From the IMG/VR virus record IMGVR_UViG_3300042553_000326, positions 1-64,000 of that record: 64,000 bases of DNA. One strand, given 5' to 3'. Below the pieces are notes generated by a model, which was not told where the DNA came from, searched no databases, and was given only the letters and a program-made list of their open reading frames with translations. The DNA comes from a virus. Numbering within the stretch: the stretch's first letter is position 1; each line of letters starts with the position of its first letter. Positions 1-64,000 of this stretch are shown piece after piece. The translations under genes were made by a program, and so were the position numbers.

Positions 1-30
1 TGTTGTCTATTTTTTATTATATTTTAAATA

Positions 31-102
<72 letters not shown>

Positions 103-107
103 ATTAA

Positions 108-305
108 TCAAGGGTTCTGCTGTTGCTGTTTCATCAGCTCAGTATTACGCTTGTGACTCTCTTCCATCCTTCTTAGGGACATTTCCAAGCTGTACAACGA
201 TGTTGCAACTTCGAGGAAAGATACCGTTGAAGTACTCGAGACCCAGGCCCAGAAACCTTTTCGTTTCTTTTGCTTAGGCTCTTCTTTGCTACCCTTCTCA
301 GCCAC
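108..305 (-). CDS. Hypothetical protein (65 aa)
   Basis: Overlaps the stop of the upstream ORF; last gene before the hairpin/poly(T). Confidence 0.6.
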   Translation of the reverse strand: MAEKGSKEEPKQKKRKGFWAWVSSTSTVSFLEVATSLYSLEMSLRRMEESHKRNTELMKQQQQNP

Positions 306-642
306 GATTCTGCATCCGCTTCGGCAGCTGCGAATTCCACCAGTCCTTCATTTTCTGTTTCACCGGACGATTCTTCCAGGCCAGTTCCTTTTCAAGCTCG
401 GCATTGCGGAGTGTCAGCTGCTGGACACGCGCATCGCTTTTCTTCAGAAGCTCAGCTTCGACCGTGGTGTTCGTGAGCTTGTGAACCAGCGCATGGGTCG
501 CTTCCATCGCAGAACCTTCAGCCTTCGCCTCCATGCTGACGAAGGTGACGCCCAGAAGCAGAACAGACACGGTTGCCAATGTCGCAACAACGGTGCCAAT
601 ACCCTGAAGCATGTTACCGACAGTTTCGAGAATCTTTTTCAT
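298..642 (-). CDS. Hypothetical membrane-anchored coiled-coil protein
   Basis: ATG at 642 preceded by AAGGAAAGG; N-terminal hydrophobic stretch followed by a coiled-coil-like segment. Confidence 0.65.
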   Translation of the reverse strand: MKKILETVGNMLQGIGTVVATLATVSVLLLGVTFVSMEAKAEGSAMEATHALVHKLTNTTVEAELLKKSDARVQQLTLRNAELEKELAWKNRPVKQKMKDWWNSQLPKRMQNRG

Positions 643-1055
643 TTTGCTGCCTTTCCTTTCTTGGATGGGATATACATGCAAACACGCTTTTCACGTGCAC
701 AACGTTCGAAGAACAACTCCTTTGCTTCTTTGATGCGTAACGCTTTCACCTCTACCTTCTCACTATTGAAGGTGACGATCAACCTCTCGGTCTCGCCTGT
801 CTTCTCAAAGTGATAATGGCTGGAGTCGATGCTGGCGTAGGCTTCCATCAATGCCTCGAAGTTCCTGTCAGAAAACGGGATCGTTTGTCCCATTTCCTTC
901 GAGATATTCTTGGCCATCTGTACAGCTGCCTTCAGGGACTCCCTTTCAGCGTCCTCAATCTGCGAGGCCTGGGAGACTTCAAAGCTGCGTACTTCACCAG
1001 CGCCTGCTGCATTACTTACGGCGAGTGCAATCAACATCAAAACCAGTGCAACCAT
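639..1055 (-). CDS. Hypothetical protein with signal peptide
   Basis: AAGGAG RBS before ATG 1055; MVALVLMLIALAVSNAAGA resembles a signal peptide. Confidence 0.65.
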   Translation of the reverse strand: MVALVLMLIALAVSNAAGAGEVRSFEVSQASQIEDAERESLKAAVQMAKNISKEMGQTIPFSDRNFEALMEAYASIDSSHYHFEKTGETERLIVTFNSEKVEVKALRIKEAKELFFERCAREKRVCMYIPSKKGKAAK

Positions 1056-1471
1056 GATCCTCTCCTTCTTTGTTTGAAATCTAAAAGTACTCTTTCGAAT
1101 ACACTTAGATTTCCCCACTGAGTTTTCAATGGGGTGCCCTACATCCGATGACAAGGCTCTGCCAGTCCAATTTTCGCGGCGGATGCTTCGACGAACCTTA
1201 TGTTAGCAAATATACTACCATCTCCCATATTGGACGTATGAGATACTCTCGTGTATCTGGTCTATTGTAAAACCTAATGTCAAGCTTCTGACAGTTCGGT
1301 CCACTGTTGTAATAGACAACTCGCAGTGTATCGTTACAGGTTGATTGTGAACCGCTTTCTAGTTTAAAGTCGTTTTCGGACTAAGGTGAGTTTACTCTAT
1401 AACAGGCTACATCTATCTTGGCCCTTTGCCCAAAGGGGTTGCGCCTATTTAACCCATAGGTGGGTACTTCA

Positions 1472-1714
1472 CTACGACCAACTGATGCCGTAGGCGTTAC
1501 TGCCGAGGTCAACCACTTTGTATCCCAGACCCTCCAGCAATTCCCTGCACAACGGCCAGACATCTCCCGCTACTGTTATACGATCAATTTCGATCGCAGT
1601 AGTAGTGCAACCCGCCTTGGCAAGTCTCTCGACCTTATCCAAGATGTTATGCGTGCAGGCATTGACTGCGATATTCTTCCTGGCCAATTCTTTTGCTGCG
1701 GCAGCTGTAAGCAT
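1472..1714 (-). CDS. Hypothetical protein (80 aa)
   Basis: AAGGAG RBS; directly downstream of promoter motif 1747-1773. Confidence 0.7.
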   Translation of the reverse strand: MLTAAAAKELARKNIAVNACTHNILDKVERLAKAGCTTTAIEIDRITVAGDVWPLCRELLEGLGYKVVDLGSNAYGISWS

Positions 1715-1746
1715 TTGAATCTCCTTTGGGTTAGGGTATTGTTTCT

Positions 1747-1773
1747 TTCATATAAGATACCCAAAAACCCGCA
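1747..1773 (-). promoter_or_regulatory. Putative phage-RNAP promoter, copy 1 (TGCGG-N7-GGTATCTTATATGAA)
   Basis: 15-bp core identical at 4 intergenic sites, each just upstream of a gene start. Confidence 0.8.
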
Positions 1774-1775
1774 GT

Positions 1776-2075
1776 TTAGCCTGTGGCGAATTCGTGGATT
1801 TCCTTCGTGCTTTTGAAGCCATGCCGCAAAGCCTGTTGCAACAGCCGCGCATCGTACTCGCGCTTTGCCGAGGTCTTGACAGCCTCGAAGAACTTCTTTG
1901 CCGACTTGTAGTCAGCGAAGGAACACAGCGTGCTCCCTTCTGAGAAGTTCACCCTGCCGTCGAAAGACAGGCGGTCCTCTTCGTGATACACCCTGTAAAC
2001 GCGGTCAAGATCGACAGTGAGTACTAGGTTTTCTTCCTTGAGACTGTTAAACCACTTCTTCAGCGTAGCTTTCAT
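1776..2075 (-). CDS. Hypothetical protein (99 aa)
   Basis: AGGAG RBS; tight operon packing. Confidence 0.7.
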   Translation of the reverse strand: MKATLKKWFNSLKEENLVLTVDLDRVYRVYHEEDRLSFDGRVNFSEGSTLCSFADYKSAKKFFEAVKTSAKREYDARLLQQALRHGFKSTKEIHEFATG

Positions 2076-2077
2076 CT

Positions 2078-2245
2078 TTACTCTCCTGTACAGAAATGAA
2101 GGTTACTTAGAATTTCCTTGCGCGGCTTTCCATTCAACTCGTGCGCATCTCTGATATAGCCTAGTTGAATAAGCTCATCGACTTCCCAGTCTCTGAGTAC
2201 AAGCCCTTCGCAATCGAGTACTATAAATTCGACGCCACTCCACAT
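2078..2245 (-). CDS. Small hypothetical protein (55 aa, MWSGVEFIVLDCEG...)
   Basis: Translated by hand; AAAGGAG RBS; first ORF after promoter 2273-2299. Confidence 0.55.
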   Translation of the reverse strand: MWSGVEFIVLDCEGLVLRDWEVDELIQLGYIRDAHELNGKPRKEILSNLHFCTGE

Positions 2246-2272
2246 GTGAATCTCCTTTGACGGTTGTTTCTA

Positions 2273-2299
2273 TTCATATAAGATACCTGCTTTTGCGCA
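2273..2299 (-). promoter_or_regulatory. Putative phage-RNAP promoter, copy 2 (TGCGC-N7-GGTATCTTATATGAA)
   Basis: Same core as copies 1, 3 and 4. Confidence 0.8.
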
Positions 2300-2313
2300 G
2301 TTTACCTTATATG

Positions 2314-2341
2314 AAAACCCTGCCAATCTACCTGGGCAGGA
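2314..2341 (-). terminator. Putative intrinsic terminator
   Basis: CCTGCC...GGCAGG hairpin followed by TTTT on the minus strand, after ORF 2350-2604. Confidence 0.5.
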
Positions 2342-2349
2342 TCAGGTTT

Positions 2350-2604
2350 TTAACCGACACGGGCTGAAATCAAATTACTCATCGACTCCTGGTGATCCTT
2401 GTTGGCATCGAACAACAGCTTGAATCGCTGCCCGGTCCTGGTATTCACCATGATGATGTACGCAGGATCTTCCTCACCCACATGCTTATCAAACATGGCA
2501 GTCCAACGCCCGCTGACTTGCACGCCCATGCTGTACAAGTCATGTTGGAATGGATTGCAGTCAGCAGGCAGTGGATCCATTTGAATCATTTGCGGCAACT
2601 TCAT
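2350..2604 (-). CDS. Hypothetical protein
   Basis: AAGGAG RBS before ATG 2604. Confidence 0.7.
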   Translation of the reverse strand: MKLPQMIQMDPLPADCNPFQHDLYSMGVQVSGRWTAMFDKHVGEEDPAYIIMVNTRTGQRFKLLFDANKDHQESMSNLISARVG

Positions 2605-2615
2605 GTGACTCTCCT

Positions 2616-2963
2616 TCAGCAATGGTTGTAGGTCATATGATCAGCGTACTCTACCGGTACCCACCACGCGCTAGGCGTAAGACCTCGCTCACGCAATTCA
2701 TACTGTGGGCCAGCGGTAGGTTGATTCCGAAGACGAGGCTGATCAATCAAACCGTCCTCAATCAGTCGCTTGGCAATCGTCTCGGCCATAGCGGGATACC
2801 TGCGCCAGTACACTTCTTTGTAAGCATCAAGCACACTACGAAAGTCCTCCGGTGTTGCACACATCGTTGACGTCGTAATCTTTGCAACGTCTTCGTACTG
2901 CACAGTGCCTTCTGCGATTGCCTTGACACAGTTGGACAGCGATGTTCCAATCAGTTTGCTCAC
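2616..2963 (-). CDS. Hypothetical protein (115 aa)
   Basis: AAGGAG RBS, GTG start. Confidence 0.7.
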   Translation of the reverse strand: MSKLIGTSLSNCVKAIAEGTVQYEDVAKITTSTMCATPEDFRSVLDAYKEVYWRRYPAMAETIAKRLIEDGLIDQPRLRNQPTAGPQYELRERGLTPSAWWVPVEYADHMTYNHC

Positions 2964-2981
2964 TTCTGTTCTCCTTCTAGG

Positions 2982-3176
2982 TTAGGGGTAAGTCTTGATA
3001 AACCAACCGACGTTCTTGCGCCACATAATCTTACTGCCGTCCTTCAGTAGAAACTCACCTGCGTCCTTCCTGCAAATGCGAATCATCTTATTGACGTTAC
3101 CTTCAAAACAGAAAGGTCTATCGCCCATGTTCTCGGCGATGAAACATGCGGCTGCGAAACTAATGTAGATATTCAT
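2982..3176 (-). CDS. Hypothetical protein (64 aa)
   Basis: GAGG RBS. Confidence 0.6.
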   Translation of the reverse strand: MNIYISFAAACFIAENMGDRPFCFEGNVNKMIRICRKDAGEFLLKDGSKIMWRKNVGWFIKTYP

Positions 3177-3241
3177 GTTTTCCTCACTTAATAAATTACG
3201 GAATACGCTTTCGCATACTCCGGGTTTATTAATTGAAAGGA

Positions 3242-3553
3242 CTAGCTGAGCTGCTTGATGTGCTCAACCTGCAGGACACGATTGCTGACACCATGTTTCG
3301 TCTTCGCGGTGTGAGTACGCTTGAACTCCTTCCAGGTAACAGGAGTCAGCTCGCCGAACTGTGCAGCACATTGTTTGCGGAGCGCGTCACGTGCAGTACC
3401 ACGAGGTGTAGTAACACGGCTGGACTTCTTTGCAACGGCCTTGATCATTCTGACCTTCTTACGCTTGGCATTGATCTCCCAACGCTTAGCACCCTTGTAG
3501 GCCTCATTCGCCTTGGACTTCTTGTTCCTACCTGCCTTGTCACAACCGGCCAT
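3242..3553 (-). CDS. Small highly basic (Lys/Arg-rich) protein, possibly nucleic-acid binding
   Basis: AAGGAG RBS; strongly K/R-rich composition. Confidence 0.6.
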   Translation of the reverse strand: MAGCDKAGRNKKSKANEAYKGAKRWEINAKRKKVRMIKAVAKKSSRVTTPRGTARDALRKQCAAQFGELTPVTWKEFKRTHTAKTKHGVSNRVLQVEHIKQLS

Positions 3554-4028
3554 CTTGATTTCTCCTTTTGTAAAAGATGTGATTATTCACAACTAATGCT
3601 ACATCGAAATGTTTAGCCCACTGAGGCTTCACATGTTTGGCATGAAAGAACAATGCCCCATCTGTAATATCTTCTGTTGCATTTACTGCATACTGCACGA
3701 TATGCTTTGCCTGTTGCCAAGCTTGCGTATCTAATACTCGCTTCTCTACTGCTGTCCAGCTAAACTGTGACTCCTGATAAACAACATCGCAGATATCACT
3801 TGGGAAACCTTTAGCCTTTACTCTATTCAATGTTACCATTGCCACTGCTTCCATACCGATGAAGCCCTCACCTCTAGCTTCGTGATACAGATTCTTAGCT
3901 AAACAATCTAGCTCTCTCTGTGAGTACTTCACAGTGGTGGCCTCTACTGTCCTTGTAACGACAGGTACAGAGACCATTGTAGTAGCCATTGGAAAGAATA
4001 CCAACGCTACGAAGGTTAGAAACCTCAT
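3540..4028 (-). CDS. Cell wall hydrolase, SleB/Hydrolase_2 family
   Basis: CLAKNLYHEARGE, AVAMVTLNRV, ICDVVYQ..QFSW, TDGALFFHA, NHIFY motifs; N-terminal signal/TM segment. Confidence 0.92.
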   Translation of the reverse strand: MRFLTFVALVFFPMATTMVSVPVVTRTVEATTVKYSQRELDCLAKNLYHEARGEGFIGMEAVAMVTLNRVKAKGFPSDICDVVYQESQFSWTAVEKRVLDTQAWQQAKHIVQYAVNATEDITDGALFFHAKHVKPQWAKHFDVALVVNNHIFYKRRNQDGRL

Positions 4029-4051
4029 TACAGTTCTCCTCTATATCTTCC

Positions 4052-4078
4052 TTCATATAAGATACCATATTTGCCGCA
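4052..4078 (-). promoter_or_regulatory. Putative phage-RNAP promoter, copy 3 (TGCGG-N7-GGTATCTTATATGAAG)
   Basis: Conserved motif just downstream of the lysis-operon terminator and upstream of the SleB gene. Confidence 0.8.
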
Positions 4079-4079
4079 A

Positions 4080-4111
4080 AACAATTACCCCCAGGAGGGG
4101 TCTCCTAGGGG
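4080..4111 (-). terminator. Terminator ending the late/lysis operon
   Basis: CCCCTAGGAG-ACCC-CTCCTGGGG hairpin then TAATTGTTTT; near-identical hairpin at 53079-53099. Confidence 0.7.
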
Positions 4112-4117
4112 CCAAAA

Positions 4118-4303
4118 TTAAGATATCGTCTTTTTAGCGGCAGTAACAGAAGGATATTTTAGCTTTCGCCAACGCTTTAAAACTTCTTGCATCTCTACAG
4201 TAGGTTGCAGATTATGTCGTCTACAAAATTCTAAGGCGTAGGCAGACTCATTGGATAATATAGCTTTCTCAATAAGTTGTTTGTCGCATAAAGACTTTAT
4301 CAT
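4118..4303 (-). CDS. Hypothetical protein (61 aa)
   Basis: ATGA overlap with the endolysin stop. Confidence 0.55.
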   Translation of the reverse strand: MIKSLCDKQLIEKAILSNESAYALEFCRRHNLQPTVEMQEVLKRWRKLKYPSVTAAKKTIS

Positions 4304-4653
4304 TTAGTACGTCTCTCAAAGTGGGGCAGATCTTTGAAGTTAGACTTACCAGCCTCTATAAGACCTCTCCAGGATCCGCCCCATCTATTGCGCTCGTTGA
4401 GTGATTCCCAGAACTTACCCAGATACTCTGGATAGCAGATGACACCGTCCTTGGTGAAGTGAATGTCTATAGCACACTTATTAAGGTGCTCGGAATCCAT
4501 TGTCTTGGATTTACCAGTCTGTACATATATGATTTGCATATCTGTAGGACGCCATAGTTCACCACCACGCATCTTATAACCACATCGCAGAGCCTCAGCG
4601 CCCAGAATCAGCACATCCTCCATGAATGCTTCTTGATGTTCACCTAGTTTCAT
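4300..4653 (-). CDS. Endolysin, M15 L-alanyl-D-glutamate peptidase type
   Basis: R...Q, GKSKTMDSEH...AID, RWGGSW, DLPHFE zinc-peptidase motifs; lysis cassette position. Confidence 0.9.
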   Translation of the reverse strand: MKLGEHQEAFMEDVLILGAEALRCGYKMRGGELWRPTDMQIIYVQTGKSKTMDSEHLNKCAIDIHFTKDGVICYPEYLGKFWESLNERNRWGGSWRGLIEAGKSNFKDLPHFERRTK

Positions 4654-5201
4654 TTTGTTGCCAGAGACCTGATAGTGTCATCCTTACCTTGCGACTTAGC
4701 GGATGACCCTCTATGGAAGTTCAACACTGTGCCACTCATAGTAACAAGTGAGCCGAACACCATATATGCGATCTCTTTATTCTCAACAGGAATCTTAAGC
4801 ATGAACAAGGCAAATGCCATAATAACTGTTGCAGCAACAATCAAAAAGTCTAGGTAATAAGCAGCTTCTTTTACAAATCTAGTTGTATTCTCCGTTTGCT
4901 GAATACTAGTATTCGCAACACGAGCACCCTGAGTATTATCATTCGCAACTTTGACACCCTCAAGCTCCAATTCAGCTTTATCTTGCGCTGCCTTAATAAG
5001 AAACTGTTCGTGATCAGTCTCGATCTGTTTCCACTTCAATGCATTATCTGTGATATCCTTAGCATCAAGCTTGACACCAAGCTTCTCCTCAATCACAGCT
5101 TCGCCTTTAGCCATTACAGCATTACCAAGAAGGGTCAAACCTTTCTCAAATAGAGCCGATACTATAGGCGACAATGCCATTCCAATTAATGGAGCAACCA
5201 T
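4650..5201 (-). CDS. Putative holin
   Basis: Two C-terminal TM helices followed by NFHRGSS..S.GKD; directly upstream of the endolysin. Confidence 0.65.
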   Translation of the reverse strand: MVAPLIGMALSPIVSALFEKGLTLLGNAVMAKGEAVIEEKLGVKLDAKDITDNALKWKQIETDHEQFLIKAAQDKAELELEGVKVANDNTQGARVANTSIQQTENTTRFVKEAAYYLDFLIVAATVIMAFALFMLKIPVENKEIAYMVFGSLVTMSGTVLNFHRGSSAKSQGKDDTIRSLATK

Positions 5202-5204
5202 TAT

Positions 5205-5639
5205 TTATTTTCCTAAAGGATTTGGTAAATGCATTATTTCTGGTGTATGTCCATTCCACCAGAACACAAATATAGCTATTACTACAAGCATTAGAACCCA
5301 TGTAGATTTCTTACCTAGTTCTAAAGTCATTTGCTCATAGAAAGATGCTGTAGTTTCCTTCTTCCTTATCTCCGCATCGATCCAATTTTTCCTTAACTTG
5401 ATCTCTTCAAGCGTTCCCAATGAGTCAAATATCTTATCCTCATGTGCAATGTGCGGAATAAGAATCCTAGCAATATTGTTAAGACCGTGTAGAAGTAATT
5501 TGTCTACATTCCGTCGATCTCCACAGAGGAATAAATCAATCTCCTCACTAGAATAAATCTTTACACTCTCTTCAGGTTTTACAGTCGATACTGTCTCCTT
5601 AACTTGTACCATGTTCATCTCTATCGTTGATGTGGCCAA
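5205..5639 (-). CDS. Single-TM membrane protein of the lysis cassette (holin/antiholin candidate)
   Basis: C-terminal TM helix WVLMLVVIAIFVFWW. Confidence 0.55.
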   Translation of the reverse strand: MATSTIEMNMVQVKETVSTVKPEESVKIYSSEEIDLFLCGDRRNVDKLLLHGLNNIARILIPHIAHEDKIFDSLGTLEEIKLRKNWIDAEIRKKETTASFYEQMTLELGKKSTWVLMLVVIAIFVFWWNGHTPEIMHLPNPLGK

Positions 5640-6055
5640 GGGGCCTTATAGTCGAAAGACTTGACATAGTGCCAAGGCTCACCTTTTTCAAACCCAGATA
5701 AGCTAATGGGGATCATGTTAACTTCATTTTGATGCATCACAAATGGATGATTGCAATCTGAGTAGTAACCGTGAGAGTACGCCGCAAGGTGGTATCCTCC
5801 GCTAGCACCTGTTGGAACCCAGCAGAATAACAACTGCGAGGGAATACCATGTTGTCTACAGAAGTGCCTGATGATGAGCGCGAAGTCATCACAATCACCT
5901 TTGTACTTCCCAATATTCGCCATCGCAATGATATCCTGTGAAGTCACCCAGTACTCTGGAGTAGCCCATAATTTGGCATCACTAATGTATTCGAAGTTAT
6001 CGTACGTTTCTCGGTGTATCTCCTCTAGCTTGTTCGTCTGTTCAGCAGTCAACAT
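5621..6055 (-). CDS. Transglutaminase-like cysteine peptidase (BTLCP/C93-like)
   Basis: YISD...W..PEYW, GDCDDFAL (catalytic Cys), GYHLAA (His), downstream Asp. Confidence 0.85.
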   Translation of the reverse strand: MLTAEQTNKLEEIHRETYDNFEYISDAKLWATPEYWVTSQDIIAMANIGKYKGDCDDFALIIRHFCRQHGIPSQLLFCWVPTGASGGYHLAAYSHGYYSDCNHPFVMHQNEVNMIPISLSGFEKGEPWHYVKSFDYKAPWPHQR

Positions 6056-6158
6056 CTTGTTTACACCCTATAGGCGTCGGTGCAATATCACCAGTTTCTA
6101 ATTGCACAGGTAGGTGATTACAGCCTGCAATAAATAAGACCAGTATCAATTTGTACAC
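6042..6158 (-). CDS. Small lipoprotein (38 aa, MYKLILVLFIAG-CNHLPVQLETGDIAPTPIGCKQDVDC)
   Basis: Translated by hand; GGAGG RBS, GTG start, lipobox IAGC. Confidence 0.75.
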   Translation of the reverse strand: MYKLILVLFIAGCNHLPVQLETGDIAPTPIGCKQDVDC

Positions 6159-6173
6159 GACGCCTCCATTTTG

Positions 6174-6452
6174 TTAAGCAGGTACTTCTGCGTTTTTCGA
6201 CTGTTCGGCAGTCTTCAGTTGCTCAGAGATCTTACCTAATAGAACGAATGCACCGGATTTGGTAGGCAATTCGTTAAGCAGGTTGATGATGAATTGGAGT
6301 TGCGAATCTTCTACAGATAACTCAGATTTGTTATCATTGATATTCTGAATGAATTGCATAAGCAAGGGATAACTATTGCTCTTTGTAGGCAGCTCGCCAA
6401 CGACATTAGCAATAAATTCAATTTCCTTGCGATCAAGATTTAAGGTTACCAT
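6174..6452 (-). CDS. Hypothetical protein downstream of tail fibres (fibre chaperone candidate), with internal duplication
   Basis: ELPTKS motif occurs twice; position after the fibre genes. Confidence 0.6.
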   Translation of the reverse strand: MVTLNLDRKEIEFIANVVGELPTKSNSYPLLMQFIQNINDNKSELSVEDSQLQFIINLLNELPTKSGAFVLLGKISEQLKTAEQSKNAEVPA

Positions 6453-6781
6453 GGTTTTCCTATTGTGGTTATTGGTTCAAACAAGTTATCTACTTCAGAT
6501 TCTAATTTTGCTTCTAATTGTGATACAGTCTCGGCTGTCAAAACATCTTTCAGCCAAGCCACTACAACTTCTTCAGTGAGTGCCTCGTATGCTACGAAAT
6601 CTGGAGACTCAGGGTCAGCTGTAGGTAATACTTGAGTCCCAATTGCTGCAGCACTCTTCGTTACAGACTCAGAGTCCACATCGCGTGTCTCGGACACAGT
6701 TACACGCCAGTCAACGCGAGTAACCACACCTGTGGCTATCTCACGTACTAGATTTTCTACTTTCCATTCAGTGCTCTTCAT
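6446..6781 (-). CDS. Putative tail-fibre assembly/associated protein
   Basis: W.V...R...GVV..V.W and FVAYEALTEE.V..W...GKPW pattern; follows the fibre genes. Confidence 0.6.
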   Translation of the reverse strand: MKSTEWKVENLVREIATGVVTRVDWRVTVSETRDVDSESVTKSAAAIGTQVLPTADPESPDFVAYEALTEEVVVAWLKDVLTAETVSQLEAKLESEVDNLFEPITTIGKPW

Positions 6782-6800
6782 TATGTACCTTTGAGTATTG

Positions 6801-6830
6801 AAAACGGTACCCCAAACTGTGAGGTACCGT
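6801..6830 (-). terminator. Intrinsic terminator after tail fibre 2
   Basis: ACGGTACC...GGTACCGT followed by TTTT. Confidence 0.65.
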
Positions 6831-6847
6831 GTCCATTAAGTTAACAG

Positions 6848-9802
6848 TTAGGCGTAGAAATTAGATGCCTTATTCTTCGTACCAACGTTGCTAGACTGGT
6901 AGTGGATATCAATGTATTCAATAAAGAAGTCTCCTGCGGTAATCGTAGGAATCGTATTTACTTTGAAAGATATCTTGAGTAGTCCATCTGGTTCGAAATT
7001 GTCAGTATCTAACTGGTATGTACCTGATGTCGTATTTGGCGTAGCTGCGGATAGCTGAATCTCATTGACAAACGTGGTTAATGCCGGATGCGATGTTATA
7101 TTAGTGACACTAATAGTTTGTGACAATAGCCTCTCAGCCTCATAAGCACCATCACGCTTGCCCCATCTATAGCGGTAATCCACAGTAGCCGATCCAGATA
7201 TTGCAGAACCGGTATGTGACCAGTGGACGTGAATATAAACATCAGTTCCGGGCACATGATCGTGTGGCCAATGGAATTTCAGATCGATAATATCATTGGC
7301 TACAAACTTCCACTCCTTGATGTTACCAGACCATGTAGTCCATACCGGTGCTCCTGCGCCGCTTTCTTTAGGCTGTATTACACCTTCTAGATCGCGCCAA
7401 GACCATGTAGGCGCGGCTGGGTCAACCTGGATACCACTACCCGATGTCTTGGGTAGAACTAAATTACCAGTGGAGACTTCTACATTCCCACCACTCTTTA
7501 TCTTAAATCTAGTGGTATTACCGTCGTTTCTTAGGTGTAATTCATTTGCCACGGTAGCATGCGACTGACCGAAGCATATAACCGCCGCACCTAACACACT
7601 GGAGCTTCCGCCGGACAAGAGTGTGTATCCATCTGTTCCACTAGAGTATGTACCAAACCCAGTAGCCATAACGATGCTGTCACCGAAGTACGCCTTCTTC
7701 GCTACACCCAATCCGCCAGAAACTACCAATGCGCCGGTTGTGGTGGAGGATGAGTCGGTGGTGGAACCAAGTGTGATGACGCCGGTTGTTTTGGCAATCT
7801 GAAGCGGTGTAGTTCCAGCGGGAACATCTCGAATAACGAACTGCTCACCGGTGTCATATCGATACCCAATCCGATACTGCTCCACGGTGCTGTTATACCA
7901 AGACATGTACGTGTTGCTGTTTGACAGTTCCGTACCGACAGTGATCCCATAACCTATAACTGCAGCCTTCGCCACCCCTAATCCACCCGCCGTCTTGAGG
8001 GATGCGGCTGTGGTGCTGGTGGCGTTGGTGGTGTCGGTGACTGCCAACGGCGATGCGTAACTGGTTAATGCTAAGGTAAAGGTAGCAATTGTTGAGGTGG
8101 AACCGTCATCCCTTCTCAACACCAACGAAGGAGAGTCTGCGGCTTGTTCAAATGCAAATCCATAAGAAGCAGAAGATAGCGCATACTTTCCGCCGCCCGT
8201 CGCAAAATATGCCGAATACGTCTTAGCGTATACACCACTGCCAGCAGCACTCAGCGTACCAACTACAGCAGCTCCTGTAGTCGATAAGGATAGCGTCTTT
8301 ATTCCACCAGCGTACAAATCCATCGTATTTGCGGCGGATTCTACTAGATAAGTGTCACCTACTGCAGTAACACCATCCAGATACAACTTAGCAGTAGATC
8401 CTATGGCAAGATTTCCGCCAGATGTTATCCTAAGACGTTCCGTATCTGCACCAAGATTAGAGCTGCCAGTTCGCAAGGTGAATTTGAAACCAGTATCTTG
8501 ATTGTTAACAGTTGCGTTCTCACGGAATGCTTTAATAGTGCCCGTACCCGCGTACGCTGATCCAGCAGAGGACCATGGTACGAATGAAATACCGATCGAG
8601 GAGCCGGAATTGATAGTTGTACTTGCAGGATGCTGCAATGATAGCGCACAGTGCCACGATTGGCCAGAGTCATCGCCTGACAATATTCTAGTCGCGACTG
8701 CACCAGTAGTAACAGTGAATGTATTAGTACCGCCTGCATAAAAATCCATCGTATTTGCGGCGGATTCTACTAGATAAGTATCACCACCAACCCCAGAAGC
8801 GCCGTCAAGGTAATGTTTCTTAGTGGCTGAAGTCACCATATCACCTGCGGTCGTGATGGTGAAGTTTTCGTTGAGGGTAGCCGCAGTCCCTACTGCAATA
8901 AGCGAAGCGTTAGCCTGATAGAACCTCAGAGCATTGTCCATCACCAGAGCGCCGCGTGGATGCGATGCCGCCGCAGAGGTCGAAAGGAACGTACTTCCAG
9001 TAGTGGTAGAACTACGTACCCCGTACCCGAGCATGGTGGCCCCAGACGAGTACATGGCACCGAAAGTGTTCAAGTAATCTGTGGTGCCGTATCGTAACTG
9101 CAACCCAACACCGCCAGAAGTTGACACTACGTCGCTAGCTGTAACGACACCGGTTACGGTAAGCCCCGTGGATCTAACCTGCAATGTCTTAACCCAGGAG
9201 CCACCGTATGCCCAACCGTCCATACCCTCACCGCCAGCTGGCAGTTGCCACATAGCGGTGTTTACACCAACGGACGGACCGACTCCAATATAGGGACCAG
9301 CCGCAACTGAATCAGAGCCTGCTCTATTTGCTGACAGGCCAACAGTGGAGTATAACGTACTAGTACTGGTCAGTGCGCCAGTGACTGCCGCACCTGTACT
9401 ATTCACTGTCAGTATGGCTGACCCATTAACTCTCAGGTAATGTGACTGGCCTGTGTTAGTGTCGTAGTACAACCCAGAGCCGGTATATCCGAATATCGAG
9501 GAGTGCACCGCGACTGCCGACGAGTAGAACTGTATCTTCTGGTACACTGCTGAGCCTGCGCTGCGGAGATATATAGTGCCATCTCCATTAGACTCACCAT
9601 ACACATCTAGCGTACCAGAGATTCCAGTGTTTATCGAGTTGACACTGACACCTAATCTGCCACCAGCATATAGCGACAGATTATTAGCACTGGATTCAAC
9701 TATATAGGTATCACCTGTACCTGCCACACCGTCGAAATACAGCTTAGACAAAGCCGCCAGTGAAGCAGCATTCTGCACTACTCTTAAAGGCGACTTAGCC
9801 AT
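6848..9802 (-). CDS. Tail fibre protein 2 (984 aa)
   Basis: G/T/S/A-rich repeats shared with fibre 1; distinct C-terminal globular domain. Confidence 0.8.
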   Translation of the reverse strand: MAKSPLRVVQNAASLAALSKLYFDGVAGTGDTYIVESSANNLSLYAGGRLGVSVNSINTGISGTLDVYGESNGDGTIYLRSAGSAVYQKIQFYSSAVAVHSSIFGYTGSGLYYDTNTGQSHYLRVNGSAILTVNSTGAAVTGALTSTSTLYSTVGLSANRAGSDSVAAGPYIGVGPSVGVNTAMWQLPAGGEGMDGWAYGGSWVKTLQVRSTGLTVTGVVTASDVVSTSGGVGLQLRYGTTDYLNTFGAMYSSGATMLGYGVRSSTTTGSTFLSTSAAASHPRGALVMDNALRFYQANASLIAVGTAATLNENFTITTAGDMVTSATKKHYLDGASGVGGDTYLVESAANTMDFYAGGTNTFTVTTGAVATRILSGDDSGQSWHCALSLQHPASTTINSGSSIGISFVPWSSAGSAYAGTGTIKAFRENATVNNQDTGFKFTLRTGSSNLGADTERLRITSGGNLAIGSTAKLYLDGVTAVGDTYLVESAANTMDLYAGGIKTLSLSTTGAAVVGTLSAAGSGVYAKTYSAYFATGGGKYALSSASYGFAFEQAADSPSLVLRRDDGSTSTIATFTLALTSYASPLAVTDTTNATSTTAASLKTAGGLGVAKAAVIGYGITVGTELSNSNTYMSWYNSTVEQYRIGYRYDTGEQFVIRDVPAGTTPLQIAKTTGVITLGSTTDSSSTTTGALVVSGGLGVAKKAYFGDSIVMATGFGTYSSGTDGYTLLSGGSSSVLGAAVICFGQSHATVANELHLRNDGNTTRFKIKSGGNVEVSTGNLVLPKTSGSGIQVDPAAPTWSWRDLEGVIQPKESGAGAPVWTTWSGNIKEWKFVANDIIDLKFHWPHDHVPGTDVYIHVHWSHTGSAISGSATVDYRYRWGKRDGAYEAERLLSQTISVTNITSHPALTTFVNEIQLSAATPNTTSGTYQLDTDNFEPDGLLKISFKVNTIPTITAGDFFIEYIDIHYQSSNVGTKNKASNFYA
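8316..8779. repeat. Exact 38-bp direct repeat (8316-8353 and 8742-8779) inside tail fibre 2
   Basis: AAATCCATCGTATTTGCGGCGGATTCTACTAGATAAGT occurs twice and encodes TYLVESAANTMD. Confidence 0.9.
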
Positions 9803-12800
9803 TTCTGCGTACTCCCATAACTGTTATTTGATCACCGACGACACTTGCATCTGCTAATACCACAGACCATCTGAAGCCATCGAACGTTGTTGTGTAATCC
9901 TCAGTGCTACCCGGCCAGAGTAACATACCATTGCGATACACGATTTCAATCTCATAGCCAACTGGTAGCTGGAAGCTTGTCTGTGAGGCAGTTGCAGTGA
10001 ATCTAGTTGCAACCAATGCAGCACCGAACTTAGCAACCTGTTCAGCTTCTCTACAAAGTTCTTCTCTGAGGTTATACGCTGGAACATAGATGTCTACTCC
10101 ACTAGCGCCACCTTGTGCAATAATGCCACCAGAGGCTGACAATGCTGTGATGGAACCTACAGCTGTTGCTTCAGATGCGGTACGCACGAGTCCCTTGAAA
10201 GTGGACCTACCATAGGACGTACCTGCATGTAGCAAATCAGTTTCGTCATCATAAGCAAGTGCAGTTACAGTATTGCTTGTACCCGCGAGGCAGCATTGCG
10301 CGTTGGCCGAGAACAGCCCCTTCTCAGTTTCGTAGATGTGTTTGATCTGCTCGGCGGACGGGGCGGTTGCGGCGAAACGGAGCAGCGCCAACTGACCATA
10401 ACTCCAAGGTTCATCAGGTGCGGAACCTTTCTTTCCTAGGCGAAGATACGCAGAGGTATTTGTGAGGTTGTTCGTGTTGGCTACGGTTCCGGCTGCTACG
10501 GCGTTAATATGCCATTCCATTACGCCAGATCGACGCACCAGTGCAAAGAACGTCATGACGCCAGACGCAAGGGCAATGCTGGACACGAGGCTCGCCGTGG
10601 TGACGCCGCCCGAGTCTCTTGTGTACGCTGAAAATACCCCGGTATTGGCATTCAACTCGATAGCAATGTACGCATTGGCATACGCTGCCGCCGACCGATC
10701 GAGCAATCTGAAGTTCGCGCCATAGGTCGTATAGGATGCCCACCCCAGGATGCAGAAGTCACCCGTCCCGAAATCCAAATCGGAGTTGTACGGCTGTTCG
10801 AGGTAGTTCGCGGCGCTGAATCCGCTGTAGCCCATCAGCGCAGCGCCGGAGGCGACGGCGGCTTTGGTCAGCGAACCAAAGGCTTGTAAGCCCTTGGCCT
10901 TGATGCTGCGGTCGACGTCGGCGAGGCGGCAGGACACGTTGTCTATTGCGCCAACGAACGAAGTATTGTTCGACTGTATGTATAACACCGCGTCACCAGC
11001 CGCAACACCTGACACCGAATAAGTATTTCCAGCAGTAACCGCAAAGGTTTTTAGCGTGTTAACACCTGTGTAAACACTTAGGTTTCCAGAACCAGTCGCG
11101 ACAGTTAGTGTTGTTACGTAAGTTTTCCCTGAAACAAGGCCTACGTTCTGATAACCCGTTGCATTTGAGAAGACGGTACCATCAATATTAAGCGTACCAC
11201 CACTGATCGTCACTCCAGCAGACTTTGTCCACGCAGTGTCAGACGCAAATGATCCGTTAGTCACCAGATCAGTACCAACCAAGGTCTCCGCTACGGTATC
11301 GGCCAGCCATGCGCCTTTGATTGCGCCTACTTGCCAGCCGGAGTTAAAGTCCTTGGTTACGTAGGCGACCATACCTTTCGATGGGGTCGATGGGTTGCGC
11401 TTGAAAATGTTCAGCCCAAGCTCTGTCCCGATTGCTTCGGGTACGGCAACAAGCTGCGTGCCGACTCCACCGCGATAGCTCAAGTCTGGCACACTGGCGA
11501 AAGCGCCGTTGTCGTAGAACTCAAGCGAAGTGTTCTTGGTGGTGTAGACGTGGGTTGTGTCTGCTGTTGGAATCGCATCAACACGAACACTACGCCGGGT
11601 TCCGTTTCCGTCATTCTCGAACATGATGGTTTTCTCGGGCGTGAAGGCCACCATGAAACAGTAGGCCGCGCCACCATCCGGCACGATGTCCCACACGCTG
11701 CCGGTATCGGTGATAACGCTTACACCACCTGCCGTAGCCACCGCAATCGTAGGCACAGGTAATCCTGTAGCGACATCGACCGGGGCGTTGGGTAGGACGG
11801 TCATGGCGACATCATTAATCTGCGAGGAAATTACAGGCTTTGTTAATAGACTATTTACGCCATACCCACTCGCAGAATTACGAGCAGCAATATTTCCTTT
11901 ATACACACCACCTTCGGACGTATACTGTGGATCCATCCTATACACGAATTCAGAGATGAAGTTAATAACCGGTGCTCCATAAGAGTCCGATCCAGTATTA
12001 TGAACCTCCACAAGGGTGCCGTTTAACATGGCTACAGAGCGTGCTGTTGATAGAGTTTGAACCATATTGACTGTTACCATGCCCTGCGAGCCAGCTGCAA
12101 ACACCATCCACATCGGTGCATTCGCCTGTGTCAAGTCGTGGATAACTACTCTATAAGAGTCAGCTGTGATAAGTGCCTTCGCTGGAAACTTTCTAGCATT
12201 GCCACGGTATACTAACGTAACCCCACTACCAGCGTTAAGGCTATACCACCAATTTGAAGTACTATCGTAATAGTAACTTCCTGTTGTGGCTCCAGCAATC
12301 GCTCTGGCTGCCGCCTCATTAACCGCTACACCTAGCCAGCTACCTGCAAGGGTTTCATTTTCCCAGCTAGTATGACTACAGCGATGCCGCCATGCACCAC
12401 CATCGCTATCCTTCTCGGTGTCATATAAGAATACATCTAAGATAGCATATGTGCTTAACAATCTGTCAACCGCCACAGAGGTTATGTCAGTCGTAGACAG
12501 AGAGCCTGTAACAGCGGCCCCTGTAGGGGTCAGCGACACTGTCTTAACGCCACCCGCGTACAGGTCCATTACGTTAGCGCTTGACTCGACTATGTAAGTG
12601 TCACCGCCGCCGTCAAGATAATGCTTCATTGTGGAGGCTTGTACCAGATTCTTCGCCAGGCCCATTCCGCCACTAACCACAAGTGCGCCGGTGGTGGTGG
12701 AGGATGAGTTGGTTGTGTCGTGGAGGGTAGCTATGACGCTGGCAATGCCTGTTCGAGAGAACGATAGAGCCGTCAGTCCGTTAGTGCGTGCATCGTTGAA

Positions 12801-15155
12801 TGCGCGAATCCGGAATATTCCATCACCGACAGCTGTACCAGACTGAATACCCCACCGCTTTTGATCCACAGATGCCGATGCGTTGTATAACTCCATAACG
12901 CTGTTCGTGGCATTACCAAGAATTAGCGTTGAAGTTGTTGTATCACTTAATCCACCGAGCCATGTGCTCTTCGCCACCGCCAATCCACCAGCCGTCTTGA
13001 GCGATGCTGCGGCGCTGCTGGTGGCGTCTGTGGTGTCGAGGACGGAGAGAACGCCCAAGGTTTCTAGGCGAGTGGTCCCTGTTGGTATTTGAGCTACTGA
13101 GCTACCAATGGAGTTGGCAAGAACAAAGTCGTGTGTTGATCCAGCACCGCTGACAACCATACCGCCTGTGGCTGATCCGTTAATCTGCCACCCACCGGCG
13201 GATGGTGCTGAATACGTACCTGATGTTCCAGACAACCTTCCAATGAAATCAACCCCACTTCCTGTCGCAGCCAAGCGCTCAACCAATCCACCGTCTTTGA
13301 TATAGACACGCTGCGTTCCGGTACTGGTGAAACCCATTTGGAATGAGTTAGCTACTGTAGACATCGTTATTGTGGCATCAGCAGTACCACGCAATGTCAG
13401 ACGACCGACACCATTCGAACCAGTAGTACCCAGGTCTGCGCCGATGTTGCTGCTAATAAATCCTGTAGCACTCAGCGTCCCGGTGACTGCGAGGCCAGCA
13501 TCTGTAAGCGTCAACACAGGAGTAGTGAATGACGTTCCACCTACCGTGCTAGACGGGGTAAATTCCAAGGCTCCTGCTGTTGTACCGTTTGTCCCGATCA
13601 GCCAATTCTTAACTGTGTTGGAGTAAATCATGCGAAGCTGTGCGGAAGAATTTACAGAAGGGGATGTCGGCCCCATCTGTAGGGAACTACCGCCTGTCGT
13701 CGTGTTGGAGACATAAACGCTGTCACCGAAGTACGCCTTCTTCGCCACCCCCAATCCGCCCGCCGTCTTGAGCGATGCTGCGGTAGTGCTGGTGGCGTCG
13801 GTGGTGGAGATGATTGCTATGTCGCCAGTTGATGCGTTGATGGTTAGACGCGATACAGACGCTGTGCGGAAATTAAGGTCTTGGGCGTCCATCGTACCGA
13901 TGGTGCCGTTATTGATAATTTGAACACCCGAGGTTCCAACAACACCGGCTGTAATCTGACCGGCGGATGTCGTGATGTTATTTGTCGCCGAGAGCGCTCC
14001 GGTGACGGTGAGGCCGGTAGACGACAAACGCATCTGCATTGCTGCGCCATTGTTAGCAGAGAAGGCTATACCGGAAGGGCCACGTAAGATAGTGTCATAA
14101 CCTGTTGCGCCTACTATGAGGTTATTGCCACCTGTGCTATTCTCCATCCCGAAGATGGCGTTACCACCTGTATTAGTTAGCTGGATGGCAGTGTAGCCTG
14201 TCGACACGTTAGTTGAACGTAATGCAAGTGTGTTATTACCGCCAGCTGCGTAGAAACTCCCAGATGTGTAAGTATCAAGACCTACTCGTAAGCTTTTAGC
14301 TACAGCTAGGCCACCTGCAGTCTTAGCCGATGCAGCAACGGTGCTAGTAGCTTCTGTTGTGTCTGTGATGGATACAATACCGGATGCTGCAAGCGTTCCA
14401 GTAATACCAACACCAGCTGCGTTCCATGATAGGATACCTGAACCAGCAACAGCTAAGTAACCTATCCAGCCAGTGGGCGTATTAATGAACGGAGCAGAGT
14501 TGTACAGAGATAACCCAGCTTCTGTTGATAAGGGAGCGCCTGTAGGTTTAAAGCGAGAAGCATCAGCGACACCTGTAGAACTAAGTGTACCTGTGATTAC
14601 TGCATTACCATTGGAACCGCTACCTGTGATACGAAACACTTCCGTTGTCGAGCCGCTGTACCCAAGCCTAATGGCGAAGGCTGATTGCTGTCCAGCCAAC
14701 GCATACCCATAAAGTGCAAAGGTGTTGTTATTAGCGGATGTAGAATCCAGGCTTTGCATACGAAGTATTGGACCACTAATACCAGCAGAATATGCTGCAG
14801 TATCTCTCACCACCAGCGGAATTGCACCAGTAAGAGTGACAGTATCAGTTGCACTGATTGTACCTGTTACAGAAGCGCCTGTGGCAGTCAGCTTCAGTGT
14901 ATTCACTCCGCCAACGTAAGCATCCAACACATTGGCGCTAGACTCAAGCAGGTACGTATCGCCACCGACACCTGCGACACCATCCATGTATAACTTCTTC
15001 GTACCAGCCAGAATGATATCATTCAGCGAGCTGATATTGTTGATTGCCTTGTTGAGATTGTCAATGTTAGTGTCAATCTCGGCGTTAGTAAGTGGGAGAC
15101 CCTTTACCGTACTCCCAGTACTATTTCCAGTTTCCCGTAAAAGGATAGTTGCCAT
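9795..15155 (-). CDS. Long tail fibre protein 1 (1786 aa) with a C-terminal LamG/ConA-like domain
   Basis: N-terminal KGLPLTNAEIDTN anchor, fibre repeats, DFGTGDFCILGW...FFALVRRSG...HINAV LamG-like signature. Confidence 0.85.
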   Translation of the reverse strand: MATILLRETGNSTGSTVKGLPLTNAEIDTNIDNLNKAINNISSLNDIILAGTKKLYMDGVAGVGGDTYLLESSANVLDAYVGGVNTLKLTATGASVTGTISATDTVTLTGAIPLVVRDTAAYSAGISGPILRMQSLDSTSANNNTFALYGYALAGQQSAFAIRLGYSGSTTEVFRITGSGSNGNAVITGTLSSTGVADASRFKPTGAPLSTEAGLSLYNSAPFINTPTGWIGYLAVAGSGILSWNAAGVGITGTLAASGIVSITDTTEATSTVAASAKTAGGLAVAKSLRVGLDTYTSGSFYAAGGNNTLALRSTNVSTGYTAIQLTNTGGNAIFGMENSTGGNNLIVGATGYDTILRGPSGIAFSANNGAAMQMRLSSTGLTVTGALSATNNITTSAGQITAGVVGTSGVQIINNGTIGTMDAQDLNFRTASVSRLTINASTGDIAIISTTDATSTTAASLKTAGGLGVAKKAYFGDSVYVSNTTTGGSSLQMGPTSPSVNSSAQLRMIYSNTVKNWLIGTNGTTAGALEFTPSSTVGGTSFTTPVLTLTDAGLAVTGTLSATGFISSNIGADLGTTGSNGVGRLTLRGTADATITMSTVANSFQMGFTSTGTQRVYIKDGGLVERLAATGSGVDFIGRLSGTSGTYSAPSAGGWQINGSATGGMVVSGAGSTHDFVLANSIGSSVAQIPTGTTRLETLGVLSVLDTTDATSSAAASLKTAGGLAVAKSTWLGGLSDTTTSTLILGNATNSVMELYNASASVDQKRWGIQSGTAVGDGIFRIRAFNDARTNGLTALSFSRTGIASVIATLHDTTNSSSTTTGALVVSGGMGLAKNLVQASTMKHYLDGGGDTYIVESSANVMDLYAGGVKTVSLTPTGAAVTGSLSTTDITSVAVDRLLSTYAILDVFLYDTEKDSDGGAWRHRCSHTSWENETLAGSWLGVAVNEAAARAIAGATTGSYYYDSTSNWWYSLNAGSGVTLVYRGNARKFPAKALITADSYRVVIHDLTQANAPMWMVFAAGSQGMVTVNMVQTLSTARSVAMLNGTLVEVHNTGSDSYGAPVINFISEFVYRMDPQYTSEGGVYKGNIAARNSASGYGVNSLLTKPVISSQINDVAMTVLPNAPVDVATGLPVPTIAVATAGGVSVITDTGSVWDIVPDGGAAYCFMVAFTPEKTIMFENDGNGTRRSVRVDAIPTADTTHVYTTKNTSLEFYDNGAFASVPDLSYRGGVGTQLVAVPEAIGTELGLNIFKRNPSTPSKGMVAYVTKDFNSGWQVGAIKGAWLADTVAETLVGTDLVTNGSFASDTAWTKSAGVTISGGTLNIDGTVFSNATGYQNVGLVSGKTYVTTLTVATGSGNLSVYTGVNTLKTFAVTAGNTYSVSGVAAGDAVLYIQSNNTSFVGAIDNVSCRLADVDRSIKAKGLQAFGSLTKAAVASGAALMGYSGFSAANYLEQPYNSDLDFGTGDFCILGWASYTTYGANFRLLDRSAAAYANAYIAIELNANTGVFSAYTRDSGGVTTASLVSSIALASGVMTFFALVRRSGVMEWHINAVAAGTVANTNNLTNTSAYLRLGKKGSAPDEPWSYGQLALLRFAATAPSAEQIKHIYETEKGLFSANAQCCLAGTSNTVTALAYDDETDLLHAGTSYGRSTFKGLVRTASEATAVGSITALSASGGIIAQGGASGVDIYVPAYNLREELCREAEQVAKFGAALVATRFTATASQTSFQLPVGYEIEIVYRNGMLLWPGSTEDYTTTFDGFRWSVVLADASVVGDQITVMGVRRNG

Positions 15156-15622
15156 TATGCGCCCCTAAGAGTCCAGATGACGGACATCGAGTCCGCAGCA
15201 CCTTTGGTGATCACGTCGAAGATTGCCCTAGCAATCATACTACCGCCTGAAGCTGCATTGAACATGCCAACCTCAACTAGAGCACCCGTACCGGTACCGG
15301 CAGGGAACACAGCAGTGACAACCAAGCTGTCATTCGCAAAGTTCGTTGTAGAAATTACAGCGCTGTCAATGGCTACTCTCCCGACTTCAGCCACTAAAGC
15401 AGTCTGTGCAGCAGCTGCAGCGGTATTGGTAGTACCTACAGCCATATGTGATAAAGCGCTAGCAGCTGCATCTTTCATTCTGGATATAAACAAGGCTAAT
15501 CCAGTTTGTACAACTAAGTTATCAATCTCTCGTGTTTCTTTAAGAGCACCTTCTGCATCTCTGATTTCTATATGCAGTCTGCCCTTGAAACTTACAACAC
15601 TATTGAATTTCATTTCTTGCAT
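15155..15622 (-). CDS. Tail/baseplate structural protein (fibre attachment)
   Basis: NLVVQTG, MAVGT, EVGMFNA..GG.M.AR..F..ITK motifs. Confidence 0.7.
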   Translation of the reverse strand: MQEMKFNSVVSFKGRLHIEIRDAEGALKETREIDNLVVQTGLALFISRMKDAAASALSHMAVGTTNTAAAAAQTALVAEVGRVAIDSAVISTTNFANDSLVVTAVFPAGTGTGALVEVGMFNAASGGSMIARAIFDVITKGAADSMSVIWTLRGA

Positions 15623-15624
15623 CC

Positions 15625-16194
15625 TTAAGTGAATTGTGCATATGACCCTACAGCGTAGTCTTCTGCGAAGTACGTACCGTTGTTATAACTCTGTATCAGG
15701 CATGCACCTGTGGATGTGAAGCTTACAGCATCGTCTAACACTTTAGACATGCTGATGTAATTCGTATCCGCTATAGAAACGGTATCTAATAAGGACTTTG
15801 TAAGGTCTATTGCAGTTATACTATCCAGCATACTATAGGTATCGGATAAAACTTTAGATACATCAATAGCATCGAGCTGGTCACTAAAGGATATAATATC
15901 CTCTGCTAGTGGTTTGGTCACAGATATTGCAGCACTGTCTAAAATACTAACAGTGTCTACATTATATATTTCTCGGTAGTTATCTACGATATTACTATCG
16001 GATAGCGGGCCGAAATCTGTTATCTGAATATCTATGCTCACAGTATCAGCTGAGGCACTGAGATCGCCCTGCACTGGTTCGTTTACAGTAATATTCTCGA
16101 TTACTGAAGAATCTACAGTAGTACCACTCGAACTGGTAGCAGGTAGATCGATAACACGAGAGGTACCAGATAAAGTTATCGTCTTAGTTGACAT
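15625..16194 (-). CDS. Acidic repetitive virion structural protein
   Basis: Repeated K.L.D..S..D units; YFAEDY C-terminus; tail module context. Confidence 0.6.
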   Translation of the reverse strand: MSTKTITLSGTSRVIDLPATSSSGTTVDSSVIENITVNEPVQGDLSASADTVSIDIQITDFGPLSDSNIVDNYREIYNVDTVSILDSAAISVTKPLAEDIISFSDQLDAIDVSKVLSDTYSMLDSITAIDLTKSLLDTVSIADTNYISMSKVLDDAVSFTSTGACLIQSYNNGTYFAEDYAVGSYAQFT

Positions 16195-16796
16195 TATGTT
16201 AGCTCAGTTGGACTAAATAAAAACTCTATCATACCACGCATAGGTTTCCATGTGCGAGGATATAGTGCGCTATTAGGTTCAGTCACACGTAATTCAAAGA
16301 ATCCATTTGTAGGAATTCCGGGTTTTGGTTGAACTGCCCAATCGGTTGACAATGTTTTTGGAAATTGAATATAAACCTTATTAGGTATATAACTAACCCA
16401 ATCTGAAGACTGTGACGGAGGTACAGCATTGACGATACTAGTGCCATTTAATCGTTTATAGTAACCATCACCGTAGGTAACCACTTCTTCGCGTGAGTAT
16501 GAATTGGCAGCATTCCATACTCCTGTCTCTACAGGGACACGTACAGTCAGTGTGTCAGTCTCACCACCAGGTTGCACAGTAGTAGGTACTACTTCTAAGC
16601 CATCTTCGTCTAGCTCACCAGTATTGGCAGCTTCAATTATAGAAGCTTCAAATATATAAGCGCCACTATAGGCGTTAGTCAGAAAGGCCAATGTTATTTC
16701 AAATTCCTGTTGTTCACCCTGAACGAGAGACCAGAGTACGGAACCTGAATCCGTTTGTAAATCTGTTGTTGTATCGATAATTCTTGCTCTAGCCAT
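16194..16796 (-). CDS. Putative baseplate/tail-tip structural protein
   Basis: First gene of the fibre operon; contains a W.A..YS..EVVTY...YY carbohydrate-binding-like segment. Confidence 0.6.
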   Translation of the reverse strand: MARARIIDTTTDLQTDSGSVLWSLVQGEQQEFEITLAFLTNAYSGAYIFEASIIEAANTGELDEDGLEVVPTTVQPGGETDTLTVRVPVETGVWNAANSYSREEVVTYGDGYYKRLNGTSIVNAVPPSQSSDWVSYIPNKVYIQFPKTLSTDWAVQPKPGIPTNGFFELRVTEPNSALYPRTWKPMRGMIEFLFSPTELT

Positions 16797-16860
16797 AATG
16801 CTTAAGTCCTAGGTTAATACATAGGTTAATGATTAAGGAGGTATATACATGATACTGCTG

Positions 16861-16916
16861 ACATCTGTAGCGATTAATACAGGGGAGCGGTAAAGTTCAA
16901 TAATTTAACAGTTTCG
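16861..16916. promoter_or_regulatory. Conserved intergenic element, copy A (late promoter or origin candidate)
   Basis: TCTGTAGCGATTAATACAGGGGAGCGGTAA...AATTTAACAGTTTCG repeated at 45671-45725. Confidence 0.6.
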
Positions 16917-17175
16917 TACAAGATAGAATTATCGCAGTTACTATAGTATCATCGACTATAGATTTATCTGCGATTTCTCTATCGCCCGGAGTGTGTTGCG
17001 CCACATGGGTTTCGGCGGTTTTGCACGCTACGGGGCCAGGTTGGGCCATAGCGAGGCGCAACGGCGCGGGATGGCATGGGTATCGGCGACCTCCCAATCG
17101 CCCCGCCTGCACCAAACGTCGAGGCCACTCGTCCGGTCGGCGCAAACAGGTCGATCGAGAATAGCCCAAACAGCT

Positions 17176-20100
17176 TTAGTCGCCAACTGCAATCCAGTTT
17201 AAAGTACCGGAAGCTAGGATGGTTGCAGATGTCAAATCATAGGTGTAACTTGTAACCTCGTATGTATTTGAAGGTGTAGTACTGTTTGCTTGGACCGTAC
17301 GTCTGTAAGCTGTTATTGTACCTGTCCTCTCACCTGATATCGTAAAGTCTTCATATGTAGTCCACTGAGCGTAGATGTTAGTCTTAAGCTTAGGGTTTAC
17401 GTCAGCTTCTACCGTCAGATTACTCCCAGAGATTGTACGATTATACGTGACAGAGCCTGTCACAGTATAGTCATTACCTGTGGTGTACGGAAATTGAATA
17501 TTAGCATAACCGTCTTCAGTTGAGCCATTGTAATACCATGTTACTGTTGAATATATTGGCTGCTGACCAGCGCCGACGGCGTCTCTGTGAATAGTAGCAT
17601 TGAACGTGTAGCTGAGGTTTATCTGATATATCTCACCTGAGCCGGATGGTGTAGGTAATGAGCCGAATGTGTCAGAGTTCACTGGCCCAGGTCTCGTAAC
17701 AGGGTGTAATGCTTCAAACGCTGTATCTGAGAAAGTAGTAGACGAGTCAGTATAGGTATAAGCAACTGAACCAAATATGGAGCCGTCAGTGTCCTCAGCT
17801 TCGAAGTAGATACGCCATTGCCATGCAGCTGAACTAGGAAATGTAAATAGTTTGCTATCTACAATCATACTGCTCGTTTGCTCGCCTATGTTCACTGTAC
17901 GGAAGGCGTCAGATGTCACCCATGCACCGCCACTGTAATACTCAACCCTCCACTTGTATCGTCTGTAATAATGCTGCGATAATCCATTTCCTTTGACGCT
18001 CAGCGCACGTACATTCACAGTAATACTGCTGCAATTTGTAGGTGTTGTAACTGTATTAGAGGTCCAGTTATTCGTCGAAATAGCACCAGAGCTATTATTT
18101 ACAGCCACACTAGCATTGTACGCTGATAGTACAAGATCGGCCTTAGCTAGGAATTGCCAACGTTTTGAATTAGGCGCTGTCTCCACAAGGCTGGTGGCGC
18201 TACATATTACAGATTGATCCTGCGCGGAGTAGGCTGTTTTATATAACCCTAGAGATGCTGGTGACACGAGCACTTTAGGCTGTGTCTTCCAATAACCTGG
18301 AATTACCACAGTGTCTCCGCTATTAGCAGAACCAGTCTCTAATCTAGATAATGCAGTATATACTATATCACCAACCCCATCTATGTATCGATGTAGTTCC
18401 ACTGATCCGGATGTTATCCTGGCGTAATCAGCGAGACGCGTAAAGTTTGCTCCAGCGTATGATTCAATCCAGCCTTCTGCAGATAGCTTTAAATTGTCGC
18501 CAACCGCTATTTCGTTACCAGTCTGTAATGTACCGGTTGTTATTTTATCAGCTGTTAAGCTACCTATCATTGCATTGGTAATCGCACCGTTCTGAACAGC
18601 TAATGTACCCACAGCAATTGAATTAGCAGAGAGATGAGTAGCATTTACGGAGTTCTCAGCGAGGTTCGCTGCTTCAATTATTAACGGCCCTAAGTCCACA
18701 TTCCCTATTTTCCCAGTTGATGCATCTAAGCCGGCACCGCTCGGATAAGGGTTTATAGAGACAACACCATCTCGTGTCTTAAACTTAAACCATAATCTAA
18801 GATCTCTATCTAAAGAGCTACCATAAGTGCCACTGTTACCTTTAAAAGAACTTAATTCCACAGCGTCAGCAAATACAGGGTTCGGTGTGGGTATTGAAAC
18901 CTCTGCACCATATATAACGGTAGCATCGTGTCCGTGACCTTGCAAGTACGTCAATGTATCATTAACATCTAGGAACACGGTGGTCAATGCTGTAGAAAGA
19001 GTTATATCAGTAGGGTCAGGCGGTGGTGTAATATCTCGTGTAGCACCTACATTAATCGCGCCTACATCTACCCTGACATCATAATTAATGGAATCATATA
19101 AGCATCTTACGATGAAATGACCTAGATTACCTGTCAATGAGGATACTGAAAAGCTACCCCTAGCAGCTGTCGCTGTATTGTCAACCGATGCAGTACAATT
19201 GGTATTGCTGAGTATTGAGTATGCGACTGCCACATTTGTAGAATAGTCTACAGAGCCATCTAATAACTGTATTCTACCAAAGGCATTAGCGTATCCATAA
19301 TTTGTGCCATCAGTGGCTTGTAGCACCGGTAACGCACCTGGCATTGCTGAAGCTCTGACTACTGCTTCCGTAATAGGTGTCGGGGTCTCCCAAACTAAAT
19401 CACTGTCAACTCCAATACCTGATACAGCTACAGCGACACACTCGCTTCTGTATAATGCATCTACACCTGCTGGTATTGTAGCGCTCCAGCCAGATGGTAC
19501 ACTAGAAAAAGATCTCGCAGCTACATCGAAGCTGCCACCAGTAGGCGTAGCCGGTAAAGTAGCACTACGCTTGTACACAAAGATAGTAACATAGACGTTA
19601 GTATCGAACAACCTATTAGTAAGATCCGTCGATATCAGCGGCCATTCCGTCTGTGAAGCTCTCGCGTCTGCTGATCTAGGAACCACTGTTATCGTCTGCT
19701 CACCTACTAAATCTGTGGGCAACTGGAAGGAAGTTCCACCTGATGTACCTACTGTCTGCCACTCTGTGTATATCGTTATGTCGTCCACAGGCGTAGTGGT
19801 AGCTAATATCTCAAAACTGTTTACACGACCATCGCTTTCAGCCGTCCAAGTAATTAACCCAGGTGATGTCGAAGTATATGTACTATTTGGCACATACGCC
19901 AGATTAGATACTTGAGCAAGAGCCTCTCTAAATAGATGTCTAGTTGCTACTACTTCATCGTCCTTAGCATTCCAAGCTAAAGCAGCTGCATCGAATTTTA
20001 CACCGGATATTTGTATTGATCTATCGTTAGGATTGACTTCAGTTACCTTGATTATTTCACCTGGAATATTCAATACATCAGATGTGACTTTAGTTATATC

Positions 20101-21675
20101 GCCAGGCTCTAGCTTGAAATAATTCTTATTCAGTGGTAGCGTATATGTAGTTGATACTCTACTTAGTCTTACAATCTGTTCAGCATGTGCTAATGCTAAC
20201 TTGTACGAATCAACATGAGACGCAAACACTTCAGTTTCCAGTGCCTGATTACTATCCTCTACAAGATACTGTATGTAAGCAGCGCTGTCACGCTCAGGCC
20301 ATGAAACGGTGTCTTCTGTATAGTCTTTTGCAGTATTCAGGTAACGGACAGTACAGTAATTAAATCGTGACTGTGCATTAGGCCACACTATACTGTTTTC
20401 ATCACCTCGAATTATATCGTCATCAGTGAGATAAACATCAATAGCGTCCACCCAGTCGGTCTGTGCTGGCGTATCAGGTGAGACACTGGTTGAATTAACT
20501 GCTCTAGATAATGTCAAACCTTGTTGTACAACTGCGCCAACAGGGTAAGTTACACCTGTCTCATAAACGTAAGGATACTGCACGCGTAACTTATATTTAC
20601 CGCCTGACCACACGAATTCACAATTAGGCATTGACTCTAAGAGTATCTCTACGTTCTCACGTATTGTCTTCCTAGAATCTAATGCTATATTACACTCATA
20701 CTTGTGGAGTTGTCTGGTACCACCCTTAGCTCTCCAGATAGAACCCTCTAATGAAGACGTATCAACAACCTGTTCGCATAGAATATAAGCTTCATAGAAT
20801 GAATCGAGATCTAGTTTGTCTACAGACAGTCCACGTCCATATAGAGAATTAGTGAGATAATCAATTAGACACAAGGCTGGATTATTAGAATAAGTTTTAC
20901 CAGCTGATAGCGTTCTAGAACCCGCCGTACCCTCGATGGTTTTAACCTTCATACCCTCTACATAGAACTGAGCAGTAGGAGGACCACCAAATTGAGGATC
21001 GTCTCTGTTAATACGATATGCACAGGTAGCATAGGCTACGTTGGTGAATTCTGCAGTTTCTCTTGTTGAGTCATTTGCAGTCATCCAGGGATCAGCCATA
21101 CTACCATCTTTATACACTGCTACCTTAGCACCATGTGTATATGGATCTACCTTAGTGACGCCAGAGGGTACCGCATTAGGATCTATGTTATATTGAACTT
21201 CATTGAACTCATTGACATACTCACCATTGATCTTCTTTGAATCGATGTCAACAGCGTATACAGCATTGATACCACCGAAACATAATGATTGTTGCGTCAA
21301 TAAAAATTCATGCTTTGAGCCAGATATATTAGAGTCTAAAGAAGTGCTAGCTTTGAATATAGTTGCGGATTCGTCTGGTGCATTGGCATAATAGTTGTTA
21401 AGTGTGACATGATGCACCCTGTTTCCACCTACCAGTTGTCTACCATAGATTACACTCAGTGAGATTGCCTCACTATCTGCAACAATCTTGATACCCTTTG
21501 CAGCATCAGCTCTTGCCTCCGCCTCTTCTTGCATCTTTCTTTGCTTCTCACGTTGCTGTTCAGCTTGCTTCTGCTGAAATACAGCTGATAGCACAAATGA
21601 GATTACCGCCATAGCAATCTTAACTACAATAGAAGTACTAAGCGCTGCTATTATCGATGTTACAATACCAACCAT
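17176..21675 (-). CDS. Central tail tip / host-specificity protein (lambda J-like, 1499 aa)
   Basis: VIYGRQLVGG, SNNPALCLIDYL...YGRGL, LEPGD.. V motifs, FN3-like segments; follows the Dit/hub genes. Confidence 0.85.
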   Translation of the reverse strand: MVGIVTSIIAALSTSIVVKIAMAVISFVLSAVFQQKQAEQQREKQRKMQEEAEARADAAKGIKIVADSEAISLSVIYGRQLVGGNRVHHVTLNNYYANAPDESATIFKASTSLDSNISGSKHEFLLTQQSLCFGGINAVYAVDIDSKKINGEYVNEFNEVQYNIDPNAVPSGVTKVDPYTHGAKVAVYKDGSMADPWMTANDSTRETAEFTNVAYATCAYRINRDDPQFGGPPTAQFYVEGMKVKTIEGTAGSRTLSAGKTYSNNPALCLIDYLTNSLYGRGLSVDKLDLDSFYEAYILCEQVVDTSSLEGSIWRAKGGTRQLHKYECNIALDSRKTIRENVEILLESMPNCEFVWSGGKYKLRVQYPYVYETGVTYPVGAVVQQGLTLSRAVNSTSVSPDTPAQTDWVDAIDVYLTDDDIIRGDENSIVWPNAQSRFNYCTVRYLNTAKDYTEDTVSWPERDSAAYIQYLVEDSNQALETEVFASHVDSYKLALAHAEQIVRLSRVSTTYTLPLNKNYFKLEPGDITKVTSDVLNIPGEIIKVTEVNPNDRSIQISGVKFDAAALAWNAKDDEVVATRHLFREALAQVSNLAYVPNSTYTSTSPGLITWTAESDGRVNSFEILATTTPVDDITIYTEWQTVGTSGGTSFQLPTDLVGEQTITVVPRSADARASQTEWPLISTDLTNRLFDTNVYVTIFVYKRSATLPATPTGGSFDVAARSFSSVPSGWSATIPAGVDALYRSECVAVAVSGIGVDSDLVWETPTPITEAVVRASAMPGALPVLQATDGTNYGYANAFGRIQLLDGSVDYSTNVAVAYSILSNTNCTASVDNTATAARGSFSVSSLTGNLGHFIVRCLYDSINYDVRVDVGAINVGATRDITPPPDPTDITLSTALTTVFLDVNDTLTYLQGHGHDATVIYGAEVSIPTPNPVFADAVELSSFKGNSGTYGSSLDRDLRLWFKFKTRDGVVSINPYPSGAGLDASTGKIGNVDLGPLIIEAANLAENSVNATHLSANSIAVGTLAVQNGAITNAMIGSLTADKITTGTLQTGNEIAVGDNLKLSAEGWIESYAGANFTRLADYARITSGSVELHRYIDGVGDIVYTALSRLETGSANSGDTVVIPGYWKTQPKVLVSPASLGLYKTAYSAQDQSVICSATSLVETAPNSKRWQFLAKADLVLSAYNASVAVNNSSGAISTNNWTSNTVTTPTNCSSITVNVRALSVKGNGLSQHYYRRYKWRVEYYSGGAWVTSDAFRTVNIGEQTSSMIVDSKLFTFPSSAAWQWRIYFEAEDTDGSIFGSVAYTYTDSSTTFSDTAFEALHPVTRPGPVNSDTFGSLPTPSGSGEIYQINLSYTFNATIHRDAVGAGQQPIYSTVTWYYNGSTEDGYANIQFPYTTGNDYTVTGSVTYNRTISGSNLTVEADVNPKLKTNIYAQWTTYEDFTISGERTGTITAYRRTVQANSTTPSNTYEVTSYTYDLTSATILASGTLNWIAVGD

Positions 21676-22181
21676 TATAAACTCCTTTCTAAGAGCTTAA
21701 CATCTTCGTCGAGAAAGGATAGGTAGTCCGCATATCTATCGAACTTTAGGAAATCAAGTATTTCATCTCTCGGTAATTCATTCGGTACTCCAAATGCGCA
21801 CACCCAATGTGTATCTTTATGTGCATATCCCGCACGTTTCATACCACGACGAACTTCGGTAATATGCGGTCCGAATACATCATGGACTCCATCTTCTGGT
21901 GTCCATATAGTCATATGACCACTTATCATGATACTGACGTGATCGTGTCGGTGAGTAATGCCAGTGGCTATCGTACCTGCCTTAAAAAATATCTCCCTGA
22001 CATACACATTATTGCCGTAATAGTGAGACGGCTGAAGATCATTCTTAGGCATGCTTGCTTCGAGTCTCTCTATCTTCAACATAGAGTCTTCTATATTATC
22101 AGTGAGCTTCAACTGTCTGAATTCGTTCAAAGGTTTGAGGCTATTGAATGTTAGTTGCGTTTCTAACTTAGCGGGTAACAT
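21675..22181 (-). CDS. Cupin-fold protein of the tail module
   Basis: HYY..NVYVREI...GT...G..H.HDH.SI.ISG, G.KRAGYAH.DT.W pattern. Confidence 0.65.
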   Translation of the reverse strand: MLPAKLETQLTFNSLKPLNEFRQLKLTDNIEDSMLKIERLEASMPKNDLQPSHYYGNNVYVREIFFKAGTIATGITHRHDHVSIMISGHMTIWTPEDGVHDVFGPHITEVRRGMKRAGYAHKDTHWVCAFGVPNELPRDEILDFLKFDRYADYLSFLDEDVKLLERSL

Positions 22182-22786
22182 TATGCCTTACCCCATAGAT
22201 AAGCCGTCTTCGATGATGTGAGTCCTACCTGATCGAAAGCACTGTCGTCAGGGTTAATCTTACGTAATGCATCCTTTGTGGTCATAAACAGTTTAGTGAG
22301 ATTTAATGCTGCCATAGGACTTGAGCACTCTAGCGTAGCTACTGCAGTACCTTCTTCAGGTTCTACAGCATACCCAGTTGTATCAATAACACCTGAGTAA
22401 GCGATTATCAGGTCAGCTACATCAGTTAGATATTGTCCAGGTGCTGCACCACCTAACGTACCATTAGTGGTATTAAGGAAACACACATAGATATTCACTT
22501 CAGAACCTACTACACCGTCTTCAAATAACTGACGCTTACTGAAACTAGGATCCACATATAGTATTTTATAAGTTTCTCTATCGACAGCTTGTGATAACTT
22601 CGGTGCCTCGACCATACTCAAGCCATTGCCTGTTTGAAACGTCACACCAAGCCCAGATACCGTTATAGGGATTGCAGCTGTAGTATCTAGCAGAGTTTCA
22701 GTAGGTGCAATAACATGCACTAGGTAAGCGAATGACACATTATCTAACGCGAGCAGTGTAGTGGCATTAGCACTTATCGATCTCAT
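22181..22786 (-). CDS. Tail tip/hub protein (lambda L-like)
   Basis: Position after Dit; YSG.ID, LECSSP, D..FDQV...WG pattern. Confidence 0.65.
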   Translation of the reverse strand: MRSISANATTLLALDNVSFAYLVHVIAPTETLLDTTAAIPITVSGLGVTFQTGNGLSMVEAPKLSQAVDRETYKILYVDPSFSKRQLFEDGVVGSEVNIYVCFLNTTNGTLGGAAPGQYLTDVADLIIAYSGVIDTTGYAVEPEEGTAVATLECSSPMAALNLTKLFMTTKDALRKINPDDSAFDQVGLTSSKTAYLWGKA

Positions 22787-23391
22787 AGTGCCTCCACAAG
22801 TTTCACTGAACCATTATCGCTAAGAATACCATCTGTGAATTTTATACCTAATGCAACATCTTTTTCGTACAAGGCTGTTAAGGTAACGTTTCCACCTGTT
22901 TTTATTGCGACACCGTTGGTTAATGCTGATACTAATGGAGGTGCTATTCCAACGTTAGCACTAGCAGCGCCTGCATCGGTAACCATATATACTTTGGAGT
23001 GATTAGCGAATTTAATGAATTCTCCAGGAACCATTGCGGATGCGCCAGTGATATTCAGTGTACTAGCACCAATAGATGCTGTACCGTTTACAACGATTCC
23101 GTCAGCAGATGTAGTCAGATTAGGAACCTGCGGCATACGAACGTATATTGGAGTATAAGCCCCATTTTTAACACTATGCACTAGAAATCCTGTAGTCCCG
23201 TTTTCAGGGTGCACATTTGCTTCGATCTCCCACCTTTGCACATTCTGCGAACCAGTGACTCTACGTAGGCTCAGCATATCTTGCACATAAGCAGGTTGGT
23301 TACTTGTAATAGACAATGGTGCAACGAATACTGTTTGTAACTCGGAATCCTGTCCGGTATTTGTACTTGTTTTTAGTATCCCATATTTCAT
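22783..23391 (-). CDS. Distal tail (Dit-like) protein
   Basis: Immediately after the tape measure; QRWEI, GEFIKFANHSKVYMV..D, I.PPL, terminal KLVEAL. Confidence 0.75.
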   Translation of the reverse strand: MKYGILKTSTNTGQDSELQTVFVAPLSITSNQPAYVQDMLSLRRVTGSQNVQRWEIEANVHPENGTTGFLVHSVKNGAYTPIYVRMPQVPNLTTSADGIVVNGTASIGASTLNITGASAMVPGEFIKFANHSKVYMVTDAGAASANVGIAPPLVSALTNGVAIKTGGNVTLTALYEKDVALGIKFTDGILSDNGSVKLVEAL

Positions 23392-23404
23392 ATAGTGTCC
23401 TTAA

Positions 23405-23432
23405 GAAAGGACAAGGGGATCGCTCCCCTTGT
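23405..23432 (-). terminator. Hairpin after tape measure gene
   Basis: ACAAGGGGA-GCGA-TCCCCTTGT perfect 9-bp stem. Confidence 0.6.
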
Positions 23433-23437
23433 TTACC

Positions 23438-26400
23438 TTATCTACGGCCCTTCTCAGCGTTGTGCATGTTGACACCTGTCGCTATTTGAGGGATCATCTT
23501 TTGTATCTCAGAGCGTGTCTGACGAGATACATCGCCAGTGATATTAATATTGAACACCTGTTGAGACTTCTGTTCATCCATCCTCTTACTTGAATCAATA
23601 GATGCCATTGCGGGCGTTACAGCTAATGCACCTGCAACTAAGCCACCCTCTGCGAAACGTCTGAAAGAACCGTTGTTAATAGACTCAAGTAGTGGTAAGA
23701 ACTTCTTTGTAGAATTAGCATTTATTACATACTCTCCGTTAGAAAGCATGGTTGCTATACTATCAGAGGTTCCGGTACCAGCACCACTTACTCTACCGCC
23801 GCTAGCCATCCCGTATCCAAAGTCCCATTGCCATTCTGGAATCTCTATGATCATATCTGGAGGAGCTATAGGCGTCGATACTGCAGCACCTGCCGCCGTA
23901 CCACCAGCTGTATCTCCTGTAAACCATTCTTTGGCACCAGATATCAGACCACCGATTCCACCTAACAGGCCTCCACCTCCTGGAGCTGTAGATCCACCTG
24001 TAAATATGCCTTTAATGATATCCCAGGCTGATGTGAGGATGCTCTTGAGATCACCCCAAGCAGACTTCAAAATACCACCGAGATCTCGCCAAGCACTAGA
24101 TAAAGAGGAAAAGAAGAAGTTATTATTATCATTTAGTACACCAGCATTTGTATTAGCAGCTGCATCTAATACTTTAGCTTGTGCATCTAAATTTACAGCA
24201 GACATCTGCTCGGATACTTTATTTTCTGCTGAGAATAACTTAGATCTGATTGTGTTACCAGAATCTACTACTTCTTTCAAAGCGATAGGTGTAGATTGTA
24301 ACGATTCAGTAAGCGAACCAGCGGAGTCAGGTAGTACAGCTCCTAGATTCTTTAGGTTCTTCTGTAGTAGGTCAGTAGCTTCACTTCCATCTGTAGTAGA
24401 ATTCTTCCCACCTAATATGAATTCGTTGAAGTTATCTTTAATACCTTTGAAGTACCCGCCAATACCTTCATAACCAGGCCCCTGCTTGGATTCAAAGATT
24501 CTACCAATATTAGTAAAGCTTTGAGCTTGATTGGCCATATATCTAGCGATGAATCCTTCAATAGTACCTTTCATGAAGGCTTTAACGAAACTATCAACAG
24601 ATACCTCAATAATTCTATTAGTGAAATTATTGAACATACCCCTAATCAGCGATTCCGGACCATCGAACCAGTTCTTGTTACCCTTGAATACTTCTGACAT
24701 ACTTTGTGAAAGTTGTGAAGTGAATTCAGACGCAAGTGATATACCGAGGTTTCTAGCTTCAGGCTTAATGAAGACGCCCCATTTAATGTTAGCCAATGAC
24801 TCGCCTACTGCCTTAGCTATCTGTGGGCCTACAGTCTTCTCTGCTGATTTCTGCTTTCGCATATTCAAAGAGATGATCCGCTTATCACCACCACCTGGCT
24901 TAGCCTCTTCAGCATCAATAGCGTTCCTAGCCTCTTCGAACCTATTAAGGTGATACTCAATAGATTGTTCAGTCCACTCATCAAGACCATCAGCTACTTC
25001 TTTTGTAAAGCCATTCAGCATCTCTCTGAATTCGCTATCGCCTCTACCAGCGAATGTCTGTATAACAGCCTCAGAGAAATTCATGCTGTCAAGCTTCTTA
25101 GAGAATCCGCCCTTTGTCTCATTAGGTACTAACGCGTCCTTTGGAGATGCATTGGCATTAAGGATATCATCAATCCTAGGACCACCTTTTCTGAGAAACT
25201 CCGTAGCTCCAAAGATACCACCAAACGGTTGAAGCGCCTTTGCAGCTTCATCACGTACTTTACCTAATATCTCACGTCTAGCTTCCGAAGTCTCTGCGGC
25301 ATAACCTGCCTCTGCAGTTCTATATGCAACAACCTTATCTCTTATCTTGGTGTATTTATCTAGAGTATCTACAAGTTCGCTTCGCTCGGCATCCCCAAGT
25401 GCAGCTATCTTTTCTATAGATGTGGTAAAGCCTGTGGACTCCAATGCATCTTGTATAACGCCATTCGCTTTATCTAATTCCATATTACCCATGGCATCAC
25501 GAATAGCATTACTAGATTCATCAGCCGTCTTACCGAAAGCTGAACGTATAGCATTGAGAATGCGGTCTCTGATACCACCCAGACCCATAGAGTCAATTAC
25601 CTTATTGAAAGCTGCTAATGCTCTGTCTGTAAGACTTCCTCCACTGGAAGGAACCATCCCTTCTATTTCCTTCGGACCTAATCGTCTGCCAATAAACTTC
25701 TCTACGTAGGCTGGATCTTCAGCATAGCCGCCTTTCTGCAAACCAGTAGCAAACTTGACCATATCAGCTTCGGCGTTTAGAGACTCTTTATAGCGTCTCT
25801 GAATCAAACCTGAGTACTCTTCCTCAAATTCGATTATATCCTTGAAGACTCTGAAATTCTGCTTTATAGGATTGCCCTTAGCATCTTTATCACTACGCGT
25901 CACGAACGGTTGATTACCTACTGCAATCATATTGCCAAGATTATTGCCTACAATCTTTGCACCATAACCAGTCTCAAGACCCCAATGTCGAAGAATCACA
26001 TCTGGACTTACACCCAGTGTATTACCGACACGTTCGGCAGATGTACGATATGTACGTTCGAATAGCGCCTTTCCACCTTCACTAAAGCCCGGTAGCCCTG
26101 CACCACTATTGATTGCCTCAAGCAGACCCTGGTATTTGGCAGTGGACTTCGCATTGACAACAAACTCACCATTAGACAACCTAGCGAGAATACTATCTGA
26201 TGTACCAGTTCCAGCGCCTCTAATAGATCCACCAGCAGCATAACCTTCAGGATCTTTACCCTCATTACCCCTTAGCATCCATTCAAAGAAGTCAAATGGT
26301 GTCTTAAATTTAGTTTGCCTAAACTTAGGAGCTTTGTATCTAGGATTGTCCTCGAAATGCTGAGGCTTACCGTATATCGATGGATCAGGATTGTATTGAG

Positions 26401-29400
26401 CGGGTACAAGATCTCTATACTTAGTGCCCAGCATCAGTGCACCAGCAGCATGCCTTAGTGTCTGTGACATCGGACCTTTATCAGCCATCAGTCTTACCAT
26501 CTCATCAGACATAGCGATGCTCATTATACTGAATGGGTTCTTAGATCCATTGAATGTAGCATCATCTGCGAAATCCCAGGCATCATCCAGAAACTTAGAT
26601 TCACCGGCTGTCTCTTGTGTCAGATTCGATATATAAGCACGCATTGCTAGTGCCATGAATGACTTGCCATCACTGCTTATAGGGAATGGAGCGTTTGCGA
26701 TAGTATGCATATACGCAAGGTATTCTTCATCTATTCTGGCACCACCTATTCTGGAGGATGCGTCAGCGATATAGTTACTCATGCCCAACGCTTTACGATT
26801 ACTCAGTAGTTCATGATGCCCAAATTCGTGGCGACCAATAATATACTTCAATTCATTTTCTAATTGACTACCCTTATTTCCGAACTTAGGATAGGCAATC
26901 ATCTTGTCGCCGAAGCTGTAGCCTCCTTCGAAAGCATCTCCTGATAGTAGTCTCTTCAGGCCAGCGCCTTTGACATCAGAATTTAGTCCACCGTAAAGAC
27001 TATCAAAGTCTATAAAACCGCCTGTCTGAAAGCCTCTAAGCATTCTGTCGCGAGCATCCAGTGTACCAAAGATATGTAACTTTTCGAAGTAATTAAATAA
27101 ATCAGCGTTAGCGGCGTTATCTACAGCAAGATTTTTCCTAACGTGATTACTAGAACTAGCTATTAATCTACCATCAGAATCTCTGACACTACCATTGCCG
27201 TTAGTACGACCAGATAGGATTGTATCGGCTATACTGCTCTTTCTGCTCTCTCGCATCTTTAGCAACGTATGGAATAGATAAGTATTAGCTTTGAACGTAT
27301 GTAAGGAATCTAAAGTGTTTCGACCGTCGTCAATATAACTAAGAGCACTACTAAAACTATCCAACTCGTGTATATCACCAAATGCCCCAAGTGACTTTCT
27401 TATCAGATTAGATACACCTAATTTCCCAGCAATATCTTGCGCAAATGGTAAATCAAAATCTCTTCTATAACGGCGTTGTGGAGGACCAAGTGGATTTACT
27501 CCAATCAGACTCATAGCTTCCTCTACAAGAAGCTGTGCACCATATGGATCAGCATCAGAAACCGATGCCTTACTCCAAAGATTCCTTATACTAGGTATCA
27601 TAGATGGTAGTATCAAATCTCCGTACTTCTTGATGGAGGCTTGAACTAACGGTTCTACAAACTCAGGCTTAACACCTCTCTCTAGGACAGAACCTACCTT
27701 ACCCTCTAATAGATTGACACCATAGTCAAGACGATTCTCTGTAAGAGCGTTGGTGAATAATGCCTTTGCATCTTCCGCAGAAATGGCAACTCCGTTCTGT
27801 CTAGCAGCTGAAATGGCCATTGCTAATGCACGAGGGTCGAATGAAGTAGTTTCAGGTGCATATTTCTGCTTACCATTCGGCAGTTTAGCAGCCATTCTAT
27901 CGTTCTGATAGAAGCTGTTATACCCGCCCTTGGCAAACCCAGGTAATCCACCGTTGTTGATAGTTTCCAGCAAACCTCTATGTCTCGCCGTAGCTGCTGC
28001 ATTGACAACGAACTCACCATTAGACAATCTAGCTAAGATACTATCAGAAGTACCTGTTCCAGGGCCACGTATCGGGCCACCGGCAGCGTTCGCTGGAATC
28101 TGATTTACCTTGGCGGATTCAGTCTGTTGTGGCAGGTCTGTACCAGAAGCATAGCGTAATGCTTTGTATATCAGGTATCCAATACCAGCAGCCACAGCAA
28201 GTTTCGCAGCTATAACGGCAGCAGCAATAACAGCTGGAGAGGAGAATACAGCAGCAACAGCACCTAGAGCGATACCTAAGGTTGTTATGAGATTTCTAAC
28301 TATTGGTGACGTTATACCAAATGCTTGTCTAAGTTCTTTGGCAAGTTCTAAAAATAAGCCATTAAGCAGTGGGCCTATATTTTGAAATATCATCCTAAGC
28401 GATACACCCATAGATGACAAGGATGACAACGTTGTAGTCCCAAGCTGTGTAGCTAGAAGCTTAACAGCCACCCAGGTTCCAATCAACCCACCGCCAACAA
28501 AAGAGCCGAGATCACCTACTGTGCTATCTGTGCCAGGAATTTTGGTATCAGTTTTGAGAGTGTCTCTGACGAAACTACGAGGACCATTTGTCAGAGCGTC
28601 TATATGCTCCTTGATCTTCTTACTTACATTCTCCCAGAGTTCGCCCATCTTATTTACAAACGGGTCTAGCGCATTCTCTTTCACGAATGTAAAGGCTGTT
28701 TTTACAGCCCCTACCAGCGTATCCCAATTGGTCAGAGCAAGTACTAATGCCGCGACACCAACTATAAACAAAGTGATAGGCGCTGTCAGAATTGGCAATA
28801 GGAATGCAACAGCTTTACCTACACCGGCTAGAATTGCACTGGAGAATAACGCTGTAAGCTGAATAGCTGCTACGCCTATGAAAGCGCCTATCGCCTGCCC
28901 AGTTAACGCGGATGCGATAATAGTTCCATATTTTGCCCATTCAGATGATTCACCCATACCTTTGACAATTTCGACACCTATTTGGTAGCCAGCGAATGTA
29001 CCCGCCGTGCCACCGATGCCACCACCTAAAGTCATCAGTCCGGCCTTCGCATTCTTAGAAGCTTCTGCCAATGTTTTATTCAAGTCCTTCAGCTGTGTAT
29101 TAACTGCCTGTCTGTTAGCAGTGGCTGCAGCTAGATCAGCTGGATTACTTTGTCTAGCATTAGCTATTCTTAAGTCAGCATTAGCTAATCTGTTTTGTAA
29201 CACTTGTTGCGTAATCTTGTCTGTGCCGATTTGCGCAAGTCTAGTAGGGCCAGTCGCTATCGTCTTCAATGCGCCTAGCGCTATCTCACGCCCTTTCTCA
29301 AATAGCAGTGCTAACTTGGCAATAACAGTAAGTGTACCAATTAACCCAGCACTACCTGTTATTCCTTTCCCAAGGAAACCCTTTACGATCATATCTACGA

Positions 29401-31600
29401 ATTCTCTGAATCCACCGACTAATCGCTTAGAGGCATCTGCAACCAGCTGCTTATCCAGTATCTTTTCCATGTATAACAACAGTACAGTTGTATATACACC
29501 GAAGGTAAACATCGGTAGCTTTTCGCCGAATATAGGTATCAACTTCTTAGACAGAAGATGTAACGCTGTTCCAACCATTGTGGCTAGGGCTGCAAATACA
29601 GGAACTTGAAAGCTAGATGGCAATGCATTGAAAGCATCATGGCCGAACGCTCTCGACTCTCTGCCCTTCTTTGGACCTCTCGCCACCTGCCCATCTGGGT
29701 CAGAATCAACCATCCTGCCTAGCTTTTCATACTTGAACTTAACCTTATCTTGTATACCTAAGACTTGTTTCAGCGTATGAATAAAGGCGGCATCCGACTT
29801 AGCGAACCAGTCTTTGAAATCAGCTATGAACATCGAGACGTACCTGCCTATGCTGGTAGATAATAAGCTATCCATAACAGATGAGAACTTCTGCGAGAAG
29901 TAACTCTTTATGGACTTCATAACATCTACAAGTTCTGCATAGTTGGACTTAACAGCATCCATGAAGGATAAGAAAGGAGTTTCCTTTTGACCCTGTGCGC
30001 CATTCAATCCGACAGTTCTAACGCCACTGTTTACCCCAACCATCGTGAAACCACGACGATCAGACATTTCTGAGTCTGAATAAACTCTGCCAGGTCCGCG
30101 ACCGATTTTCTCTGGGACTTTCTCAACAGCACTTCTGGATTTTAAATCCTTCAGATAAGCTCTAATGGTAGTAAGTGTTTTGGAAAAGCTTGTTGTAATC
30201 TTATCGATACTGGAGGATAGACCTCCAAAAATATCTTTGAATACACCACCTATTAATACTCCCGCTGCGACAAATACAGCAACTACTTTAGCAGCCCACA
30301 TTTTCACAGAAGACAGGTCAGGCAAAAATGTCAACAACTCTTTGAACTTAGTTTTATACTGTTCAAAATCGAAGAGACCATTCATCATACCTTTGATAGC
30401 TTCGAATGCATTCCTGGCAATAGCTGGTAAATCTTGGATAAATTTGATCGTATCCAGCATAAGGTCTATGATCGCAATTTCGAACACAGACGCGTAATGC
30501 TGAATTCTTTCAGCGAACTTACCCATGGCTACGGCCATATTGTTTATTTGTTCAGCTGGGCCGCCGGAGCTAGAAAAGAATAGATTAGATATAGCTCTGA
30601 ATAACAGAAGTCCAGATGTCTGAGCATTTTGGAAAGCCTGTGCAAATGTAACACCAACTTTCTTGAACTTAGAGTCCATTACATCGGCCTGACTCAGTAT
30701 TGCTCTAAACACTTCATCAGCAGTAAGTTTACCCTCCTCACCCATCTTACGCAGGTCGCCGATAGCCTTACCCATTCCTTCGGCTATTGCCCTGGCTAAT
30801 GCAGGTGCATTCTCTAACACTGAGCGAAGTTCTTCACCAGCTAAGATACCAGATGCTAAACCCTGGCCTAACTGCAAGATAGCGCTTCTAGCTTCCTGCA
30901 TTGTGGTTCCAGACACAGCTAATGACTTGCCAATAGTAGAAGTCACTCTAGCAACCTCACGTTGGCTCACACCAAGTGTGTCACTAGCTTGGGCAATCTT
31001 GGTGTACAGTGTTGCAATATCAGCTAATGGTGTGCGAGTAGCCGTTGCAATGTGAGTTACATCTCTGAAGGCATTAGCGAACTTAGTAGTGGAATTTGTA
31101 ACTAAATTAATCTTCGTATCGATATTGGTTAAGATATCTGAAAATATAGCTAGTGAGGCAGCTGCACCGGAGGCGACAGTCACCTTAAGCAAGGTATTAG
31201 TTAATCCACCAGTCGACTTACTCGCCTTCTCAGTAACAGATGAGAATTCTGAAACAGATCTAGAATACGTCTGTAATTGTCCAGAGGCTTTATCAAGACC
31301 GTCAGCAGTAAAGTTAGTAGGTCTTCTAAGTGCATTCTTTACCTTATCTACTTCTCTACCGAGCTTTTGTACATTAGCTGTTGCGGTTCCAGTAGCGACC
31401 TCTGCCTTATTGCCTTTTAAACCTTCTTTGAAACTGGTAGTGGACTGACCCAGCTTATCGATTTTCTTTTGTGCTTCATCAGCATTGACTTTAAGCTTTA
31501 TATCATTTACGTTATCCAATCCACGTAACTTAGCTCTTAATCTGTCAACGGTAGAATTAGCTTTCTTTCCATCAACTAATACTTCTAATTCTATTGACAT
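23438..31600 (-). CDS. Tape measure protein (2720 aa) with embedded HExxH metallopeptidase-like and glucosaminidase/FlgJ-like domains
   Basis: Tape-measure domain (QLGQGLASG.L.GEELRSVLENAP), amphipathic repeats, HEFGHH, LETGYG..NNLGN...GYAEDPAY, three GTGTSDSI..LSNGE repeats. Confidence 0.92.
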   Translation of the reverse strand: MSIELEVLVDGKKANSTVDRLRAKLRGLDNVNDIKLKVNADEAQKKIDKLGQSTTSFKEGLKGNKAEVATGTATANVQKLGREVDKVKNALRRPTNFTADGLDKASGQLQTYSRSVSEFSSVTEKASKSTGGLTNTLLKVTVASGAAASLAIFSDILTNIDTKINLVTNSTTKFANAFRDVTHIATATRTPLADIATLYTKIAQASDTLGVSQREVARVTSTIGKSLAVSGTTMQEARSAILQLGQGLASGILAGEELRSVLENAPALARAIAEGMGKAIGDLRKMGEEGKLTADEVFRAILSQADVMDSKFKKVGVTFAQAFQNAQTSGLLLFRAISNLFFSSSGGPAEQINNMAVAMGKFAERIQHYASVFEIAIIDLMLDTIKFIQDLPAIARNAFEAIKGMMNGLFDFEQYKTKFKELLTFLPDLSSVKMWAAKVVAVFVAAGVLIGGVFKDIFGGLSSSIDKITTSFSKTLTTIRAYLKDLKSRSAVEKVPEKIGRGPGRVYSDSEMSDRRGFTMVGVNSGVRTVGLNGAQGQKETPFLSFMDAVKSNYAELVDVMKSIKSYFSQKFSSVMDSLLSTSIGRYVSMFIADFKDWFAKSDAAFIHTLKQVLGIQDKVKFKYEKLGRMVDSDPDGQVARGPKKGRESRAFGHDAFNALPSSFQVPVFAALATMVGTALHLLSKKLIPIFGEKLPMFTFGVYTTVLLLYMEKILDKQLVADASKRLVGGFREFVDMIVKGFLGKGITGSAGLIGTLTVIAKLALLFEKGREIALGALKTIATGPTRLAQIGTDKITQQVLQNRLANADLRIANARQSNPADLAAATANRQAVNTQLKDLNKTLAEASKNAKAGLMTLGGGIGGTAGTFAGYQIGVEIVKGMGESSEWAKYGTIIASALTGQAIGAFIGVAAIQLTALFSSAILAGVGKAVAFLLPILTAPITLFIVGVAALVLALTNWDTLVGAVKTAFTFVKENALDPFVNKMGELWENVSKKIKEHIDALTNGPRSFVRDTLKTDTKIPGTDSTVGDLGSFVGGGLIGTWVAVKLLATQLGTTTLSSLSSMGVSLRMIFQNIGPLLNGLFLELAKELRQAFGITSPIVRNLITTLGIALGAVAAVFSSPAVIAAAVIAAKLAVAAGIGYLIYKALRYASGTDLPQQTESAKVNQIPANAAGGPIRGPGTGTSDSILARLSNGEFVVNAAATARHRGLLETINNGGLPGFAKGGYNSFYQNDRMAAKLPNGKQKYAPETTSFDPRALAMAISAARQNGVAISAEDAKALFTNALTENRLDYGVNLLEGKVGSVLERGVKPEFVEPLVQASIKKYGDLILPSMIPSIRNLWSKASVSDADPYGAQLLVEEAMSLIGVNPLGPPQRRYRRDFDLPFAQDIAGKLGVSNLIRKSLGAFGDIHELDSFSSALSYIDDGRNTLDSLHTFKANTYLFHTLLKMRESRKSSIADTILSGRTNGNGSVRDSDGRLIASSSNHVRKNLAVDNAANADLFNYFEKLHIFGTLDARDRMLRGFQTGGFIDFDSLYGGLNSDVKGAGLKRLLSGDAFEGGYSFGDKMIAYPKFGNKGSQLENELKYIIGRHEFGHHELLSNRKALGMSNYIADASSRIGGARIDEEYLAYMHTIANAPFPISSDGKSFMALAMRAYISNLTQETAGESKFLDDAWDFADDATFNGSKNPFSIMSIAMSDEMVRLMADKGPMSQTLRHAAGALMLGTKYRDLVPAQYNPDPSIYGKPQHFEDNPRYKAPKFRQTKFKTPFDFFEWMLRGNEGKDPEGYAAGGSIRGAGTGTSDSILARLSNGEFVVNAKSTAKYQGLLEAINSGAGLPGFSEGGKALFERTYRTSAERVGNTLGVSPDVILRHWGLETGYGAKIVGNNLGNMIAVGNQPFVTRSDKDAKGNPIKQNFRVFKDIIEFEEEYSGLIQRRYKESLNAEADMVKFATGLQKGGYAEDPAYVEKFIGRRLGPKEIEGMVPSSGGSLTDRALAAFNKVIDSMGLGGIRDRILNAIRSAFGKTADESSNAIRDAMGNMELDKANGVIQDALESTGFTTSIEKIAALGDAERSELVDTLDKYTKIRDKVVAYRTAEAGYAAETSEARREILGKVRDEAAKALQPFGGIFGATEFLRKGGPRIDDILNANASPKDALVPNETKGGFSKKLDSMNFSEAVIQTFAGRGDSEFREMLNGFTKEVADGLDEWTEQSIEYHLNRFEEARNAIDAEEAKPGGGDKRIISLNMRKQKSAEKTVGPQIAKAVGESLANIKWGVFIKPEARNLGISLASEFTSQLSQSMSEVFKGNKNWFDGPESLIRGMFNNFTNRIIEVSVDSFVKAFMKGTIEGFIARYMANQAQSFTNIGRIFESKQGPGYEGIGGYFKGIKDNFNEFILGGKNSTTDGSEATDLLQKNLKNLGAVLPDSAGSLTESLQSTPIALKEVVDSGNTIRSKLFSAENKVSEQMSAVNLDAQAKVLDAAANTNAGVLNDNNNFFFSSLSSAWRDLGGILKSAWGDLKSILTSAWDIIKGIFTGGSTAPGGGGLLGGIGGLISGAKEWFTGDTAGGTAAGAAVSTPIAPPDMIIEIPEWQWDFGYGMASGGRVSGAGTGTSDSIATMLSNGEYVINANSTKKFLPLLESINNGSFRRFAEGGLVAGALAVTPAMASIDSSKRMDEQKSQQVFNINITGDVSRQTRSEIQKMIPQIATGVNMHNAEKGRR

Positions 31601-31610
31601 TTAATTCTCC

Positions 31611-31646
31611 AAAAATAACCCCCGATGACATAATGCCATCAGGGGT
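31611..31646 (-). terminator. Intrinsic terminator/attenuator upstream of the tape measure gene
   Basis: ACCCCTGATG...CATCGGGGGT followed by TATTTTT. Confidence 0.65.
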
Positions 31647-31647
31647 C

Positions 31648-31953
31648 TTATTTTGTTACCTTTCCGACGGGTCTTCCGTATTTTAAAGCAACTTTCTCTA
31701 CGAAAAATGGCGGAGCTTGTTTTGAACTACCTGCGTTAAGCTCATCTATATACGGGACAGGATTACTAACATTAAATCTATCATCACCCTGTGGTGTTAC
31801 TTTCCAACTATCCTGTGCTAGACCTGTATCTACTGGTGTAGCCAGTTTCAAGTCAGCTAGCAGAGCGACCATAGTGATGGCTACCTTATCAGATCCAGCT
31901 TTCTTCAGCTTATCTCGAAGCTTGCCTATCTCATATTCTAGATTTTTAATCAC
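31648..31953 (-). CDS. HK97 gp10-like neck/tail completion protein
   Basis: TPVDTG.A..SW, NPVPYI..LN.GSSKQAP..FV. Confidence 0.85.
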   Translation of the reverse strand: MIKNLEYEIGKLRDKLKKAGSDKVAITMVALLADLKLATPVDTGLAQDSWKVTPQGDDRFNVSNPVPYIDELNAGSSKQAPPFFVEKVALKYGRPVGKVTK

Positions 31954-32288
31954 TATGCATCCCCTACTATTGATGTCAGAGATTCACCGCCTTTTGCACC
32001 AAGCATCTTTCTAAACAATGCTGAGTTCTTAAGGCCATTATCACCTTTCTTACCCTTAATAGCAGCTAGCGACGGGAATAATTTATCCCTGGAGATCTTT
32101 GCTCCAGCAGCTTCTATTTGTAACGCAGCTCGATAGTCCTCACGCCATCCAACAGGTCTATCCTTAAAATACAGTTGCCAACCTCTAAACTCTGTGTACG
32201 GCATATCACAGACTTCTTGAAAGGAACAGCGAAGAGTATAGGCTAGTTCGTATAGCTCTATATCTTCTTCGCTTAATTCGACTTTCCC
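31953..32288 (-). CDS. Tail assembly chaperone GT, C-terminal part reached by -1 frameshift
   Basis: The -1 frame from GGGAAAG reads GKVELSEEDIELYELAYTLRCSFQEVCDMPYTEFRGW... and is continuous with ORF 31953-32204. Confidence 0.85.
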   Translation of the reverse strand, partial: GKVELSEEDIELYELAYTLRCSFQEVCDMPYTEFRGWQLYFKDRPVGWREDYRAALQIEAAGAKISRDKLFPSLAAIKGKKGDNGLKNSALFRKMLGAKGGESLTSIVGDA

Positions 32289-32575
32289 GCCTTTGCTAGC
32301 CCGGAATATTCCATGATGGCAGCAGATAGACTGGACAAGTCATCCAGCGGAAATTCTTGCAATTCCTCAGACGTAAATTCAGCCATCTCAGGCGCACCAA
32401 GCTTAATGACCACTTCAAGCATCTTCAAGCCAGCATCGTCTGTGGAATTATCTTGTTCTTTAGCAAGCTTCTGAACTTCGATAACTTGCTTTGTGCTCAG
32501 CTTGAAAATCTCCACGGTCTCACCCATGAATTTGACTTTCTTGCCAGGAGCTGCTTTGAATACACGCTTTTCCAT
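32273..32575 (-). CDS. Tail assembly chaperone G
   Basis: Between tail tube and tape measure; ends ...LAKAGKSN with the slippery site. Confidence 0.85.
   Translation of the reverse strand: MEKRVFKAAPGKKVKFMGETVEIFKLSTKQVIEVQKLAKEQDNSTDDAGLKMLEVVIKLGAPEMAEFTSEELQEFPLDDLSSLSAAIMEYSGLAKAGKSN
32282..32288 (-). promoter_or_regulatory. -1 programmed ribosomal frameshift site GGGAAAG
   Basis: Same heptamer as the lambda G-T slippery site, in the correct G GGA AAG phase. Confidence 0.9.
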
Positions 32576-32607
32576 AATTTCTTTATCTTTCTCAATTGTT
32601 AACATGA

Positions 32608-32853
32608 TTATTTAGCCTTGAAAGCTTCTTTGTGAATAAGCTGAAATTCATCTAGTTGCTTTCGCAAACCATGAAGAATTGTCAACGTACGGAAGACTTC
32701 AGACGATTTTACTTGATCACCTTCAAATTCTGCAATACGTGCAGTCGTCTTTCTGATACTAATATCAATAAAACGACGCATATGTTTGGCAGTAATTCGA
32801 AGGACGTAGCCTTGAGTAAAAGGCTTATCTTTGTCGTTTTCGATATTATCCAT
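32608..32853 (-). CDS. Hypothetical protein of the tail module
   Basis: AAGGA RBS; position after the tail tube gene. Confidence 0.65.
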   Translation of the reverse strand: MDNIENDKDKPFTQGYVLRITAKHMRRFIDISIRKTTARIAEFEGDQVKSSEVFRTLTILHGLRKQLDEFQLIHKEAFKAK

Positions 32854-32944
32854 TATTATCCTTGATATTGAGGGCACTGAGACTTATGGTACTCAGATAT
32901 TTAAGTTAGTGGTACCGGTACATAACCCCTCAAAACATCAGCTA

Positions 32945-33520
32945 TTAGGCCGTAGTGAAAGCGCCGTAGAAGTCAGACTGCACCGACAGAGTCAGGGTAG
33001 CGGTATTCGCATCCGTCAGCTGCGGGTTAACAAGCAGAGCTTCGATCTTACCAAGCCAGAAGAACTGGGTATTCGGCACGGTCATCACCGACGCACCAAC
33101 AGAGCCATCAGCGCCGTTAGTATCAGCGTTAGCCAGCGTAAAGCGGAAAGCGTGAATCACGCCGTCAGCAACCGCATCGCCAAGAATCGTACCGGCAGCC
33201 CAATCAGCGGGGACGTAGTTAATCGTTACTTCCAGGTTAGGGGCGTCAGATTGACCCTGAACCTGCTGCGACTGAGCTTGACCGTACACAGGTACGTTAA
33301 CAATATTCGGAGGAGTACCGATAGACGGGAACTCACGAATGTTGTTGATCAGTTTGAACTGAGTAGCACTCGCCGTATCAGCCGCAGTGGTGAACTTGTC
33401 ATCCCACGAACCGTACACAGTCGGCGAAGCCGGAAGAGCCACGTCGGTCGAAGCACTCGTACCGAAGTGAATTGCCAGCGTCGAATAGATACCAGCGCCA
33501 ATAGAAGTGATATGTGCCAT
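32945..33520 (-). CDS. Major tail tube protein
   Basis: IREFPSIGTPPNIVNVPVYG...QGQSDAPNLEVTINYVP; strong codon bias; gene order. Confidence 0.85.
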   Translation of the reverse strand: MAHITSIGAGIYSTLAIHFGTSASTDVALPASPTVYGSWDDKFTTAADTASATQFKLINNIREFPSIGTPPNIVNVPVYGQAQSQQVQGQSDAPNLEVTINYVPADWAAGTILGDAVADGVIHAFRFTLANADTNGADGSVGASVMTVPNTQFFWLGKIEALLVNPQLTDANTATLTLSVQSDFYGAFTTA

Positions 33521-33525
33521 AAAGC

Positions 33526-33930
33526 TTAGACTCCAGAAGTGAAATAGTTAAAAGGTACTGAGTAAATAGCGCGATACAAAGATGGATTATCTCTGTCCGC
33601 ACCACTAAGTACCAAGTTACTAGCACCTATCTGTGTGACACCACTGCCCGTAGACAAGTGTTCTCCCACTAGAAAGGTATCTAGTGTATCTGCTATCTGA
33701 GTGACCTTGTTAGGTCCTTTACCAGCAGACACAAATATGTCTATATTTAGTATTCCGGAAACGGAGTTAATGTTAACCCCTTTACCACCCGAAATGATGT
33801 GTACCCTAATGTAATCGCCAGCAGCCTCTCCAATGAAATTAGATGGGAAGGTATCGATATTTTTCGATGTCCATCTAGTTGTCTTGAAGATTGAGAAGAC
33901 GTCTTTTTGTATATCGGCGTATTTACCCAT
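33526..33930 (-). CDS. Tail terminator protein
   Basis: GILNIDIFV.AG.G...IAD.L; start MGKYADIQ overlaps the upstream stop; precedes the tail tube gene. Confidence 0.75.
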   Translation of the reverse strand: MGKYADIQKDVFSIFKTTRWTSKNIDTFPSNFIGEAAGDYIRVHIISGGKGVNINSVSGILNIDIFVSAGKGPNKVTQIADTLDTFLVGEHLSTGSGVTQIGASNLVLSGADRDNPSLYRAIYSVPFNYFTSGV

Positions 33931-34298
33931 TAATTGGTCCTCGCCACATCTAAAACCACAATATAGCCATTGTCCTTTACAGGCTGAATGACCTTCCAAC
34001 TCTTACCTTCAAAGACAGCAGTATCATAGATTGTCAAATCGGAGATGTCAGCTGTGATAACAATGATTTCAGCCTTTAAAGTATTGGCCTCACTCGTTTG
34101 TATCTCGCGTTTGTCTCTTTTCTTTTCAATCACAACACCTTTTATTACAGTAGACACAACGGCTGTCTGTTCTGCACTAGCTGTTCTGAAGTTGAAGCTA
34201 GAAGAATCACTCTGCTGCAACGTAATATCTATGGCTAAGTCCTTAATAGCAGAGAAGGCTTTCCTAACATTAGATCTTACTGTAGAGCGTAAACTCAT
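33930..34298 (-). CDS. Head closure/stopper protein
   Basis: Gene order after the adaptor; beta-rich with GKSWKV near the C-terminus. Confidence 0.65.
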   Translation of the reverse strand: MSLRSTVRSNVRKAFSAIKDLAIDITLQQSDSSSFNFRTASAEQTAVVSTVIKGVVIEKKRDKREIQTSEANTLKAEIIVITADISDLTIYDTAVFEGKSWKVIQPVKDNGYIVVLDVARTN

Positions 34299-34780
34299 TA
34301 GTTTGCCCTCCAGACAGTTCTACTGCCAGCCCCTCCTATACTACGCAGCGGTCTTATCATGTTATATACAACACCGGGGATCATACTTACACTCTTAACA
34401 TTCTTAAGCTTGATTGGGCCTACTTCGATGTCGGTAACACCACCGGTGTCATCCAACAGACCATCATTATTAAGCAGATGATAAGCCAACTCGTAAGTCG
34501 ACTTGATGATTCTTTGAGGAACCTCATCGCCTAACGTGACGGTCATACCTAATTTAGGGTCGAAGTAGTCACCATAGCGTGGGAATGCTAATAGCTGATC
34601 TTCACTTACGGCATAGCCTGTCCAGTTTAACTCATCTAAAATGCTGGTAGCAGTAACCAGAGATTGAGCCTTTTGCGTCTCGGACGCGTCAGTCCAGGCC
34701 ACAACGTCGAGTCTGTCAGCGAAGTATGCATCTGCCTCTTCGACAGTAACGTATGAGTTAGTACTTTTAGCTAATGCCAT
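34298..34780 (-). CDS. Head-tail adaptor (DnaT-like family)
   Basis: NSYVTVEEADAYF, Q.LAFPR, VP..I.....ELA, VGPI motifs. Confidence 0.85.
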   Translation of the reverse strand: MALAKSTNSYVTVEEADAYFADRLDVVAWTDASETQKAQSLVTATSILDELNWTGYAVSEDQLLAFPRYGDYFDPKLGMTVTLGDEVPQRIIKSTYELAYHLLNNDGLLDDTGGVTDIEVGPIKLKNVKSVSMIPGVVYNMIRPLRSIGGAGSRTVWRAN

Positions 34781-34791
34781 AAGCTACACCA

Positions 34792-35991
34792 TTACGAGTG
34801 GAAGACCGGGAGAATACCAAGGCTCAGAGCAGAGCTATACTTACGCTGCCACACGCCTTGCACGTACGCCGGAGTACCAGTAACCAGACCGTCAGTAGCG
34901 GCGGTAAGGGCAACATAAGCGGCATTTTCCACAACTTCCTTGTAGTCAGCATCAGACGCGAAAGCATCTTCGCTACCAGCCCAGGTGTAACCAGCCGGAT
35001 GAGCGATGTAGCCCCAGCGATACCAAATTTCAGTGGTACCACCACCTTTGTAGGCGGAAGGCGAACGTGCCATTTCGACCGGAGTCGGAACAGCCAGAGC
35101 GTTAAAGTTGATCGAGCCAGGCAGCACGATGAAGCTGGTCTTCGTACCAGTGATATCAACACCAGGACCAGTGTTCAGCTTAGTCAGCTCGGCGCTAGAC
35201 ATCGACTGAGTGGCTCTAGTCAAGATAAGACGAAACTTACCCTGGAAAATCGTCTGGAAGTCAACGCCGGCTTCGCTAACCTTATCCTGATCCACCAGAT
35301 TGGCGGAGCGGAAAGAGGCCATAACTTCAGGGCTAGTAACCAGGTAGGCGTACGACGGTTCGTAATCCTTCCAACCCTTACCCATAGCTTGCAGGAAGCC
35401 TTCGGCACGAGCAGCGCCTTGAATGATAGCGGTAGCATCGACAACAGCTTTAGCCGAGCCCAGATCCACGTAGAAGCCATACTTCTTGTCAGTCGGGTCG
35501 TTATCAAACGTCTGACCACCCAGACCGTTAGCGCCTTGAGCCTTACCAGCACCATTAAGGGCTTCGGTAATAGCAACACCCTTAAGCACAGCCAGAAGAG
35601 CGTTATGCTCGTCTTGAGTACGCGTCTCGGAGAAGTCGCGACCAATCTTGGCCAGACCATCTTCCTGCGTAACAACTTGCTTCATGTTGACCTTCTCAGC
35701 GCCATGCGTACGAACGGTCTTAACATACTTCAGGAACTCGCTGTCTTGCGTAGTCTTAGTACCAGCGGTGCTATCGGAGATCGACGCAACGTTGATAGTG
35801 GGATTCAGCGGCTTTCTCCAGCGAAGTTGACCAATATAGGTCTCGGTGTCAACGTTAATCTCAGGGTTCGAGACAGCGATACCGGTACCAACCAGTTTCT
35901 TAGCATTGGTGTAAGCTTCATCAGCATAAGCACCAATTGCCTCTTGCAGAACGGTGTCAGTTGCACCGGTAATAGACTTTGTAGCGGACAT
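34792..35991 (-). CDS. Major capsid protein (399 aa)
   Basis: Follows the scaffold; strong codon bias; GGGTTEIWYRWGYIAHPAGYTW motif near the C-terminus. Confidence 0.88.
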   Translation of the reverse strand: MSATKSITGATDTVLQEAIGAYADEAYTNAKKLVGTGIAVSNPEINVDTETYIGQLRWRKPLNPTINVASISDSTAGTKTTQDSEFLKYVKTVRTHGAEKVNMKQVVTQEDGLAKIGRDFSETRTQDEHNALLAVLKGVAITEALNGAGKAQGANGLGGQTFDNDPTDKKYGFYVDLGSAKAVVDATAIIQGAARAEGFLQAMGKGWKDYEPSYAYLVTSPEVMASFRSANLVDQDKVSEAGVDFQTIFQGKFRLILTRATQSMSSAELTKLNTGPGVDITGTKTSFIVLPGSINFNALAVPTPVEMARSPSAYKGGGTTEIWYRWGYIAHPAGYTWAGSEDAFASDADYKEVVENAAYVALTAATDGLVTGTPAYVQGVWQRKYSSALSLGILPVFHS

Positions 35992-36006
35992 ATTGTTTCC
36001 TTGTTA

Positions 36007-36708
36007 TTATCGAGAGAATTTACCTGCAGCAGCCATCGCAATGACTTCTGCCTGTGATTTAGCAAATAAAGAAGTACTCTTCGACTGCTCACCTTGGCCA
36101 CCTTTAGGTTCGCCTTGGCCACCAGCTCCAGAGTTAGTTCTCGGTTTAAACAAGAAGGCTTGATCTTCGTCAGCCGCAAAGGACTTGACAAAATCGTGCA
36201 ATGATACACCAGACTTATGAATCCACTCGCCTTTATCATTACGTACGAGCTGATCGATTACTTCCTTAAAAGCAATCTGTGAGGCTCGTTCGTTTCTGAA
36301 TTCTAGAATACTAAGTGCGGTTTTAACTTCCACGTCGCGGGTAAGTTCAACAACACGCTTCTCAGCAGCTTCTCTGGCAATCTTCTCGTCCTTCAGACGT
36401 TGCTCATAAGCTTCCTTATGTTTACCTTCGTCCTCCAAACGCTTAAGTTCAGCCTCACGCTCAGCAGTTTCCTTAGCCTTTAATTTAGCTTCTGCTTCAT
36501 CACGTGCTTTGTAAGCCTTGTCTAGATTTTCTTTGATCTTCGCTAGTTCAGCATCAGATTTCTCTTTAGCCAGACGCTCAATCTTTTCCTCAGCGGTTTC
36601 GTTCTTAAGTCTTTCCTTTTCTTCCTCTTTCTTAATTGCAAGCTCTTCCGCAGCAATCTCTTCAGGAGTCTTAGGGGTACCGTCTTCTTTGTTTGGATTT
36701 ACAGCCAT
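36007..36708 (-). CDS. Capsid scaffolding protein
   Basis: E/K-rich coiled coil, FLFK...SGAG C-terminal pattern; directly upstream of the capsid gene. Confidence 0.8.
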   Translation of the reverse strand: MAVNPNKEDGTPKTPEEIAAEELAIKKEEEKERLKNETAEEKIERLAKEKSDAELAKIKENLDKAYKARDEAEAKLKAKETAEREAELKRLEDEGKHKEAYEQRLKDEKIAREAAEKRVVELTRDVEVKTALSILEFRNERASQIAFKEVIDQLVRNDKGEWIHKSGVSLHDFVKSFAADEDQAFLFKPRTNSGAGGQGEPKGGQGEQSKSTSLFAKSQAEVIAMAAAGKFSR

Positions 36709-36784
36709 TTTGTTTCATCTCCTGGGCACGGCCCAAAAACTTCTCAAGAGAGCACACACGGTGCACTCCCTGAGTAGATTAAAA

Positions 36785-39700
36785 TTATCCGATCCCGTAC
36801 CAGTACAAATTCTTATCGAACTTATGCTCAATAGGTTTCAGAATGTCTTCTCTTGTGAGGATATCCTCGATTTGCAATACTTTACCACCAACAACAGAAC
36901 GACCAGGCACTGGAATAAGTCCTGTGTCGATAGCCTCATTGAGATATTGGTCATACAGATCCTTAGGCAAACCTCTTGCACGCATCTCATTCAGTGTGTG
37001 CAGGATAACGTTAGACTCTAAAGATTCAGCATATATCTCTCTAAGTGCATCCCTTGCCTTCAGCATGTCAGCAGCGTTCGACAAGAACGCATCATGAACA
37101 GTTGAAGTATCTATGTTATTCCTTCTTCCCCATAGATGATATTTCTTTACTAATACAGCATCGTTACTGTGGTTAGTGTTAACCCCGAAAGCTGTCTTAG
37201 CTTTGTTTAAATCAGCGATATCCTGCATAGTATCAGACTTATTTCTAATCTCTTGCCACCATGTAGGATCGGTCTTCTGTTTAACCTGAACGATATTCGT
37301 TATCCACTCACCATCCTTACTTTTGTACAATAGTTTTTCCTCGAAAGACTGTGTGAACTTTTGTTCAACAACCTTTCCATCGAAATTAACTACAGGTACA
37401 TTAGTCCAGTTCTTAGGTAATTTATTTGGATGCAAAACATCGAATCCACCAAACAGATTCTCTTCTATATCGCCTAACTTAAACTTTACCTTTCCAAGGT
37501 TCTTACCTGTTACACGATCTATAGGATCTTTAACTCCGAATACAATATCAGAGAATGTACTATCAGGTTTGAACCAAGGTATTCTTTTTAGAAGTTTCTC
37601 GCTAAGAGATTCAGATGCTTTAGTACCTAGTATTTCGGCTGCTAGTGGTGACAACTTATCACCAGAGCTGTAATTACCAAATACCATCTGTCTCGCGATA
37701 ACTGCAAAGTCTAATGAGGATTGCGATGGCTTAGCACTGGTTAGGAAATCAGCTGCTAGTCTACCAAAGAACTTAGTGAAGCCTTTTAGAATAGGGACTT
37801 CTTCAGATAAGTTTTCACTCATTATATTTGCTATTAATTTAAAGTCATCAGGAGTGACGACCTTATTGTAATTTCTAGACATCTTCTCTACGAGATCATA
37901 CGTCTTAGGTTCAAGGAACCAAAGTTCCTCAAGAATGTCATCCCCAGGATCGATACCTTTATTGAAGATGTCCTTCACGTCTTGTCGTAAACTCTTAAGT
38001 TCAGCAGCTGTATCAGGATCAAACCTTTCGAATCTAGCTGCACGAGCACTTATCTGCTCTAATACAGTGTCTCTATCCGAAGCCTTAACCACTAGGGTCG
38101 AGTCTTGTTTATCTAATGCTTTAGCCAACTTAGTTTCTACGTTGATAATACCAGTACGTTCACCTGCTCCGTAGAAGGTCACCATGTTTTGAGCTTTAGC
38201 AGCCTTACGTAGATCTTTTTCCGTTAAGCCTAACTTTTGATTAAGCTTAATGAATCTTGGGTCATCGAAGGTTCTTGCTGCAATCTCATCGTACAAACGT
38301 TTCTTCTGATTGGTTGGTACTACATTAGATAACTCAGCCAACTGCTTATTTTTAGTTGTGAGTGCAATGATCTGAGCGCCAGACGACGATGCATCCTGCT
38401 CAAGAGCTATTGCTATCTTGTAATCACTTAGCTTAGCTAAAGACAGCTTATCATATTTCCCATCAAGGAAATTATGTATTTTAGCTGCTTCAAGTGACAG
38501 TCTAAGAGCCTTACCGAGGTCTTCACCATCTATCTCTTGGACAAACTTAGAATCCAGCACAGCTCTAATGTCACCTGGCTTACCACGTAGAATGTGATTA
38601 CCAATCTTAACCATCTCAGGGCGTAATTCTGATGCTATCAGCTGTCTACCTGTGACGGATAATGAGTTATGTCTACCTTCGAACTTATCAGAAAGTCCAC
38701 CTAGAAATCCACCTATCTGATCATTTAGGTTCCTCCATCCAGCTTCACTGAATGGCTTTGCTTCCTTACTATTTAAGAAAGGTCTAAATGATTCACCAGA
38801 TTGAGGCCCAATAAAGCCTCTTTCGTAGATACGTGCACGGTGATCTAGGAATGGTATATTACTGAACGAAGCATTCTTCTTTCTGAGCCAATCCATTACT
38901 TTGAATCGCTCATAGGCATCGCCACGCTCTACCATGTATTCGCGGTAGGTATTCAACTCATTGTAATGTTTAGCGCGACCTTTATCGTCTTCAAACAACA
39001 TCAGCTTATTGATGAAATCATAGAACTCATTATCGATACGATATTCAGTCCTACCTGCCCAATTAAGAGCTTGTGTCATCGACTTATCAATTAATGCCTC
39101 TGGAAAGTCGGCAAAGGAGTCTGTAGACGTTATAGGTATGCGGGTATCGTAATAACCTAGAACACCTTCGTCTATGAAATACGTTTTGTAACCCTCTCTA
39201 ATAATTAAACGGTTTCGCGCATCGATTGGTGTGACACGGATACCTACATCTACTTTTCTAGTTAACTTAGAGTAGTCTTGGATGCGTTTATCGACAATAC
39301 GAAGATGCACAGAGAATGTATCATAAGCAGGACCAAAGTATTTATTACTATTCTTACTCTTCATCCGCCTCTTCTGAACACCAAAGGTTTCTAACTCGTA
39401 GAATCCCTTTCCTTTTGCATCGTCTAACAGTTTAACACCAAGCTTCCACCACTCTTGTCTACTGCCTCTGTAGTTAGCTAGATTATAGAGATCACGTCCG
39501 ATTGCTACAGCGAGCTGATCCCTATCAGGACCATCTGCCAGAGCTAATCTGTTTGCAAACTTAAGATAGAATTGCTTTTTCTGAGGTTCTTCTAGGCGAA
39601 CTAATAGTTTTAAAGGAATTTTCCTATCCAACACGTTACGCAATTCTCTAGCGATCTTCGGTAAGGTTTTATCTTCCCATTTATTCTTTCGTTTTATATT

Positions 39701-41419
39701 AGCTAGGAACTCATCATGAAGCTCGTCTAGTTGGCTAGGTCCAAGAACTGGATCTAGAAAGTTATCTTGCTTCAACCGCTGAAGTAACCCTGTATTGCGC
39801 CTCAGCTGTGTCTCCATGAAGTCCGACACGTTCATCACATCAAACTTCATCTGTCCATTGAGGACTGCCTTAAGATTCTGCCAAGGCTCTTTATTGTTTC
39901 TAAACCTGGTAAATGTAATTCTAAGATTCTCTGTGACAACAGCTCTCTCATTAGAACTCATTTCATCTTCAAGCTTATCTACAAACTTTATGATGAAGTC
40001 TTTATCAGCTTGCTTAAGGTCTGCACTCTCATTAACTAACCTATAACTGTTACTCAATACTGAAGGATTGGGCTGAAATACACGGCTATCCTCGTATCGT
40101 CCCGTTAAGGGGTTGAATAATAACTGATCTTCATTAGGTGGTGTAGATAGAATTCTAGTCTTACTAGCTTTCTTAGTGCCTAGCAGATTACCTCTATAGT
40201 TCGTAAGTGATAACGTACCTTCTAAGTCCCTAGACTGCAGCAGGTAATACTCTTTAAGTGCCTTCTGCAATTCAGTAGATGCAAGTATCTCATCAGGCCT
40301 TGATGCACCTAACTTAAGTACATCTAATCTTTCCTTTGCAGCAGCAAACTTCATCGTATCACCAGGTAAGCCTATACCTGAGGTAGTCATTCTGCGAAGC
40401 TCAGCAATACCTACTTCTTTACCAGAAGGATTAGTGAATTTATCCACAGTAAGCTGTCCACTTCTAAACATATTCAGTCTAGTGGTATCACCAAGGTGTC
40501 TAAGCTGGACTTCAGTAGGTTGACGTTGTAACCACTCACTATAGGACTCTTTTAGTGGTGATTGTCCGTCGTAGTAAGCGATTTGCTTAGCTGTGAGACC
40601 CTCTAGATTACGTTTTCGAATTTGGGCAATATTCTCGAGTGAACCCAAGTCGCTATAGCTTTTGACAATAGGTACAGTGGTACTCCTGCAATGAAAATGA
40701 GCAGGAGGCAAATGAGATACATCACTAATAGGATACACAGTGCCATCGCGATGACGGCAAATAGGGGTAGTTCTAGAATCGAGAACAGCAACGTACTGCC
40801 AACCTCTAAGGACTTTCTCATTAGCTTTATAGACCTCATGATCTGTTTGTGAACGAACCGAGGTCATAGCAGTTCTTACTAAGCCTAATGACTGATTCAT
40901 TGAGATATCAAGGACGTTACCTTTACGTATGGACAACGCAATAGCCTTTTCATCTAGCCCTTGTGCAATACCATTACGTATTACAGCTTCTAATCGTTTA
41001 CGCTCGGAGAGGCTTACTGTATTCCAGCCTTCGAGCAGTGTAACATCATTGTAGATAGGACGCTTTAACACAATGTCTTCAGCTATACGATATTGTGGCT
41101 TAGATGTGCGCCATATCTTACCAACAGCATTATCCAACTGTTGATAAGTGTAGGATATTTGGCTGGATACTAAGTCAAGTAAAGATCTAGAGCTTACATT
41201 ATATGCTTGCCCATAGGTCTTTCTTAATAGCACATCTATCTCTTCCATCATCTTAGGTGACATAGACGCCTTATTACGCAAGATGATATCATCTATCTTC
41301 GTCTTATGGCCATTGACAATGGTGTATATCTTACCAGATACACGCTCCTCGTACAACCTCATCATTGCAGCTCTGTCTACAATATTATCGTATAGAGCTG
41401 TATTCACATTTTGTTTCAT
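36785..41419 (-). CDS. MuF (SPP1 gp7-like) minor head protein fused to a T7-family single-subunit DNA-directed RNA polymerase (1544 aa)
   Basis: N-term: YVAVLDSRTTPICRHRDG...PPAHFHCRST (MuF). C-term: DHRARIY, EQDASSSGAQ (motif A Asp), RKAAKAQNMVTFYG (motif B Lys/Tyr), NHSNDA, VHDAF (motif C Asp). Confidence 0.92.
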   Translation of the reverse strand: MKQNVNTALYDNIVDRAAMMRLYEERVSGKIYTIVNGHKTKIDDIILRNKASMSPKMMEEIDVLLRKTYGQAYNVSSRSLLDLVSSQISYTYQQLDNAVGKIWRTSKPQYRIAEDIVLKRPIYNDVTLLEGWNTVSLSERKRLEAVIRNGIAQGLDEKAIALSIRKGNVLDISMNQSLGLVRTAMTSVRSQTDHEVYKANEKVLRGWQYVAVLDSRTTPICRHRDGTVYPISDVSHLPPAHFHCRSTTVPIVKSYSDLGSLENIAQIRKRNLEGLTAKQIAYYDGQSPLKESYSEWLQRQPTEVQLRHLGDTTRLNMFRSGQLTVDKFTNPSGKEVGIAELRRMTTSGIGLPGDTMKFAAAKERLDVLKLGASRPDEILASTELQKALKEYYLLQSRDLEGTLSLTNYRGNLLGTKKASKTRILSTPPNEDQLLFNPLTGRYEDSRVFQPNPSVLSNSYRLVNESADLKQADKDFIIKFVDKLEDEMSSNERAVVTENLRITFTRFRNNKEPWQNLKAVLNGQMKFDVMNVSDFMETQLRRNTGLLQRLKQDNFLDPVLGPSQLDELHDEFLANIKRKNKWEDKTLPKIARELRNVLDRKIPLKLLVRLEEPQKKQFYLKFANRLALADGPDRDQLAVAIGRDLYNLANYRGSRQEWWKLGVKLLDDAKGKGFYELETFGVQKRRMKSKNSNKYFGPAYDTFSVHLRIVDKRIQDYSKLTRKVDVGIRVTPIDARNRLIIREGYKTYFIDEGVLGYYDTRIPITSTDSFADFPEALIDKSMTQALNWAGRTEYRIDNEFYDFINKLMLFEDDKGRAKHYNELNTYREYMVERGDAYERFKVMDWLRKKNASFSNIPFLDHRARIYERGFIGPQSGESFRPFLNSKEAKPFSEAGWRNLNDQIGGFLGGLSDKFEGRHNSLSVTGRQLIASELRPEMVKIGNHILRGKPGDIRAVLDSKFVQEIDGEDLGKALRLSLEAAKIHNFLDGKYDKLSLAKLSDYKIAIALEQDASSSGAQIIALTTKNKQLAELSNVVPTNQKKRLYDEIAARTFDDPRFIKLNQKLGLTEKDLRKAAKAQNMVTFYGAGERTGIINVETKLAKALDKQDSTLVVKASDRDTVLEQISARAARFERFDPDTAAELKSLRQDVKDIFNKGIDPGDDILEELWFLEPKTYDLVEKMSRNYNKVVTPDDFKLIANIMSENLSEEVPILKGFTKFFGRLAADFLTSAKPSQSSLDFAVIARQMVFGNYSSGDKLSPLAAEILGTKASESLSEKLLKRIPWFKPDSTFSDIVFGVKDPIDRVTGKNLGKVKFKLGDIEENLFGGFDVLHPNKLPKNWTNVPVVNFDGKVVEQKFTQSFEEKLLYKSKDGEWITNIVQVKQKTDPTWWQEIRNKSDTMQDIADLNKAKTAFGVNTNHSNDAVLVKKYHLWGRRNNIDTSTVHDAFLSNAADMLKARDALREIYAESLESNVILHTLNEMRARGLPKDLYDQYLNEAIDTGLIPVPGRSVVGGKVLQIEDILTREDILKPIEHKFDKNLYWYGIG

Positions 41420-41440
41420 TTAGGCTCCTTGATAAATATT

Positions 41441-41467
41441 AAAAAGAGCACTATTGCTAGCGCCCTT
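41441..41467 (-). terminator. Intrinsic terminator between portal and MuF-RNAP
   Basis: AAGGGCGCTA-GCAA-TAGTGCTCTT followed by TT; GNRA loop. Confidence 0.6.
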
Positions 41468-41481
41468 GAAGTATTCACCAG

Positions 41482-43068
41482 TTATTCCTTATCTTTGAAC
41501 GGCTGTTCGTCATTATCAAAGTTTGCTCTATTAGCCTCAGCATCATGTTTCTTTTTCAGAGACACGATGAATTCATCTGCATTAATCTCATCTTGTGCTG
41601 TCTCATCATCATAATCAGGTGGCACAATATCATTCTGCTTAAGAATAGCAAGCCAAGTAGAACGCGGAATAAGACCTTCCTTGTACCATTCAGTAACGAG
41701 GCGTAACCATGCGTCACCAAGCGGTGCAGGATTGAAGTCAGCTGATAGATTGAACTCTACATCTGAAGACTTGAAGTCAGTATTGTAACGCCAATTAAGC
41801 ATGAATGCTATAATGTCAGCTAGTGTATTGCTAACCTTAGTATTCATCGTGCCTAATTGAGCTGTCTGTGAGGCATTCCTAATATCAAGTGCAATACCAG
41901 ACTGACCCACCTCAGGCGTAAGCATTCTAACACCTAACCTAGCCATCTCATCGATAGCACTAGCGATAGTAGCTTCCATATCCTTAAGAGCTTCTGTAGG
42001 TGTCTTCAGGACGTCCGCAGTATCGCCTCTATTGAGTTTAATCCAAGTACCTAACCCGGAATCAACGATCTTGTCAAAATCCTCGTCAGACATGTCTGTG
42101 GAAATCACAGGTGTATATGTAGCTGCCCCATAGATCAGATGATTACGTCTACTCATCTTGTTATAAAGATTAATCTCTTTATCAACGAGCGGAGTAATAG
42201 ACGGTTCGATAGGGTCAATACAACCATTAAGAGGCCATGCAGGGATAAAATCCAATGGCTTATTGTTCATTAAGATACCTGTGATGGTATCTTTAAGCTT
42301 CATTGAGATATTCTTACCGTTAGAGGCGGATACAGATCCACCTGTAGCCTTAGCCTGTGTATCAACCTCAGCCTGAAACACCCTTATCTGATACTTACCG
42401 TCTAGAAGCTCATGCACCCATACTGTTTCAATGTATTCTGGGTGAAATTCATTCTTAATGAAGCTTTCTGAATGACCCTTCACAATGACACGAGTTAGCT
42501 GTGACCTACCATTTACAACTTCAGTCTTCCAGTTGATAATACTCTCAGCTGGCCAAATGATAGGAAATGGAGCAAAGCGCTCTATAAGTTCAGCGTTAGT
42601 CATACCATGATTCTTTGGCACAACAGGGTAATCTACATAGATCCATGTACGTGACGTTTGTACTTCTTCCCACAGAGCGCCATCTAAGAATGCTGCTAAA
42701 GGTTGACCATCCGAAGTAAATGCATCTAGTATCCATTGCTGTGCCTCTTCAGGAGCCTTCTCAGGAAGCTTTAGATGAGGCTGTTTACGAAGCAATCCAC
42801 CTACAATGAACTTAGCAAATGTACTCACAATACCAGGCAATTCAGCCTCGGACTTGTAGAATTCATATTGCTGTGGTGTCATGTTAGGGGAGAAAGGGAT
42901 AAGCAGATTAGTGTAGTTGACAGTGTCAATCAGAGAGTCATAATCTTTAACATAGCGCTCACCGCTACAGACAGCTCTACTACGTTTCCATAATTCAGCA
43001 ATGCTATCATATAAGCTACATGGCTCACCTACACCACGTAGCGGTTCAGAAGCGCTAACGTTAGCCAT
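41482..43068 (-). CDS. Portal protein (DUF4055-like, 528 aa)
   Basis: Follows terminase; W.YVDYP, P......AESIINW, SGIAL.IR, L..DF motifs. Confidence 0.88.
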   Translation of the reverse strand: MANVSASEPLRGVGEPCSLYDSIAELWKRSRAVCSGERYVKDYDSLIDTVNYTNLLIPFSPNMTPQQYEFYKSEAELPGIVSTFAKFIVGGLLRKQPHLKLPEKAPEEAQQWILDAFTSDGQPLAAFLDGALWEEVQTSRTWIYVDYPVVPKNHGMTNAELIERFAPFPIIWPAESIINWKTEVVNGRSQLTRVIVKGHSESFIKNEFHPEYIETVWVHELLDGKYQIRVFQAEVDTQAKATGGSVSASNGKNISMKLKDTITGILMNNKPLDFIPAWPLNGCIDPIEPSITPLVDKEINLYNKMSRRNHLIYGAATYTPVISTDMSDEDFDKIVDSGLGTWIKLNRGDTADVLKTPTEALKDMEATIASAIDEMARLGVRMLTPEVGQSGIALDIRNASQTAQLGTMNTKVSNTLADIIAFMLNWRYNTDFKSSDVEFNLSADFNPAPLGDAWLRLVTEWYKEGLIPRSTWLAILKQNDIVPPDYDDETAQDEINADEFIVSLKKKHDAEANRANFDNDEQPFKDKE

Positions 43069-43394
43069 TATTTACCTCGCAAAATCGCTTTAAATCCAGG
43101 CATTTCGCCTTCGTAGACTCGTCCTGTCATATTGTTGTAAGCCCTGATAGTCTCAGCGCCAGTAGCCACAATAGACCAGTTACCAGATACCATCTCAGCG
43201 GCCTTACTACGCTCAGAGACAGCTGCACCAGTATCTTTAGAAGGTTTTGGCGGTTCTACAACAGGAGGCGCGACGGGTTGTACTTCAATGGTAATCACAG
43301 GTGCAGGATCAACAGCAGGTGTATCATGCTTATCGATATGCACTTCGACAGTCTCAGTTACTTTTACATCATCATTAATCTTTAATGCTTTCAT
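43068..43394 (-). CDS. Hypothetical protein between terminase and portal
   Basis: AGGA RBS; Pro-rich N-terminal half. Confidence 0.65.
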   Translation of the reverse strand: MKALKINDDVKVTETVEVHIDKHDTPAVDPAPVITIEVQPVAPPVVEPPKPSKDTGAAVSERSKAAEMVSGNWSIVATGAETIRAYNNMTGRVYEGEMPGFKAILRGK

Positions 43395-43406
43395 TTTTAA
43401 TCCTAA

Positions 43407-44741
43407 TTAGAATCCAAAGCCACGTTTCGCTGTAGTACCACCAGAACGAACAGGAAACTTATATTCAAAGAAGTATCGAATACCATCAGAGTAGTGTTCA
43501 ATACCAGCTGATTTATCTATTGTTGCAGTATCTGGATTGTTATCAACCCAAACAGTCTTCTCTAACGACTCTATGACGCCTTGACATTGTGGATTAACAT
43601 AAGCATTAACCTCACCAGCTGCGGTCTTGAAGTGCTTATTCACAGAAGCCACACTGTCCACTATCTTAGGCGCAGCATCTCTTGCCAACACAGTAAAGCC
43701 CATGCTTCTTAGAATGCTAAAATCAGTAACACCAACAGGAGCAGAAGTCTTTCTACTATTGCCGGATGGATCTGGGTAACAAATAACACGATGTCCTTTA
43801 TCCTTGTATTTAGCTTTAATTGCGATCCCTAATGTTTCTGTATCAGGATGCCCCTTGAATTCGTGATGACAATCAGCACGCTTACCTCTAACTGTCCACA
43901 CAGATGAGCATTGTAATCCGACGTTAAAGTCAATTGCAACATGAACATCTTCACCATCATGTATAGGCTCGATATTCTTGTTAACATGTATCTTGCGATC
44001 AAAGCAATAGAACACATTCTTACCAGAGCCTTCGAACTTAGCAAGGTATTCTCTATTAAAGAATACAGGATCAACACGATGGCGTATCTTGTCTATTTCT
44101 TCTGGATCTAACAGCGGTGATTGTGTGTAATCGAAATGATAAGACTTGAATGTAGGATCTACCTCTTCAAAGTGATACATATCGTATAGATAGTTGTACC
44201 CTTTAGGCGTAGATATTGTCAATGATCTACCTGCAGAAGGTGCTCTATAGAGTTTAGCTCTCTTAGGCGACCAACGTGTCGAGATACAGGGTTCTATAAT
44301 ACTTTCCCATGCATCTTTATGGCCAGCACCTTTAGTCCACGAGGATACCTCATCATTAACAGCATAATATACACCTGTACCACGCTGTCTCTCTACAGCC
44401 TCGTAGGAGAACAACTTAATTTCTACATCATTAGGCAACTTTATTCTACCAAGGTCTCTGCTGGAACTTTGAGCATAACGTTCTAATCCAAGTTGATACA
44501 TTAGCAAAGGATAATAAACGTCAGTCACCTGTGAATAGGTAGGTGCATTTATTACAACATTCTTATTAGGGACGCTAGGACGTAATGTCATAAGCTCCCA
44601 TGCTGCAGTAGATGCAGAGACAGCTGCCATGTGTGACTTGCCCCATCCTCGTGAGGCTACAACAACAGCGTGTCTCACACTCTTCTCTACAAATAGATCT
44701 CTATAAACCTTACTCTGGGTGGGGTGCAGACGGATTGACAT
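43407..44741 (-). CDS. terL: Terminase large subunit
   Basis: Walker A ASRGWGKS, APTY.Q, Walker B VNDE, ISTPKG, nuclease IDFN, YPDPSG, H..DG.RY. Confidence 0.95.
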   Translation of the reverse strand: MSIRLHPTQSKVYRDLFVEKSVRHAVVVASRGWGKSHMAAVSASTAAWELMTLRPSVPNKNVVINAPTYSQVTDVYYPLLMYQLGLERYAQSSSRDLGRIKLPNDVEIKLFSYEAVERQRGTGVYYAVNDEVSSWTKGAGHKDAWESIIEPCISTRWSPKRAKLYRAPSAGRSLTISTPKGYNYLYDMYHFEEVDPTFKSYHFDYTQSPLLDPEEIDKIRHRVDPVFFNREYLAKFEGSGKNVFYCFDRKIHVNKNIEPIHDGEDVHVAIDFNVGLQCSSVWTVRGKRADCHHEFKGHPDTETLGIAIKAKYKDKGHRVICYPDPSGNSRKTSAPVGVTDFSILRSMGFTVLARDAAPKIVDSVASVNKHFKTAAGEVNAYVNPQCQGVIESLEKTVWVDNNPDTATIDKSAGIEHYSDGIRYFFEYKFPVRSGGTTAKRGFGF

Positions 44742-45234
44742 CTTCTTCTTCCCTCAGTAAGGCTTCTACTTCTTCGTAATCTGTTTCGCTAGGATCAATG
44801 ACAAACACATCACCTTCTTGTGTTAACTCAATAGTCAATGGCGGTGGCACATCATCCTTCTTAGCTTCATCCACAGGAATCTTAGCATAACGGTAAGGTA
44901 TTAAGTCGTTAAGTAATTTCTCTTGTGCAGTGGCGAAGCCCATGTGGGCCATCGCTGAATATCCATTCTTCACCTGCTTACCCGTCTCCAGCTCTGCAAC
45001 ATCTTTCATAGCCTGGAGCTCTTCTTGTCTTGTAAGCTGTGCATCAATACGATGATACAGCTGTACCATCTTTTGTATAGGATCGAAGTCTAACTTTGCT
45101 AATGCACGGATAGATTCTCTGGAGTACTTCTTCTTGAAGCCTGGAAGAGGACCACCTCTACGTAAATTAGGTGAGACATTCGGATCAGTTACCCTGGGCA
45201 TTTCATCATCTCTTGAGGCTTTATCGTTAGCCAT
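44710..45234 (-). CDS. Putative terminase small subunit
   Basis: Overlaps the terL start; GG.LPG..KK, FDPI..M, L.PYRYAK pattern. Confidence 0.75.
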   Translation of the reverse strand: MANDKASRDDEMPRVTDPNVSPNLRRGGPLPGFKKKYSRESIRALAKLDFDPIQKMVQLYHRIDAQLTRQEELQAMKDVAELETGKQVKNGYSAMAHMGFATAQEKLLNDLIPYRYAKIPVDEAKKDDVPPPLTIELTQEGDVFVIDPSETDYEEVEALLREEEDVNPSAPHPE

Positions 45235-45239
45235 ATTGT

Positions 45240-45800
45240 ATCCCGTAAATAAACTTCGAAAACTAATGCGGTATCAAGTACTTACACCGAAACCGATAAG
45301 AAAATCGCTCGCGCTTTCTATATAGCGCCTTCATTAAGATAACACTTTAAGCATTCGTATTTGCTAATGCTGTGTTCAATGTAGTACTCTGCAATTTAAA
45401 CCTACCTATTTACCTTCTCATTGATTTCTCATTTTCAATATAGGGTTACTATACAAGGTACTTATACATAACTCCCCTTGAGTTATCTAATGCTGTAGGT
45501 TAAAGCATTAGTTATTCTATATTGTTAAATACATAGGTTATTAATACATATTATTATTAATAAAGAAGTATAATAAAGAAGGGGCTTACATTGGTAGACG
45601 AATGCATTAAGCTACATCTGTATTATACCTACATATACCTTCTTCTTAATAGATACATACATACATACAGACGTCTGTAGCGATTAATACAGGGGGAGCG
45701 GTAATGGGTTAATTTAACAGTTTCGCGATAGAAAATAATTGTGTAAATCTTGAACTTTGGAAAATTAAACCTTTAAGTAATCTTGTGGCATTTCGAATCA
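45240..45800. other. AT-rich non-coding region between accessory and late modules (origin, pac or late-control candidate)
   Basis: No ORF of 60 aa or more on the coding strand; AT-rich with TACATA-type short repeats. Confidence 0.45.
45671..45725. promoter_or_regulatory. Conserved intergenic element, copy B
   Basis: Near-identical to 16861-16916. Confidence 0.6.
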
Positions 45801-45872
45801 AAAAAAAAAAAAAAAAAAAAAAAGTTGGAGAGACCCTTACCCAGTACCCGAAGGCACCAGATAAGGATCTCT
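45800..45872 (-). terminator. Long UUCG-capped hairpin followed by a 24-nt T tract
   Basis: AGAGATCCTTATCTGGTGCC-TTCG-GGTACTGGGTAAGGGTCTCT, then T24 (45800-45823). Confidence 0.8.
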
Positions 45873-46309
45873 CACAGGTGTATTACCTTGTCGATTGAAT
45901 CTATCAGAGTGTACAACCTCTGAGTTTCCTCTGTGAAGATACCAAGTCGTTCTTTTCCTTCTTCACCTAGTCTTGTGTAATCCAGGACGAGTCTCTCGTA
46001 GCGCAGAAGATCGAACTTGACACTTGACCTACATGATTCTACCAGGTTTCGTAACTTTGTATTCTCTACGATAAGCTCAGAATTGCGAATACATTGCCTG
46101 CCAAATTCACCTGCCAGTTGCTTGTTCTCGGCTTCGAGGGCGGCGAGTTGCTCCTTCAGTTCATTTCTCAGCCTCTTATACTCGGAGTGATCGAATGTAG
46201 AGGCTTCCTTCAGCCGATTCACCTGCATACGAAGTGACTTAATCTCGTACTTCCAGGAGCCATCTGCTAAGGCTTCAAACTCTTGTTCAGTCATATTGTG
46301 GTCCTCCAT
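45872..46309 (-). CDS. Hypothetical coiled-coil protein
   Basis: AAGGAG RBS before ATG 46309. Confidence 0.65.
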   Translation of the reverse strand: MEDHNMTEQEFEALADGSWKYEIKSLRMQVNRLKEASTFDHSEYKRLRNELKEQLAALEAENKQLAGEFGRQCIRNSELIVENTKLRNLVESCRSSVKFDLLRYERLVLDYTRLGEEGKERLGIFTEETQRLYTLIDSIDKVIHL

Positions 46310-46560
46310 TATTTCTCCTTCTTCACCCACAGGCTGTCGAAGCAGATTCGCATCATCCATCGAACAAACCAATTAGGCTCTCCACCCTTACGCGGTGTAT
46401 ACATCAGACCTGGACCACCTGGCCTGTTGCCAAATAGGTAGCAAGACCATTCAGACGACTCTTGGATATATAGCTTAAACTTCTGTGAATCTTTGACGGC
46501 GAAGTTAGAAGAGTCTATAGTTTTGGTACTGCCGCTCGTCTCGAAGCTTTCATCACTCAC
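46309..46560 (-). CDS. Hypothetical protein (83 aa)
   Basis: Coupled ORF in operon; PNWF.RWM C-terminal motif. Confidence 0.65.
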   Translation of the reverse strand: MSDESFETSGSTKTIDSSNFAVKDSQKFKLYIQESSEWSCYLFGNRPGGPGLMYTPRKGGEPNWFVRWMMRICFDSLWVKKEK

Positions 46561-46823
46561 GTACTGACCTCCGAGAGTTTACCATTAGCGGCGATACCTT
46601 TAACAATAAGACATTTGTAATCATTGTCGATTCTCCCAAATAGCTTCTTAATGATTCTATGGTAGAGACTGCCGTTTACTACGATACAAACATGGTCCTC
46701 TTTGAACTCCACACATTGCTCAAGTGTGAGCTTACCCTCCATTACCATAGCGTTAACAGTAGCCTCCATCGCCATAGAAGCAAGCTTATCAATCTCCTCA
46801 CCTTCAATCGATATGTGTCGCAT
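46557..46823 (-). CDS. Hypothetical protein
   Basis: Start MRHISI overlaps the upstream stop; GAGG RBS. Confidence 0.6.
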   Translation of the reverse strand: MRHISIEGEEIDKLASMAMEATVNAMVMEGKLTLEQCVEFKEDHVCIVVNGSLYHRIIKKLFGRIDNDYKCLIVKGIAANGKLSEVST

Positions 46824-47023
46824 TATGTGTTCCTCATAAGTAGAAACCATTTAATGATAGCATCAACAACTTCCTTCTGCTCATCTTCGAGTGGAACCTT
46901 TACACCACGAACGTAAAAGCCATCAGGCGCTATCTTAAGCATCTCTGTGTTGTTAGGTGGCGATTTAAATACGATTACACCTTCCTGTGTCCTACTAGGC
47001 CCAATACTCATTTTATTCTCCAT
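46823..47023 (-). CDS. Hypothetical protein (66 aa)
   Basis: Operon packing. Confidence 0.55.
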   Translation of the reverse strand: MENKMSIGPSRTQEGVIVFKSPPNNTEMLKIAPDGFYVRGVKVPLEDEQKEVVDAIIKWFLLMRNT

Positions 47024-47414
47024 CTCGTAATATTAAAGCCTGAAGTTTACAATCCACATTCTCGAAATACAACTCGTTACTGTCCTTATCATACCATGCT
47101 ATAACCTCAGCCATGAATCGATCAAGCTTAATATTCCAACAAATTAAATCATTAAGCTTTTTCTTTGCAGTTTCGTAAGTATCCTCATCGCAGGTGACTC
47201 CGAGATGTGCAGACACAAGAGCTTCATCTACAGTACGCTCCCATACATTACACTTGAGTATAGTCTCTTGCCACAGTCTCCAGGCTAATTGTGTAGCAGG
47301 ATTTGTGTAGGTGTCAGCTCCATTTACATTGTGACCGCGTTCGAAATTCCAGGCACCATTATTGCAAGCCCACGATATAAACTTTTCATGCTCAACTTTA
47401 GTATTGGTCGCCAT
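47013..47414 (-). CDS. Hypothetical protein (133 aa)
   Basis: Operon packing; Y....TQLAW..WQ motif common in small phage proteins. Confidence 0.65.
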   Translation of the reverse strand: MATNTKVEHEKFISWACNNGAWNFERGHNVNGADTYTNPATQLAWRLWQETILKCNVWERTVDEALVSAHLGVTCDEDTYETAKKKLNDLICWNIKLDRFMAEVIAWYDKDSNELYFENVDCKLQALILRDGE

Positions 47415-47620
47415 GTTAGAAATTCATCTCAATAAAGTCAAGAAGGTCGCTCATATTCTCAAATACCTTGCTCTGCGGGCGGTCATCAGCAATATACCAC
47501 CTTAGGTTAAACTTTCCAGTTGCTGTCGGTAATACAGTAAGACTAGTCCAATCAAACATTTACTCTCTCCTTTGTGAAATTTTATAGGTACTCTCTGTTG
47601 CCAAAGAGTACACTAAAACA

Positions 47621-48604
47621 TCACTTAAGTCGAATGCCCTCGATATAGGATAAATCAAGTGCCTTCTGCGTCTTCACATTCTCTTTACCATACAGTGTTT
47701 GCATAGCAGATGAGATAGCATGCTGTAGTGACGACGGTGTCATCTCATAATCGGCTACAATGTGCTGCCTTGTTTCACCTACATTCATATCCTTGACAAG
47801 ACTACTCCAGAATTCCTTACTACGACGCTGAGGTGTCTTCTCTTCTTGCGGGCGTGATAGGTTAATGTTAATAGCTTTAAGTTCAGCTAGAATCTCATTC
47901 AGCAGCATATGAGTGACTTCAACTGACTCCACTATCTTAGGTTTCTCAGCTTCAATGCTCGGCTTCGGCGGTTCAACTTTAATAGACTTCATAGTGATAG
48001 TTCCCTTCTTTGGATTAGGAATTACAGGTTGTTTGACTTTGATAGGCCGGGGCACATAATAGATAATGTTAGGTGCCTTACCCTTCTGTTCGATCTCAGA
48101 GTTGTTCACTAGGTACCGGAGATAGTCGTCGAAGTGTGAATTATCATTAAACCTAAGCTTTGCGTTAATTGCGGCTTCTAACAGCTTTCTCCTGGTCATC
48201 CCATGTGCAGACTTGCTAAGTAATGCTTTCAGTTCACCCATAGAGTTCTTAAGTTTAGTGGCCTCATCGCTGTCGTCATTCTCTATATCTAGCTGATAGA
48301 ATTGCTTACAAGCATAGCAATAACCTGTATAATCAGCGTAGAGTTCGAGTGAGTTTGGATTACCACATTTACATGGCCGATTCCGAGATATGACCTTTCC
48401 TTTTTTAAGTTCACGTTCCATGACTCTTCGGATATCTCGCTTAAGCATATCTATGTAATGGATATCACTAGATGTTTTAGAAACAGTAATAAGATCACCT
48501 CGTGGCGATGACAGTTTGAGATGCTTAGTACCATTCTCGAGAGTCCAACCACATTTTAACAATGGTGCAATTACTGCATCAGCTTCTTTATCCTGTGTCA
48601 ACAT
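47621..48604 (-). CDS. Multidomain protein: HicA-like N-terminus, primase-type Zn ribbon, putative DNA-binding C-terminal domains
   Basis: GWTLENGTKHLKLSSP.G..ITVS.T.SD; RPCKCG...ELYAD.TGYCYAC; GAGGGG RBS before ATG 48604. Confidence 0.65.
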   Translation of the reverse strand: MLTQDKEADAVIAPLLKCGWTLENGTKHLKLSSPRGDLITVSKTSSDIHYIDMLKRDIRRVMERELKKGKVISRNRPCKCGNPNSLELYADYTGYCYACKQFYQLDIENDDSDEATKLKNSMGELKALLSKSAHGMTRRKLLEAAINAKLRFNDNSHFDDYLRYLVNNSEIEQKGKAPNIIYYVPRPIKVKQPVIPNPKKGTITMKSIKVEPPKPSIEAEKPKIVESVEVTHMLLNEILAELKAININLSRPQEEKTPQRRSKEFWSSLVKDMNVGETRQHIVADYEMTPSSLQHAISSAMQTLYGKENVKTQKALDLSYIEGIRLK

Positions 48605-48623
48605 CTGTAGTCCCCTCTTGCTC

Positions 48624-48672
48624 AAAAAAAAAAAAAAAAAAAATTATTTAACAAATAACGCCCCGGAGGGCG
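48624..48672 (-). terminator. GC hairpin followed by a 20-nt T tract
   Basis: CGCCC-TCCG-GGGCG, then TTATTTGTTAAATAA, then T20 (48624-48643). Confidence 0.65.
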
Positions 48673-48953
48673 CTATGAAACAGACAACCCAAATTACACT
48701 CAAGGGTGCACAGCCACATGTTCTGATCTCAATCTGCGTTTCACTTAGTTAGCGCATCATGCGTCTCACATTACAGGCCTCTCGAATGTAATCCAGGTTG
48801 CCGACTCTAGTATTTCCTGTAGCCCAGGACCATACTGAAATCAACAGCTTGCACTATCATACCTGCTGTCAGAGGTAAGTAGTACCGTACAGTTCTGACG
48901 CTTTGACATGCGTCCCCTCCTCCATGCAAGACTGTAGGCTCGCTGGCAGTAAA

Positions 48954-49292
48954 TCATTCCCTTACAGCATTATTTGAATCAGTGTGTCCTTCAGGAAGAG
49001 ATACACCCCAGATCTGCTCTGCATCAAGAAACACAGACTGTGGGTGATCGTCAATCCAGACGTTAGGCTGAATGCCTATATTCTTCATGTACTGTTTCTT
49101 AGCTGTACGTGAGGAATAAAACACATTCTCTTCACCGATGTAGCTTTCTAAGGTCTTGTCAATGCCTTCAGATTTATACCGCATTGTTACGACCACAACC
49201 CTATGTCCACGAGATTCTGCAGATGTTATAAATACCATCCACATACCAGGATCCTCTGTGTACGTCCCGTCATAATCCAAAGCTATGATCAA
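48954..49292 (-). CDS. HAD-superfamily phosphatase (cap-less)
   Basis: ALDYDGT motif I, VVTMR motif II, K, WIDD motif IV. Confidence 0.85.
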   Translation of the reverse strand: MIIALDYDGTYTEDPGMWMVFITSAESRGHRVVVVTMRYKSEGIDKTLESYIGEENVFYSSRTAKKQYMKNIGIQPNVWIDDHPQSVFLDAEQIWGVSLPEGHTDSNNAVRE

Positions 49293-49478
49293 GATTTTCC
49301 TCCGTTAATACTGACAAGAATAAGCCTTGCATCCTTAAATTCTTTCTTAAGGTGCTCGTAGAAGAGTGTCATACAAGAGACCTCTTCATTTACCACGTAC
49401 TGCTGATCTCTCAGATTATTACCACGTTTCTGATAAATGTAGATCTTGTTGATTGACACTTGCTTCTCCTTTTAAATG

Positions 49479-49555
49479 TGGTCTCTCGAGATGGAATCGA
49501 ACCATCGACCAACCGCTTAGAAGGCGGTTACTCTTATCCGCTGAGCTATCGAGAG
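49479..49555 (-). tRNA. tRNA-Arg (UCU)
   Basis: CTCTCGA acceptor, ACCGC-CTTCTAA-GCGGT anticodon arm, GTTCGATTC T-loop, encoded CCA. Confidence 0.93.
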
Positions 49556-50013
49556 TATACTGTATATTTATCGATAAGATTGTTGTCTACTGCAGACTGC
49601 ATTTCTTCTGACAACCCGTCTAACTGGGCCTTTCTAGAAAATTTACCACTACAACTCCTAGAACAGAATACACCGTATTTCTTAACGGCTGTTTGAAATG
49701 CCTGTCTGTAGCTACGTTCGAATACGCATTTGCACTGTGGGCACTCTAATAAACAAGTCAAGACACCCTGCTCATAACCATGCATTCTCATATGCTCGAT
49801 GCGATCCATAACCTGAAGATTATCTACACTATTATCCCGCTTGTCATGATTTTTATGATGCACAATCTCTTCGGACGTAAGTAATCTGCCTAATTTATTT
49901 TCCATAATGATTCTGTGGTGAAACACATAGCCTAACACAGTAGCATTTGGGTGGTCCGGCACTTTAGCGTAAATATAGTCGCCTTTTGAGACAATACCTT
50001 GTATTATCCACAT
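49546..50013 (-). CDS. HNH homing endonuclease with C-terminal Zn finger
   Basis: YVFHHRIIME..LGR.L...EIVHHKN.DKRDN...NL; CPQC...FCSRSC. Confidence 0.9.
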   Translation of the reverse strand: MWIIQGIVSKGDYIYAKVPDHPNATVLGYVFHHRIIMENKLGRLLTSEEIVHHKNHDKRDNSVDNLQVMDRIEHMRMHGYEQGVLTCLLECPQCKCVFERSYRQAFQTAVKKYGVFCSRSCSGKFSRKAQLDGLSEEMQSAVDNNLIDKYTVYSR

Positions 50014-50045
50014 AACGATCTCTTTCTGTAAATGGTTAGCGTAAG

Positions 50046-50204
50046 TTAATATTCCTGATAATCTTCAGGGTAAGGCTGTGGTGGACCGCTGTAGAATGGA
50101 TTCTTGTACCACACATCTCTGTCGGACAGTATCCAGGCTAGATCAGGACGATCCCTACCAACATTTAATGCGTATTCCCTGTCCGCTTGCTCTTCAAAGG
50201 ACAT
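50046..50204 (-). CDS. Small hypothetical protein (52 aa, ...AWILSDRDVWYKNPFYSGPP...)
   Basis: Translated by hand; fills the gap in the operon. Confidence 0.6.
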   Translation of the reverse strand: MSFEEQADREYALNVGRDRPDLAWILSDRDVWYKNPFYSGPPQPYPEDYQEY

Positions 50205-50211
50205 ATTTAAT

Positions 50212-50583
50212 CTACTTATAGTAGATAAAGACGCCGTTTCTGGATTTTTGAGAGGTACCTACAACACCTGCCCCGAATACGTCCTTACAGGCGTTCTTAA
50301 CCGCAGTGCCGAAGGCTCTAAGTGGAGTATCTGGTGGGGTGAAGAAGAACATTGACTCACCTGGCGCTAATTTAGCCACCTTGATATTCAACTTCTCCTT
50401 TAAGAAATTATACTGTTCAGCTTTAGGAGTGGGTGCTTTCCTATTCTTAGGGGACGCTCTTTTACTAATTAATTTCAGCGGCTCCTCAACTATTTTTATC
50501 TTGCGCTCAATATCTACCGCGAGCTCCTTCTTCTTAAACTGTCTGTCCATGTACCTTATCTGACTCTCAGTCCTTGCATCCAT
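50212..50583 (-). CDS. Hypothetical basic protein, possibly DNA-binding
   Basis: Coupled ORF; C-terminus resembles the C-terminus of 47621-48604. Confidence 0.65.
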   Translation of the reverse strand: MDARTESQIRYMDRQFKKKELAVDIERKIKIVEEPLKLISKRASPKNRKAPTPKAEQYNFLKEKLNIKVAKLAPGESMFFFTPPDTPLRAFGTAVKNACKDVFGAGVVGTSQKSRNGVFIYYK

Positions 50584-50775
50584 TTATTGACCTTGCTCCG
50601 TCTCGATCATAGCATCGTGAATGTACTTATGTTGCGCATTCAATGCTGAACGAATAGAGTCGTTCTCGTTCTCACTAATGAAGATTTCGCCTTTTCGATC
50701 GATCATTGCAATTTCCCAACCAAGCTTACGAATTACTGCAGCTGCTTCTGTTGCGGTTTCAAATTCTTTATCCAT
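50584..50775 (-). CDS. Hypothetical protein (63 aa)
   Basis: GGAG RBS. Confidence 0.6.
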   Translation of the reverse strand: MDKEFETATEAAAVIRKLGWEIAMIDRKGEIFISENENDSIRSALNAQHKYIHDAMIETEQGQ

Positions 50776-50805
50776 TTTTATTTCTCCGTTTGTAATATGT
50801 GGGGG

Positions 50806-50877
50806 TTCCCTATGTCTGGATCAAACAGACGACCTATCGCTTACAAGGCGATTGCTCTGTCACTGAGCTAATAGGGA
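50806..50877 (-). tRNA. tRNA-Thr (UGU), atypical elbow, no encoded CCA
   Basis: TCCCTAT/ATAGGGA acceptor, ATCGC-CTTGTAA-GCGAT anticodon arm, T arm GTCTG-TTTGATC-CAGAC. Confidence 0.85.
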
Positions 50878-50959
50878 ATAGATCGGTTAACCTTAAAGCC
50901 GATACCATGCACCGAAAGGTCTGGCATCCGCGATACGTAGGTGTATCACTCCTAAACGG

Positions 50960-51033
50960 TGGCCCCTGTTGGACTCGAACCAACAACCAAAGGATTATGA
51001 GTCCTCTGCTCTCACCAATTGAGCTAAAGGGCC
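50960..51033 (-). tRNA. tRNA with CAU anticodon, Ile2 (lysidine)-type body, no encoded CCA
   Basis: GGCCCTT/AGGGGCC acceptor and GA-CTCATAA-TC arm resemble bacterial tRNA-Ile2 rather than Met. Confidence 0.85.
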
Positions 51034-51040
51034 GTACTAC

Positions 51041-51259
51041 TTAATCGCGCTGCATGAAGTCGCCAAGAGACATCGACACACCGGCGTAGTTACTGCCACG
51101 ACCCCAGGGAGCATATTTATTACGCTCCAGAGACCTCCAGTCGACACACGAGATGCGAACCTTTCCATGGTACTGCGGAAAGCCCTCTTTGGCATTGGGA
51201 TGCGGGACACAAGCCAGATTGCGCTTCGTCATCTTAACAACCATGTTCGGATTAAACAT
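51041..51259 (-). CDS. Hypothetical protein (72 aa)
   Basis: AGGAG RBS. Confidence 0.6.
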   Translation of the reverse strand: MFNPNMVVKMTKRNLACVPHPNAKEGFPQYHGKVRISCVDWRSLERNKYAPWGRGSNYAGVSMSLGDFMQRD

Positions 51260-51455
51260 TTACAGCTCCTTCTGATTTAACGTAACCTCTGATATAGAAC
51301 TTAAGACGTTCTTCATCTTTCTTAAGCTCCGCTTCTGTAGCTCTGAAATCAGGATTCAGTATTGCAAACCCTTTATCCCACAGCTCAGGTGTCATACACA
51401 TTGTTCTGAATATGAAACCCTTATGCACAACAGTGACGCAACGAATACTCGCCAT
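51252..51455 (-). CDS. Hypothetical protein (67 aa)
   Basis: AGGAG RBS. Confidence 0.6.
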   Translation of the reverse strand: MASIRCVTVVHKGFIFRTMCMTPELWDKGFAILNPDFRATEAELKKDEERLKFYIRGYVKSEGAVNV

Positions 51456-51711
51456 TTCTGAGTCTCCTGTTAGCCTTCAATTTGCTGAGTTCATGCGTGT
51501 AGACCTCATTCTCAAATATTGCCAAGAGGTCTGCCTTACTACTAAGACCATGCTTCACATTCATAATCCAGGTCTTACCATGAACATGCCTGAAGATGTC
51601 TTTCTCCCACGTTAGTACGTAGTTACCCTCAGCGGTAATACCTAGAATACGATACTCGGTTCCGATGCGATGCTTCTTTTGCGTTGTAAATTTCTTGGTA
51701 TTGATGTCCAC
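51421..51711 (-). CDS. Hypothetical protein (96 aa)
   Basis: GAGG RBS, GTG start. Confidence 0.55.
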   Translation of the reverse strand: MDINTKKFTTQKKHRIGTEYRILGITAEGNYVLTWEKDIFRHVHGKTWIMNVKHGLSSKADLLAIFENEVYTHELSKLKANRRLRNGEYSLRHCCA

Positions 51712-51738
51712 GGTAATATCCTCATGCGTTAAACTACG

Positions 51739-51942
51739 TTATTTATTAAACCACACAACATGTGTTGCCCAGGAGGGCGTAGCCCACCAGCAACTACTTT
51801 TAGCGTCGTAGAACTCAGAATTGGCAAAGTATCCGACACCGTCGTCTTCCACAAACTCGCCTTCATCTACTGCTTCGCTGAACTCTTCCACAGTGAAGAC
51901 ATCACAATGCTCTTCAGAGGGAATTACACATGGTTTTTCCAT
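51739..51942 (-). CDS. Hypothetical acidic protein (67 aa)
   Basis: AAGGAG RBS; F..DDG.GYFA...WATHVVWFNK. Confidence 0.7.
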   Translation of the reverse strand: MEKPCVIPSEEHCDVFTVEEFSEAVDEGEFVEDDGVGYFANSEFYDAKSSCWWATPSWATHVVWFNK

Positions 51943-51955
51943 AATACTCCTTTAG

Positions 51956-52040
51956 TGGTCCGAGGAACGGGAATCGAACCCGTATAGCTATCGCTGGCAG
52001 ATTTTAAGTCTGCTGTGTCTACCAATTTCACCACCCTCGG
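51956..52040 (-). tRNA. tRNA-Leu (UAA)
   Basis: GCAGA-CTTAAAA-TCTGC anticodon arm, long variable arm, GGTTCGATTCC, encoded CCA. Confidence 0.93.
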
Positions 52041-52047
52041 TAATACA

Positions 52048-52194
52048 TTAGCGACAGATAGCTTGATAGTACTTCGTATAACCTTGGACATTGCATACAG
52101 CTATGCCACCAGCTAATACGTAGCCTTCTTCAATCCACTGTCTGACAATAGCTTCAAGCTCTATTACCGAACCAGCTGTAAGCACTCTATACAT
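52048..52194 (-). CDS. Small protein, DUF1737-like (48 aa)
   Basis: Translated by hand: MYRVLT....ELE..V...IEEGYVLAGGIAV.....YYQAI. Confidence 0.6.
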   Translation of the reverse strand: MYRVLTAGSVIELEAIVRQWIEEGYVLAGGIAVCNVQGYTKYYQAICR

Positions 52195-52417
52195 GATACT
52201 GATTCTCCAGCTTACGAAGACGGATACGCCAGGTATTATGACGTATCTTTTTATCTTCTAAAAGTTCGCGTATCTCATGCAACTGCTTTTCTAGCTGATT
52301 GCAATCTTGTTCAAGCTGCACTACGATAAATTCCATCATATCATGCGTATAGGTTTCTAGTGTAGCACCGTTTTCGGCAGACATTATTTCCCTTTCAACT
52401 GTAATTAATATTGACAT
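52187..52417 (-). CDS. Hypothetical coiled-coil protein
   Basis: Operon packing. Confidence 0.6.
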   Translation of the reverse strand: MSILITVEREIMSAENGATLETYTHDMMEFIVVQLEQDCNQLEKQLHEIRELLEDKKIRHNTWRIRLRKLENQYHV

Positions 52418-52718
52418 TGTTAGCTATTGCCTGTCTGAACAACTCTTTCAAATCGCGAATCCTATCTCGAACATACTCAAAGTTTCTACCACAGTAGACC
52501 ACATTACCATCTGCTATAGTAGGCTCAATGAAGTTCTGCATGAGATACCAATTATCAAGCTTCATAAGCATAGTATGAATCTGATCCTGGTTGAACTCAC
52601 CGCACTCCTCGTGAGGCATGTCAAGTATATCCATCAGATCAATAAAGTTCTTATTGGACATATTAACAAAATCCTCAATATCGCAATCAGCACACGACAT
52701 CGTAACACTCATTTTCAT
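52395..52718 (-). CDS. Hypothetical protein
   Basis: GAGGAG RBS before ATG 52718. Confidence 0.65.
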   Translation of the reverse strand: MKMSVTMSCADCDIEDFVNMSNKNFIDLMDILDMPHEECGEFNQDQIHTMLMKLDNWYLMQNFIEPTIADGNVVYCGRNFEYVRDRIRDLKELFRQAIANNVNINYS

Positions 52719-52788
52719 CTTCTCCTCTTGTAAAAGCTTACTAGAAGACACTCTTTTGGAATGCCCTCTATAAACTCAGTCTTTTGGA

Positions 52789-53004
52789 CTAGGCGTGTTT
52801 ATCGCAGATATTGTAAGACTTCACATACTTACCCTTACAGGTGCAGTATAGCAAATCACCTACCTTTTGTTTCACCTTCTGGCTGCAAGTCCCGCAGCTA
52901 GCTCCAGCTGCTTTCTTATCGGAGATCTTAACGTTATCCACCTTATTGAAAAATGGATGAATAACAGCACGTCCGAAATGTGGTACGGTCAACTGTACTT
53001 GCAT
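52789..53004 (-). CDS. Small Cys-rich (Zn-binding) protein
   Basis: AAGGAG RBS; CGTC...C.C...C..H. Confidence 0.6.
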   Translation of the reverse strand: MQVQLTVPHFGRAVIHPFFNKVDNVKISDKKAAGASCGTCSQKVKQKVGDLLYCTCKGKYVKSYNICDKHA

Positions 53005-53067
53005 GAACCAGCTCCTTTTAGCACGACGATTGAATTACCAGTGTTGTGCCAGACACTGACAACCTGC

Positions 53068-53099
53068 AAAAATAAACCCCAGGAGTATTCTCCTAGGGC
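53068..53099 (-). terminator. Intrinsic terminator
   Basis: CCCTAGGAG-AATA-CTCCTGGGG followed by TTTATTTTT; stem nearly identical to 4088-4111. Confidence 0.75.
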
Positions 53100-53301
53100 T
53101 CATTTTCTAGATTCTTTAAGATGTAGCATTCAGAGTGCGCATTCCGAATGAAACCTTTAGGCCTTCTAGTGACCTGTTAGCGTAGAGACGCTGAATTCAT
53201 GAACGGCTTCTTTAGAGTCCACACCGAAAACGGACTTAACTGAGCGACCAGTGGCTAGATCACGAGAAAGGGGAACATGATCCAGCGTCGCTTCAGTTGT
53301 A

Positions 53302-53877
53302 TTACGCGGCCTTCTTCTCAGCCTCTTCGCGAGCCTTCTTTGCGGCCTGAAGCTTAGCACGAGCTTCAGCAAGACGATTCAGGGTATCTTGAGTAACTTC
53401 ACGCTTCTCAATACCAGCTTCGTAGCCAGTCTTGATAGCCTCACCGTTAGTCATAACCCACTTGGCGACATCAGCGTTGCCATCAGCAAGCGCCGTCAGA
53501 GCAGCTTGAGCAGCAGCCAGAGCTTCGTCGTCCTTCAGACGCTTAACAGCAGGCCACTTGAAGCACTCAACCAGCTGATTAGCCTGCTCGATCACGAAAG
53601 CAGCCTTCTTATCTTCCTTCATCGTCTCAACAACGTGATCCATAGCCTTTTGCAGCTTGTTACGCTCCGTCTTCAGAACACGTCGCGACTTACCAGCGTC
53701 CAGCGCGGCAAGAATTTCATCTTCCTTCTCAACCAACCAGTTTACCAGTTCCTCGTTAGCGCCCTTGATAGCTTTGAACGCCTCCTTAATCTTCGGGAGA
53801 CGAATGAAGTCTTGAGCTTCTTGCTTAGTTGCAAAGAACTTACCATCAACGATGAAACCAGACTGAATATTGCTCAT
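53302..53877 (-). CDS. Hypothetical protein (191 aa) with high-expression codon bias
   Basis: AAGGA RBS; first gene after promoter copy 4; Ala/Lys/Glu-rich helical. Confidence 0.8.
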   Translation of the reverse strand: MSNIQSGFIVDGKFFATKQEAQDFIRLPKIKEAFKAIKGANEELVNWLVEKEDEILAALDAGKSRRVLKTERNKLQKAMDHVVETMKEDKKAAFVIEQANQLVECFKWPAVKRLKDDEALAAAQAALTALADGNADVAKWVMTNGEAIKTGYEAGIEKREVTQDTLNRLAEARAKLQAAKKAREEAEKKAA

Positions 53878-53927
53878 TTAATTTATTTCCTTTTTAATAA
53901 TGAAAATACGAAGTCTCTATTCTGAGC

Positions 53928-53954
53928 TTCATATAAGATACCCTTAAATCCGCA
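53928..53954 (-). promoter_or_regulatory. Putative phage-RNAP promoter, copy 4 (TGCGG-N7-GGTATCTTATATGAAG)
   Basis: Same core as copies 1-3, about 50 kb away. Confidence 0.8.
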
Positions 53955-54194
53955 AGGGCCACGGTCTACAAAACCTACACATATAGCATTGTTCATTAAT
54001 TCAACAGTTTCGACCGGCAAGACGCACCGACCGGACTGCCATGCTACTAAACGCAAAAGTCGCCCCAAAATGCCACGCGGCATACCCAGGTTGGCACGCT
54101 ACGCCACGTACGCAACGACGCCATAATGCCCCTATGGGGCGCGGTTCCGGCGGCAAGACGGAGCACTTTTGCAAGACTTCAATTACTGCTCTAC

Positions 54195-54413
54195 TTAGCT
54201 TGCTTCGATGCTAGTAACCTTACACAACGCCTTAAGTACAGCCACTTCACGATTTAACGTAATTAGTGCACGACTATGGCGTTCCTCTGCGATAGAAAGC
54301 CTTTCACTTGCCTTCTTAAATGCAGATTGCGACAATTTCATTTCCTTTGTTGCAGCTTCAAGTTCAGCCTGTAGCGTCGACAGCGGCATGCTCTTCTCAC
54401 TTTTTGCTTTCAT
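54195..54413 (-). CDS. Hypothetical coiled-coil protein (72 aa)
   Basis: GAGG RBS. Confidence 0.6.
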   Translation of the reverse strand: MKAKSEKSMPLSTLQAELEAATKEMKLSQSAFKKASERLSIAEERHSRALITLNREVAVLKALCKVTSIEAS

Positions 54414-54572
54414 TCAGTGCCTCTCTGGGTAGTATCGTAAACACCCTTGTATTTAAATTCACGGCAAAGATATCGCCGCGTGTTATTACATCATGAATGG
54501 TAGTGCTTCTAAAGAGAGTCTTGGAAGGCACTATGTGCATCCATATGTCCCCATTATATGTGAAGATTTTAC

Positions 54573-55535
54573 TCATGACTTATACTTCAAAGATGTACCC
54601 TGCTTCAGGTACAAATTTATATTACCAGTGGGGATCCTACAACCTGCTGCATGCTTATGCCCACCACCGCCAAACGATTGCGCTATTGCTGCTACATCAA
54701 TATCTGAACCTGGAAGGCTTCTCATCGAGCAATTAGATTGCTCTGTCTCAGCCGCATACCAAACTAAAACCATCTCATCCTTATACTTAGTGTAAAGACG
54801 ATCACCTATTTCCGATTGATAGATTGGTGAGTTGACTAGAATAGCAGGTACACCTAGAACACTTGTTGATACAGCATTCCTACACATGCGTTCTACAGCC
54901 ACATCGATTTGCTTTATTAATGCAAATCCTGTTTGAATACCATCATACAGCATTTCATCATCTGAAACAATACGATCCCACTGCTCGAAGGACCAAGGTG
55001 TCTCTGCATTTAGAAATGCGTGAAGCGCTCTTGATTCAGGATACTGAAACACCCAGCGATCTCGATCATCAATACGATCTACAATGAAGTTATTGTTGAA
55101 GGTATTAGTACTTAGTGCAAAGTAATCCATTGCCAGTTTCGCACCAGACTTTTTGTTGTCAAGCTTAATGAACAAACGACGTCCATTCTGTGTAATATAA
55201 TCCCACATGAATGAACTAGGGTTATCTCCAAAGCCACTAAGCTGTGCCTCTTTGCTGAAGTACTCGAAAGCTGTTTGGTGATGATCCAGAAGCACTGTTT
55301 GCAACGCAACTTCTGCTAGCTTGTAGATGTACTCTGCCGGCATACTCCAATCAAGAATGAATACCTTCTTGTCCTTGCATCTAGCAATAGTTTCTTCAAA
55401 ATATTTTACATCGGTAGCCTTTACATAGTCCCTACCAATGTAATCAGCGTTAGCACCAAATACACGCCATACTTGATAGGCTGCTGCAAAGCCATCTGTA
55501 CAGTGCTGGTGATACAATACAACTGTATTAGCCAT
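54573..55535 (-). CDS. DHH/DHHA1 phosphoesterase (NrnB/nanoRNase-like)
   Basis: YH..C.DG, FILD, LLDHH, SGA, D.RD.W, SMRS...DVAAIAQSFGGGGHKHAAG. Confidence 0.92.
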   Translation of the reverse strand: MANTVVLYHQHCTDGFAAAYQVWRVFGANADYIGRDYVKATDVKYFEETIARCKDKKVFILDWSMPAEYIYKLAEVALQTVLLDHHQTAFEYFSKEAQLSGFGDNPSSFMWDYITQNGRRLFIKLDNKKSGAKLAMDYFALSTNTFNNNFIVDRIDDRDRWVFQYPESRALHAFLNAETPWSFEQWDRIVSDDEMLYDGIQTGFALIKQIDVAVERMCRNAVSTSVLGVPAILVNSPIYQSEIGDRLYTKYKDEMVLVWYAAETEQSNCSMRSLPGSDIDVAAIAQSFGGGGHKHAAGCRIPTGNINLYLKQGTSLKYKS

Positions 55536-55857
55536 CTAATTCCTCTATAAGTTTATTGATTCTATCAATACTACCTGCATTATGCAGGCAGTGATAACTA
55601 GAAGCCACGTCTAATCCACACCATTCGTTTATCGCTGATCTTAGATCGGTGTGATGTATCTTTGAGCTCTTTAGAGTAACAGCATCGTTAAACCTCTTAG
55701 AGCCCCAATGCCAATAATCATCTACCCATTTACAGAAGTAGTAACGATAGCCACCATCATTAAATTTGAATCTGACCAAATAAACACCTTCATGGCTTGG
55801 CTTTACATTTACATCGAACCACTCAGATAGTACTAACTTGTTCTGTCTCACTGGCAC
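55528..55857 (-). CDS. Hypothetical protein (DUF551-like SEW...KP..GVY)
   Basis: SEWFDVNVKPSHEGVYLV; resembles 57761-57994. Confidence 0.6.
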   Translation of the reverse strand: MPVRQNKLVLSEWFDVNVKPSHEGVYLVRFKFNDGGYRYYFCKWVDDYWHWGSKRFNDAVTLKSSKIHHTDLRSAINEWCGLDVASSYHCLHNAGSIDRINKLIEELDG

Positions 55858-56158
55858 GTTTAGCCTCCATATACTTGATCATAATATTCTCGCTACCGTA
55901 CGAGTGACTTGGAGCTTCGTTATAAAGATATGCTACATATACAGGCACTATCCAGAGATTCGTGGAATCCGCTGCATGAATAGCTTCTTTCAGATTGTTA
56001 GAAAGGATACAATAAAGAAACTGTCCTGGTTGTATTCCATATGCAATGTACTTAGCGAGACCTTCATGCATATAACTAGGAATCTGCTTACCCATAAATC
56101 TGAATAGATTTAATGAGGATAGCACTTCCTTAAACAATTCATCATTTTCTTTCGCCAT
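55823..56158 (-). CDS. Hypothetical protein (111 aa)
   Basis: GL..YI..GI.PG.FL..ILSNNL..A...AD..N...AP...YGS pattern. Confidence 0.7.
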   Translation of the reverse strand: MAKENDELFKEVLSSLNLFRFMGKQIPSYMHEGLAKYIAYGIQPGQFLYCILSNNLKEAIHAADSTNLWIVPVYVAYLYNEAPSHSYGSENIMIKYMEAKRASETEQVSTI

Positions 56159-56393
56159 ACTTCAGCTCCAGTTCCTTATTAAGTTCAACTGCGATATCGT
56201 ACCATAGCTTTGGTGACACGAGAGATTTTGTATCGTCGATCTCTGGTGGTGGATTTGACAGTACATGATCACAATAGAAGCCCAAAGCCTCTACAATAAA
56301 TGCCTGCTTCAGCGCACCAAATCTAGAGTACTCCATCGCCTCTACAACAAACTCGACATTTGTCTTTTGCTTTATCGGCTTCAAAGGTCTCAT
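56142..56393 (-). CDS. Hypothetical protein (83 aa)
   Basis: Coupled to upstream stop; TNVEFV...MEYSRFGAL.QAFI. Confidence 0.65.
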   Translation of the reverse strand: MRPLKPIKQKTNVEFVVEAMEYSRFGALKQAFIVEALGFYCDHVLSNPPPEIDDTKSLVSPKLWYDIAVELNKELELKYGERK

Positions 56394-57343
56394 TAATCAA
56401 AGATCCTATCAATAACTTCAGCAACGTACGAACTATTGATCTTATCAGCATCAACATTCTGCAGTGCTTGTACTAACTGTTGCATATAGGCAGCATCTAC
56501 ACCTGTAAGCTGCTCCTGAAGAATATTCCAGTCCTTCAGATTCAACTCAGAAATCTGCCACATGATCTTCAGCAACTGACCTGCAGTAATGCTCCAGCCA
56601 CGTTCAATAAATTTCTTACTACGAAAGATCGATGCAATGGGATACAGACTGCCATTGTACTCCAGAGTCTTTGACAGCATCAGCTCTAGAGCCTTTGGAG
56701 GCAGTACAAGTTCTTGCGGAGTATGCTCATACCAGCATGTAGCATGAATGAAGTCGAAGTTTCGATGGATATGAAGAGGATCCCCAAAGAATCGAATAAT
56801 CAACTGCACCTTATCAGATAATGTGATAGCATTCTGCGTCATAAGAATAGGACGATACTTTGGCTTTGTCTTATCCTTCTTATCCTTCACAAGTGAATCA
56901 GCGAATTCTGCTGCAGCATCAGGACGAAGACTCTCAAAATACTTGTATGTGTCTTGTTCTTCAGCTGCAACGCCTGCTGACTTGATGTAGATCATTACAC
57001 GAGGCTCATCTTCACCTTTGCAGTTTACTACATTAGTGCGTCGAATCTCAGGTACAGCCGTCTTCTCAGTACCTACTGCTGAGGTTGGTTTACAGGTGAG
57101 ATTGAACTTGTCCACATAGTACCTAGCGATTGCCTCGGTAGTATCTATCGTTTTAAAATAAATATCGTAATCATTCACCTTAGTACCCATCAGCATCGAT
57201 GAGATACAGCCACCAGTCACCACTACATCTCTTGCTGCACGCTCTCTGATATTATCATCCTCAATAGATGACAACCAATCCGTGACCTTTCGATTGATTA
57301 CACGTCGTACAGAGCTCTTCTTGAGTCCCTTAGTCGTCTCCAT
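56393..57343 (-). CDS. Pol-beta superfamily nucleotidyltransferase
   Basis: VVTGGCISS.L....VNDYDIYF (GG...DxD), NAITLS...QLI, NFDFIH. Confidence 0.8.
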   Translation of the reverse strand: METTKGLKKSSVRRVINRKVTDWLSSIEDDNIRERAARDVVVTGGCISSMLMGTKVNDYDIYFKTIDTTEAIARYYVDKFNLTCKPTSAVGTEKTAVPEIRRTNVVNCKGEDEPRVMIYIKSAGVAAEEQDTYKYFESLRPDAAAEFADSLVKDKKDKTKPKYRPILMTQNAITLSDKVQLIIRFFGDPLHIHRNFDFIHATCWYEHTPQELVLPPKALELMLSKTLEYNGSLYPIASIFRSKKFIERGWSITAGQLLKIMWQISELNLKDWNILQEQLTGVDAAYMQQLVQALQNVDADKINSSYVAEVIDRIFD

Positions 57344-57764
57344 CGTCGTCTCCATCTTCATCGCTTTCTTCATCCTCGTGTGTCGGATCTTTCCAAGTTG
57401 TATCAACGCCTTCCATCGACTTTACAATAGAGGCTCTAAGAGCAGCGTTATCGACTGCAGCGAAGTCCTCAATGACTTCCCATGCCATCAAATACCAACG
57501 ATACTCATCATTCTTTTGAGCAATGTAATACTTAAAACTCCTTGAACGCTCTCCCTTGATCAGCTGGAAGTTACCACTATTTATCTTACCGTAGCGAACA
57601 CTTCTAATATATACGAAATGTCGTTTGAGGATCTCGTCGTAATGCTCTGCGCTTACAGCTAATACGATATTAGCATGTCCGGGCTGACCTCTGCCACGAA
57701 CCAGATCTCCTACCTCAGGTATTCTCTTTCTAGGTCTTACTGCTGCGAATATATGTCGTGTCAT
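57330..57764 (-). CDS. Hypothetical protein with acidic tail
   Basis: GGAG RBS; ATGA overlap with the upstream stop. Confidence 0.6.
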   Translation of the reverse strand: MTRHIFAAVRPRKRIPEVGDLVRGRGQPGHANIVLAVSAEHYDEILKRHFVYIRSVRYGKINSGNFQLIKGERSRSFKYYIAQKNDEYRWYLMAWEVIEDFAAVDNAALRASIVKSMEGVDTTWKDPTHEDEESDEDGDDDGDD

Positions 57765-57994
57765 TTCAATAACTCTCCATTCGTATCTCGCAATACACCG
57801 CGCCATTCAAACGATTTGAATATTGATTTACGCCCACAAGTAGCAGCATTATCTACGAATAGACTGCCAGCCATCCAGTCTTTGCCATCCCAGAGAGAAT
57901 ATACTATTTCCACCTGTAAACCACTTATAACACGCTGATACACACCAACATGCGTCGGTTTAATCTCAGATGGGTACCATTCAGAGTATCTCAT
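57761..57994 (-). CDS. Hypothetical protein (SEW...KP.HVGVYQR...WDG..W)
   Basis: AGGAG RBS; ATGA coupling with the ligase stop. Confidence 0.65.
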   Translation of the reverse strand: MRYSEWYPSEIKPTHVGVYQRVISGLQVEIVYSLWDGKDWMAGSLFVDNAATCGRKSIFKSFEWRGVLRDTNGELLK

Positions 57995-58923
57995 AAATCT
58001 CCTAAATCAATATCACTACGAAAGCCTACTGCACGTGGAAAACGTGGTAGTTCTTTTATACCATAACTCATATAACGGAACTTGAGAGTCTTATATCTGA
58101 ATTGCTCTCTTTTATCCCAGATCACCTGTCTTTCAGCATGAGTAAAACTGCCAGGTGCTACTCTAATTTCTGTACCATTATAGTCACATACAAACATGCC
58201 TAGTGTGCCAGCTGGTATCATGTTCTCTTGATTCGTACTGCGTTTTGCATTGCCAAGGTTATCTCTGACGTCAACATTTGTATTGGTCAATTGTTCCTCG
58301 AAAGCTGTAATGATAGCTTCGTCGTCATCAAAGCGTTTCAACTTCAGTAGTATACCTTCATTAAATGTCGACCTATTATGCTTGTATCTACCAATAGGGT
58401 CGCGCATCATGATGCCCTCATAACCTAATGCCAACTGTGATGCTTCGTAATCCATCAGCTGTTCATACGACTCGATGTACTCATGATCGACAATATGCAA
58501 TGTACCTGACATGTCATCGAGTTCGAATACCTTAATAGCCATGTCAGCCTTTTCTAGACGTACATAGAACTCTAGGTTACATAGCTTCTCATCTGCATAA
58601 TCAAACACGTAGAATCTGAAATCATCATGAAACTTATCATCAGACATTACGTGACTCTGTGTGCGATTATACACATCAGAGTCTGTAGGATTACCTACGA
58701 TAATCTCGCCATCTAAGTGTTCGCAATTACCAAATGCTGCTTGAACATATACACTTGGCAGGTCGATTAATTTTCTGCTAACGCATTTACCACCACGTAC
58801 AATACATCTAATGCCATCGAATTTAGGCGAACACAATAGAGGGTATCTGAGCTTTTTGAAGAAGTCAGAGTCCTTTAATGGATCGCTGTTTGGTGCAAGC
58901 AAAGGTTTAAACGTCATAGTCAC
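57991..58923 (-). CDS. ATP-dependent DNA ligase
   Basis: SPKFDGIR, SRK, LDGEI, FYVFD, EGIMMR, LLKLK, PRFP motifs. Confidence 0.95.
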   Translation of the reverse strand: MTMTFKPLLAPNSDPLKDSDFFKKLRYPLLCSPKFDGIRCIVRGGKCVSRKLIDLPSVYVQAAFGNCEHLDGEIIVGNPTDSDVYNRTQSHVMSDDKFHDDFRFYVFDYADEKLCNLEFYVRLEKADMAIKVFELDDMSGTLHIVDHEYIESYEQLMDYEASQLALGYEGIMMRDPIGRYKHNRSTFNEGILLKLKRFDDDEAIITAFEEQLTNTNVDVRDNLGNAKRSTNQENMIPAGTLGMFVCDYNGTEIRVAPGSFTHAERQVIWDKREQFRYKTLKFRYMSYGIKELPRFPRAVGFRSDIDLGDL

Positions 58924-59353
58924 GATTCCAGAGCCAATGCTGCCACACTTGTTCAGCTACGTACTCTTTATTCTCTGTGTTAAGCAATTTTGTGGCTTCT
59001 TCTTTCGCCCACGGACGCCACTCTCTCACAACTTCATTAACTTGTGATTCGATATCATACTGTGGATACAACATGTCATAGCCCTTAATGAGCATAAAAG
59101 GACCTTTAATATGTCGTATTCTACGAATAATATCCAGGTCTGCGCAACTTGCTTGAAACCCTGTAACACCCTCTTTGTAAGCTACATAGTTAAACGTAGC
59201 TACAGCTGCCATACTCATGGCGTACACTGCTGTACCATAATCATGCTCTTTGGCGACGAGAGCATTTATATATTCTACAAGTTCCTCCATTGAGTATATC
59301 CCAGGGACTTCTGTATCGCGCATTTCTTGTTCTGTCGCAGTATTAATATCCAT
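58907..59353 (-). CDS. Hypothetical protein
   Basis: GGAGG RBS before MDINT; HDYGT..YA...GVTGFQA...LYPQY. Confidence 0.7.
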   Translation of the reverse strand: MDINTATEQEMRDTEVPGIYSMEELVEYINALVAKEHDYGTAVYAMSMAAVATFNYVAYKEGVTGFQASCADLDIIRRIRHIKGPFMLIKGYDMLYPQYDIESQVNEVVREWRPWAKEEATKLLNTENKEYVAEQVWQHWLWNRDYDV

Positions 59354-59669
59354 TAAGTCCTCCAATTGAAGCTCTAAAGGGATGCGGTATAGGGTCTATG
59401 TAGAGCTCTACAGGTTCATACCAACCTTTTCCCTTCTTTGGTTGCTTGATACGACGTAGCTTCGAGAACTCAAAGGAACCTACATTGAGGTTACCAATAT
59501 TGATTACTTCGAATGGCTCTAACAACACTACCATGTAAATACGATAACCCATGGATCGACTCCTGGCGAAACCGCCCTGTTTGAAGTCTGCAACCTTATG
59601 AGCTCTTAGACGTTTTCCCTCCCAACTATGGCAGAGTCCCCTGACCTTGGTCATCCTTCGCAGGTCCAT
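59343..59669 (-). CDS. Hypothetical basic protein
   Basis: AAGGA RBS; operon packing. Confidence 0.55.
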   Translation of the reverse strand: MDLRRMTKVRGLCHSWEGKRLRAHKVADFKQGGFARSRSMGYRIYMVVLLEPFEVINIGNLNVGSFEFSKLRRIKQPKKGKGWYEPVELYIDPIPHPFRASIGGLNGY

Positions 59670-60180
59670 CAGTCTTTTCCTTTAAATGATCGTTAGCATG
59701 TTCCCAGAAATGTTCAGTTGCATGTACAGACAGCTTCACATTATCCGTCCAGAGAGTTTCAGGTATGTAATACACAGGACCACCTGCATTGTTCCAGCAT
59801 AGCAGAAACATGATGAACTTAGGATCACCCTGGATATGACAACATGCGTCGCCTTCAAGCGGCATATCTGCCATGTTCGGCCAACGTTCATCATCATTAG
59901 CAGCTGCGAATTCCAAATCACAGCCTTCTATCTCCTTCAGATCCTCCAATGTTTCACAGATGTAGACCGACCCTCCGAGATATTGATCATAGTTATCATC
60001 GATCGTAGAACCTTTCTGGATCATCTCATCGATATATTCTAATGTCACATCGCTAGAATCCGGTGTCTTATCATTCACACCAGGTAGAGCAACTGTTGCC
60101 TGCTCCTGTAGTAGGTTGAATGACAGTGTACCTGCTTGGTACATATCATACGCCTGCTTGAAGTTCTTTATCTCTATCAT
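59626..60180 (-). CDS. Hypothetical acidic protein (184 aa)
   Basis: AAGGA RBS; LGG.VYICET.EDL..I...NNAGG.VYYIP. Confidence 0.7.
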   Translation of the reverse strand: MIEIKNFKQAYDMYQAGTLSFNLLQEQATVALPGVNDKTPDSSDVTLEYIDEMIQKGSTIDDNYDQYLGGSVYICETLEDLKEIEGCDLEFAAANDDERWPNMADMPLEGDACCHIQGDPKFIMFLLCWNNAGGPVYYIPETLWTDNVKLSVHATEHFWEHANDHLKEKTDGPAKDDQGQGTLP

Positions 60181-60195
60181 TCATAATCCTTCGAA

Positions 60196-60417
60196 TTAGT
60201 ATCGCGAATTGAGATTAGTTACTGTCTTCTTAATATCCAACTCATCAAAGTCTTGCTTGTAAATCTCTGATGTAACATTAACTACATTGCCACTTGGTGG
60301 TGCATAACCGTGAGTGTCACCTCCAGGTTCATCCGGACAATCACGCAGTCTTGACCACACTCGTTTGGTGTCAGCCTCCTGGGAGTGCTCTTGGATTATT
60401 ACAGTATATTTAGCCAT
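60196..60417 (-). CDS. Hypothetical protein (73 aa)
   Basis: GGAG RBS; coupled to the upstream stop. Confidence 0.6.
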   Translation of the reverse strand: MAKYTVIIQEHSQEADTKRVWSRLRDCPDEPGGDTHGYAPPSGNVVNVTSEIYKQDFDELDIKKTVTNLNSRY

Positions 60418-60854
60418 TAGTCACACTCCAATGCGAATACGTATTCTGTCCTTGCCTCGACATATTGTTCACCAACTACTACCTTTCTGCATGTAGGCGA
60501 GTCTGCAACTACGTAGGCATATACGCAGACAATTATGTTCCCTGGAAAGTCAAATCGATAATCCCGGTTTAGATTATTAGGGTAATCTGAAGATCTGCAT
60601 CCTTCGGGATCAAATGACAGTACTGTATCAAGTACTGTAACCAATCTATCGTCCTTAAAGCCTGTCAGATTGGTCAATGTAACACCCATAGTGCAGCTCG
60701 TTAGGCTATGTGATGGAGTCCAGATGTTCGGAATGCCTGCGTTAGTCAACTTTACAAACAGTTCTTGGGCAGCAGCTATTCTACTCTGAAGTTCATCTAG
60801 CTGTTTTGCGTAGTCTGGGAAATCTTTCTTAAACTGTCTTTTTGTCAATTTCAT
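60417..60854 (-). CDS. Hypothetical protein (145 aa)
   Basis: Operon packing. Confidence 0.65.
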   Translation of the reverse strand: MKLTKRQFKKDFPDYAKQLDELQSRIAAAQELFVKLTNAGIPNIWTPSHSLTSCTMGVTLTNLTGFKDDRLVTVLDTVLSFDPEGCRSSDYPNNLNRDYRFDFPGNIIVCVYAYVVADSPTCRKVVVGEQYVEARTEYVFALECD

Positions 60855-61116
60855 ATTTGAATGTAACCCTTCCAGAATTGAATGTAAAACCCTTGTAGTT
60901 CAGCTTGTTCGTGGTCTCGTATATCTTATACAGCAGTTCACGACTGGCATCCCTACTTGGGAAATGATCTACAGCTTCTATCCACTCACCTTCATTAAGT
61001 AATGCCATCGATATGTATCTGTGAACTAATGCCGTAGATCGACCTGTACGCCTGAAACCATCATCTATGATAGATAGTTCTGATTCAGGTATTCTTACAG
61101 TCTTAAAACCTTTCAT
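60829..61116 (-). CDS. Hypothetical protein with P-loop-like RRTGRST
   Basis: Likely start MKGFKTV at 61116. Confidence 0.5.
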   Translation of the reverse strand: MKGFKTVRIPESELSIIDDGFRRTGRSTALVHRYISMALLNEGEWIEAVDHFPSRDASRELLYKIYETTNKLNYKGFTFNSGRVTFKYEIDKKTV

Positions 61117-61438
61117 CAGTACCGCCATAATCTTCATCAGTACCCCAGCCTGCAGAACGAAGGACATCTGCATCGGCCTCAGCATCTGAATTAAACGGAT
61201 CAATTTCATCTGTCTCAGGCTCACCTAGCCTCAACTCAGGGAAAGCCTCGCGTAGCGTATCCAATGATTGCGATAGATCTTTCACATGATCAGGGATATG
61301 TGCATTACCCCAGATGGTGTACATCAATTCGAATATATCGATTATTACCTGTCCCTGATACTCTGACAAACCATGTGTAACCGTTTCATCATACTTTACA
61401 GGCGCAACAACATCAGGGTGTGTGTAAATATTACTCAT
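61103..61438 (-). CDS. Hypothetical acidic protein (D...L.SAGWGTDEDYG)
   Basis: AAGGA RBS. Confidence 0.65.
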   Translation of the reverse strand: MSNIYTHPDVVAPVKYDETVTHGLSEYQGQVIIDIFELMYTIWGNAHIPDHVKDLSQSLDTLREAFPELRLGEPETDEIDPFNSDAEADADVLRSAGWGTDEDYGGTDERF

Positions 61439-61649
61439 CTAGATTCCTTATATCTTGCTCGACCACAGATAGATTCTCGATTATATTTGGTAGGATCGCT
61501 GATATATACTCAACACCTTCTAAATCAGCTGTGGTTCTGGTAACGACAGTAGGTATATCATCAAGTATCTTACCATACACTTGTCCTAATGCCGCGATGA
61601 TTGGTAATGTACAAAGCAATCGTTGTTCCAATTCTACAACAGAGGCCAT
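61431..61649 (-). CDS. Hypothetical protein (72 aa)
   Basis: AAGGAG RBS. Confidence 0.6.
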   Translation of the reverse strand: MASVVELEQRLLCTLPIIAALGQVYGKILDDIPTVVTRTTADLEGVEYISAILPNIIENLSVVEQDIRNLDE

Positions 61650-61661
61650 CTATTCTCCTTA

Positions 61662-61690
61662 AATTTTAAAGGGCAGCCCGAAGGCCACCC
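61662..61690 (-). terminator. UUCG-capped terminator after the RNR gene
   Basis: GGGTGGCC-TTCG-GGCTGCCC followed by TTT. Confidence 0.65.
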
Positions 61691-61700
61691 TTGTGTTACT

Positions 61701-63650
61701 TTATCTTACAGGACATACACCTGTAGGACACTCGTCTCCACCTTCAAATTCAGCGGAGCTAATACCACTAATCAATTTCGTCTTAGACACGAGATCATCG
61801 TATTGCTCTTTCGTGATCTCCTCATATGGTGCTTGTTTGAAGCCATGCTCAGAGTGTAGCAGGAAGGACAACGTCTTGAAGTTATTTCTATAGTGCTTCA
61901 TCAAGAAGTCTTTTATCTCAGGAAGCTCCTCCTTACGATAATACACTGTGCAGCTAACGCTGTTATCTGACCAAGTCTCCTGCATACGTTTAACCCACTT
62001 CAGCTGCTCCAGTGCAGTCATATCTTTCGCAAGAATAGTACCTTCTGGATATGAGAATGGGAATGTGACAACTACTGTATTGTAATCCTCTGAGCCGTCG
62101 AAGTTTCTTACATACTCAACGGGATACCCATTATCACGACACACCTTAGTCAGTGCATGATCAGATGCAATTCTAATGCGTCTAAACATATATTGTGCAT
62201 AACCAGGGTGTACACCAGGAGTTACTCCAGGCAACAATGATAATGTACCACTAGGTTTCACAGTTGTAAGTTTGATAGATGGACGCATTTCGTTCACCTC
62301 AGAATACATATAGTCGTACTCTCTAAGGTGCTCATAGCATTCATCCAGCCAACCAAGCTGCTGTTCTGTTGCTTGCATTACACCGGTCATACCAACGCCC
62401 ATGCGCATGTTTCTATGCACTACTTCTTCTGTTTCTGGGTGATGACAAGGCAACAGCAATGAGTGCTTGTTGATGCGATACAGCAGTGTTGCGATATCCA
62501 GCAGTTCATCTTTAGATTCGATATTCGGTAGGAATATCTCGCTGAGGCAGCAGGTCTCAAACGTATTCAGACTCTGCTCACCACAAGGGTTGTAACCTTG
62601 AACATCTGGATCAGGATACTGCGGTTCATTAAGACGACCTACTTTCCTTGACAATCTCAAGTTAATAAGACCATAAGGCTCTCTAGGGTGACCTTGTGAG
62701 TCAGGCTGATATGTATCCCAGAAGTACTCGTGTAGATCACGAAGATCATCACAAGCAACACTGTTATTACTCATAGCACGCCATGCCGGTACATTACCGA
62801 TGTCAAAGCGTTTTGCTAGGAGGAACTCAATGTCATCAGGATCACCGATAGCTATTTGTGCTGAACGTCTAACATTACCGGCAACAATTATGTGACCAAT
62901 AATATTCATGATATCAAGGCAGTCGATAGGTCTTACCTTCTTGCCTCTTCTATGCATGAGTACTTCAGAAATCTTTCCAATCCCCCAACATAGGTCTTCT
63001 GGTCCGGAAGCAACTCCTCCGAAGCCTTTGATAGGTGTCCCTTTTCCGCGTACCACTTGCGTAGAGTATGTAAAAGTCCCCTTTTCCTTTCGCTCACTAA
63101 GAAAAGCTGCCTTAAGAGTTTTGGCAAGGAATCTGACCCAACCTTCTCTTGAATCTGGGATAATAAAGTCTGCTCCTCCGTGGTCAACTCTTGTAGGTGG
63201 AGTAAACCACTCTCGAACCATTGGGAGCTTCTCAACGTTTTTCCTCTGTATATTGTAACCAACGCCAGCTCCTAAGGCTAGAGCATCCATTGTCCACGTG
63301 AAAGGCACTATAGGGTTATCTACAACTACGAATGCGCAGTTCTGCAGTGACAGCAAACCAAATCTGTCAATCGTATGTGTCCCTAATTGCCACCAGAATC
63401 TTCCAGCAACACTACCCTTAAGCTTCAGGAAATAGTAACGTAGTCTACTCTTTTCATCTTCATCGAATCCGCAATTAAGCTGTGACTCACAGGCACTTAT
63501 CACTCTATCTACGGTCTCGGGGAACTCTTCAGTTCTATTACCGTCGACGCTGCGACTGTAAGTACGTTTATATGTCAGATATCCCACCGAAGACCATGGT
63601 GTGATGATATCTTGTTCATTGGCAGTAGACTGCTCTTTTTGTGTACTCAT
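61701..63650 (-). CDS. nrdJ: Class II (adenosylcobalamin-dependent) ribonucleotide reductase
   Basis: YKRTYSR, AGR.W, NCAF, GNVRRSAQI, NPCGEQ.L...ETCCL, TTVKPSGT.S, QAPYEEI, C-terminal C..G.CP. Confidence 0.93.
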   Translation of the reverse strand: MSTQKEQSTANEQDIITPWSSVGYLTYKRTYSRSVDGNRTEEFPETVDRVISACESQLNCGFDEDEKSRLRYYFLKLKGSVAGRFWWQLGTHTIDRFGLLSLQNCAFVVVDNPIVPFTWTMDALALGAGVGYNIQRKNVEKLPMVREWFTPPTRVDHGGADFIIPDSREGWVRFLAKTLKAAFLSERKEKGTFTYSTQVVRGKGTPIKGFGGVASGPEDLCWGIGKISEVLMHRRGKKVRPIDCLDIMNIIGHIIVAGNVRRSAQIAIGDPDDIEFLLAKRFDIGNVPAWRAMSNNSVACDDLRDLHEYFWDTYQPDSQGHPREPYGLINLRLSRKVGRLNEPQYPDPDVQGYNPCGEQSLNTFETCCLSEIFLPNIESKDELLDIATLLYRINKHSLLLPCHHPETEEVVHRNMRMGVGMTGVMQATEQQLGWLDECYEHLREYDYMYSEVNEMRPSIKLTTVKPSGTLSLLPGVTPGVHPGYAQYMFRRIRIASDHALTKVCRDNGYPVEYVRNFDGSEDYNTVVVTFPFSYPEGTILAKDMTALEQLKWVKRMQETWSDNSVSCTVYYRKEELPEIKDFLMKHYRNNFKTLSFLLHSEHGFKQAPYEEITKEQYDDLVSKTKLISGISSAEFEGGDECPTGVCPVR

Positions 63651-63658
63651 AATTACCT

Positions 63659-63859
63659 TTATTGGTATTTTACGGAAACTATCTTACAACCTGGGTATTT
63701 CTTTCTAATCTTTGCTTCAGCAACATAGTGATCATTCTTCTGGGCGCATTTGACGTCTTCCTCTTTTTGCTCCCATAGATCAGTCTCTGTATTTAGAATC
63801 CAGAATTTAACACTAAACGTCTCAATCGCTTTCAAAGCCGTCATCTGCGTAATCTCCAA
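63659..63859 (-). CDS. Hypothetical protein
   Basis: ORF abutting the RNR RBS; start uncertain. Confidence 0.5.
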   Translation of the reverse strand: MEITQMTALKAIETFSVKFWILNTETDLWEQKEEDVKCAQKNDHYVAEAKIRKKYPGCKIVSVKYQ

Positions 63860-64000
63860 GGCCCACTAATCTACCTGTTTCTTTGATATACCTTGCCCCA
63901 GGTACTGGTCCAGTTTGTCCAACTGTTCTGGATTTAAGAACGCACATCTTGATTTGGTTGCGCTCTCCTTCATCAACCGCAGCCATATTCCTAGCGAAAG

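Follow-up and report, generated by a model that had tools for sequence, protein, structure and literature searches.

The promoters of phages T7, T3, SP6 and K11 are short, near-invariant, strand-specific intergenic blocks, in which an A/T-rich upstream part and a specificity part precede an AT-rich melting box and the purine at which transcription starts, and they are read by phage-encoded polymerases with a T7-like fold. Promoters of this type span -17 to +6, and in phage T7 the early promoters A1-A3 lie upstream of gene 1. A relay of polymerases has been described in coliphage N4, in which the virion RNA polymerase gp50 is followed by RNAPII (gp15/gp16) and then by the host polymerase (PMC13434306). 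N4 is a short-tailed phage whose virion-carried enzyme has 3,500 aa and whose early promoters form hairpins of single-stranded DNA, each with a stem of 5-7 bp and a 3-nt loop. The roseophages DSS3_VP1 and DSS3_PM1 (Naomviridae) share the genome plan of the phage studied here, and the paper describing them mentions neither a fusion polymerase nor promoters of the kind reported below (PMC8323127). Our searches of the literature returned no account of MuF-fused polymerases or the two promoter classes presented here.

We analyzed a 64,000-nt stretch (the window) of the 75,242-bp genome of a phage that is contained only in lake-water DNA metagenomes and for which megablast against a phage collection returned no close DNA relatives. 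A first-pass annotation of the window had described a two-part, SP6-like motif in four minus-strand copies and proposed that these are early promoters of a MuF-RNA polymerase fusion.

A strand-specific two-part motif and its relatives

An exact pattern search for this motif, here called class A, TGCG(G/C)-N7-GGTATCTTATATGAA, gave exactly four matches, all on the minus strand, compared to 0.00 expected from 100 shuffles. Copy number, coordinates, an invariant 15-nt core and a spacer of fixed length but variable sequence all agreed with the annotation, and no fifth copy was found at up to two mismatches in the entire genome. The sites and their surroundings are as follows.

1747..1773, minus strand: class A site 1, CTGCGG-N7-GGTATCTTATATGAA, with the ATG of an 80-aa ORF 32 nt downstream; PWM score 36 bits
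2273..2299, minus strand: class A site 2, pattern and PWM match, with a small ORF 27 nt downstream
2313-2340: hairpin (6 bp) followed by GTTTTC, preceding class A site 2
3540..4028, minus strand: endolysin gene (Hydrolase_2, N-terminal hydrophobic segment), the first gene 3' of class A site 3
4052..4078, minus strand: class A site 3, pattern and PWM match, 23 nt upstream of the endolysin gene that opens the lysis cassette
4087..4112, minus strand: intrinsic-terminator-like hairpin, 11 pairs with a T-run, closing the tail-fibre operon immediately 5' of class A site 3
53928..53954, minus strand: class A site 4, pattern and PWM match, with the p191 gene 50 nt downstream

All four copies are intergenic, with start codons 23-50 nt past the GAA end, copies 2 and 3 follow hairpins, and the head and tail operons contain none, as had been claimed. 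The proposal that the sites are early promoters was too narrow: copy 3 stands immediately before the gene of the signal-peptide-type endolysin and the lysis cassette that it opens, and copy 4 lies before p191, a conserved 191-aa gene for which Pfam, PHROG and Atlas gave no lead and with which a cluster of small genes and four tRNAs begins. The likeness to SP6 held for the architecture but not for the sequence, with only ~8 of 16 bases shared.

The scan was extended to 23 related genomes with GC contents of 33-66%, in which 70 boxed class A sites were found at 2-5 copies per 65-100 kb, all on the coding strand and none within a long ORF. A ribosome-binding site and start codon lie 15-60 nt downstream of 51 of 67 sites, and the core is unchanged between phages of 33% and 66% GC. 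All 18 records chosen by the motif alone encode the MuF-polymerase. The motif is present in at least 119 IMG/VR stretches, and 53 of 80 stretches retrieved by it bear genes of this phage family, a group of long-tailed lake, wastewater and marine phages that includes the cultured Naomviridae. An endolysin gene follows class A in seven relatives as well (among them G001, G009, G010, G011, G014 and G022), so that eight genomes, the present one included, have a class A site at the head of the lysis cassette, a place where a purely early promoter would not be expected.

With the G after ATCTTATAT taken as +1, class A divides into a GCG box (-23 to -21), an A/T-rich segment (-19 to -15), which makes the spacer non-random, a triplet of variable sequence (-12 to -10) and ATCTTATAT (-9 to -1). 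This last block and the G are invariant in all 70 boxed sites, the next base being A or G, and CG lies exactly at -22/-21 in 70 of 74 core sites. The element ATCTTATATG is a class A end whose G is the predicted start. The motif thus has the general form of T7-type promoters, but it is less compact, extending to -24 through a GCG box that lies apart, one helical turn upstream. From this form and from its setting we infer that class A is a promoter and that transcription starts at the G.

It is very unlikely indeed that class A is something other than a promoter, such as a phage regulator's operator, a 5'-leader signal for RNA processing or translation, or a site used in replication or packaging. 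The motif would lie inside transcribed leaders if upstream operons read through, and a dimeric DNA-binding protein could likewise recognize two boxes at a fixed distance. Several features argue otherwise. First, class A is asymmetric and strand-specific, with 74 coding-strand occurrences of the 10-nt core in the related genomes against 3 on the opposite strand (~3.7 expected per strand), and so lacks the dyad symmetry and orientation independence of a dimeric regulator's operator. Second, the single-strand DNA folds of the four sites were no better than those of shuffles (z -1.3 to +0.6) and had no common stem, a result that also sets class A apart from the hairpin promoters of N4. Third, class A frequently follows terminators and ends in a melting box and purine of T7-type form. 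Lastly, 2-5 scattered copies are unfit for a single pac site or origin.

Host RNA polymerase promoters, in the manner of T7 A1-A3 and perhaps with help from a phage factor bound to the conserved block, are another very unlikely reading. A promoter cluster just 5' of a phage polymerase gene follows T7 logic, an nTGCGs-N16-TATGAA arrangement is possible in 2 of 4 copies, and the DSS3_VP1 variant of the motif includes TATAAT. Sigma-70 promoters consist of -35 and -10 hexamers spaced by 16-18 bp, the latter having A as its second and T as its sixth base. The annotation had already judged the spacing a misfit to sigma70, and a sigma-70 scan called none of the four sites and found no excess of such sites over shuffles. 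The invariant bases of class A fall in the would-be sigma-70 spacer, TTATAT carries a T at the essential A of the -10 box, and when read as TATGAN its final base is T in only about one third of sites. Moreover, the identical motif occurs at 33% and 66% GC, where the hosts are probably very different, and the genome encodes no sigma-factor domain. Class A almost certainly comprises promoters read by one or other of the two phage-encoded RNA polymerases.

Two polymerases and a second promoter-like motif

The annotation had assumed a single polymerase; its view of class A as promoter-like for a phage single-subunit enzyme stood, but the genome encodes two such enzymes and a second motif, class B. 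The relevant features are listed below.

32..102, minus strand: hairpin at 75-102 (UUCG-type loop) and T30 run at 32-61, between the class A cluster and the RNAP2 gene
6837..6852, minus strand: weaker class B-like site (CCTAACTGTTAACTTA, 12.7 bits) after the tail-fibre genes
16860-16885: CCGCTCCCC...TATTAAT element after the tail-operon class B site; the same element follows the terminase/head class B site
16901..16916, minus strand: class B site before the tail operon
36785..41419, minus strand: MuF-RNA polymerase fusion (1544 aa; MuF domain, aa 143-248), the candidate for reading class A
45710..45725, minus strand: class B site ahead of the terminase/head operon; a CCGCTCCCCC element follows
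45790-45873: hairpin and T24 run preceding the class B site of the terminase/head operon
53997..54012, minus strand: class B site (CGAAACTGTTGAATTA), located ~80 nt 5' of class A site 4
G000 72023-75006, just outside the window: RNAP2, a compact second T7-like polymerase

The MuF-polymerase gene sits between the portal and capsid genes in the head operon. From about aa 440 to its C-terminus the protein is a T7/mitochondrial-type polymerase with all catalytic motifs present, and DHRARIY, DASSSGAQ, K...YG and HD are invariant across nine genomes. Its predicted model (pLDDT 74, pTM 0.73) matched T7 and mitochondrial RNA polymerases over the full length in a fold search (E 1e-15 to 1e-19). Unlike T7-type polymerases, this candidate reader is joined to a capsid protein, and its sequence has diverged so far that it matches no solved structure: phmmer returned no hit for the polymerase part, and its link to T7-type enzymes comes from Pfam and the fold search only. 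Judging from its sequence and predicted model, the enzyme looks active. It is solely the MuF domain and the head-operon position that suggest packaging of the fusion in the capsid and its ejection.

The RNAP2 gene is interrupted by a group I intron, and its exon 2 by itself matches T7 RNA polymerase (E=5e-13). Both polymerases are present in every complete relative, so presence or absence cannot tell which of them reads class A. No PurZ was found, and a MazZ-like gene is therefore no pointer to a 2-aminoadenine genome.

Class B is a second conserved promoter-like motif, A(A/C)CCCGTTAAATTA, with the form AACTGTTAAATTA in the present phage; its matrix was derived from regex matches in the genomes. 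It stands 5' of the replication, head and tail operons, and the tandem of B then A seen at class A site 4 recurs in relatives. Wherever the RNAP2 gene is held, the order is tail genes, B, A (1-5 sites), RNAP2, B, replication, in some cases A, B, terminase. The 1-5 class A sites are directly 5' of RNAP2 in every genome holding this gene, with no class B site in between, the apparent exception in G016 being a terminal duplication in the record; a class B site is found downstream of RNAP2 in most genomes. A hairpin with a T13-30 run separates the class A cluster from RNAP2 in most genomes, so that expression of RNAP2 driven by class A requires read-through.

Proposed assignment of class A and class B to the two polymerases

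Since class A lies directly 5' of RNAP2 with no class B between them, the reader of class A must predate RNAP2. We consider it reasonably probable that the injected MuF-polymerase reads class A and thereby switches on RNAP2, which then reads class B. This gene order and the co-variation of class B with RNAP2 both point to the MuF-polymerase as reader. Class B differs by lineage in step with the specificity loop of RNAP2, while class A and the MuF-polymerase stay constant. In G014, class B has GCT in place of GTT and the RNAP2 loop tip reads SHGC in place of STGY; in G008, class B is CCGTCAGTTTA and the loop is altered. RNAP2 of G017 is just 31-37% identical to that of the present phage, with an unalignable specificity loop, and no class B equivalent was detected in this genome, which also has a GTAGTTAGTAACC repeat; G017 nevertheless retains 46-53% identity in the MuF-polymerase and has perfect class A sites. 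In Mantel tests, class B distance correlated with RNAP2 loop distance (r=0.43, p=0.015), compared to r=0.15 and p=0.19 for MuF-polymerase loop distance. This co-variation lends modest support and is confounded by shared ancestry.

The reverse assignment, with RNAP2 reading class A and the injected MuF-polymerase reading class B or another signal, seems unlikely. Class A before RNAP2 would then form a self-amplifying loop that also serves the late lysis genes. RNAP2 is the more T7-like enzyme by the match of its exon 2, class A closes with an AT-rich box and a G in the classic T7 manner, the lysis cassette (a typically late function) has a class A site at its head, and a terminator stands between the class A cluster and RNAP2. 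However, the first expression of RNAP2 would need another promoter, and no conserved one was found between the T-run and the gene. The class B variants of G014, G008 and G017 track changes in the RNAP2 loop, class A is the same in G017 despite its diverged RNAP2, and an injected reader of class B would access the head and tail operons from the first minute.

In the favoured reading, class A would be a ~27-bp duplex promoter of a phage-encoded T7-type RNA polymerase, most likely the MuF-polymerase, and this fusion would enter the capsid late in one infection and reach the cell along with the DNA in the next. It would there transcribe small early genes from the class A sites, and transcription would run through the hairpin and T-run, acting as an attenuator, into the RNAP2 gene. 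The RNAP2 so produced would in turn transcribe the replication, head and tail operons from their class B promoters, which outnumber the class A sites. Because a class A site heads the lysis cassette, MuF-polymerase that has accumulated late may also drive the lysis genes. A bolder version, which we regard as tentative and somewhat unlikely, makes the MuF-polymerase the first and last transcription enzyme of the cycle: a few ejected molecules would fire class A for host-takeover genes and RNAP2, and newly made fusion, accumulating late, would refire it, including the lysis site, coupling lysis timing to head-protein synthesis, with class A/MuF-polymerase and class B/RNAP2 as mutually orthogonal pairs.

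Comparison with cultured phages and N4

Both roseophages encode a MuF-polymerase in the head operon (31% identical) and, like the present phage, have the gene for a free RNA polymerase beyond the lysis genes. They have three sites reading GGCATCTATAATGA or CGCATCTATAATGA, two of them upstream of the endolysin and polymerase genes, and ~15 class-B-like GCGTTAAAGA sites. Three positions of their core depart from class A, and the upstream box reads GTGAG where class A has YGCGS; DSS3_VP1 has the class A-before-RNAP2 layout with the variant GGCATCTATAATGA. In the genome of Pelagibacter phage Kolga (30% GC), which has a gene like RNAP2 but whose MuF protein carries no polymerase, no clear repeated motif was found; two AATTAAC(C/T)TATAGGA sites there are a hint only. 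EBPR siphovirus 1 has class-B-like sites only, in a partial record without the region expected to hold class A.

The present phage resembles N4 in its few putative early promoters, in having a second T7-like polymerase among the candidate early genes and in a second promoter class that would act later; the counterpart of the virion-carried polymerase is suggested by the MuF domain and gene position. The parts differ. The enzyme here has ~1,544 aa, is MuF-fused and belongs to a long-tailed phage, and the N4 polymerase is absent from the top 50 structural matches of its model. The late operons of N4 carry host-enzyme sites, whereas those of the present phage carry phage-type class B.

If the assignment holds, this widespread phage group would possess a self-contained relay of two polymerases and two promoter classes with little or no need for the host enzyme. 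It would be a second independent instance of the N4 strategy, reached from different parts, and would provide two new compact polymerase-promoter pairs usable as orthogonal expression tools. DSS3_VP1 on Ruegeria pomeroyi is a cultured system suited to a direct test.

Two phage RNA polymerases

The IMG/VR record (75,242 bp, with the window as its first 64 kb; rated 100% complete) describes a long-tailed phage with a portal, a large terminase and a 2,720-aa tape measure protein, and essentially all of its genes lie on the minus strand. It encodes two polymerases, the second of which, just beyond the window, was missed in the first pass:

36785-41419, MuF-polymerase, a 1,544-aa ORF of the head operon, MuF domain joined to a T7-type RNA polymerase
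72023-75006 of the full record (12023-15006 of L111, the stretch holding it beyond the window), minus strand, RNAP2, a compact, free T7-like polymerase

All catalytic motifs were present in the MuF-polymerase and invariant in 9 genomes. Along its full length, a model of residues 400-1544 (pLDDT 74, pTM 0.73) matched the RNA polymerases of mitochondria and T7 (E 1e-15 to 1e-19), and the N4 enzyme was not among the top fold matches. The fusion was found at at least 66 loci in IMG/VR; among named phages, the nearest relatives are EBPR siphovirus 1 (57% identical in this protein) and the roseophages DSS3_VP1 and DSS3_PM1 (31%).

A group I intron (Rfam RF00028, 86 bits) with an HNH endonuclease ORF interrupts the RNAP2 gene within motif B. 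The second exon of RNAP2 alone matched T7 RNA polymerase (E=5e-13), and the specificity loop was placed by aligning this exon to T7 residues 739-770. Insertions of 0.4-1 kb, detected as split matches, interrupt many core genes of related genomes (MuF-polymerase, RNAP2, terminase, primase and RNR, in G008, G010, G011, G014, G016, G024 and G031), a pattern that points to introns or inteins being frequent in this phage family. Beside the DNA polymerase gene lies a minus-strand PF18909 protein (N-terminal domain of dATP/dGTP diphosphohydrolases; 70045-70686 of the full record, L111:10045-10686); no PurZ-like gene was found in this genome. Related Naomviridae contain dU instead of dT.

The class A motif

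Class A, a 27-base two-part motif, is real. A pattern search for TGCGS-N7-GGTATCTTATATGAA returned four matches in the window, where 0.00 were expected from shuffles:

1747-1773, minus strand, class A copy 1
2273-2299, minus strand, class A copy 2
4052-4078, minus strand, class A copy 3
53928-53954, minus strand, class A copy 4

These are exactly the copies reported by the first-pass annotation, and no further copy was found in the whole 75,242-bp record, even with two mismatches permitted. The annotation had also placed every copy between genes and upstream of a start codon, which was so for all four, with a ribosome-binding site and start codon 23-50 nt downstream. It described terminator hairpins before copies 2 and 3. 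An 11-pair hairpin with a T-run closes the tail-fibre operon immediately upstream of copy 3, and the hairpin upstream of copy 2 is shorter. Four tRNA genes (49482-52040) lie among the small genes downstream of copy 4, and the cluster behind copy 1 contains a 317-nt ORF-less stretch (1155-1471) with no Rfam match.

Conservation was assessed in 23 related genomes, leaving out one near-duplicate. The 10-nt core ATCTTATATG occurred 74 times on the coding strand versus 3 times on the other, with ~3.7 expected per strand, and was unchanged across genomes of 33% to 66% GC. Counting from the G taken as the predicted transcription start, 70 of the 74 on the coding strand have CG exactly at -22/-21. A position matrix separated true sites (>23 bits) from background (<17 bits), no site lay inside a long ORF in these genomes, and for 51 of 67 a ribosome-binding site and start codon lay 15-60 nt downstream. 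Scanning IMG/VR for the motif gave at least 119 stretches; genes of this phage family, most commonly RNAP2, were present in 53 of the 80 motif-bearing stretches listed, and every one of the 18 records retrieved solely by the motif encoded the MuF-polymerase. In DSS3_VP1, a cultured phage of Ruegeria pomeroyi DSS-3, a variant of the motif (GGCATCTATAATGA or CGCATCTATAATGA) occurs three times, two of these sites being upstream of the endolysin and free polymerase genes.

Two other kinds of promoter were considered. The misfit to host sigma-70 promoters noted in the first pass was confirmed: a consensus scan called 0 of 4 sites, the invariant bases fall in the would-be spacer, and in the best candidates for a -10 box either the essential A or the final T is missing. 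Sigma-70-like sites were no commoner than in shuffled sequence, and no sigma domain is encoded in this genome. As single strands, the four sites folded no better than shuffles and shared no stem, and so are not N4-type hairpin promoters. A phage-encoded polymerase very probably uses class A as its promoter.

Class B sites and terminator-like tracts

A second conserved promoter-like motif, class B, also missed in the first pass, reads AACTGTTAAATTA in this phage and A(A/C)CCCGTTAAATTA, then usually ACCC or ATGA, in most relatives. Relatives have 3-9 sites each, nearly all on the coding strand.

45710-45725, class B, before the terminase/head operon
16901-16916, class B, before the tail operon
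53997-54012, class B, ~80 nt upstream of class A copy 4
6837-6852, a weaker class B-like site

An element CCGCTCCCC(C)TGTATTAAT follows the late-operon sites by 8-10 nt (45670-45725, 16860-16916) and recurs after class B in many relatives. DSS3_VP1 has ~15 class-B-like sites, GCGTTAAAGA. Two ORF-less GC-rich stretches of ~170-220 nt with no Rfam match (53955-54195 and 16920-17146) each lie just upstream of a class B site, in a genome otherwise of 43% GC; a comparable stretch occupies the equivalent position in G008.

At three places a GC-rich hairpin, often closed by a loop of the UUCG type, is followed 5-13 nt later by a very long T-run:

32-102, hairpin and T30, T-run on the coding strand
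45790-45873, hairpin and T24, T-run on the coding strand
48613-48680, hairpin and T20, T-run on the coding strand

In relatives, this feature likewise precedes RNAP2 and the class B site of the terminase. The record ends inside a T30 tract at both ends, and contigs of two relatives likewise break in such tracts, which suggests a circular assembly broken at a homopolymer. Between the class A cluster and a small membrane-protein gene preceding RNAP2, most genomes have a UUCG-type hairpin and then a run of 13-30 T; since no conserved motif was found after it, RNAP2 would be expressed by read-through.

Assignment of class A to a polymerase

Both polymerases occur in every complete relative, so presence or absence cannot assign class A. 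Gene order and co-variation bear on the question. Every genome holding RNAP2 has the order terminase, MuF-polymerase, B, tape measure, B, A (1-5 sites, of which the first often precedes an endolysin), RNAP2, B, DNA polymerase, B, (A), p191 (a conserved 191-aa gene, here behind copy 4), B, so that RNAP2 is always preceded by class A and followed by the first class B site of the replication module. Because a polymerase cannot be the sole reader of its own first promoter, class A needs an enzyme present at the start of infection.

Class B differs by lineage, changing where the RNAP2 specificity loop changes. First, in G014 class B carries GCT in place of GTT, and the loop tip reads SHGC rather than STGY. 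Second, in G008 four sites where class B would usually stand read CCGTCAGTTTA, and the loop is altered. Third, the RNAP2 of G017 is only 31-37% identical to that of this phage, its loop could not be aligned, and no class B was detectable; G017 retains perfect class A sites and a MuF-polymerase that is 46-53% identical. Class B distance correlated with RNAP2 loop distance (Mantel r=0.43, p=0.015) and showed no such link to MuF-polymerase loop distance (r=0.15, p=0.19). As shared ancestry inflates such tests, we take this apparent co-variation as moderate support.

The presumably capsid-borne MuF fusion, proposed as reader in the first pass, remains the likeliest one, with somewhat better than even confidence. 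The first-pass description of the sites as early promoters was too narrow, since copy 3 heads the endolysin gene (Hydrolase_2), an arrangement shared by 7 relatives. We speculate that either the lysis genes are transcribed from the start and otherwise restrained, or newly made fusion protein refires these sites late. A literature search found no published description of this system. Class A and the MuF fusion would form one half of a two-polymerase, two-promoter relay, resembling N4 in its logic and T7 in its parts.

Follow-up and report, generated by a model that had tools for sequence, protein, structure and literature searches.

A junction module repeated three times in the C-terminal half of a phage tape measure protein

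Tape measure proteins with cuts and embedded enzymes

Embedded lytic domains and processing of tape measure proteins (TMPs) are both known, as separate facts on a few model phages. In T5, the TMP pb2 is cut after R1127, between a hydrophobic stretch and the muralytic part, and the resulting pb2C is expelled first, into the periplasm (PMC10038345). In the T5 sequence, AEGG comes immediately after the R1127 bond and is one of two A.GG motifs in 1219 residues. Lambda gpH is matured to gpH* (~78-79 kDa) plus gpHC by a cut near residues 690-733, placed to about +/-20 residues. In TM4 gp17, the embedded mt3 domain contributes to the length of the tail and promotes infection (Piuri and Hatfull 2006). 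The TM4 inserts are thus part of the ruler at assembly, because deletion of mt3 shortens the tail; indications of gp17 processing were noted by Piuri and Hatfull as well. Lytic motifs are embedded in other actinophage TMPs too (Pedulla 2003; Piuri and Hatfull 2006), and the TM4 and actinophage TMP literature that we searched describes these motifs and no junction module. In JBD30, TMP residues 1022-1066, which correspond to the core of the module described below, are a predicted hub-anchoring hook beside a presumed cut (PMC11445458). Gp96 of Thermus phage P23-45, a TMP-fused virion RNA polymerase, is a precedent for a TMP carrying a working enzyme into the host (PMC10770324). In P23-45 the cargo lies at the N-terminus and works in the cytoplasm, in contrast to the C-terminal cargo of the TMP analyzed here.

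In the 64,000-nucleotide window, meaning the whole stretch of DNA that we analyzed, one TMP contains three copies of a ~60-residue junction module in its C-terminal half (Table 1). This module may tie the two facts together. In hundreds of TMPs it is present at each border of the cargo, and it occurs once in JBD30 and TM4 and once, in divergent form, in lambda. The parts of T5 pb2 have the same order: the ruler comes first, then the hydrophobic spans and a short anchor segment, then the cut, the muralytic C-terminal piece and a hub-bound C-terminal helix, the cut being that of T5 and only predicted here. The order of hydrophobic spans, module, enzymes and C-terminal helix in our TMP is the T5 order, and the AEGG after the T5 cut resembles the module border motif. 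T5 has a single junction with one small piece of enzyme, whereas in our TMP three modules accompany three or four segments of cargo. Searches with the module profile gave no match in T5, and hhalign aligned 16 residues only (E 0.27), so that the T5 parallel is a four-residue motif spotted post hoc.

The link between lambda and our TMP consists only of a weak, collinear match of gpH residues 717-835 to the module-plus-tail profile (9.6 bits, E 1.3e-4 for 3 targets). The aligned part of gpH reads FATGG ... GEFVF ... YATGG ... tail, and a Gly-rich stretch precedes this module-like region, as it precedes module 3 here. Unlike our TMP, gpH has a single divergent module copy without GTGTSDSI and without enzyme cargo. 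A cut near FATGG at 733 would yield 79.8 and 12.5 kDa, fitting the size of gpH*. TIGR01541 covers gpH 472-813 and Pfam Tape_meas_lam_C covers gpH 627-701, which is not the module; TIGR01541, a model of the lambda-type C-terminal region, gave no match in our TMP at E<=1. TM4 gp17 has one canonical module (aa 702-768, E 2e-27) directly upstream of the mt3 hydrolase motif region, that is, one module and one enzyme in contrast to three modules and several cargo segments here. The module HMM found two copies in Douge gp16 and one in JBD30 gp46, which differs from our TMP in having no enzyme cargo. TMP chains of these phages are in PDB entries 8zdo and 8rk3, and the module is without an experimental structure because only the last 33-42 residues of the JBD30 and Douge TMPs are resolved.

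Module copies and cargo segments of the tape measure protein

The gene was assigned as a TMP by Pfam TMP_3 and many PHROG TMP families in profile searches. PF20155 scored 180.7 bits against a cut-off of 41, and TIGR02675 matched aa 224-297 with 74.2 bits (cut-off 21.35). PHROG matches of the neighboring ORFs place major tail protein and chaperone-position genes on one side and distal tail protein/hub genes on the other. A Kyte-Doolittle scan (window 19, threshold 1.6) showed that the final hydrophobic stretch stops 23 residues upstream of module 1, with none downstream. The TMP of the closest relative (P0002, also L001; 2609 aa) is collinear with it. The source of our TMP is an uncultured phage from lake water. 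Overall, this is probably a siphovirus TMP in which a ruler N-terminal half is followed by a C-terminal half of cargo cassettes joined by three modules.

Table 1. Features of the tape measure gene and its product in the window
Feature	Residues	Position	Strand	Basis
TMP gene (2720 aa, 291.5 kDa)	1-2720	23438..31600, including stop codon	minus	ORF list and translation
TMP_3 domain	154-336	30593..31141	minus	PF20155, E 3.4e-53
Hydrophobic, membrane-span-like stretches	893-964 and 1100-1145	28166..28924	minus	Kyte-Doolittle
Module copy 1	1168-1230	27911..28099	minus	module HMM and DNA repeat D1
Cargo A, rare ~290-aa domain	1231-1522	27035..27910	minus	
Lone border motif GFQTGG, between cargo A and cargo B	1523-1528	27017..27034	minus	motif search
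Cargo B, HExxH domain, ~255 aa	1529-1783	26252..27016	minus	HEFGH at 26816-26830
Module copy 2	1784-1847	26060..26251	minus	module HMM and DNA repeat D1 (reference copy)
Cargo C, GH73 glucosaminidase / FlgJ-type peptidoglycan hydrolase	1854-1970	25691..26041	minus	PF01832
TMP-like non-enzymatic stretch, ~620 aa	1971-2594	23819..25690	minus	phrog_4200, phrog_167
Module copy 3, 63 aa from the C-terminus (canonical position)	2595-2657	23630..23818	minus	module HMM
C-terminal tail, conserved NINITGD.SRQT... helix	2658-2720	23441..23629	minus	alignment

The first-pass annotation had described a repeat block occurring three times in a TMP, with similarity between the copies at the DNA level, and both observations hold. 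The HMM envelopes and the three GTGTSDSI motifs (starting at aa 1181, 1797 and 2608) fall on the sites it gave, and its positions were off by a few bases at most. DNA repeat family D1 comprises three copies of 139 nt (23668-23806, 26101-26239 and 27949-28087), which share 60-73% identity without long identical runs. The pattern of copy 1 is NAAGG ... GTGTSDSI ... LSNGEFV ... IN.G ... GFAKGG. In the AF2 monomer, the module is mostly coil or extended with one short helix (pLDDT 53-88). An extra GFQTGG had also been reported and was found (Table 1); at this position P0002 has GFADGG. The view of the C-terminal half as a cassette chain bounded by a repeated module is likewise supported.

Cargo C is the best-defined cargo, and its reading as a glucosaminidase/FlgJ-like segment stands. 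PF01832 scored 52.6-58 bits against a cut-off of 30.2, and FlgJ chains in the PDB matched with E 3.7e-5. The segment begins 7 residues after module 2 and contains LETGYG, NNLGN and GYAEDPAY, starting at aa 1875, 1886 and 1958. LETGYG aligns to the FlgJ LETGWG of 4qdn and 2zyc; the Glu of this (A/G)LETG(W/Y)G motif is the catalytic residue in GH73.

The proposal that cargo B is a zincin-like domain held in part. HEFGHH starts at aa 1591, and the chance expectation of HExxH in this protein is 0.008; no peptidase family was matched, and Pfam, NCBIfam and PHROG searches of cargo B gave no match. HEFGH (aa 1591-1595) is kept in P0002, the sole homologue of cargo B among 1.84 billion representatives, and Glu residues, candidates for a third zinc ligand, lie ~31-32 residues downstream of HExxH in what are two sequences only. 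Cargo B shares 96% amino acid identity with P0002 although 35% of the conserved codons differ, and the other TMP segments outside module 2 share 43-86%. Judged from these substitutions, cargo B is under very strong purifying selection. We regard it as a putative metallopeptidase. With an AF2 pLDDT of about 40 in this region, fold matches for cargo B are meaningless.

Cargo A is possibly lysozyme-like or lytic-transglycosylase-like (GH23). Its motifs are an invariant Glu (ENR.DYG), NG.G, NH and DARD. Pfam gave no match, and neither did a sequence-profile comparison by hhalign with the SLT domains in this TMP set (E 0.32). Cargo A follows the first module directly in three other TMPs (P0122, P0125 and L005); the second module comes at once in P0122 and 40-65 residues later in P0125 and L005. 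It also occurs as a free-standing gene, and in P0002 it is N-terminally truncated and decayed. Profile searches identified the glucosaminidase, and AF2 and hhalign gave no confident fold for cargo A and cargo B. The term cell-wall enzyme is secure for the glucosaminidase only, because the other two have no confident fold or family.

The stretch between cargo C and module 3 has a Gly-rich region at its end, just upstream of the module, and no Pfam domain was found in it. In the C-terminal tail, AF2 predicts a helix at aa 2693-2717 (pLDDT about 80). Structures of Douge, JBD30 and T5 resolve the C-terminal TMP helices within the hub or the core of the baseplate, and by this analogy the tail helix is likely a plug in the baseplate hub.

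Spread of the module and turnover of cargo

A total of 419 long TMPs matched the query region, and the best 120 were analyzed for module copies. All 120 have 2-5 copies, giving 307 in total, and the module HMM matched copies in other TMPs with domain E-values of about 1e-27 to 1e-31, far beyond chance. The last copy usually lies 55-70 residues from the C-terminus, and in 65 of these best 120 its end is 39-71 residues away from it. The module also occurs in 650 cultured-phage records, including TM4, Douge and JBD30. It is common to hundreds of TMPs and not private to this phage. Simpler TMPs have it once, near the C-terminus or before a lytic domain, as in JBD30 gp46, TM4 gp17 and, with a divergent copy, lambda gpH, and on balance we think that this single element was multiplied here.

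About 10 residues of the ~60-residue module are invariant, including G, D, S, E and N. The module HMM gives similar scores to copies in the first, middle and last position (median 85-90 bits), which shows, as far as sequences can tell, equal selection on all copies. The repeats had been called linkers, a term that is not supported: the element spans 60 residues, about 10 of them invariant, its copies are equally conserved, and a cleavage site would need far less.

The first-pass annotation had pointed to the cargo content of homologous TMPs, and this content does vary. The segments between and after modules form 53 similarity clusters in the best 120 of the 419 TMPs, which shows, by clustering, cargo turnover between related TMPs. 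In several TMPs the enzymes abut modules with almost no linker, as for the pesticin-type lysozyme in P0049 and the SLT and LysM domains in P0052 and P0108.

Cut borders or uncut joints

We propose the following working order. The N-terminal half would be an ordinary ruler and membrane-inserting part, and the C-terminal half a cargo string of a possibly lysozyme-like domain, the HExxH domain, the GH73 glucosaminidase and the TMP-like stretch. As the tail tip opens, C-terminal parts would exit first, and the enzymes would act on the cell wall in the periplasm before the membrane-inserting part and the DNA follow, in line with the proposal for T5 pb2C. One cargo is a peptidoglycan hydrolase and a second possibly is, and for this reason we expect the enzymes to work in the periplasm while the phage penetrates, as they do in T5 and TM4. 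The cargo resembles cell-wall enzymes of the periplasm rather than effectors for the cytoplasm, and the earlier wording of effectors delivered through a second injection channel was an overstatement.

By analogy to T5 and JBD30, the [FY]A.GG borders may be post-assembly processing sites that free the enzymes, with the module core upstream of the cut anchoring the remaining TMP in the opened hub; we put this forward tentatively. The wider idea is somewhat doubtful, namely that the module is a portable unit for cutting and holding, its border the scissile site and its core the hub hook, and that its multiplication would make a polyprotein releasing enzymes in a fixed order into the periplasm before the DNA. 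Three hooks per chain would have no obvious use if the hub holds only one, which counts against the hook and processing view. The measured or approximate TMP cuts considered are those of T5 and lambda, neither with a canonical module. The border motif coincides with the single mapped TMP cut, that of T5, which would allow TMP cut sites to be predicted from sequence. If true, the cut-and-hold reading would reveal where lambda gpH is cleaved, a site long sought, and how TMPs mature in general. It would also predict which enzymes a siphophage sends to the periplasm and offer natural seams for engineering TMP cargo. Our TMP is a modest example, with one identified cargo of a cell-wall hydrolase class already known from TMPs.

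It is conceivable, if unlikely, that the modules are uncut structural joints of an intact TMP, short segments that take on their fold only within the trimer or on contact with the tail tube, Dit or the lumen of the hub. Such joints would hold globular inserts in step with the helical ruler, or serve to dock the chain at assembly or after ejection, and the enzymes would be active while still attached to the TMP channel. The long conserved block with its invariant G, D, S, E and N, equal at all positions, agrees with this, as does the mostly extended AF2 monomer with one helix, which is expected if a partner is needed. The predicted JBD30 hook, the shortened tail of the TM4 mt3 deletion and the location of the mapped T5 cut in a TMP without a canonical module also speak for uncut joints. 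However, the lambda and T5 TMPs are cut after assembly near the border motif, TM4 gp17 shows indications of processing, and tethered enzymes would reach only short distances.

The modules could instead matter mainly as DNA, as conserved sites at which homologous or illegitimate recombination exchanges cargo among TMP genes, with internal copies as scars without a protein role. This is very unlikely. The 53 clusters in the best 120 of 419 TMPs, the 280 of 307 copies with their nearest copy in a different protein, and the recurrence of cargo A directly after a module in unrelated TMPs and as a free gene would suit such shuffling. However, the copies here have diverged to the DNA identities given above without long identical runs, and internal copies are no more decayed than terminal ones, which indicates selection on the protein. 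The single indel relative to P0002 is the N-terminal truncation and decay of cargo A and no clean module-to-module swap, which leaves the suggestion of recombination cassettes weak.

It is extremely improbable that the TMP is a true polyprotein which a dedicated GG-specific protease cuts at every xxxGG and which sends effectors into the cytoplasm beside a MuF-RNA polymerase: paired GG-ending motifs do stand at each cassette border and the P23-45 TMP does deliver an RNA polymerase (PMC10770324), but profile scans of 10 head and tail ORFs recognized no cognate protease, the in-chain HExxH domain is not a general processing enzyme because it is found only in this phage and P0002, and the identified cargo, possibly with a second, acts on peptidoglycan outside the cytoplasm. 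Lone [FY][AQSGD].GG motifs are more frequent than expected in the best 120 of the 419 TMPs (89 observed, 52 expected).

Junction modules are repeated across tape measure proteins

The window comes from an uncultured lake-water siphovirus, and all its genes are on the minus strand. Near-identical DNA was not found in cultured phages. On one side of the gene for the tape measure protein (TMP) are genes for the major tail protein and in the chaperone position; on the other are those for the distal tail protein (Dit, window 22783-23391), a further tail protein and a J-like central fibre. Pfam TMP_3 matches its N-terminal region with an E-value of 3e-53, and there are many matches to TMP families of PHROG. 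The long ORF is real, since a collinear relative of 2609 aa (P0002) is encoded at locus L001. The hydrophobic spans are all upstream of module 1, the last one stopping 23 aa before it, and the order in the TMP is hydrophobic spans, module 1, enzymes and C-terminal helix. The first-pass annotation described the C-terminal half as enzyme modules separated by repeated linkers, and each of the motifs that it listed was located in the translation where the annotation had placed it (see table). The DNA-level likeness of the three linker copies was also recovered, as a 139-nt repeat family with 60-73% identity.

Features of the tape measure protein (module boundaries are envelopes of an HMM built from the copies)
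Feature	Window (nt)	Strand	Residues (aa)	Motifs and remarks
TMP gene	23438-31600	-		2720-aa ORF
TMP_3 (Pfam)			154-336	
Module 1			1168-1230	GTGTSDSI at 1181
Cargo A			1231-1522	
GFQTGG			1523	
Cargo B (HExxH domain)	26252-27016		1529-1783	HEFGHH at 1591
Module 2			1784-1847	GTGTSDSI at 1797
Cargo C (GH73 glucosaminidase)				LETGYG at 1875, NNLGN at 1886, GYAEDPAY at 1958
Module 3			2595-2657	GTGTSDSI at 2608
Last ~60 residues	23441-23629			conserved tail

A search with residues 1160-2000 gave 419 long TMPs, and the best 120 of the 419 were examined. All 120 carry two to five copies of the module, 307 in total, with the consensus G(F/Y)A(T/S)GG.(I/V).GPGTGTSDSIPA.LSNGEFVVNA..T.K...LL.AIN.G..P.FA.GG. 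Both GG pairs, two further glycines, an aspartate, GE and an asparagine are invariant or nearly so. The consensus therefore places the same short motif, [FY]A.GG, at both ends of each module. The module is also present in 650 records of cultured phages, mostly those of Mycobacterium, Gordonia, Burkholderia and Pseudomonas. For example, TM4 gp17 has one copy (aa 702-768) directly upstream of the region that contains mt3, the peptidoglycan-hydrolase motif that Piuri and Hatfull studied. Pfam and NCBIfam contain no family dedicated to the module, and its motif strings, searched for in full-text articles, led to no relevant one. Lytic inserts and C-terminal processing are already known from TMPs; a description of a repeated junction module was not found in the literature searched.

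The architecture is widespread, and every copy of the module is under selection. Among the best 120 TMPs, first, middle and last copies are conserved alike (median 85-90 bits, identical invariant residues), indicating that the internal copies are not decaying scars. The nearest relative of a copy is in another protein for 280 of the 307 copies, which, together with the lack of a tandem repeat, rules out recent intragenic duplication. In 65 of the best 120 TMPs the last copy ends 39-71 aa before the C-terminus and is followed by a conserved tail (NINITGD.SRQT...), a helix in the AF2 model. The last ~60 residues of the TMP are probably the hub-plug helix. In a 49-sequence alignment they are kept, as NINITGD(I/V)SRQT..EI..M.P.I..GVN..N.E.G, in most TMPs from very different sources. 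A reading of SDSI...GEFV as an S24/S26-peptidase-like site was dropped, as no invariant Lys follows and the module is too short. Between the full modules of two homologues (P0034 and P0035) there are short units KGYANGGYVNDEDFNMV, two or three in number and ~57 aa apart, which look like mini-repeats made from the border motif alone.

Turnover and identity of the cargo segments

The segments between and after the modules differ among homologous TMPs and fall into 53 similarity clusters in the best 120. Precomputed and checked Pfam domains in them include SLT, phage lysozyme, pesticin-type lysozyme, NlpC/P60, LysM and glucosaminidase, and these often adjoin a module within a few residues. Cargo is gained and lost among TMPs, and the cargo of the window's TMP is ordinary. 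The proposal that the linkers act as recombination cassettes is weak. The change in cargo A of P0002, the closest relative, is an N-terminal truncation with erosion of the domain, and not a clean module-to-module exchange. The remnant at L001 (P0002 aa 1285-1405) has lost its N-terminal half together with NG.G and NH and keeps two DARD-like ends, an example of cargo erosion within a TMP. Fold modelling of the segments gave a confident conserved core for cargo A and no reliable model for cargo B.

Cargo C begins 7 aa after module 2. It matches PF01832 above the cut-off, and FlgJ muramidases of solved structure align with it, the LETG(Y/W)G motif included. Downstream is ~620 aa of TMP-like sequence, the last part of which, just ahead of module 3, is Gly-rich; a Gly-rich stretch also precedes the copy in lambda gpH.

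Cargo A is a rare domain. Six relatives came from an exhaustive search, made without profiles, of 1.84 billion representatives: four free-standing proteins of ~250 aa and two TMPs. In cultured phages tblastn did not find it. It directly follows the first module in both TMP relatives and in a third TMP from viral contigs (L005). A second module comes immediately afterwards in P0122, and ~40-65 aa later in P0125 and L005. In this arrangement, cargo A behaves as a cassette. Family members share an invariant Glu (ENR.DYG), and NG.G, NH and DARD are conserved motifs as well. The AF2 model, confident in the conserved core only, offers a weak fold-level lead that cargo A may be lysozyme-like. Assignment as an SLT domain was rejected, with no sequence support (hhalign E 0.32, not significant). 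A free-standing homologue of 277 aa is encoded between the large terminase and portal genes of the viral contig L006 (5899-6732, plus strand). Such a site is odd for a lysin-like protein and hints at a virion or ejected protein there too. The stand-alone relative P0123 was not found in the scan of viral contigs.

Cargo B holds HEFGH, for which the chance expectation is 0.008. It has no family match in Pfam, NCBIfam or PHROG, tblastn did not find it in cultured phages, and P0002 is the only homologue in the representatives search. Over cargo B the two proteins are 96% identical, with differences in 35% of the conserved codons; in the remaining TMP segments, module 2 left aside, identity is 43-86%. 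That cargo B is the most strongly constrained TMP segment argues for a real, folded and functional domain. Third-position identity to L001 is also higher in cargo B, at 66%, against 53% in module 2 and 33-47% in the remaining segments. This pattern would reflect very strong constraint, or else a more recent swap of cargo B and module 2 alone.

Possible processing and anchoring at the junctions

We propose that the module is a TMP junction and perhaps a processing and anchoring unit too. Its multiplication would let several enzymes be carried in the tail and reach the periplasm before the DNA. The order of ejection is suggested by analogy with T5. During T5 tail assembly, pb2 is cut after R1127, between a hydrophobic stretch and the muralytic C-terminal piece (PMC10038345). 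This piece, pb2C, remains in the tip and is the first to be expelled; pb2* is then anchored in the open hub by its last 42-43 residues (PMC10038345). The order of parts in the window's TMP is the same. In the T5 gene, AEGG stands immediately after the cut bond and resembles the border motif of the module; the 1219 residues contain just one other A.GG. Cutting at the module borders may be suggested by this coincidence of short motifs, with profile methods not significant. Homology of the pb2 C-terminus to the module was rejected, as profiles find nothing and hhalign aligns just 16 residues (E 0.27). A search for diverse T5-like sequences, meant for an intermediate profile, gave no relative below 95% identity.

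Two solved-structure entries contain module-bearing TMP chains, Douge gp16 with two copies and JBD30 gp46 with one; in both, the resolved part is limited to the last 33-42 residues. The JBD30 authors predicted that residues 1022-1066, by alignment the module core, form a "hook" from two helices and a hairpin. By analogy with T5, they speculated that the TMP is cut beside the hook, which then anchors the TMP in the baseplate (PMC11445458). In lambda, gpH aa 717-835 are collinear with the module-plus-tail profile (FATGG ... GEFVF ... YATGG ... tail), a weak match of 9.6 bits (E 1.3e-4 for three targets). A cut close to FATGG (residue 733) would agree with the ~78-79 kDa of gpH*. Lambda's copy lies within the span of TIGR01541, a 332-position model with no match to the window's TMP, and downstream of Pfam Tape_meas_lam_C.

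Alternatively, the joints may never be cut and may serve only as structural or docking segments. The joint length fits this reading, as does the partner-dependent look of the AF2 model, which is mostly coil with one short helix (mean pLDDT 64, 49-sequence alignment). Pure recombination scars are unlikely, because all copies are equally conserved and their DNA identity is low.

The first-pass interpretation is partly supported. The chain of enzymes between repeated joints stands, but cytoplasmic effectors and a protease specific for GG find no support here. The only cargo identified is active on the cell wall, the structural genes that were scanned yielded no protease, and the HExxH domain is private to two phages. 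Cargo B was also rejected as the TMP's own protease in a general mechanism, since it occurs only in the window's phage and P0002, whereas the module is in hundreds of TMPs.

Directly after the T5 cut, pb2 aa 1128-1160 (L003) read AEGGMMYPGVSYQMGEHGTEVVTP, with likeness to sequences after a lone FA.GG near several TMP C-termini. P0049, P0050, P0061 and P0068 have such a stretch (...GFA.GG.IPG..GS.TPV). The "metallopeptidase motif" of T5 may belong to a more widespread TMP motif.

Follow-up and report, generated by a model that had tools for sequence, protein, structure and literature searches.

A MuF–RNA polymerase fusion in the head module

In the window analysed here (64,000 nt, positions 1 to 64,000 of IMG/VR virus record IMGVR_UViG_3300042553_000326), the genes of the head module run in the order portal, fusion, scaffold and capsid (Table 1). 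The fusion gene lies directly downstream of the portal gene, the position expected of the MuF family, and is a single unbroken frame of 1544 aa (P0001). The initial annotation had described this uninterrupted frame, had placed it in that slot and had quoted motifs of both families, and each of these observations stands. In the MuF part, LDSRTTPICR occupies aa 213-222 and PPAHFHCRST aa 238-247; the polymerase part carries DHRARIY (aa 859-865, nt 38845-38825), DASSSGAQ (aa 1009-1016, nt 38395-38372), KAAKAQNMVTFYG (aa 1072-1084, nt 38206-38168), NHSNDA (aa 1416-1421) and VHDAF (aa 1441-1445, nt 37099-37085). Logan contigs from two lake-water runs span 36700-41500 with 0 differences and 0 indels, and two more Logan runs cover this interval in part; the first three runs possibly represent the source sample and therefore lend no independent support to the intact frame. 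In this long-tailed lake-water phage, the gene is a genuine fusion of MuF and a T7-family RNA polymerase.

Profile searches recovered the family predicted for each half. Phage_Mu_F (PF04233) matched aa 143-248 at 54.7 bits against a cut-off of 29.6, and at 60.2 bits in a genome-wide search, whereas RNA_pol (PF00940) scored 40.2 bits against a cut-off of 22 over part of the profile only (Pfam). The head morphogenesis family phrog_241 covered aa 1-344 (2e-61), and the RNA polymerase family phrog_414 was also matched (PHROGs). Nine residues of the MuF part are invariant (D214, T217, C221, P238, P239, H241, C244, R245 and S246). Because PF04233 has a single match in this genome, which is rated 100% complete, the fusion gene carries its sole MuF domain. 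The portal protein shares 42-43% identity with its counterparts in DSS3_VP1 and EBPR siphovirus 1. A prohead protease gene was not seen in the stretch from portal to capsid, where the fusion is followed by the scaffold gene. The initial annotation had further held that a terminator just upstream of the fusion gene fits expression at low stoichiometry. The hairpin and its T-run are real, but the stoichiometry idea is weak, as the region holds 8 such sites against 7.0 ± 2.6 in shuffled sequences.

Table 1. Coordinates of the fusion gene, its parts, neighbouring genes and promoter-like motifs in the window
Feature	Coordinates	Strand	Basis or remark
Fusion gene, whole	36785..41419	-	ORF, Pfam, PHROGs; integrity from Logan contigs and from an unbroken frame in 80 relatives
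MuF / SPP1-gp7 head-morphogenesis domain, aa 1-346	40382..41419	-	Pfam PF04233, phrog_241
Hinge, predicted disordered, aa 347-356	40352..40381	-	No other part of the aa 1-600 model has pLDDT < 50
Connector, mostly helical, aa 357-562	39734..40351	-	Outside the T7 RNAP alignment
T7-family single-subunit RNA polymerase, complete, aa 563-1544	36788..39733	-	Aligned to T7 residues 35-883
D1009 (= T7 D537), motif A catalytic Asp	38393..38395	-	Invariant; aligned to T7 DGSCSG motif
K1075-Y1083, then G1084 (= T7 K631 / Y639 / G640), motif B	38171..38197	-	Invariant
H1417 (= T7 H784), D1420, D1443 (= T7 D812, motif C catalytic Asp)	37091..37171	-	Residue-by-residue to T7 NFVHSQDGS and IHDSF
Portal protein, presumed docking partner of MuF	41482..43068	-	DUF4055
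Scaffold protein, directly downstream of fusion	36007..36708	-	phrog_206
Major capsid protein	34792..35991	-	After the scaffold gene
Terminator-like hairpin and T-run, portal/fusion gap	41444..41467	-	Not above chance for the region
Class A promoter-like motif, copy 1	53928..53954	-	Motif search
Class A promoter-like motif, copy 2	4052..4078	-	Motif search
Class A promoter-like motif, copy 3	2273..2299	-	Motif search
Class A promoter-like motif, copy 4	1747..1773	-	Motif search
Class B promoter-like motif (CTGTTAAATTAACCC; clade consensus CCGTTAAATTAACCC) with CCGCTCCCCC box	45705..45720	-	Upstream of terS-terL-portal-fusion operon
Class B variant, same CCGCTCCCC box	16896..16911	-	Upstream of tail-fibre operon

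Predicted fold and active site of the polymerase half

An AlphaFold (AF2) model of the polymerase (pLDDT 85.9, pTM 0.79) predicts a complete right-hand fold, N-terminal domain included. As the initial annotation had expected, this fold is that of T7 RNAP (Z 29.5, rmsd 3.9, 533 aligned), with model residues 214-1195 aligned to T7 35-883 and model residue ~214 corresponding to aa 563; mitochondrial RNAP follows at Z ~27 and the N4 mini-vRNAP at Z 19-20. A Foldseek search with the polymerase model returned matches at E ~1e-18, and the family profile matched T7 RNAP at 2e-13 (HMMER); with the single polymerase sequence as the query, no relative was found in the PDB. The connector gave no informative fold match: Foldseek and VIA-wide searches returned generic helical bundles, in alignments that barely reach it.

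Conservation of the catalytic residues was assessed in 41 diverged homologues, down to ~20% identity. The counterparts of T7 D537, K631, Y639, G640 and D812 are invariant, as is D1420, and H1417 is at least 90% conserved. The lysine and tyrosine of motif B are 8 residues apart, the same spacing as in T7, whereas motifs B and C are separated by ~333 aa here and ~144 in T7, that is, by ~190 extra residues. With all catalytic residues kept, the polymerase is apparently active.

Spread of the fusion, a second polymerase and promoter-like motifs

A database search for the same design, which the initial annotation had suggested, found relatives of the fusion on 565 IMG/VR contigs. Each of the 80 loci fetched has both halves in a single frame, flanked by the portal gene on one side and by scaffold and capsid on the other. 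Clustering at 90% identity yielded at least 364 clusters, all with PF04233 and PF00940 and of ~1540 aa; at 50% identity it yielded 165, with full-length members down to ~30% identity. Two cultured members of the Naomviridae, DSS3_VP1 (where it is gp108) and DSS3_PM1, carry the same fusion, as does EBPR siphovirus 1. Its location in the head slot is thus conserved across a very large phage clade, and no description of a MuF–RNAP design was found in the open literature.

A canonical stand-alone T7-like RNAP gene, split by an intron, is encoded in the same genome outside the window. It is present and intact in all three complete relatives, and DSS3_VP1 has it as gp080. Here it is the first gene at one contig end, with a class A motif upstream only when the ends are joined; a terminal overlap between the contig ends was looked for, and none was found.

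Two classes of promoter-like motif lie on the coding strand only and are common to genomes of 36-48% GC. Class A (TGCGS-N7-GGTATCTTATATGAA, also written TGCGG-N7-GGTATCTTATATGA) was found in 4 copies against 0 expected and is conserved in genomes G001-G003; in the three complete relatives the stand-alone RNAP gene has this motif 2-6 kb upstream, and no class B motif intervenes. Class B is more numerous and precedes middle and late genes. In 48 of 67 relatives, a strong class B motif lies in the gap between fusion and scaffold, ahead of the scaffold and capsid genes; among them it is a more consistent feature than the terminator, and the corresponding gap of the present genome lacks it. The host RNAP could be the reader of the class A motifs.

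Proposed role and comparison with known systems

The SPP1 minor head protein enters the procapsid in few copies through portal binding. Given that MuF is here joined to a complete T7-type RNAP, the phage probably carries a transcription enzyme in its capsid. We favour, with a probability of about 0.6, a virion RNA polymerase that combines two known parts, packaged by way of MuF and starting infection from phage promoters. On this model, the fusion would be made late, from the head operon, and binding of MuF to the portal would bring a few copies into each procapsid. In the next infection, the protein would exit with the DNA or just ahead of it and would transcribe the first genes from phage-specific promoters, for which class A is the best candidate. 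The free-standing RNAP would be made next and would read class B (CCGTTAAATTAACCC) ahead of the replication, packaging and structural genes. We infer packaging, and activity at the onset of infection, from the MuF fusion, the synteny and the presence of two polymerases, and we further infer ejection and the pairing of polymerase with motif; early transcription might then be host-independent, and DNA entry might be driven by transcription. The second RNAP and the two conserved motif classes make such a polymerase relay more concrete. We would give even odds to a broader proposal, in which a large, globally distributed clade of roughly 75-kb long-tailed phages runs a self-contained relay independent of host RNAP, with two polymerases and two promoter classes, and in which a T7-family RNAP docked on the portal by MuF and delivered by the capsid acts first. 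If so, virion RNAPs would have evolved along a third, independent route, and a T7-type enzyme would for the first time be used outside the N4 lineage. Two points count against a packaged relay: a protein of 175 kDa has to unfold before it can cross a long tail, and in this contig a class A motif precedes the stand-alone RNAP gene only when the ends are joined.

Late synthesis of the fusion would suit an action in the producing cell equally well. The polymerase might then work there, for instance on late or lysis promoters, without being packaged whole, or be cut off at the disordered hinge, a possible cleavage site, before or during assembly, leaving only the MuF part to matter for the capsid. 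The gene does sit within the late head operon, and three of the class A motifs here stand ahead of genes at the genome end, among which is a homologue of a DSS3_VP1 gene that carries an endolysin annotation. We nevertheless consider this unlikely: a covalent MuF domain would be useless to a free late RNAP, yet it is kept in 80 of 80 loci and down to ~30% identity, no protease gene turned up in the head module, and the stand-alone RNAP is already available for intracellular transcription. Moreover, the class A motif ahead of the relatives' stand-alone RNAP gene fits a polymerase that is present before phage expression begins. A result on SPP1 also counts against delivery from the capsid. Vinga et al. 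(2006) reportedly detected no co-ejection of gp7 with DNA in vitro; MuF may therefore remain behind, unless this lineage behaves differently or cleavage occurs at the hinge.

The protein might also be packaged for a main job other than gene expression, such as pulling in the genome by transcription, making replication primers or anchoring the DNA end at the portal. T7 is known to use its RNAP for genome entry and for priming, SPP1 gp7 controls DNA exit and anchors DNA, and a conserved active site would suit any role in RNA synthesis. Such roles are compatible with early transcription and most would need promoter-directed synthesis anyway. The phage has its own primase-helicase, and anchoring alone would not keep catalytic residues invariant; as the main function, we regard such roles as quite improbable. 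Least of all do we expect the polymerase half to be an inactive structural or DNA-binding remnant. Its strong divergence, the lack of a PDB relative from a single sequence, the partial Pfam match and the extra residues between motifs B and C would accord with decay, but the model recovers the whole T7 fold with high confidence and the active-site residues persist down to ~20% identity, making a remnant very improbable.

Virion RNAPs have been described in N4-like phages, crAss-like phages, jumbo phages and P23-45, and the solution differs in each case. The N4 enzyme gp50 resembles the fusion in being a single-subunit Pol-A-type RNAP among late or virion genes, with a second T7-like RNAP used later, and in the proposed logic of the relay, in which a packaged enzyme would start the programme. 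According to PMC5512222, however, gp50 is a protein of ~3500 aa from a short-tailed phage, with a central polymerase, a metallopeptidase-like domain and no MuF, and the central RNAP module of N4-like vRNAPs is almost always fused to such a domain. The present protein has 1544 aa and only MuF and RNA_pol in Pfam, it is encoded in a siphovirus-like genome with a 2720-aa tape measure protein, and its polymerase resembles T7 and mitochondrial RNAPs (Z 27-29.5) more than the N4 mini-vRNAP. N4 vRNAP was absent from the family-profile matches at E <= 1. We therefore rejected membership of the gp50 family on size, domains, sequence and fold, in keeping with the initial distinction between the two.

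Thermus phage P23-45, also long-tailed, offers a proven case in which an RNAP is joined to a structural protein: its virion RNAP gp96 is fused to the tape measure protein and transcribes pre-early genes, including the gene of a second, non-virion phage RNAP, gp64, which follows (PMC10770324). Two promoter classes are used there, as against two putative classes here, but the P23-45 enzymes are two-barrel (cellular-type) RNAPs, carried on a tail protein, whereas here a T7-type (Pol A) RNAP is carried on a head protein. As in SPP1 gp7, Mu gpF and MuF-effector proteins, an N-terminal MuF lies just downstream of the portal and serves as the carrier for C-terminal enzyme cargo. MuF is joined to many effectors packaged in heads (PMC5512222, PMC9503650); the cargo here is a 1200-aa polymerase instead of a toxin, ADP-ribosyltransferase or RNase. 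A MuF polymorphic toxin, which in Jamet 2017 comprises a toxin and immunity gene in temperate phages, was likewise rejected: an RNAP makes up the C-terminal part, and the gene that follows encodes a scaffold and not an immunity protein. The phage appears lytic, with no integrase among the genes annotated in a partial annotation. RNAP cargo on MuF is not mentioned in Jamet 2017, nor in the searched passages of Iyer 2017 and 2022. The RNAPs of T7, T3 and SP6 (Autographiviridae) share the fold, the catalytic motifs and long phage-specific promoter-like motifs, and AATTAACCC occurs in the class B motif as in the T3 promoter; theirs are free-standing, early and of ~880 aa, whereas this one is fused, encoded late and bears large insertions.

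If the packaged-polymerase reading is true, MuF is a capsid-loading module able to deliver a 130-kDa machine, beyond toxins, and widespread environmental siphoviruses (a group with 565 IMG/VR contigs, to which cultured dU-DNA roseophages also belong) may bypass host transcription from the first minute. The clade would also be a source of new polymerase–promoter pairs, with conserved motifs of 15-27 nt as putative promoters. Since both DSS3_VP1 and its host, Ruegeria pomeroyi DSS-3, exist as cultures, the idea is open to direct testing. The clade, which includes the dU-DNA Naomviridae, occurs in freshwater, wastewater and marine habitats.

The fusion gene and its product

The fusion of a MuF/SPP1-gp7 head domain to a T7-type RNA polymerase (RNAP) is encoded on a single virus record of 75,242 bp, rated 100% complete; the window covers its first 64 kb. 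Nearly all genes of the record lie on the minus strand, and the fusion gene is a single open frame. Every motif quoted in the initial annotation was present in this frame at the coordinates claimed, and both of the halves that it had proposed were recovered by Pfam: Phage_Mu_F at amino acids (aa) 143–248 (54.7 bits) and RNA_pol PF00940 as a partial match (40.2 bits). In PHROGs, aa 1–344 matched head morphogenesis (2e-61), with RNA polymerase families matching further along. Consistent with an uninterrupted frame, spanning lake-water metagenome contigs carried no stop or indel across the gene, although these contigs are not independent support, as the best runs could be those of the source sample itself. 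No RNA dataset appeared among the sequencing runs listed. The neighbouring genes were also as first described: the portal gene precedes the fusion, and the genes for the scaffold (phrog_206) and the major capsid protein follow it.

Besides that of the fusion, the 75,242-bp record has no MuF domain, and no protease gene was seen from portal to capsid. A complex prediction for portal and MuF domain scored 0.00, which counts neither for nor against binding. The capsid gene is overlapped by an antisense ORF, for which relatives also give tblastn matches on their antisense strand; conservation of the capsid gene most likely accounts for this ORF, which is then not a gene in its own right.

The AlphaFold model for aa 1–600 (pLDDT 85.7) has one disordered segment, aa 347–356, a predicted hinge that divides the MuF domain from the remainder of the protein. 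The model of aa 350–1544, built on 41 homologues (pLDDT 85.9, pTM 0.79), bore out the proposed Pol-A-family fold: residues 214–1195 of the model aligned with residues 35–883 of T7 RNAP (Z 29.5, rmsd 3.9, 533 residues aligned). Mitochondrial RNAPs followed at Z of about 27, and N4 mini-vRNAP scored lower, at Z 19–20. These structural matches indicate that aa 563–1544 are, as modelled, a complete T7-type polymerase with the N-terminal domain present. Between hinge and polymerase, aa 357–562 form a helical stretch, an extra connector. Searching the aa 1–600 model (MuF plus connector) against the PDB with Foldseek returned nothing at E <= 0.001, and a VIA-wide fold search returned generic helical bundles only, the best being a designed repeat (Z 11.1). 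As a single sequence, the polymerase part had no match among PDB sequences and reached T7 by family profile only, which argues that it is a very divergent branch. The distance from motif B to motif C is about 333 residues in the fusion, compared with about 144 in T7.

HMMER alignment paired DxRxRxY of the fusion with T7 DWRGRVY, EQDASSSG with FDGSCSG (D537 in T7), NGNHSNDA with PNFVHSQDG (H784) and IHDAF with IHDSF (D812). D1009, K1075, Y1083, G1084, D1420 and D1443 were invariant in the 41-sequence alignment, which has rows down to about 20% identity, and H1417 was conserved in at least 90%.

Coordinates of features in the virus genome (L005, the stretch beyond the window; L005 position + 64000 = genome position)
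Feature	Genome position	Strand	L005 position	Detail
T tract	32-61	coding		T30
Class B variant	16911-16896
Tape measure protein	23438-31600	-		very long, 2720 aa
Antisense ORF	34798-36057	+		419 aa
Fusion gene (protein P0001)	36785-41419	-		1544 aa
Class B motif	45720-45705			CTGTTAAATTAACCC
T tract	45800-45823	coding		T24
T tract	48624-48643	coding		T20
Four tRNA genes	49479-52040	-		Arg-TCT, Thr-TGT, Met-CAT, Leu-TAA
Class B variant	54007-53992
PF18909 protein	70045-70686	-	6045-6686	213 aa
Stand-alone RNAP gene	72023-75006	-
Group I intron	72754-73450	-	8754-9450	in stand-alone RNAP gene
T tract	75169-75198	coding		T30

Distribution and published descriptions

With the polymerase part as the query, we recovered at least 364 clusters at 90% identity; among those listed, nearly all were about 1,540 aa and all but three contained both Pfam domains, and the cluster names, where the source gives any, read only 'SPP1 gp7 family head morphogenesis protein'. 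At 50% identity there were 165 clusters among 1.8 billion representatives, some members being full-length fusions with about 30% identity, and 565 IMG/VR contigs encode a relative. The head-assembly order that had been proposed extended to relatives: in all 80 loci fetched, MuF and polymerase shared one frame and the order was portal, fusion, scaffold, capsid. In GenBank, only 4 of 50,697 phage records hold the whole fusion, namely DSS3_VP1 (two records), DSS3_PM1 and EBPR siphovirus 1, where it is annotated as 'head morphogenesis', 'minor head protein-like' or 'head protein'. DSS3_VP1 and DSS3_PM1 are Naomviridae, roseophages with dU-DNA.

In EBPR siphovirus 1 (JF412302), the fusion gene is annotated as gp47 'head protein' plus gp49 'hypothetical', and is interrupted, at 15182-15408 of its locus (L001) and gp48, by an HNH endonuclease gene and a group I intron-like sequence; the latter scores 40.5 bits, below the Rfam gathering score. 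Some homologues (P0036, P0107, P0063, P0028 and P0069) have in-frame inserts of 100–230 aa in the polymerase, at the equivalents of aa 989 and 1110, and these may be extra cargo domains. The inserts of P0036 and P0107, each about 230 aa long, are homologous to each other and occupy two different sites. In P0028 the insert has a DGLHR motif that resembles ParB on visual inspection alone and has no Pfam match. Inteins were rejected for the longer homologues (1,626–1,775 aa), the extra segments being in-frame domains with no intein ends and no Pfam intein matches.

The fusion proteins and their Pfam architecture are already public. We found no description of a MuF–RNAP fusion in the open-access literature covered, including PMC8323127, PMC12697855, PMC5512222, PMC9503650, PMC5576092, PMC10770324, PMC6316719 and PMC3097231, and the paper describing DSS3_VP1 nowhere mentions an RNA polymerase. 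According to Iyer et al. 2017, N4-like virion RNAPs occur in N4-like phages only; in the passages searched there and in Iyer 2022, no RNAP is given among MuF cargos, and RNA polymerase goes entirely unmentioned in Jamet 2017.

A second polymerase and two promoter-like motif classes

Beyond the window, the same genome encodes a second, canonical T7-like RNAP; its Pfam matches are strong (1e-35 and 1e-29), and its C terminus is T7-like. Within motif B its gene is split between ISKR and NVMTIPYGG by a group I intron (86.4 bits to Rfam RF00028), which carries a 158-aa HNH_3/AP2 homing-endonuclease ORF behind its core. This stand-alone RNAP is barely alignable with the fusion polymerase (E about 1e-3). 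It is intact in all three complete relative genomes (743–760 aa), and its counterpart in DSS3_VP1, where the fusion is gp108, is gp080.

Two promoter-like motif classes are common to the relatives. Class A (TGCGS-N7-GGTATCTTATATGAA) has four copies in the window, all intergenic and on the coding strand, and none in shuffles; its core with an upstream TGCGG or GCGG occurs in two to three copies in each of the three complete relatives, G001–G003 (GC 36% to 48%). Class B (CCGTTAAATTAACCC), which includes AATTAACCC of the T3 promoter, occurs seven times in relative G002, five times in G001 and, as variants, four to five times in G003, with two near-matches in EBPR siphovirus 1. A CCGCTCCCCC box comes after a subset of class B copies.

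The placement of the two classes is consistent across genomes. In each complete relative, the stand-alone RNAP gene is preceded, 2–6 kb upstream, by one or two class A motifs; no class B motif intervenes, and the next class B motif comes after that gene. Further class B copies stand ahead of the terminase operon, and the short gap between the fusion stop codon and the scaffold gene holds a class B motif in 48 of 67 relatives. In the genome studied here, the three class A copies at 4078-1747 stand upstream of the stand-alone RNAP gene only when the contig ends are joined; the ends have no terminal overlap, and each carries a T30 tract. Of the four very long T tracts, three come after a GC-rich hairpin at an operon end, and two, each no more than about 60 nt from one of the contig ends, may have broken the assembly there. 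The three complete relatives have no T tracts so long (at most 14).

Proposed relay, alternatives and other genome content

The simplest reading is a polymerase relay of the kind used by N4 and P23-45. A few fusion molecules would enter the procapsid through MuF–portal binding, as for SPP1 gp7, and be delivered at the next infection; there they would transcribe class A units, the stand-alone RNAP gene among them, and the stand-alone RNAP would then read class B promoters. SPP1 gp7 itself is loaded into the procapsid in few copies by portal binding (PMC6316719), and comparative genomics has established MuF as a general carrier for cargo packaged in the head (PMC5512222, PMC9503650, PMC5576092). 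In P23-45, fusion of a virion RNAP to a structural protein is proven (PMC10770324), whereas the relay steps in the present family are proposed from sequence and models. We assign delivery followed by early transcription a probability of roughly 0.6.

Delivery faces a real caveat, in that Vinga et al. in 2006 reportedly found that SPP1 gp7 is not detectably co-ejected with DNA in vitro. We regard a late role of the polymerase inside the producing cell as unlikely. Slightly less likely still is that the fusion is delivered and has other RNA-synthesising roles. That the polymerase half is an inactive remnant, divergent as its sequence is, seems very improbable beside the invariant catalytic residues. 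With the predicted hinge, the polymerase could either be released or act while tethered.

Among the genes scanned, non-exhaustively, there was no homologue of the dCTP/dCMP deaminase or YfbR-type HD hydrolase that are dU-DNA genes in DSS3_VP1. At the N terminus of the PF18909 protein is a dATP/dGTP diphosphohydrolase domain (4e-25; phrog_801), which hints at nucleotide pool manipulation or modified DNA, with no partner enzymes identified. The four tRNA genes lie in the middle region.
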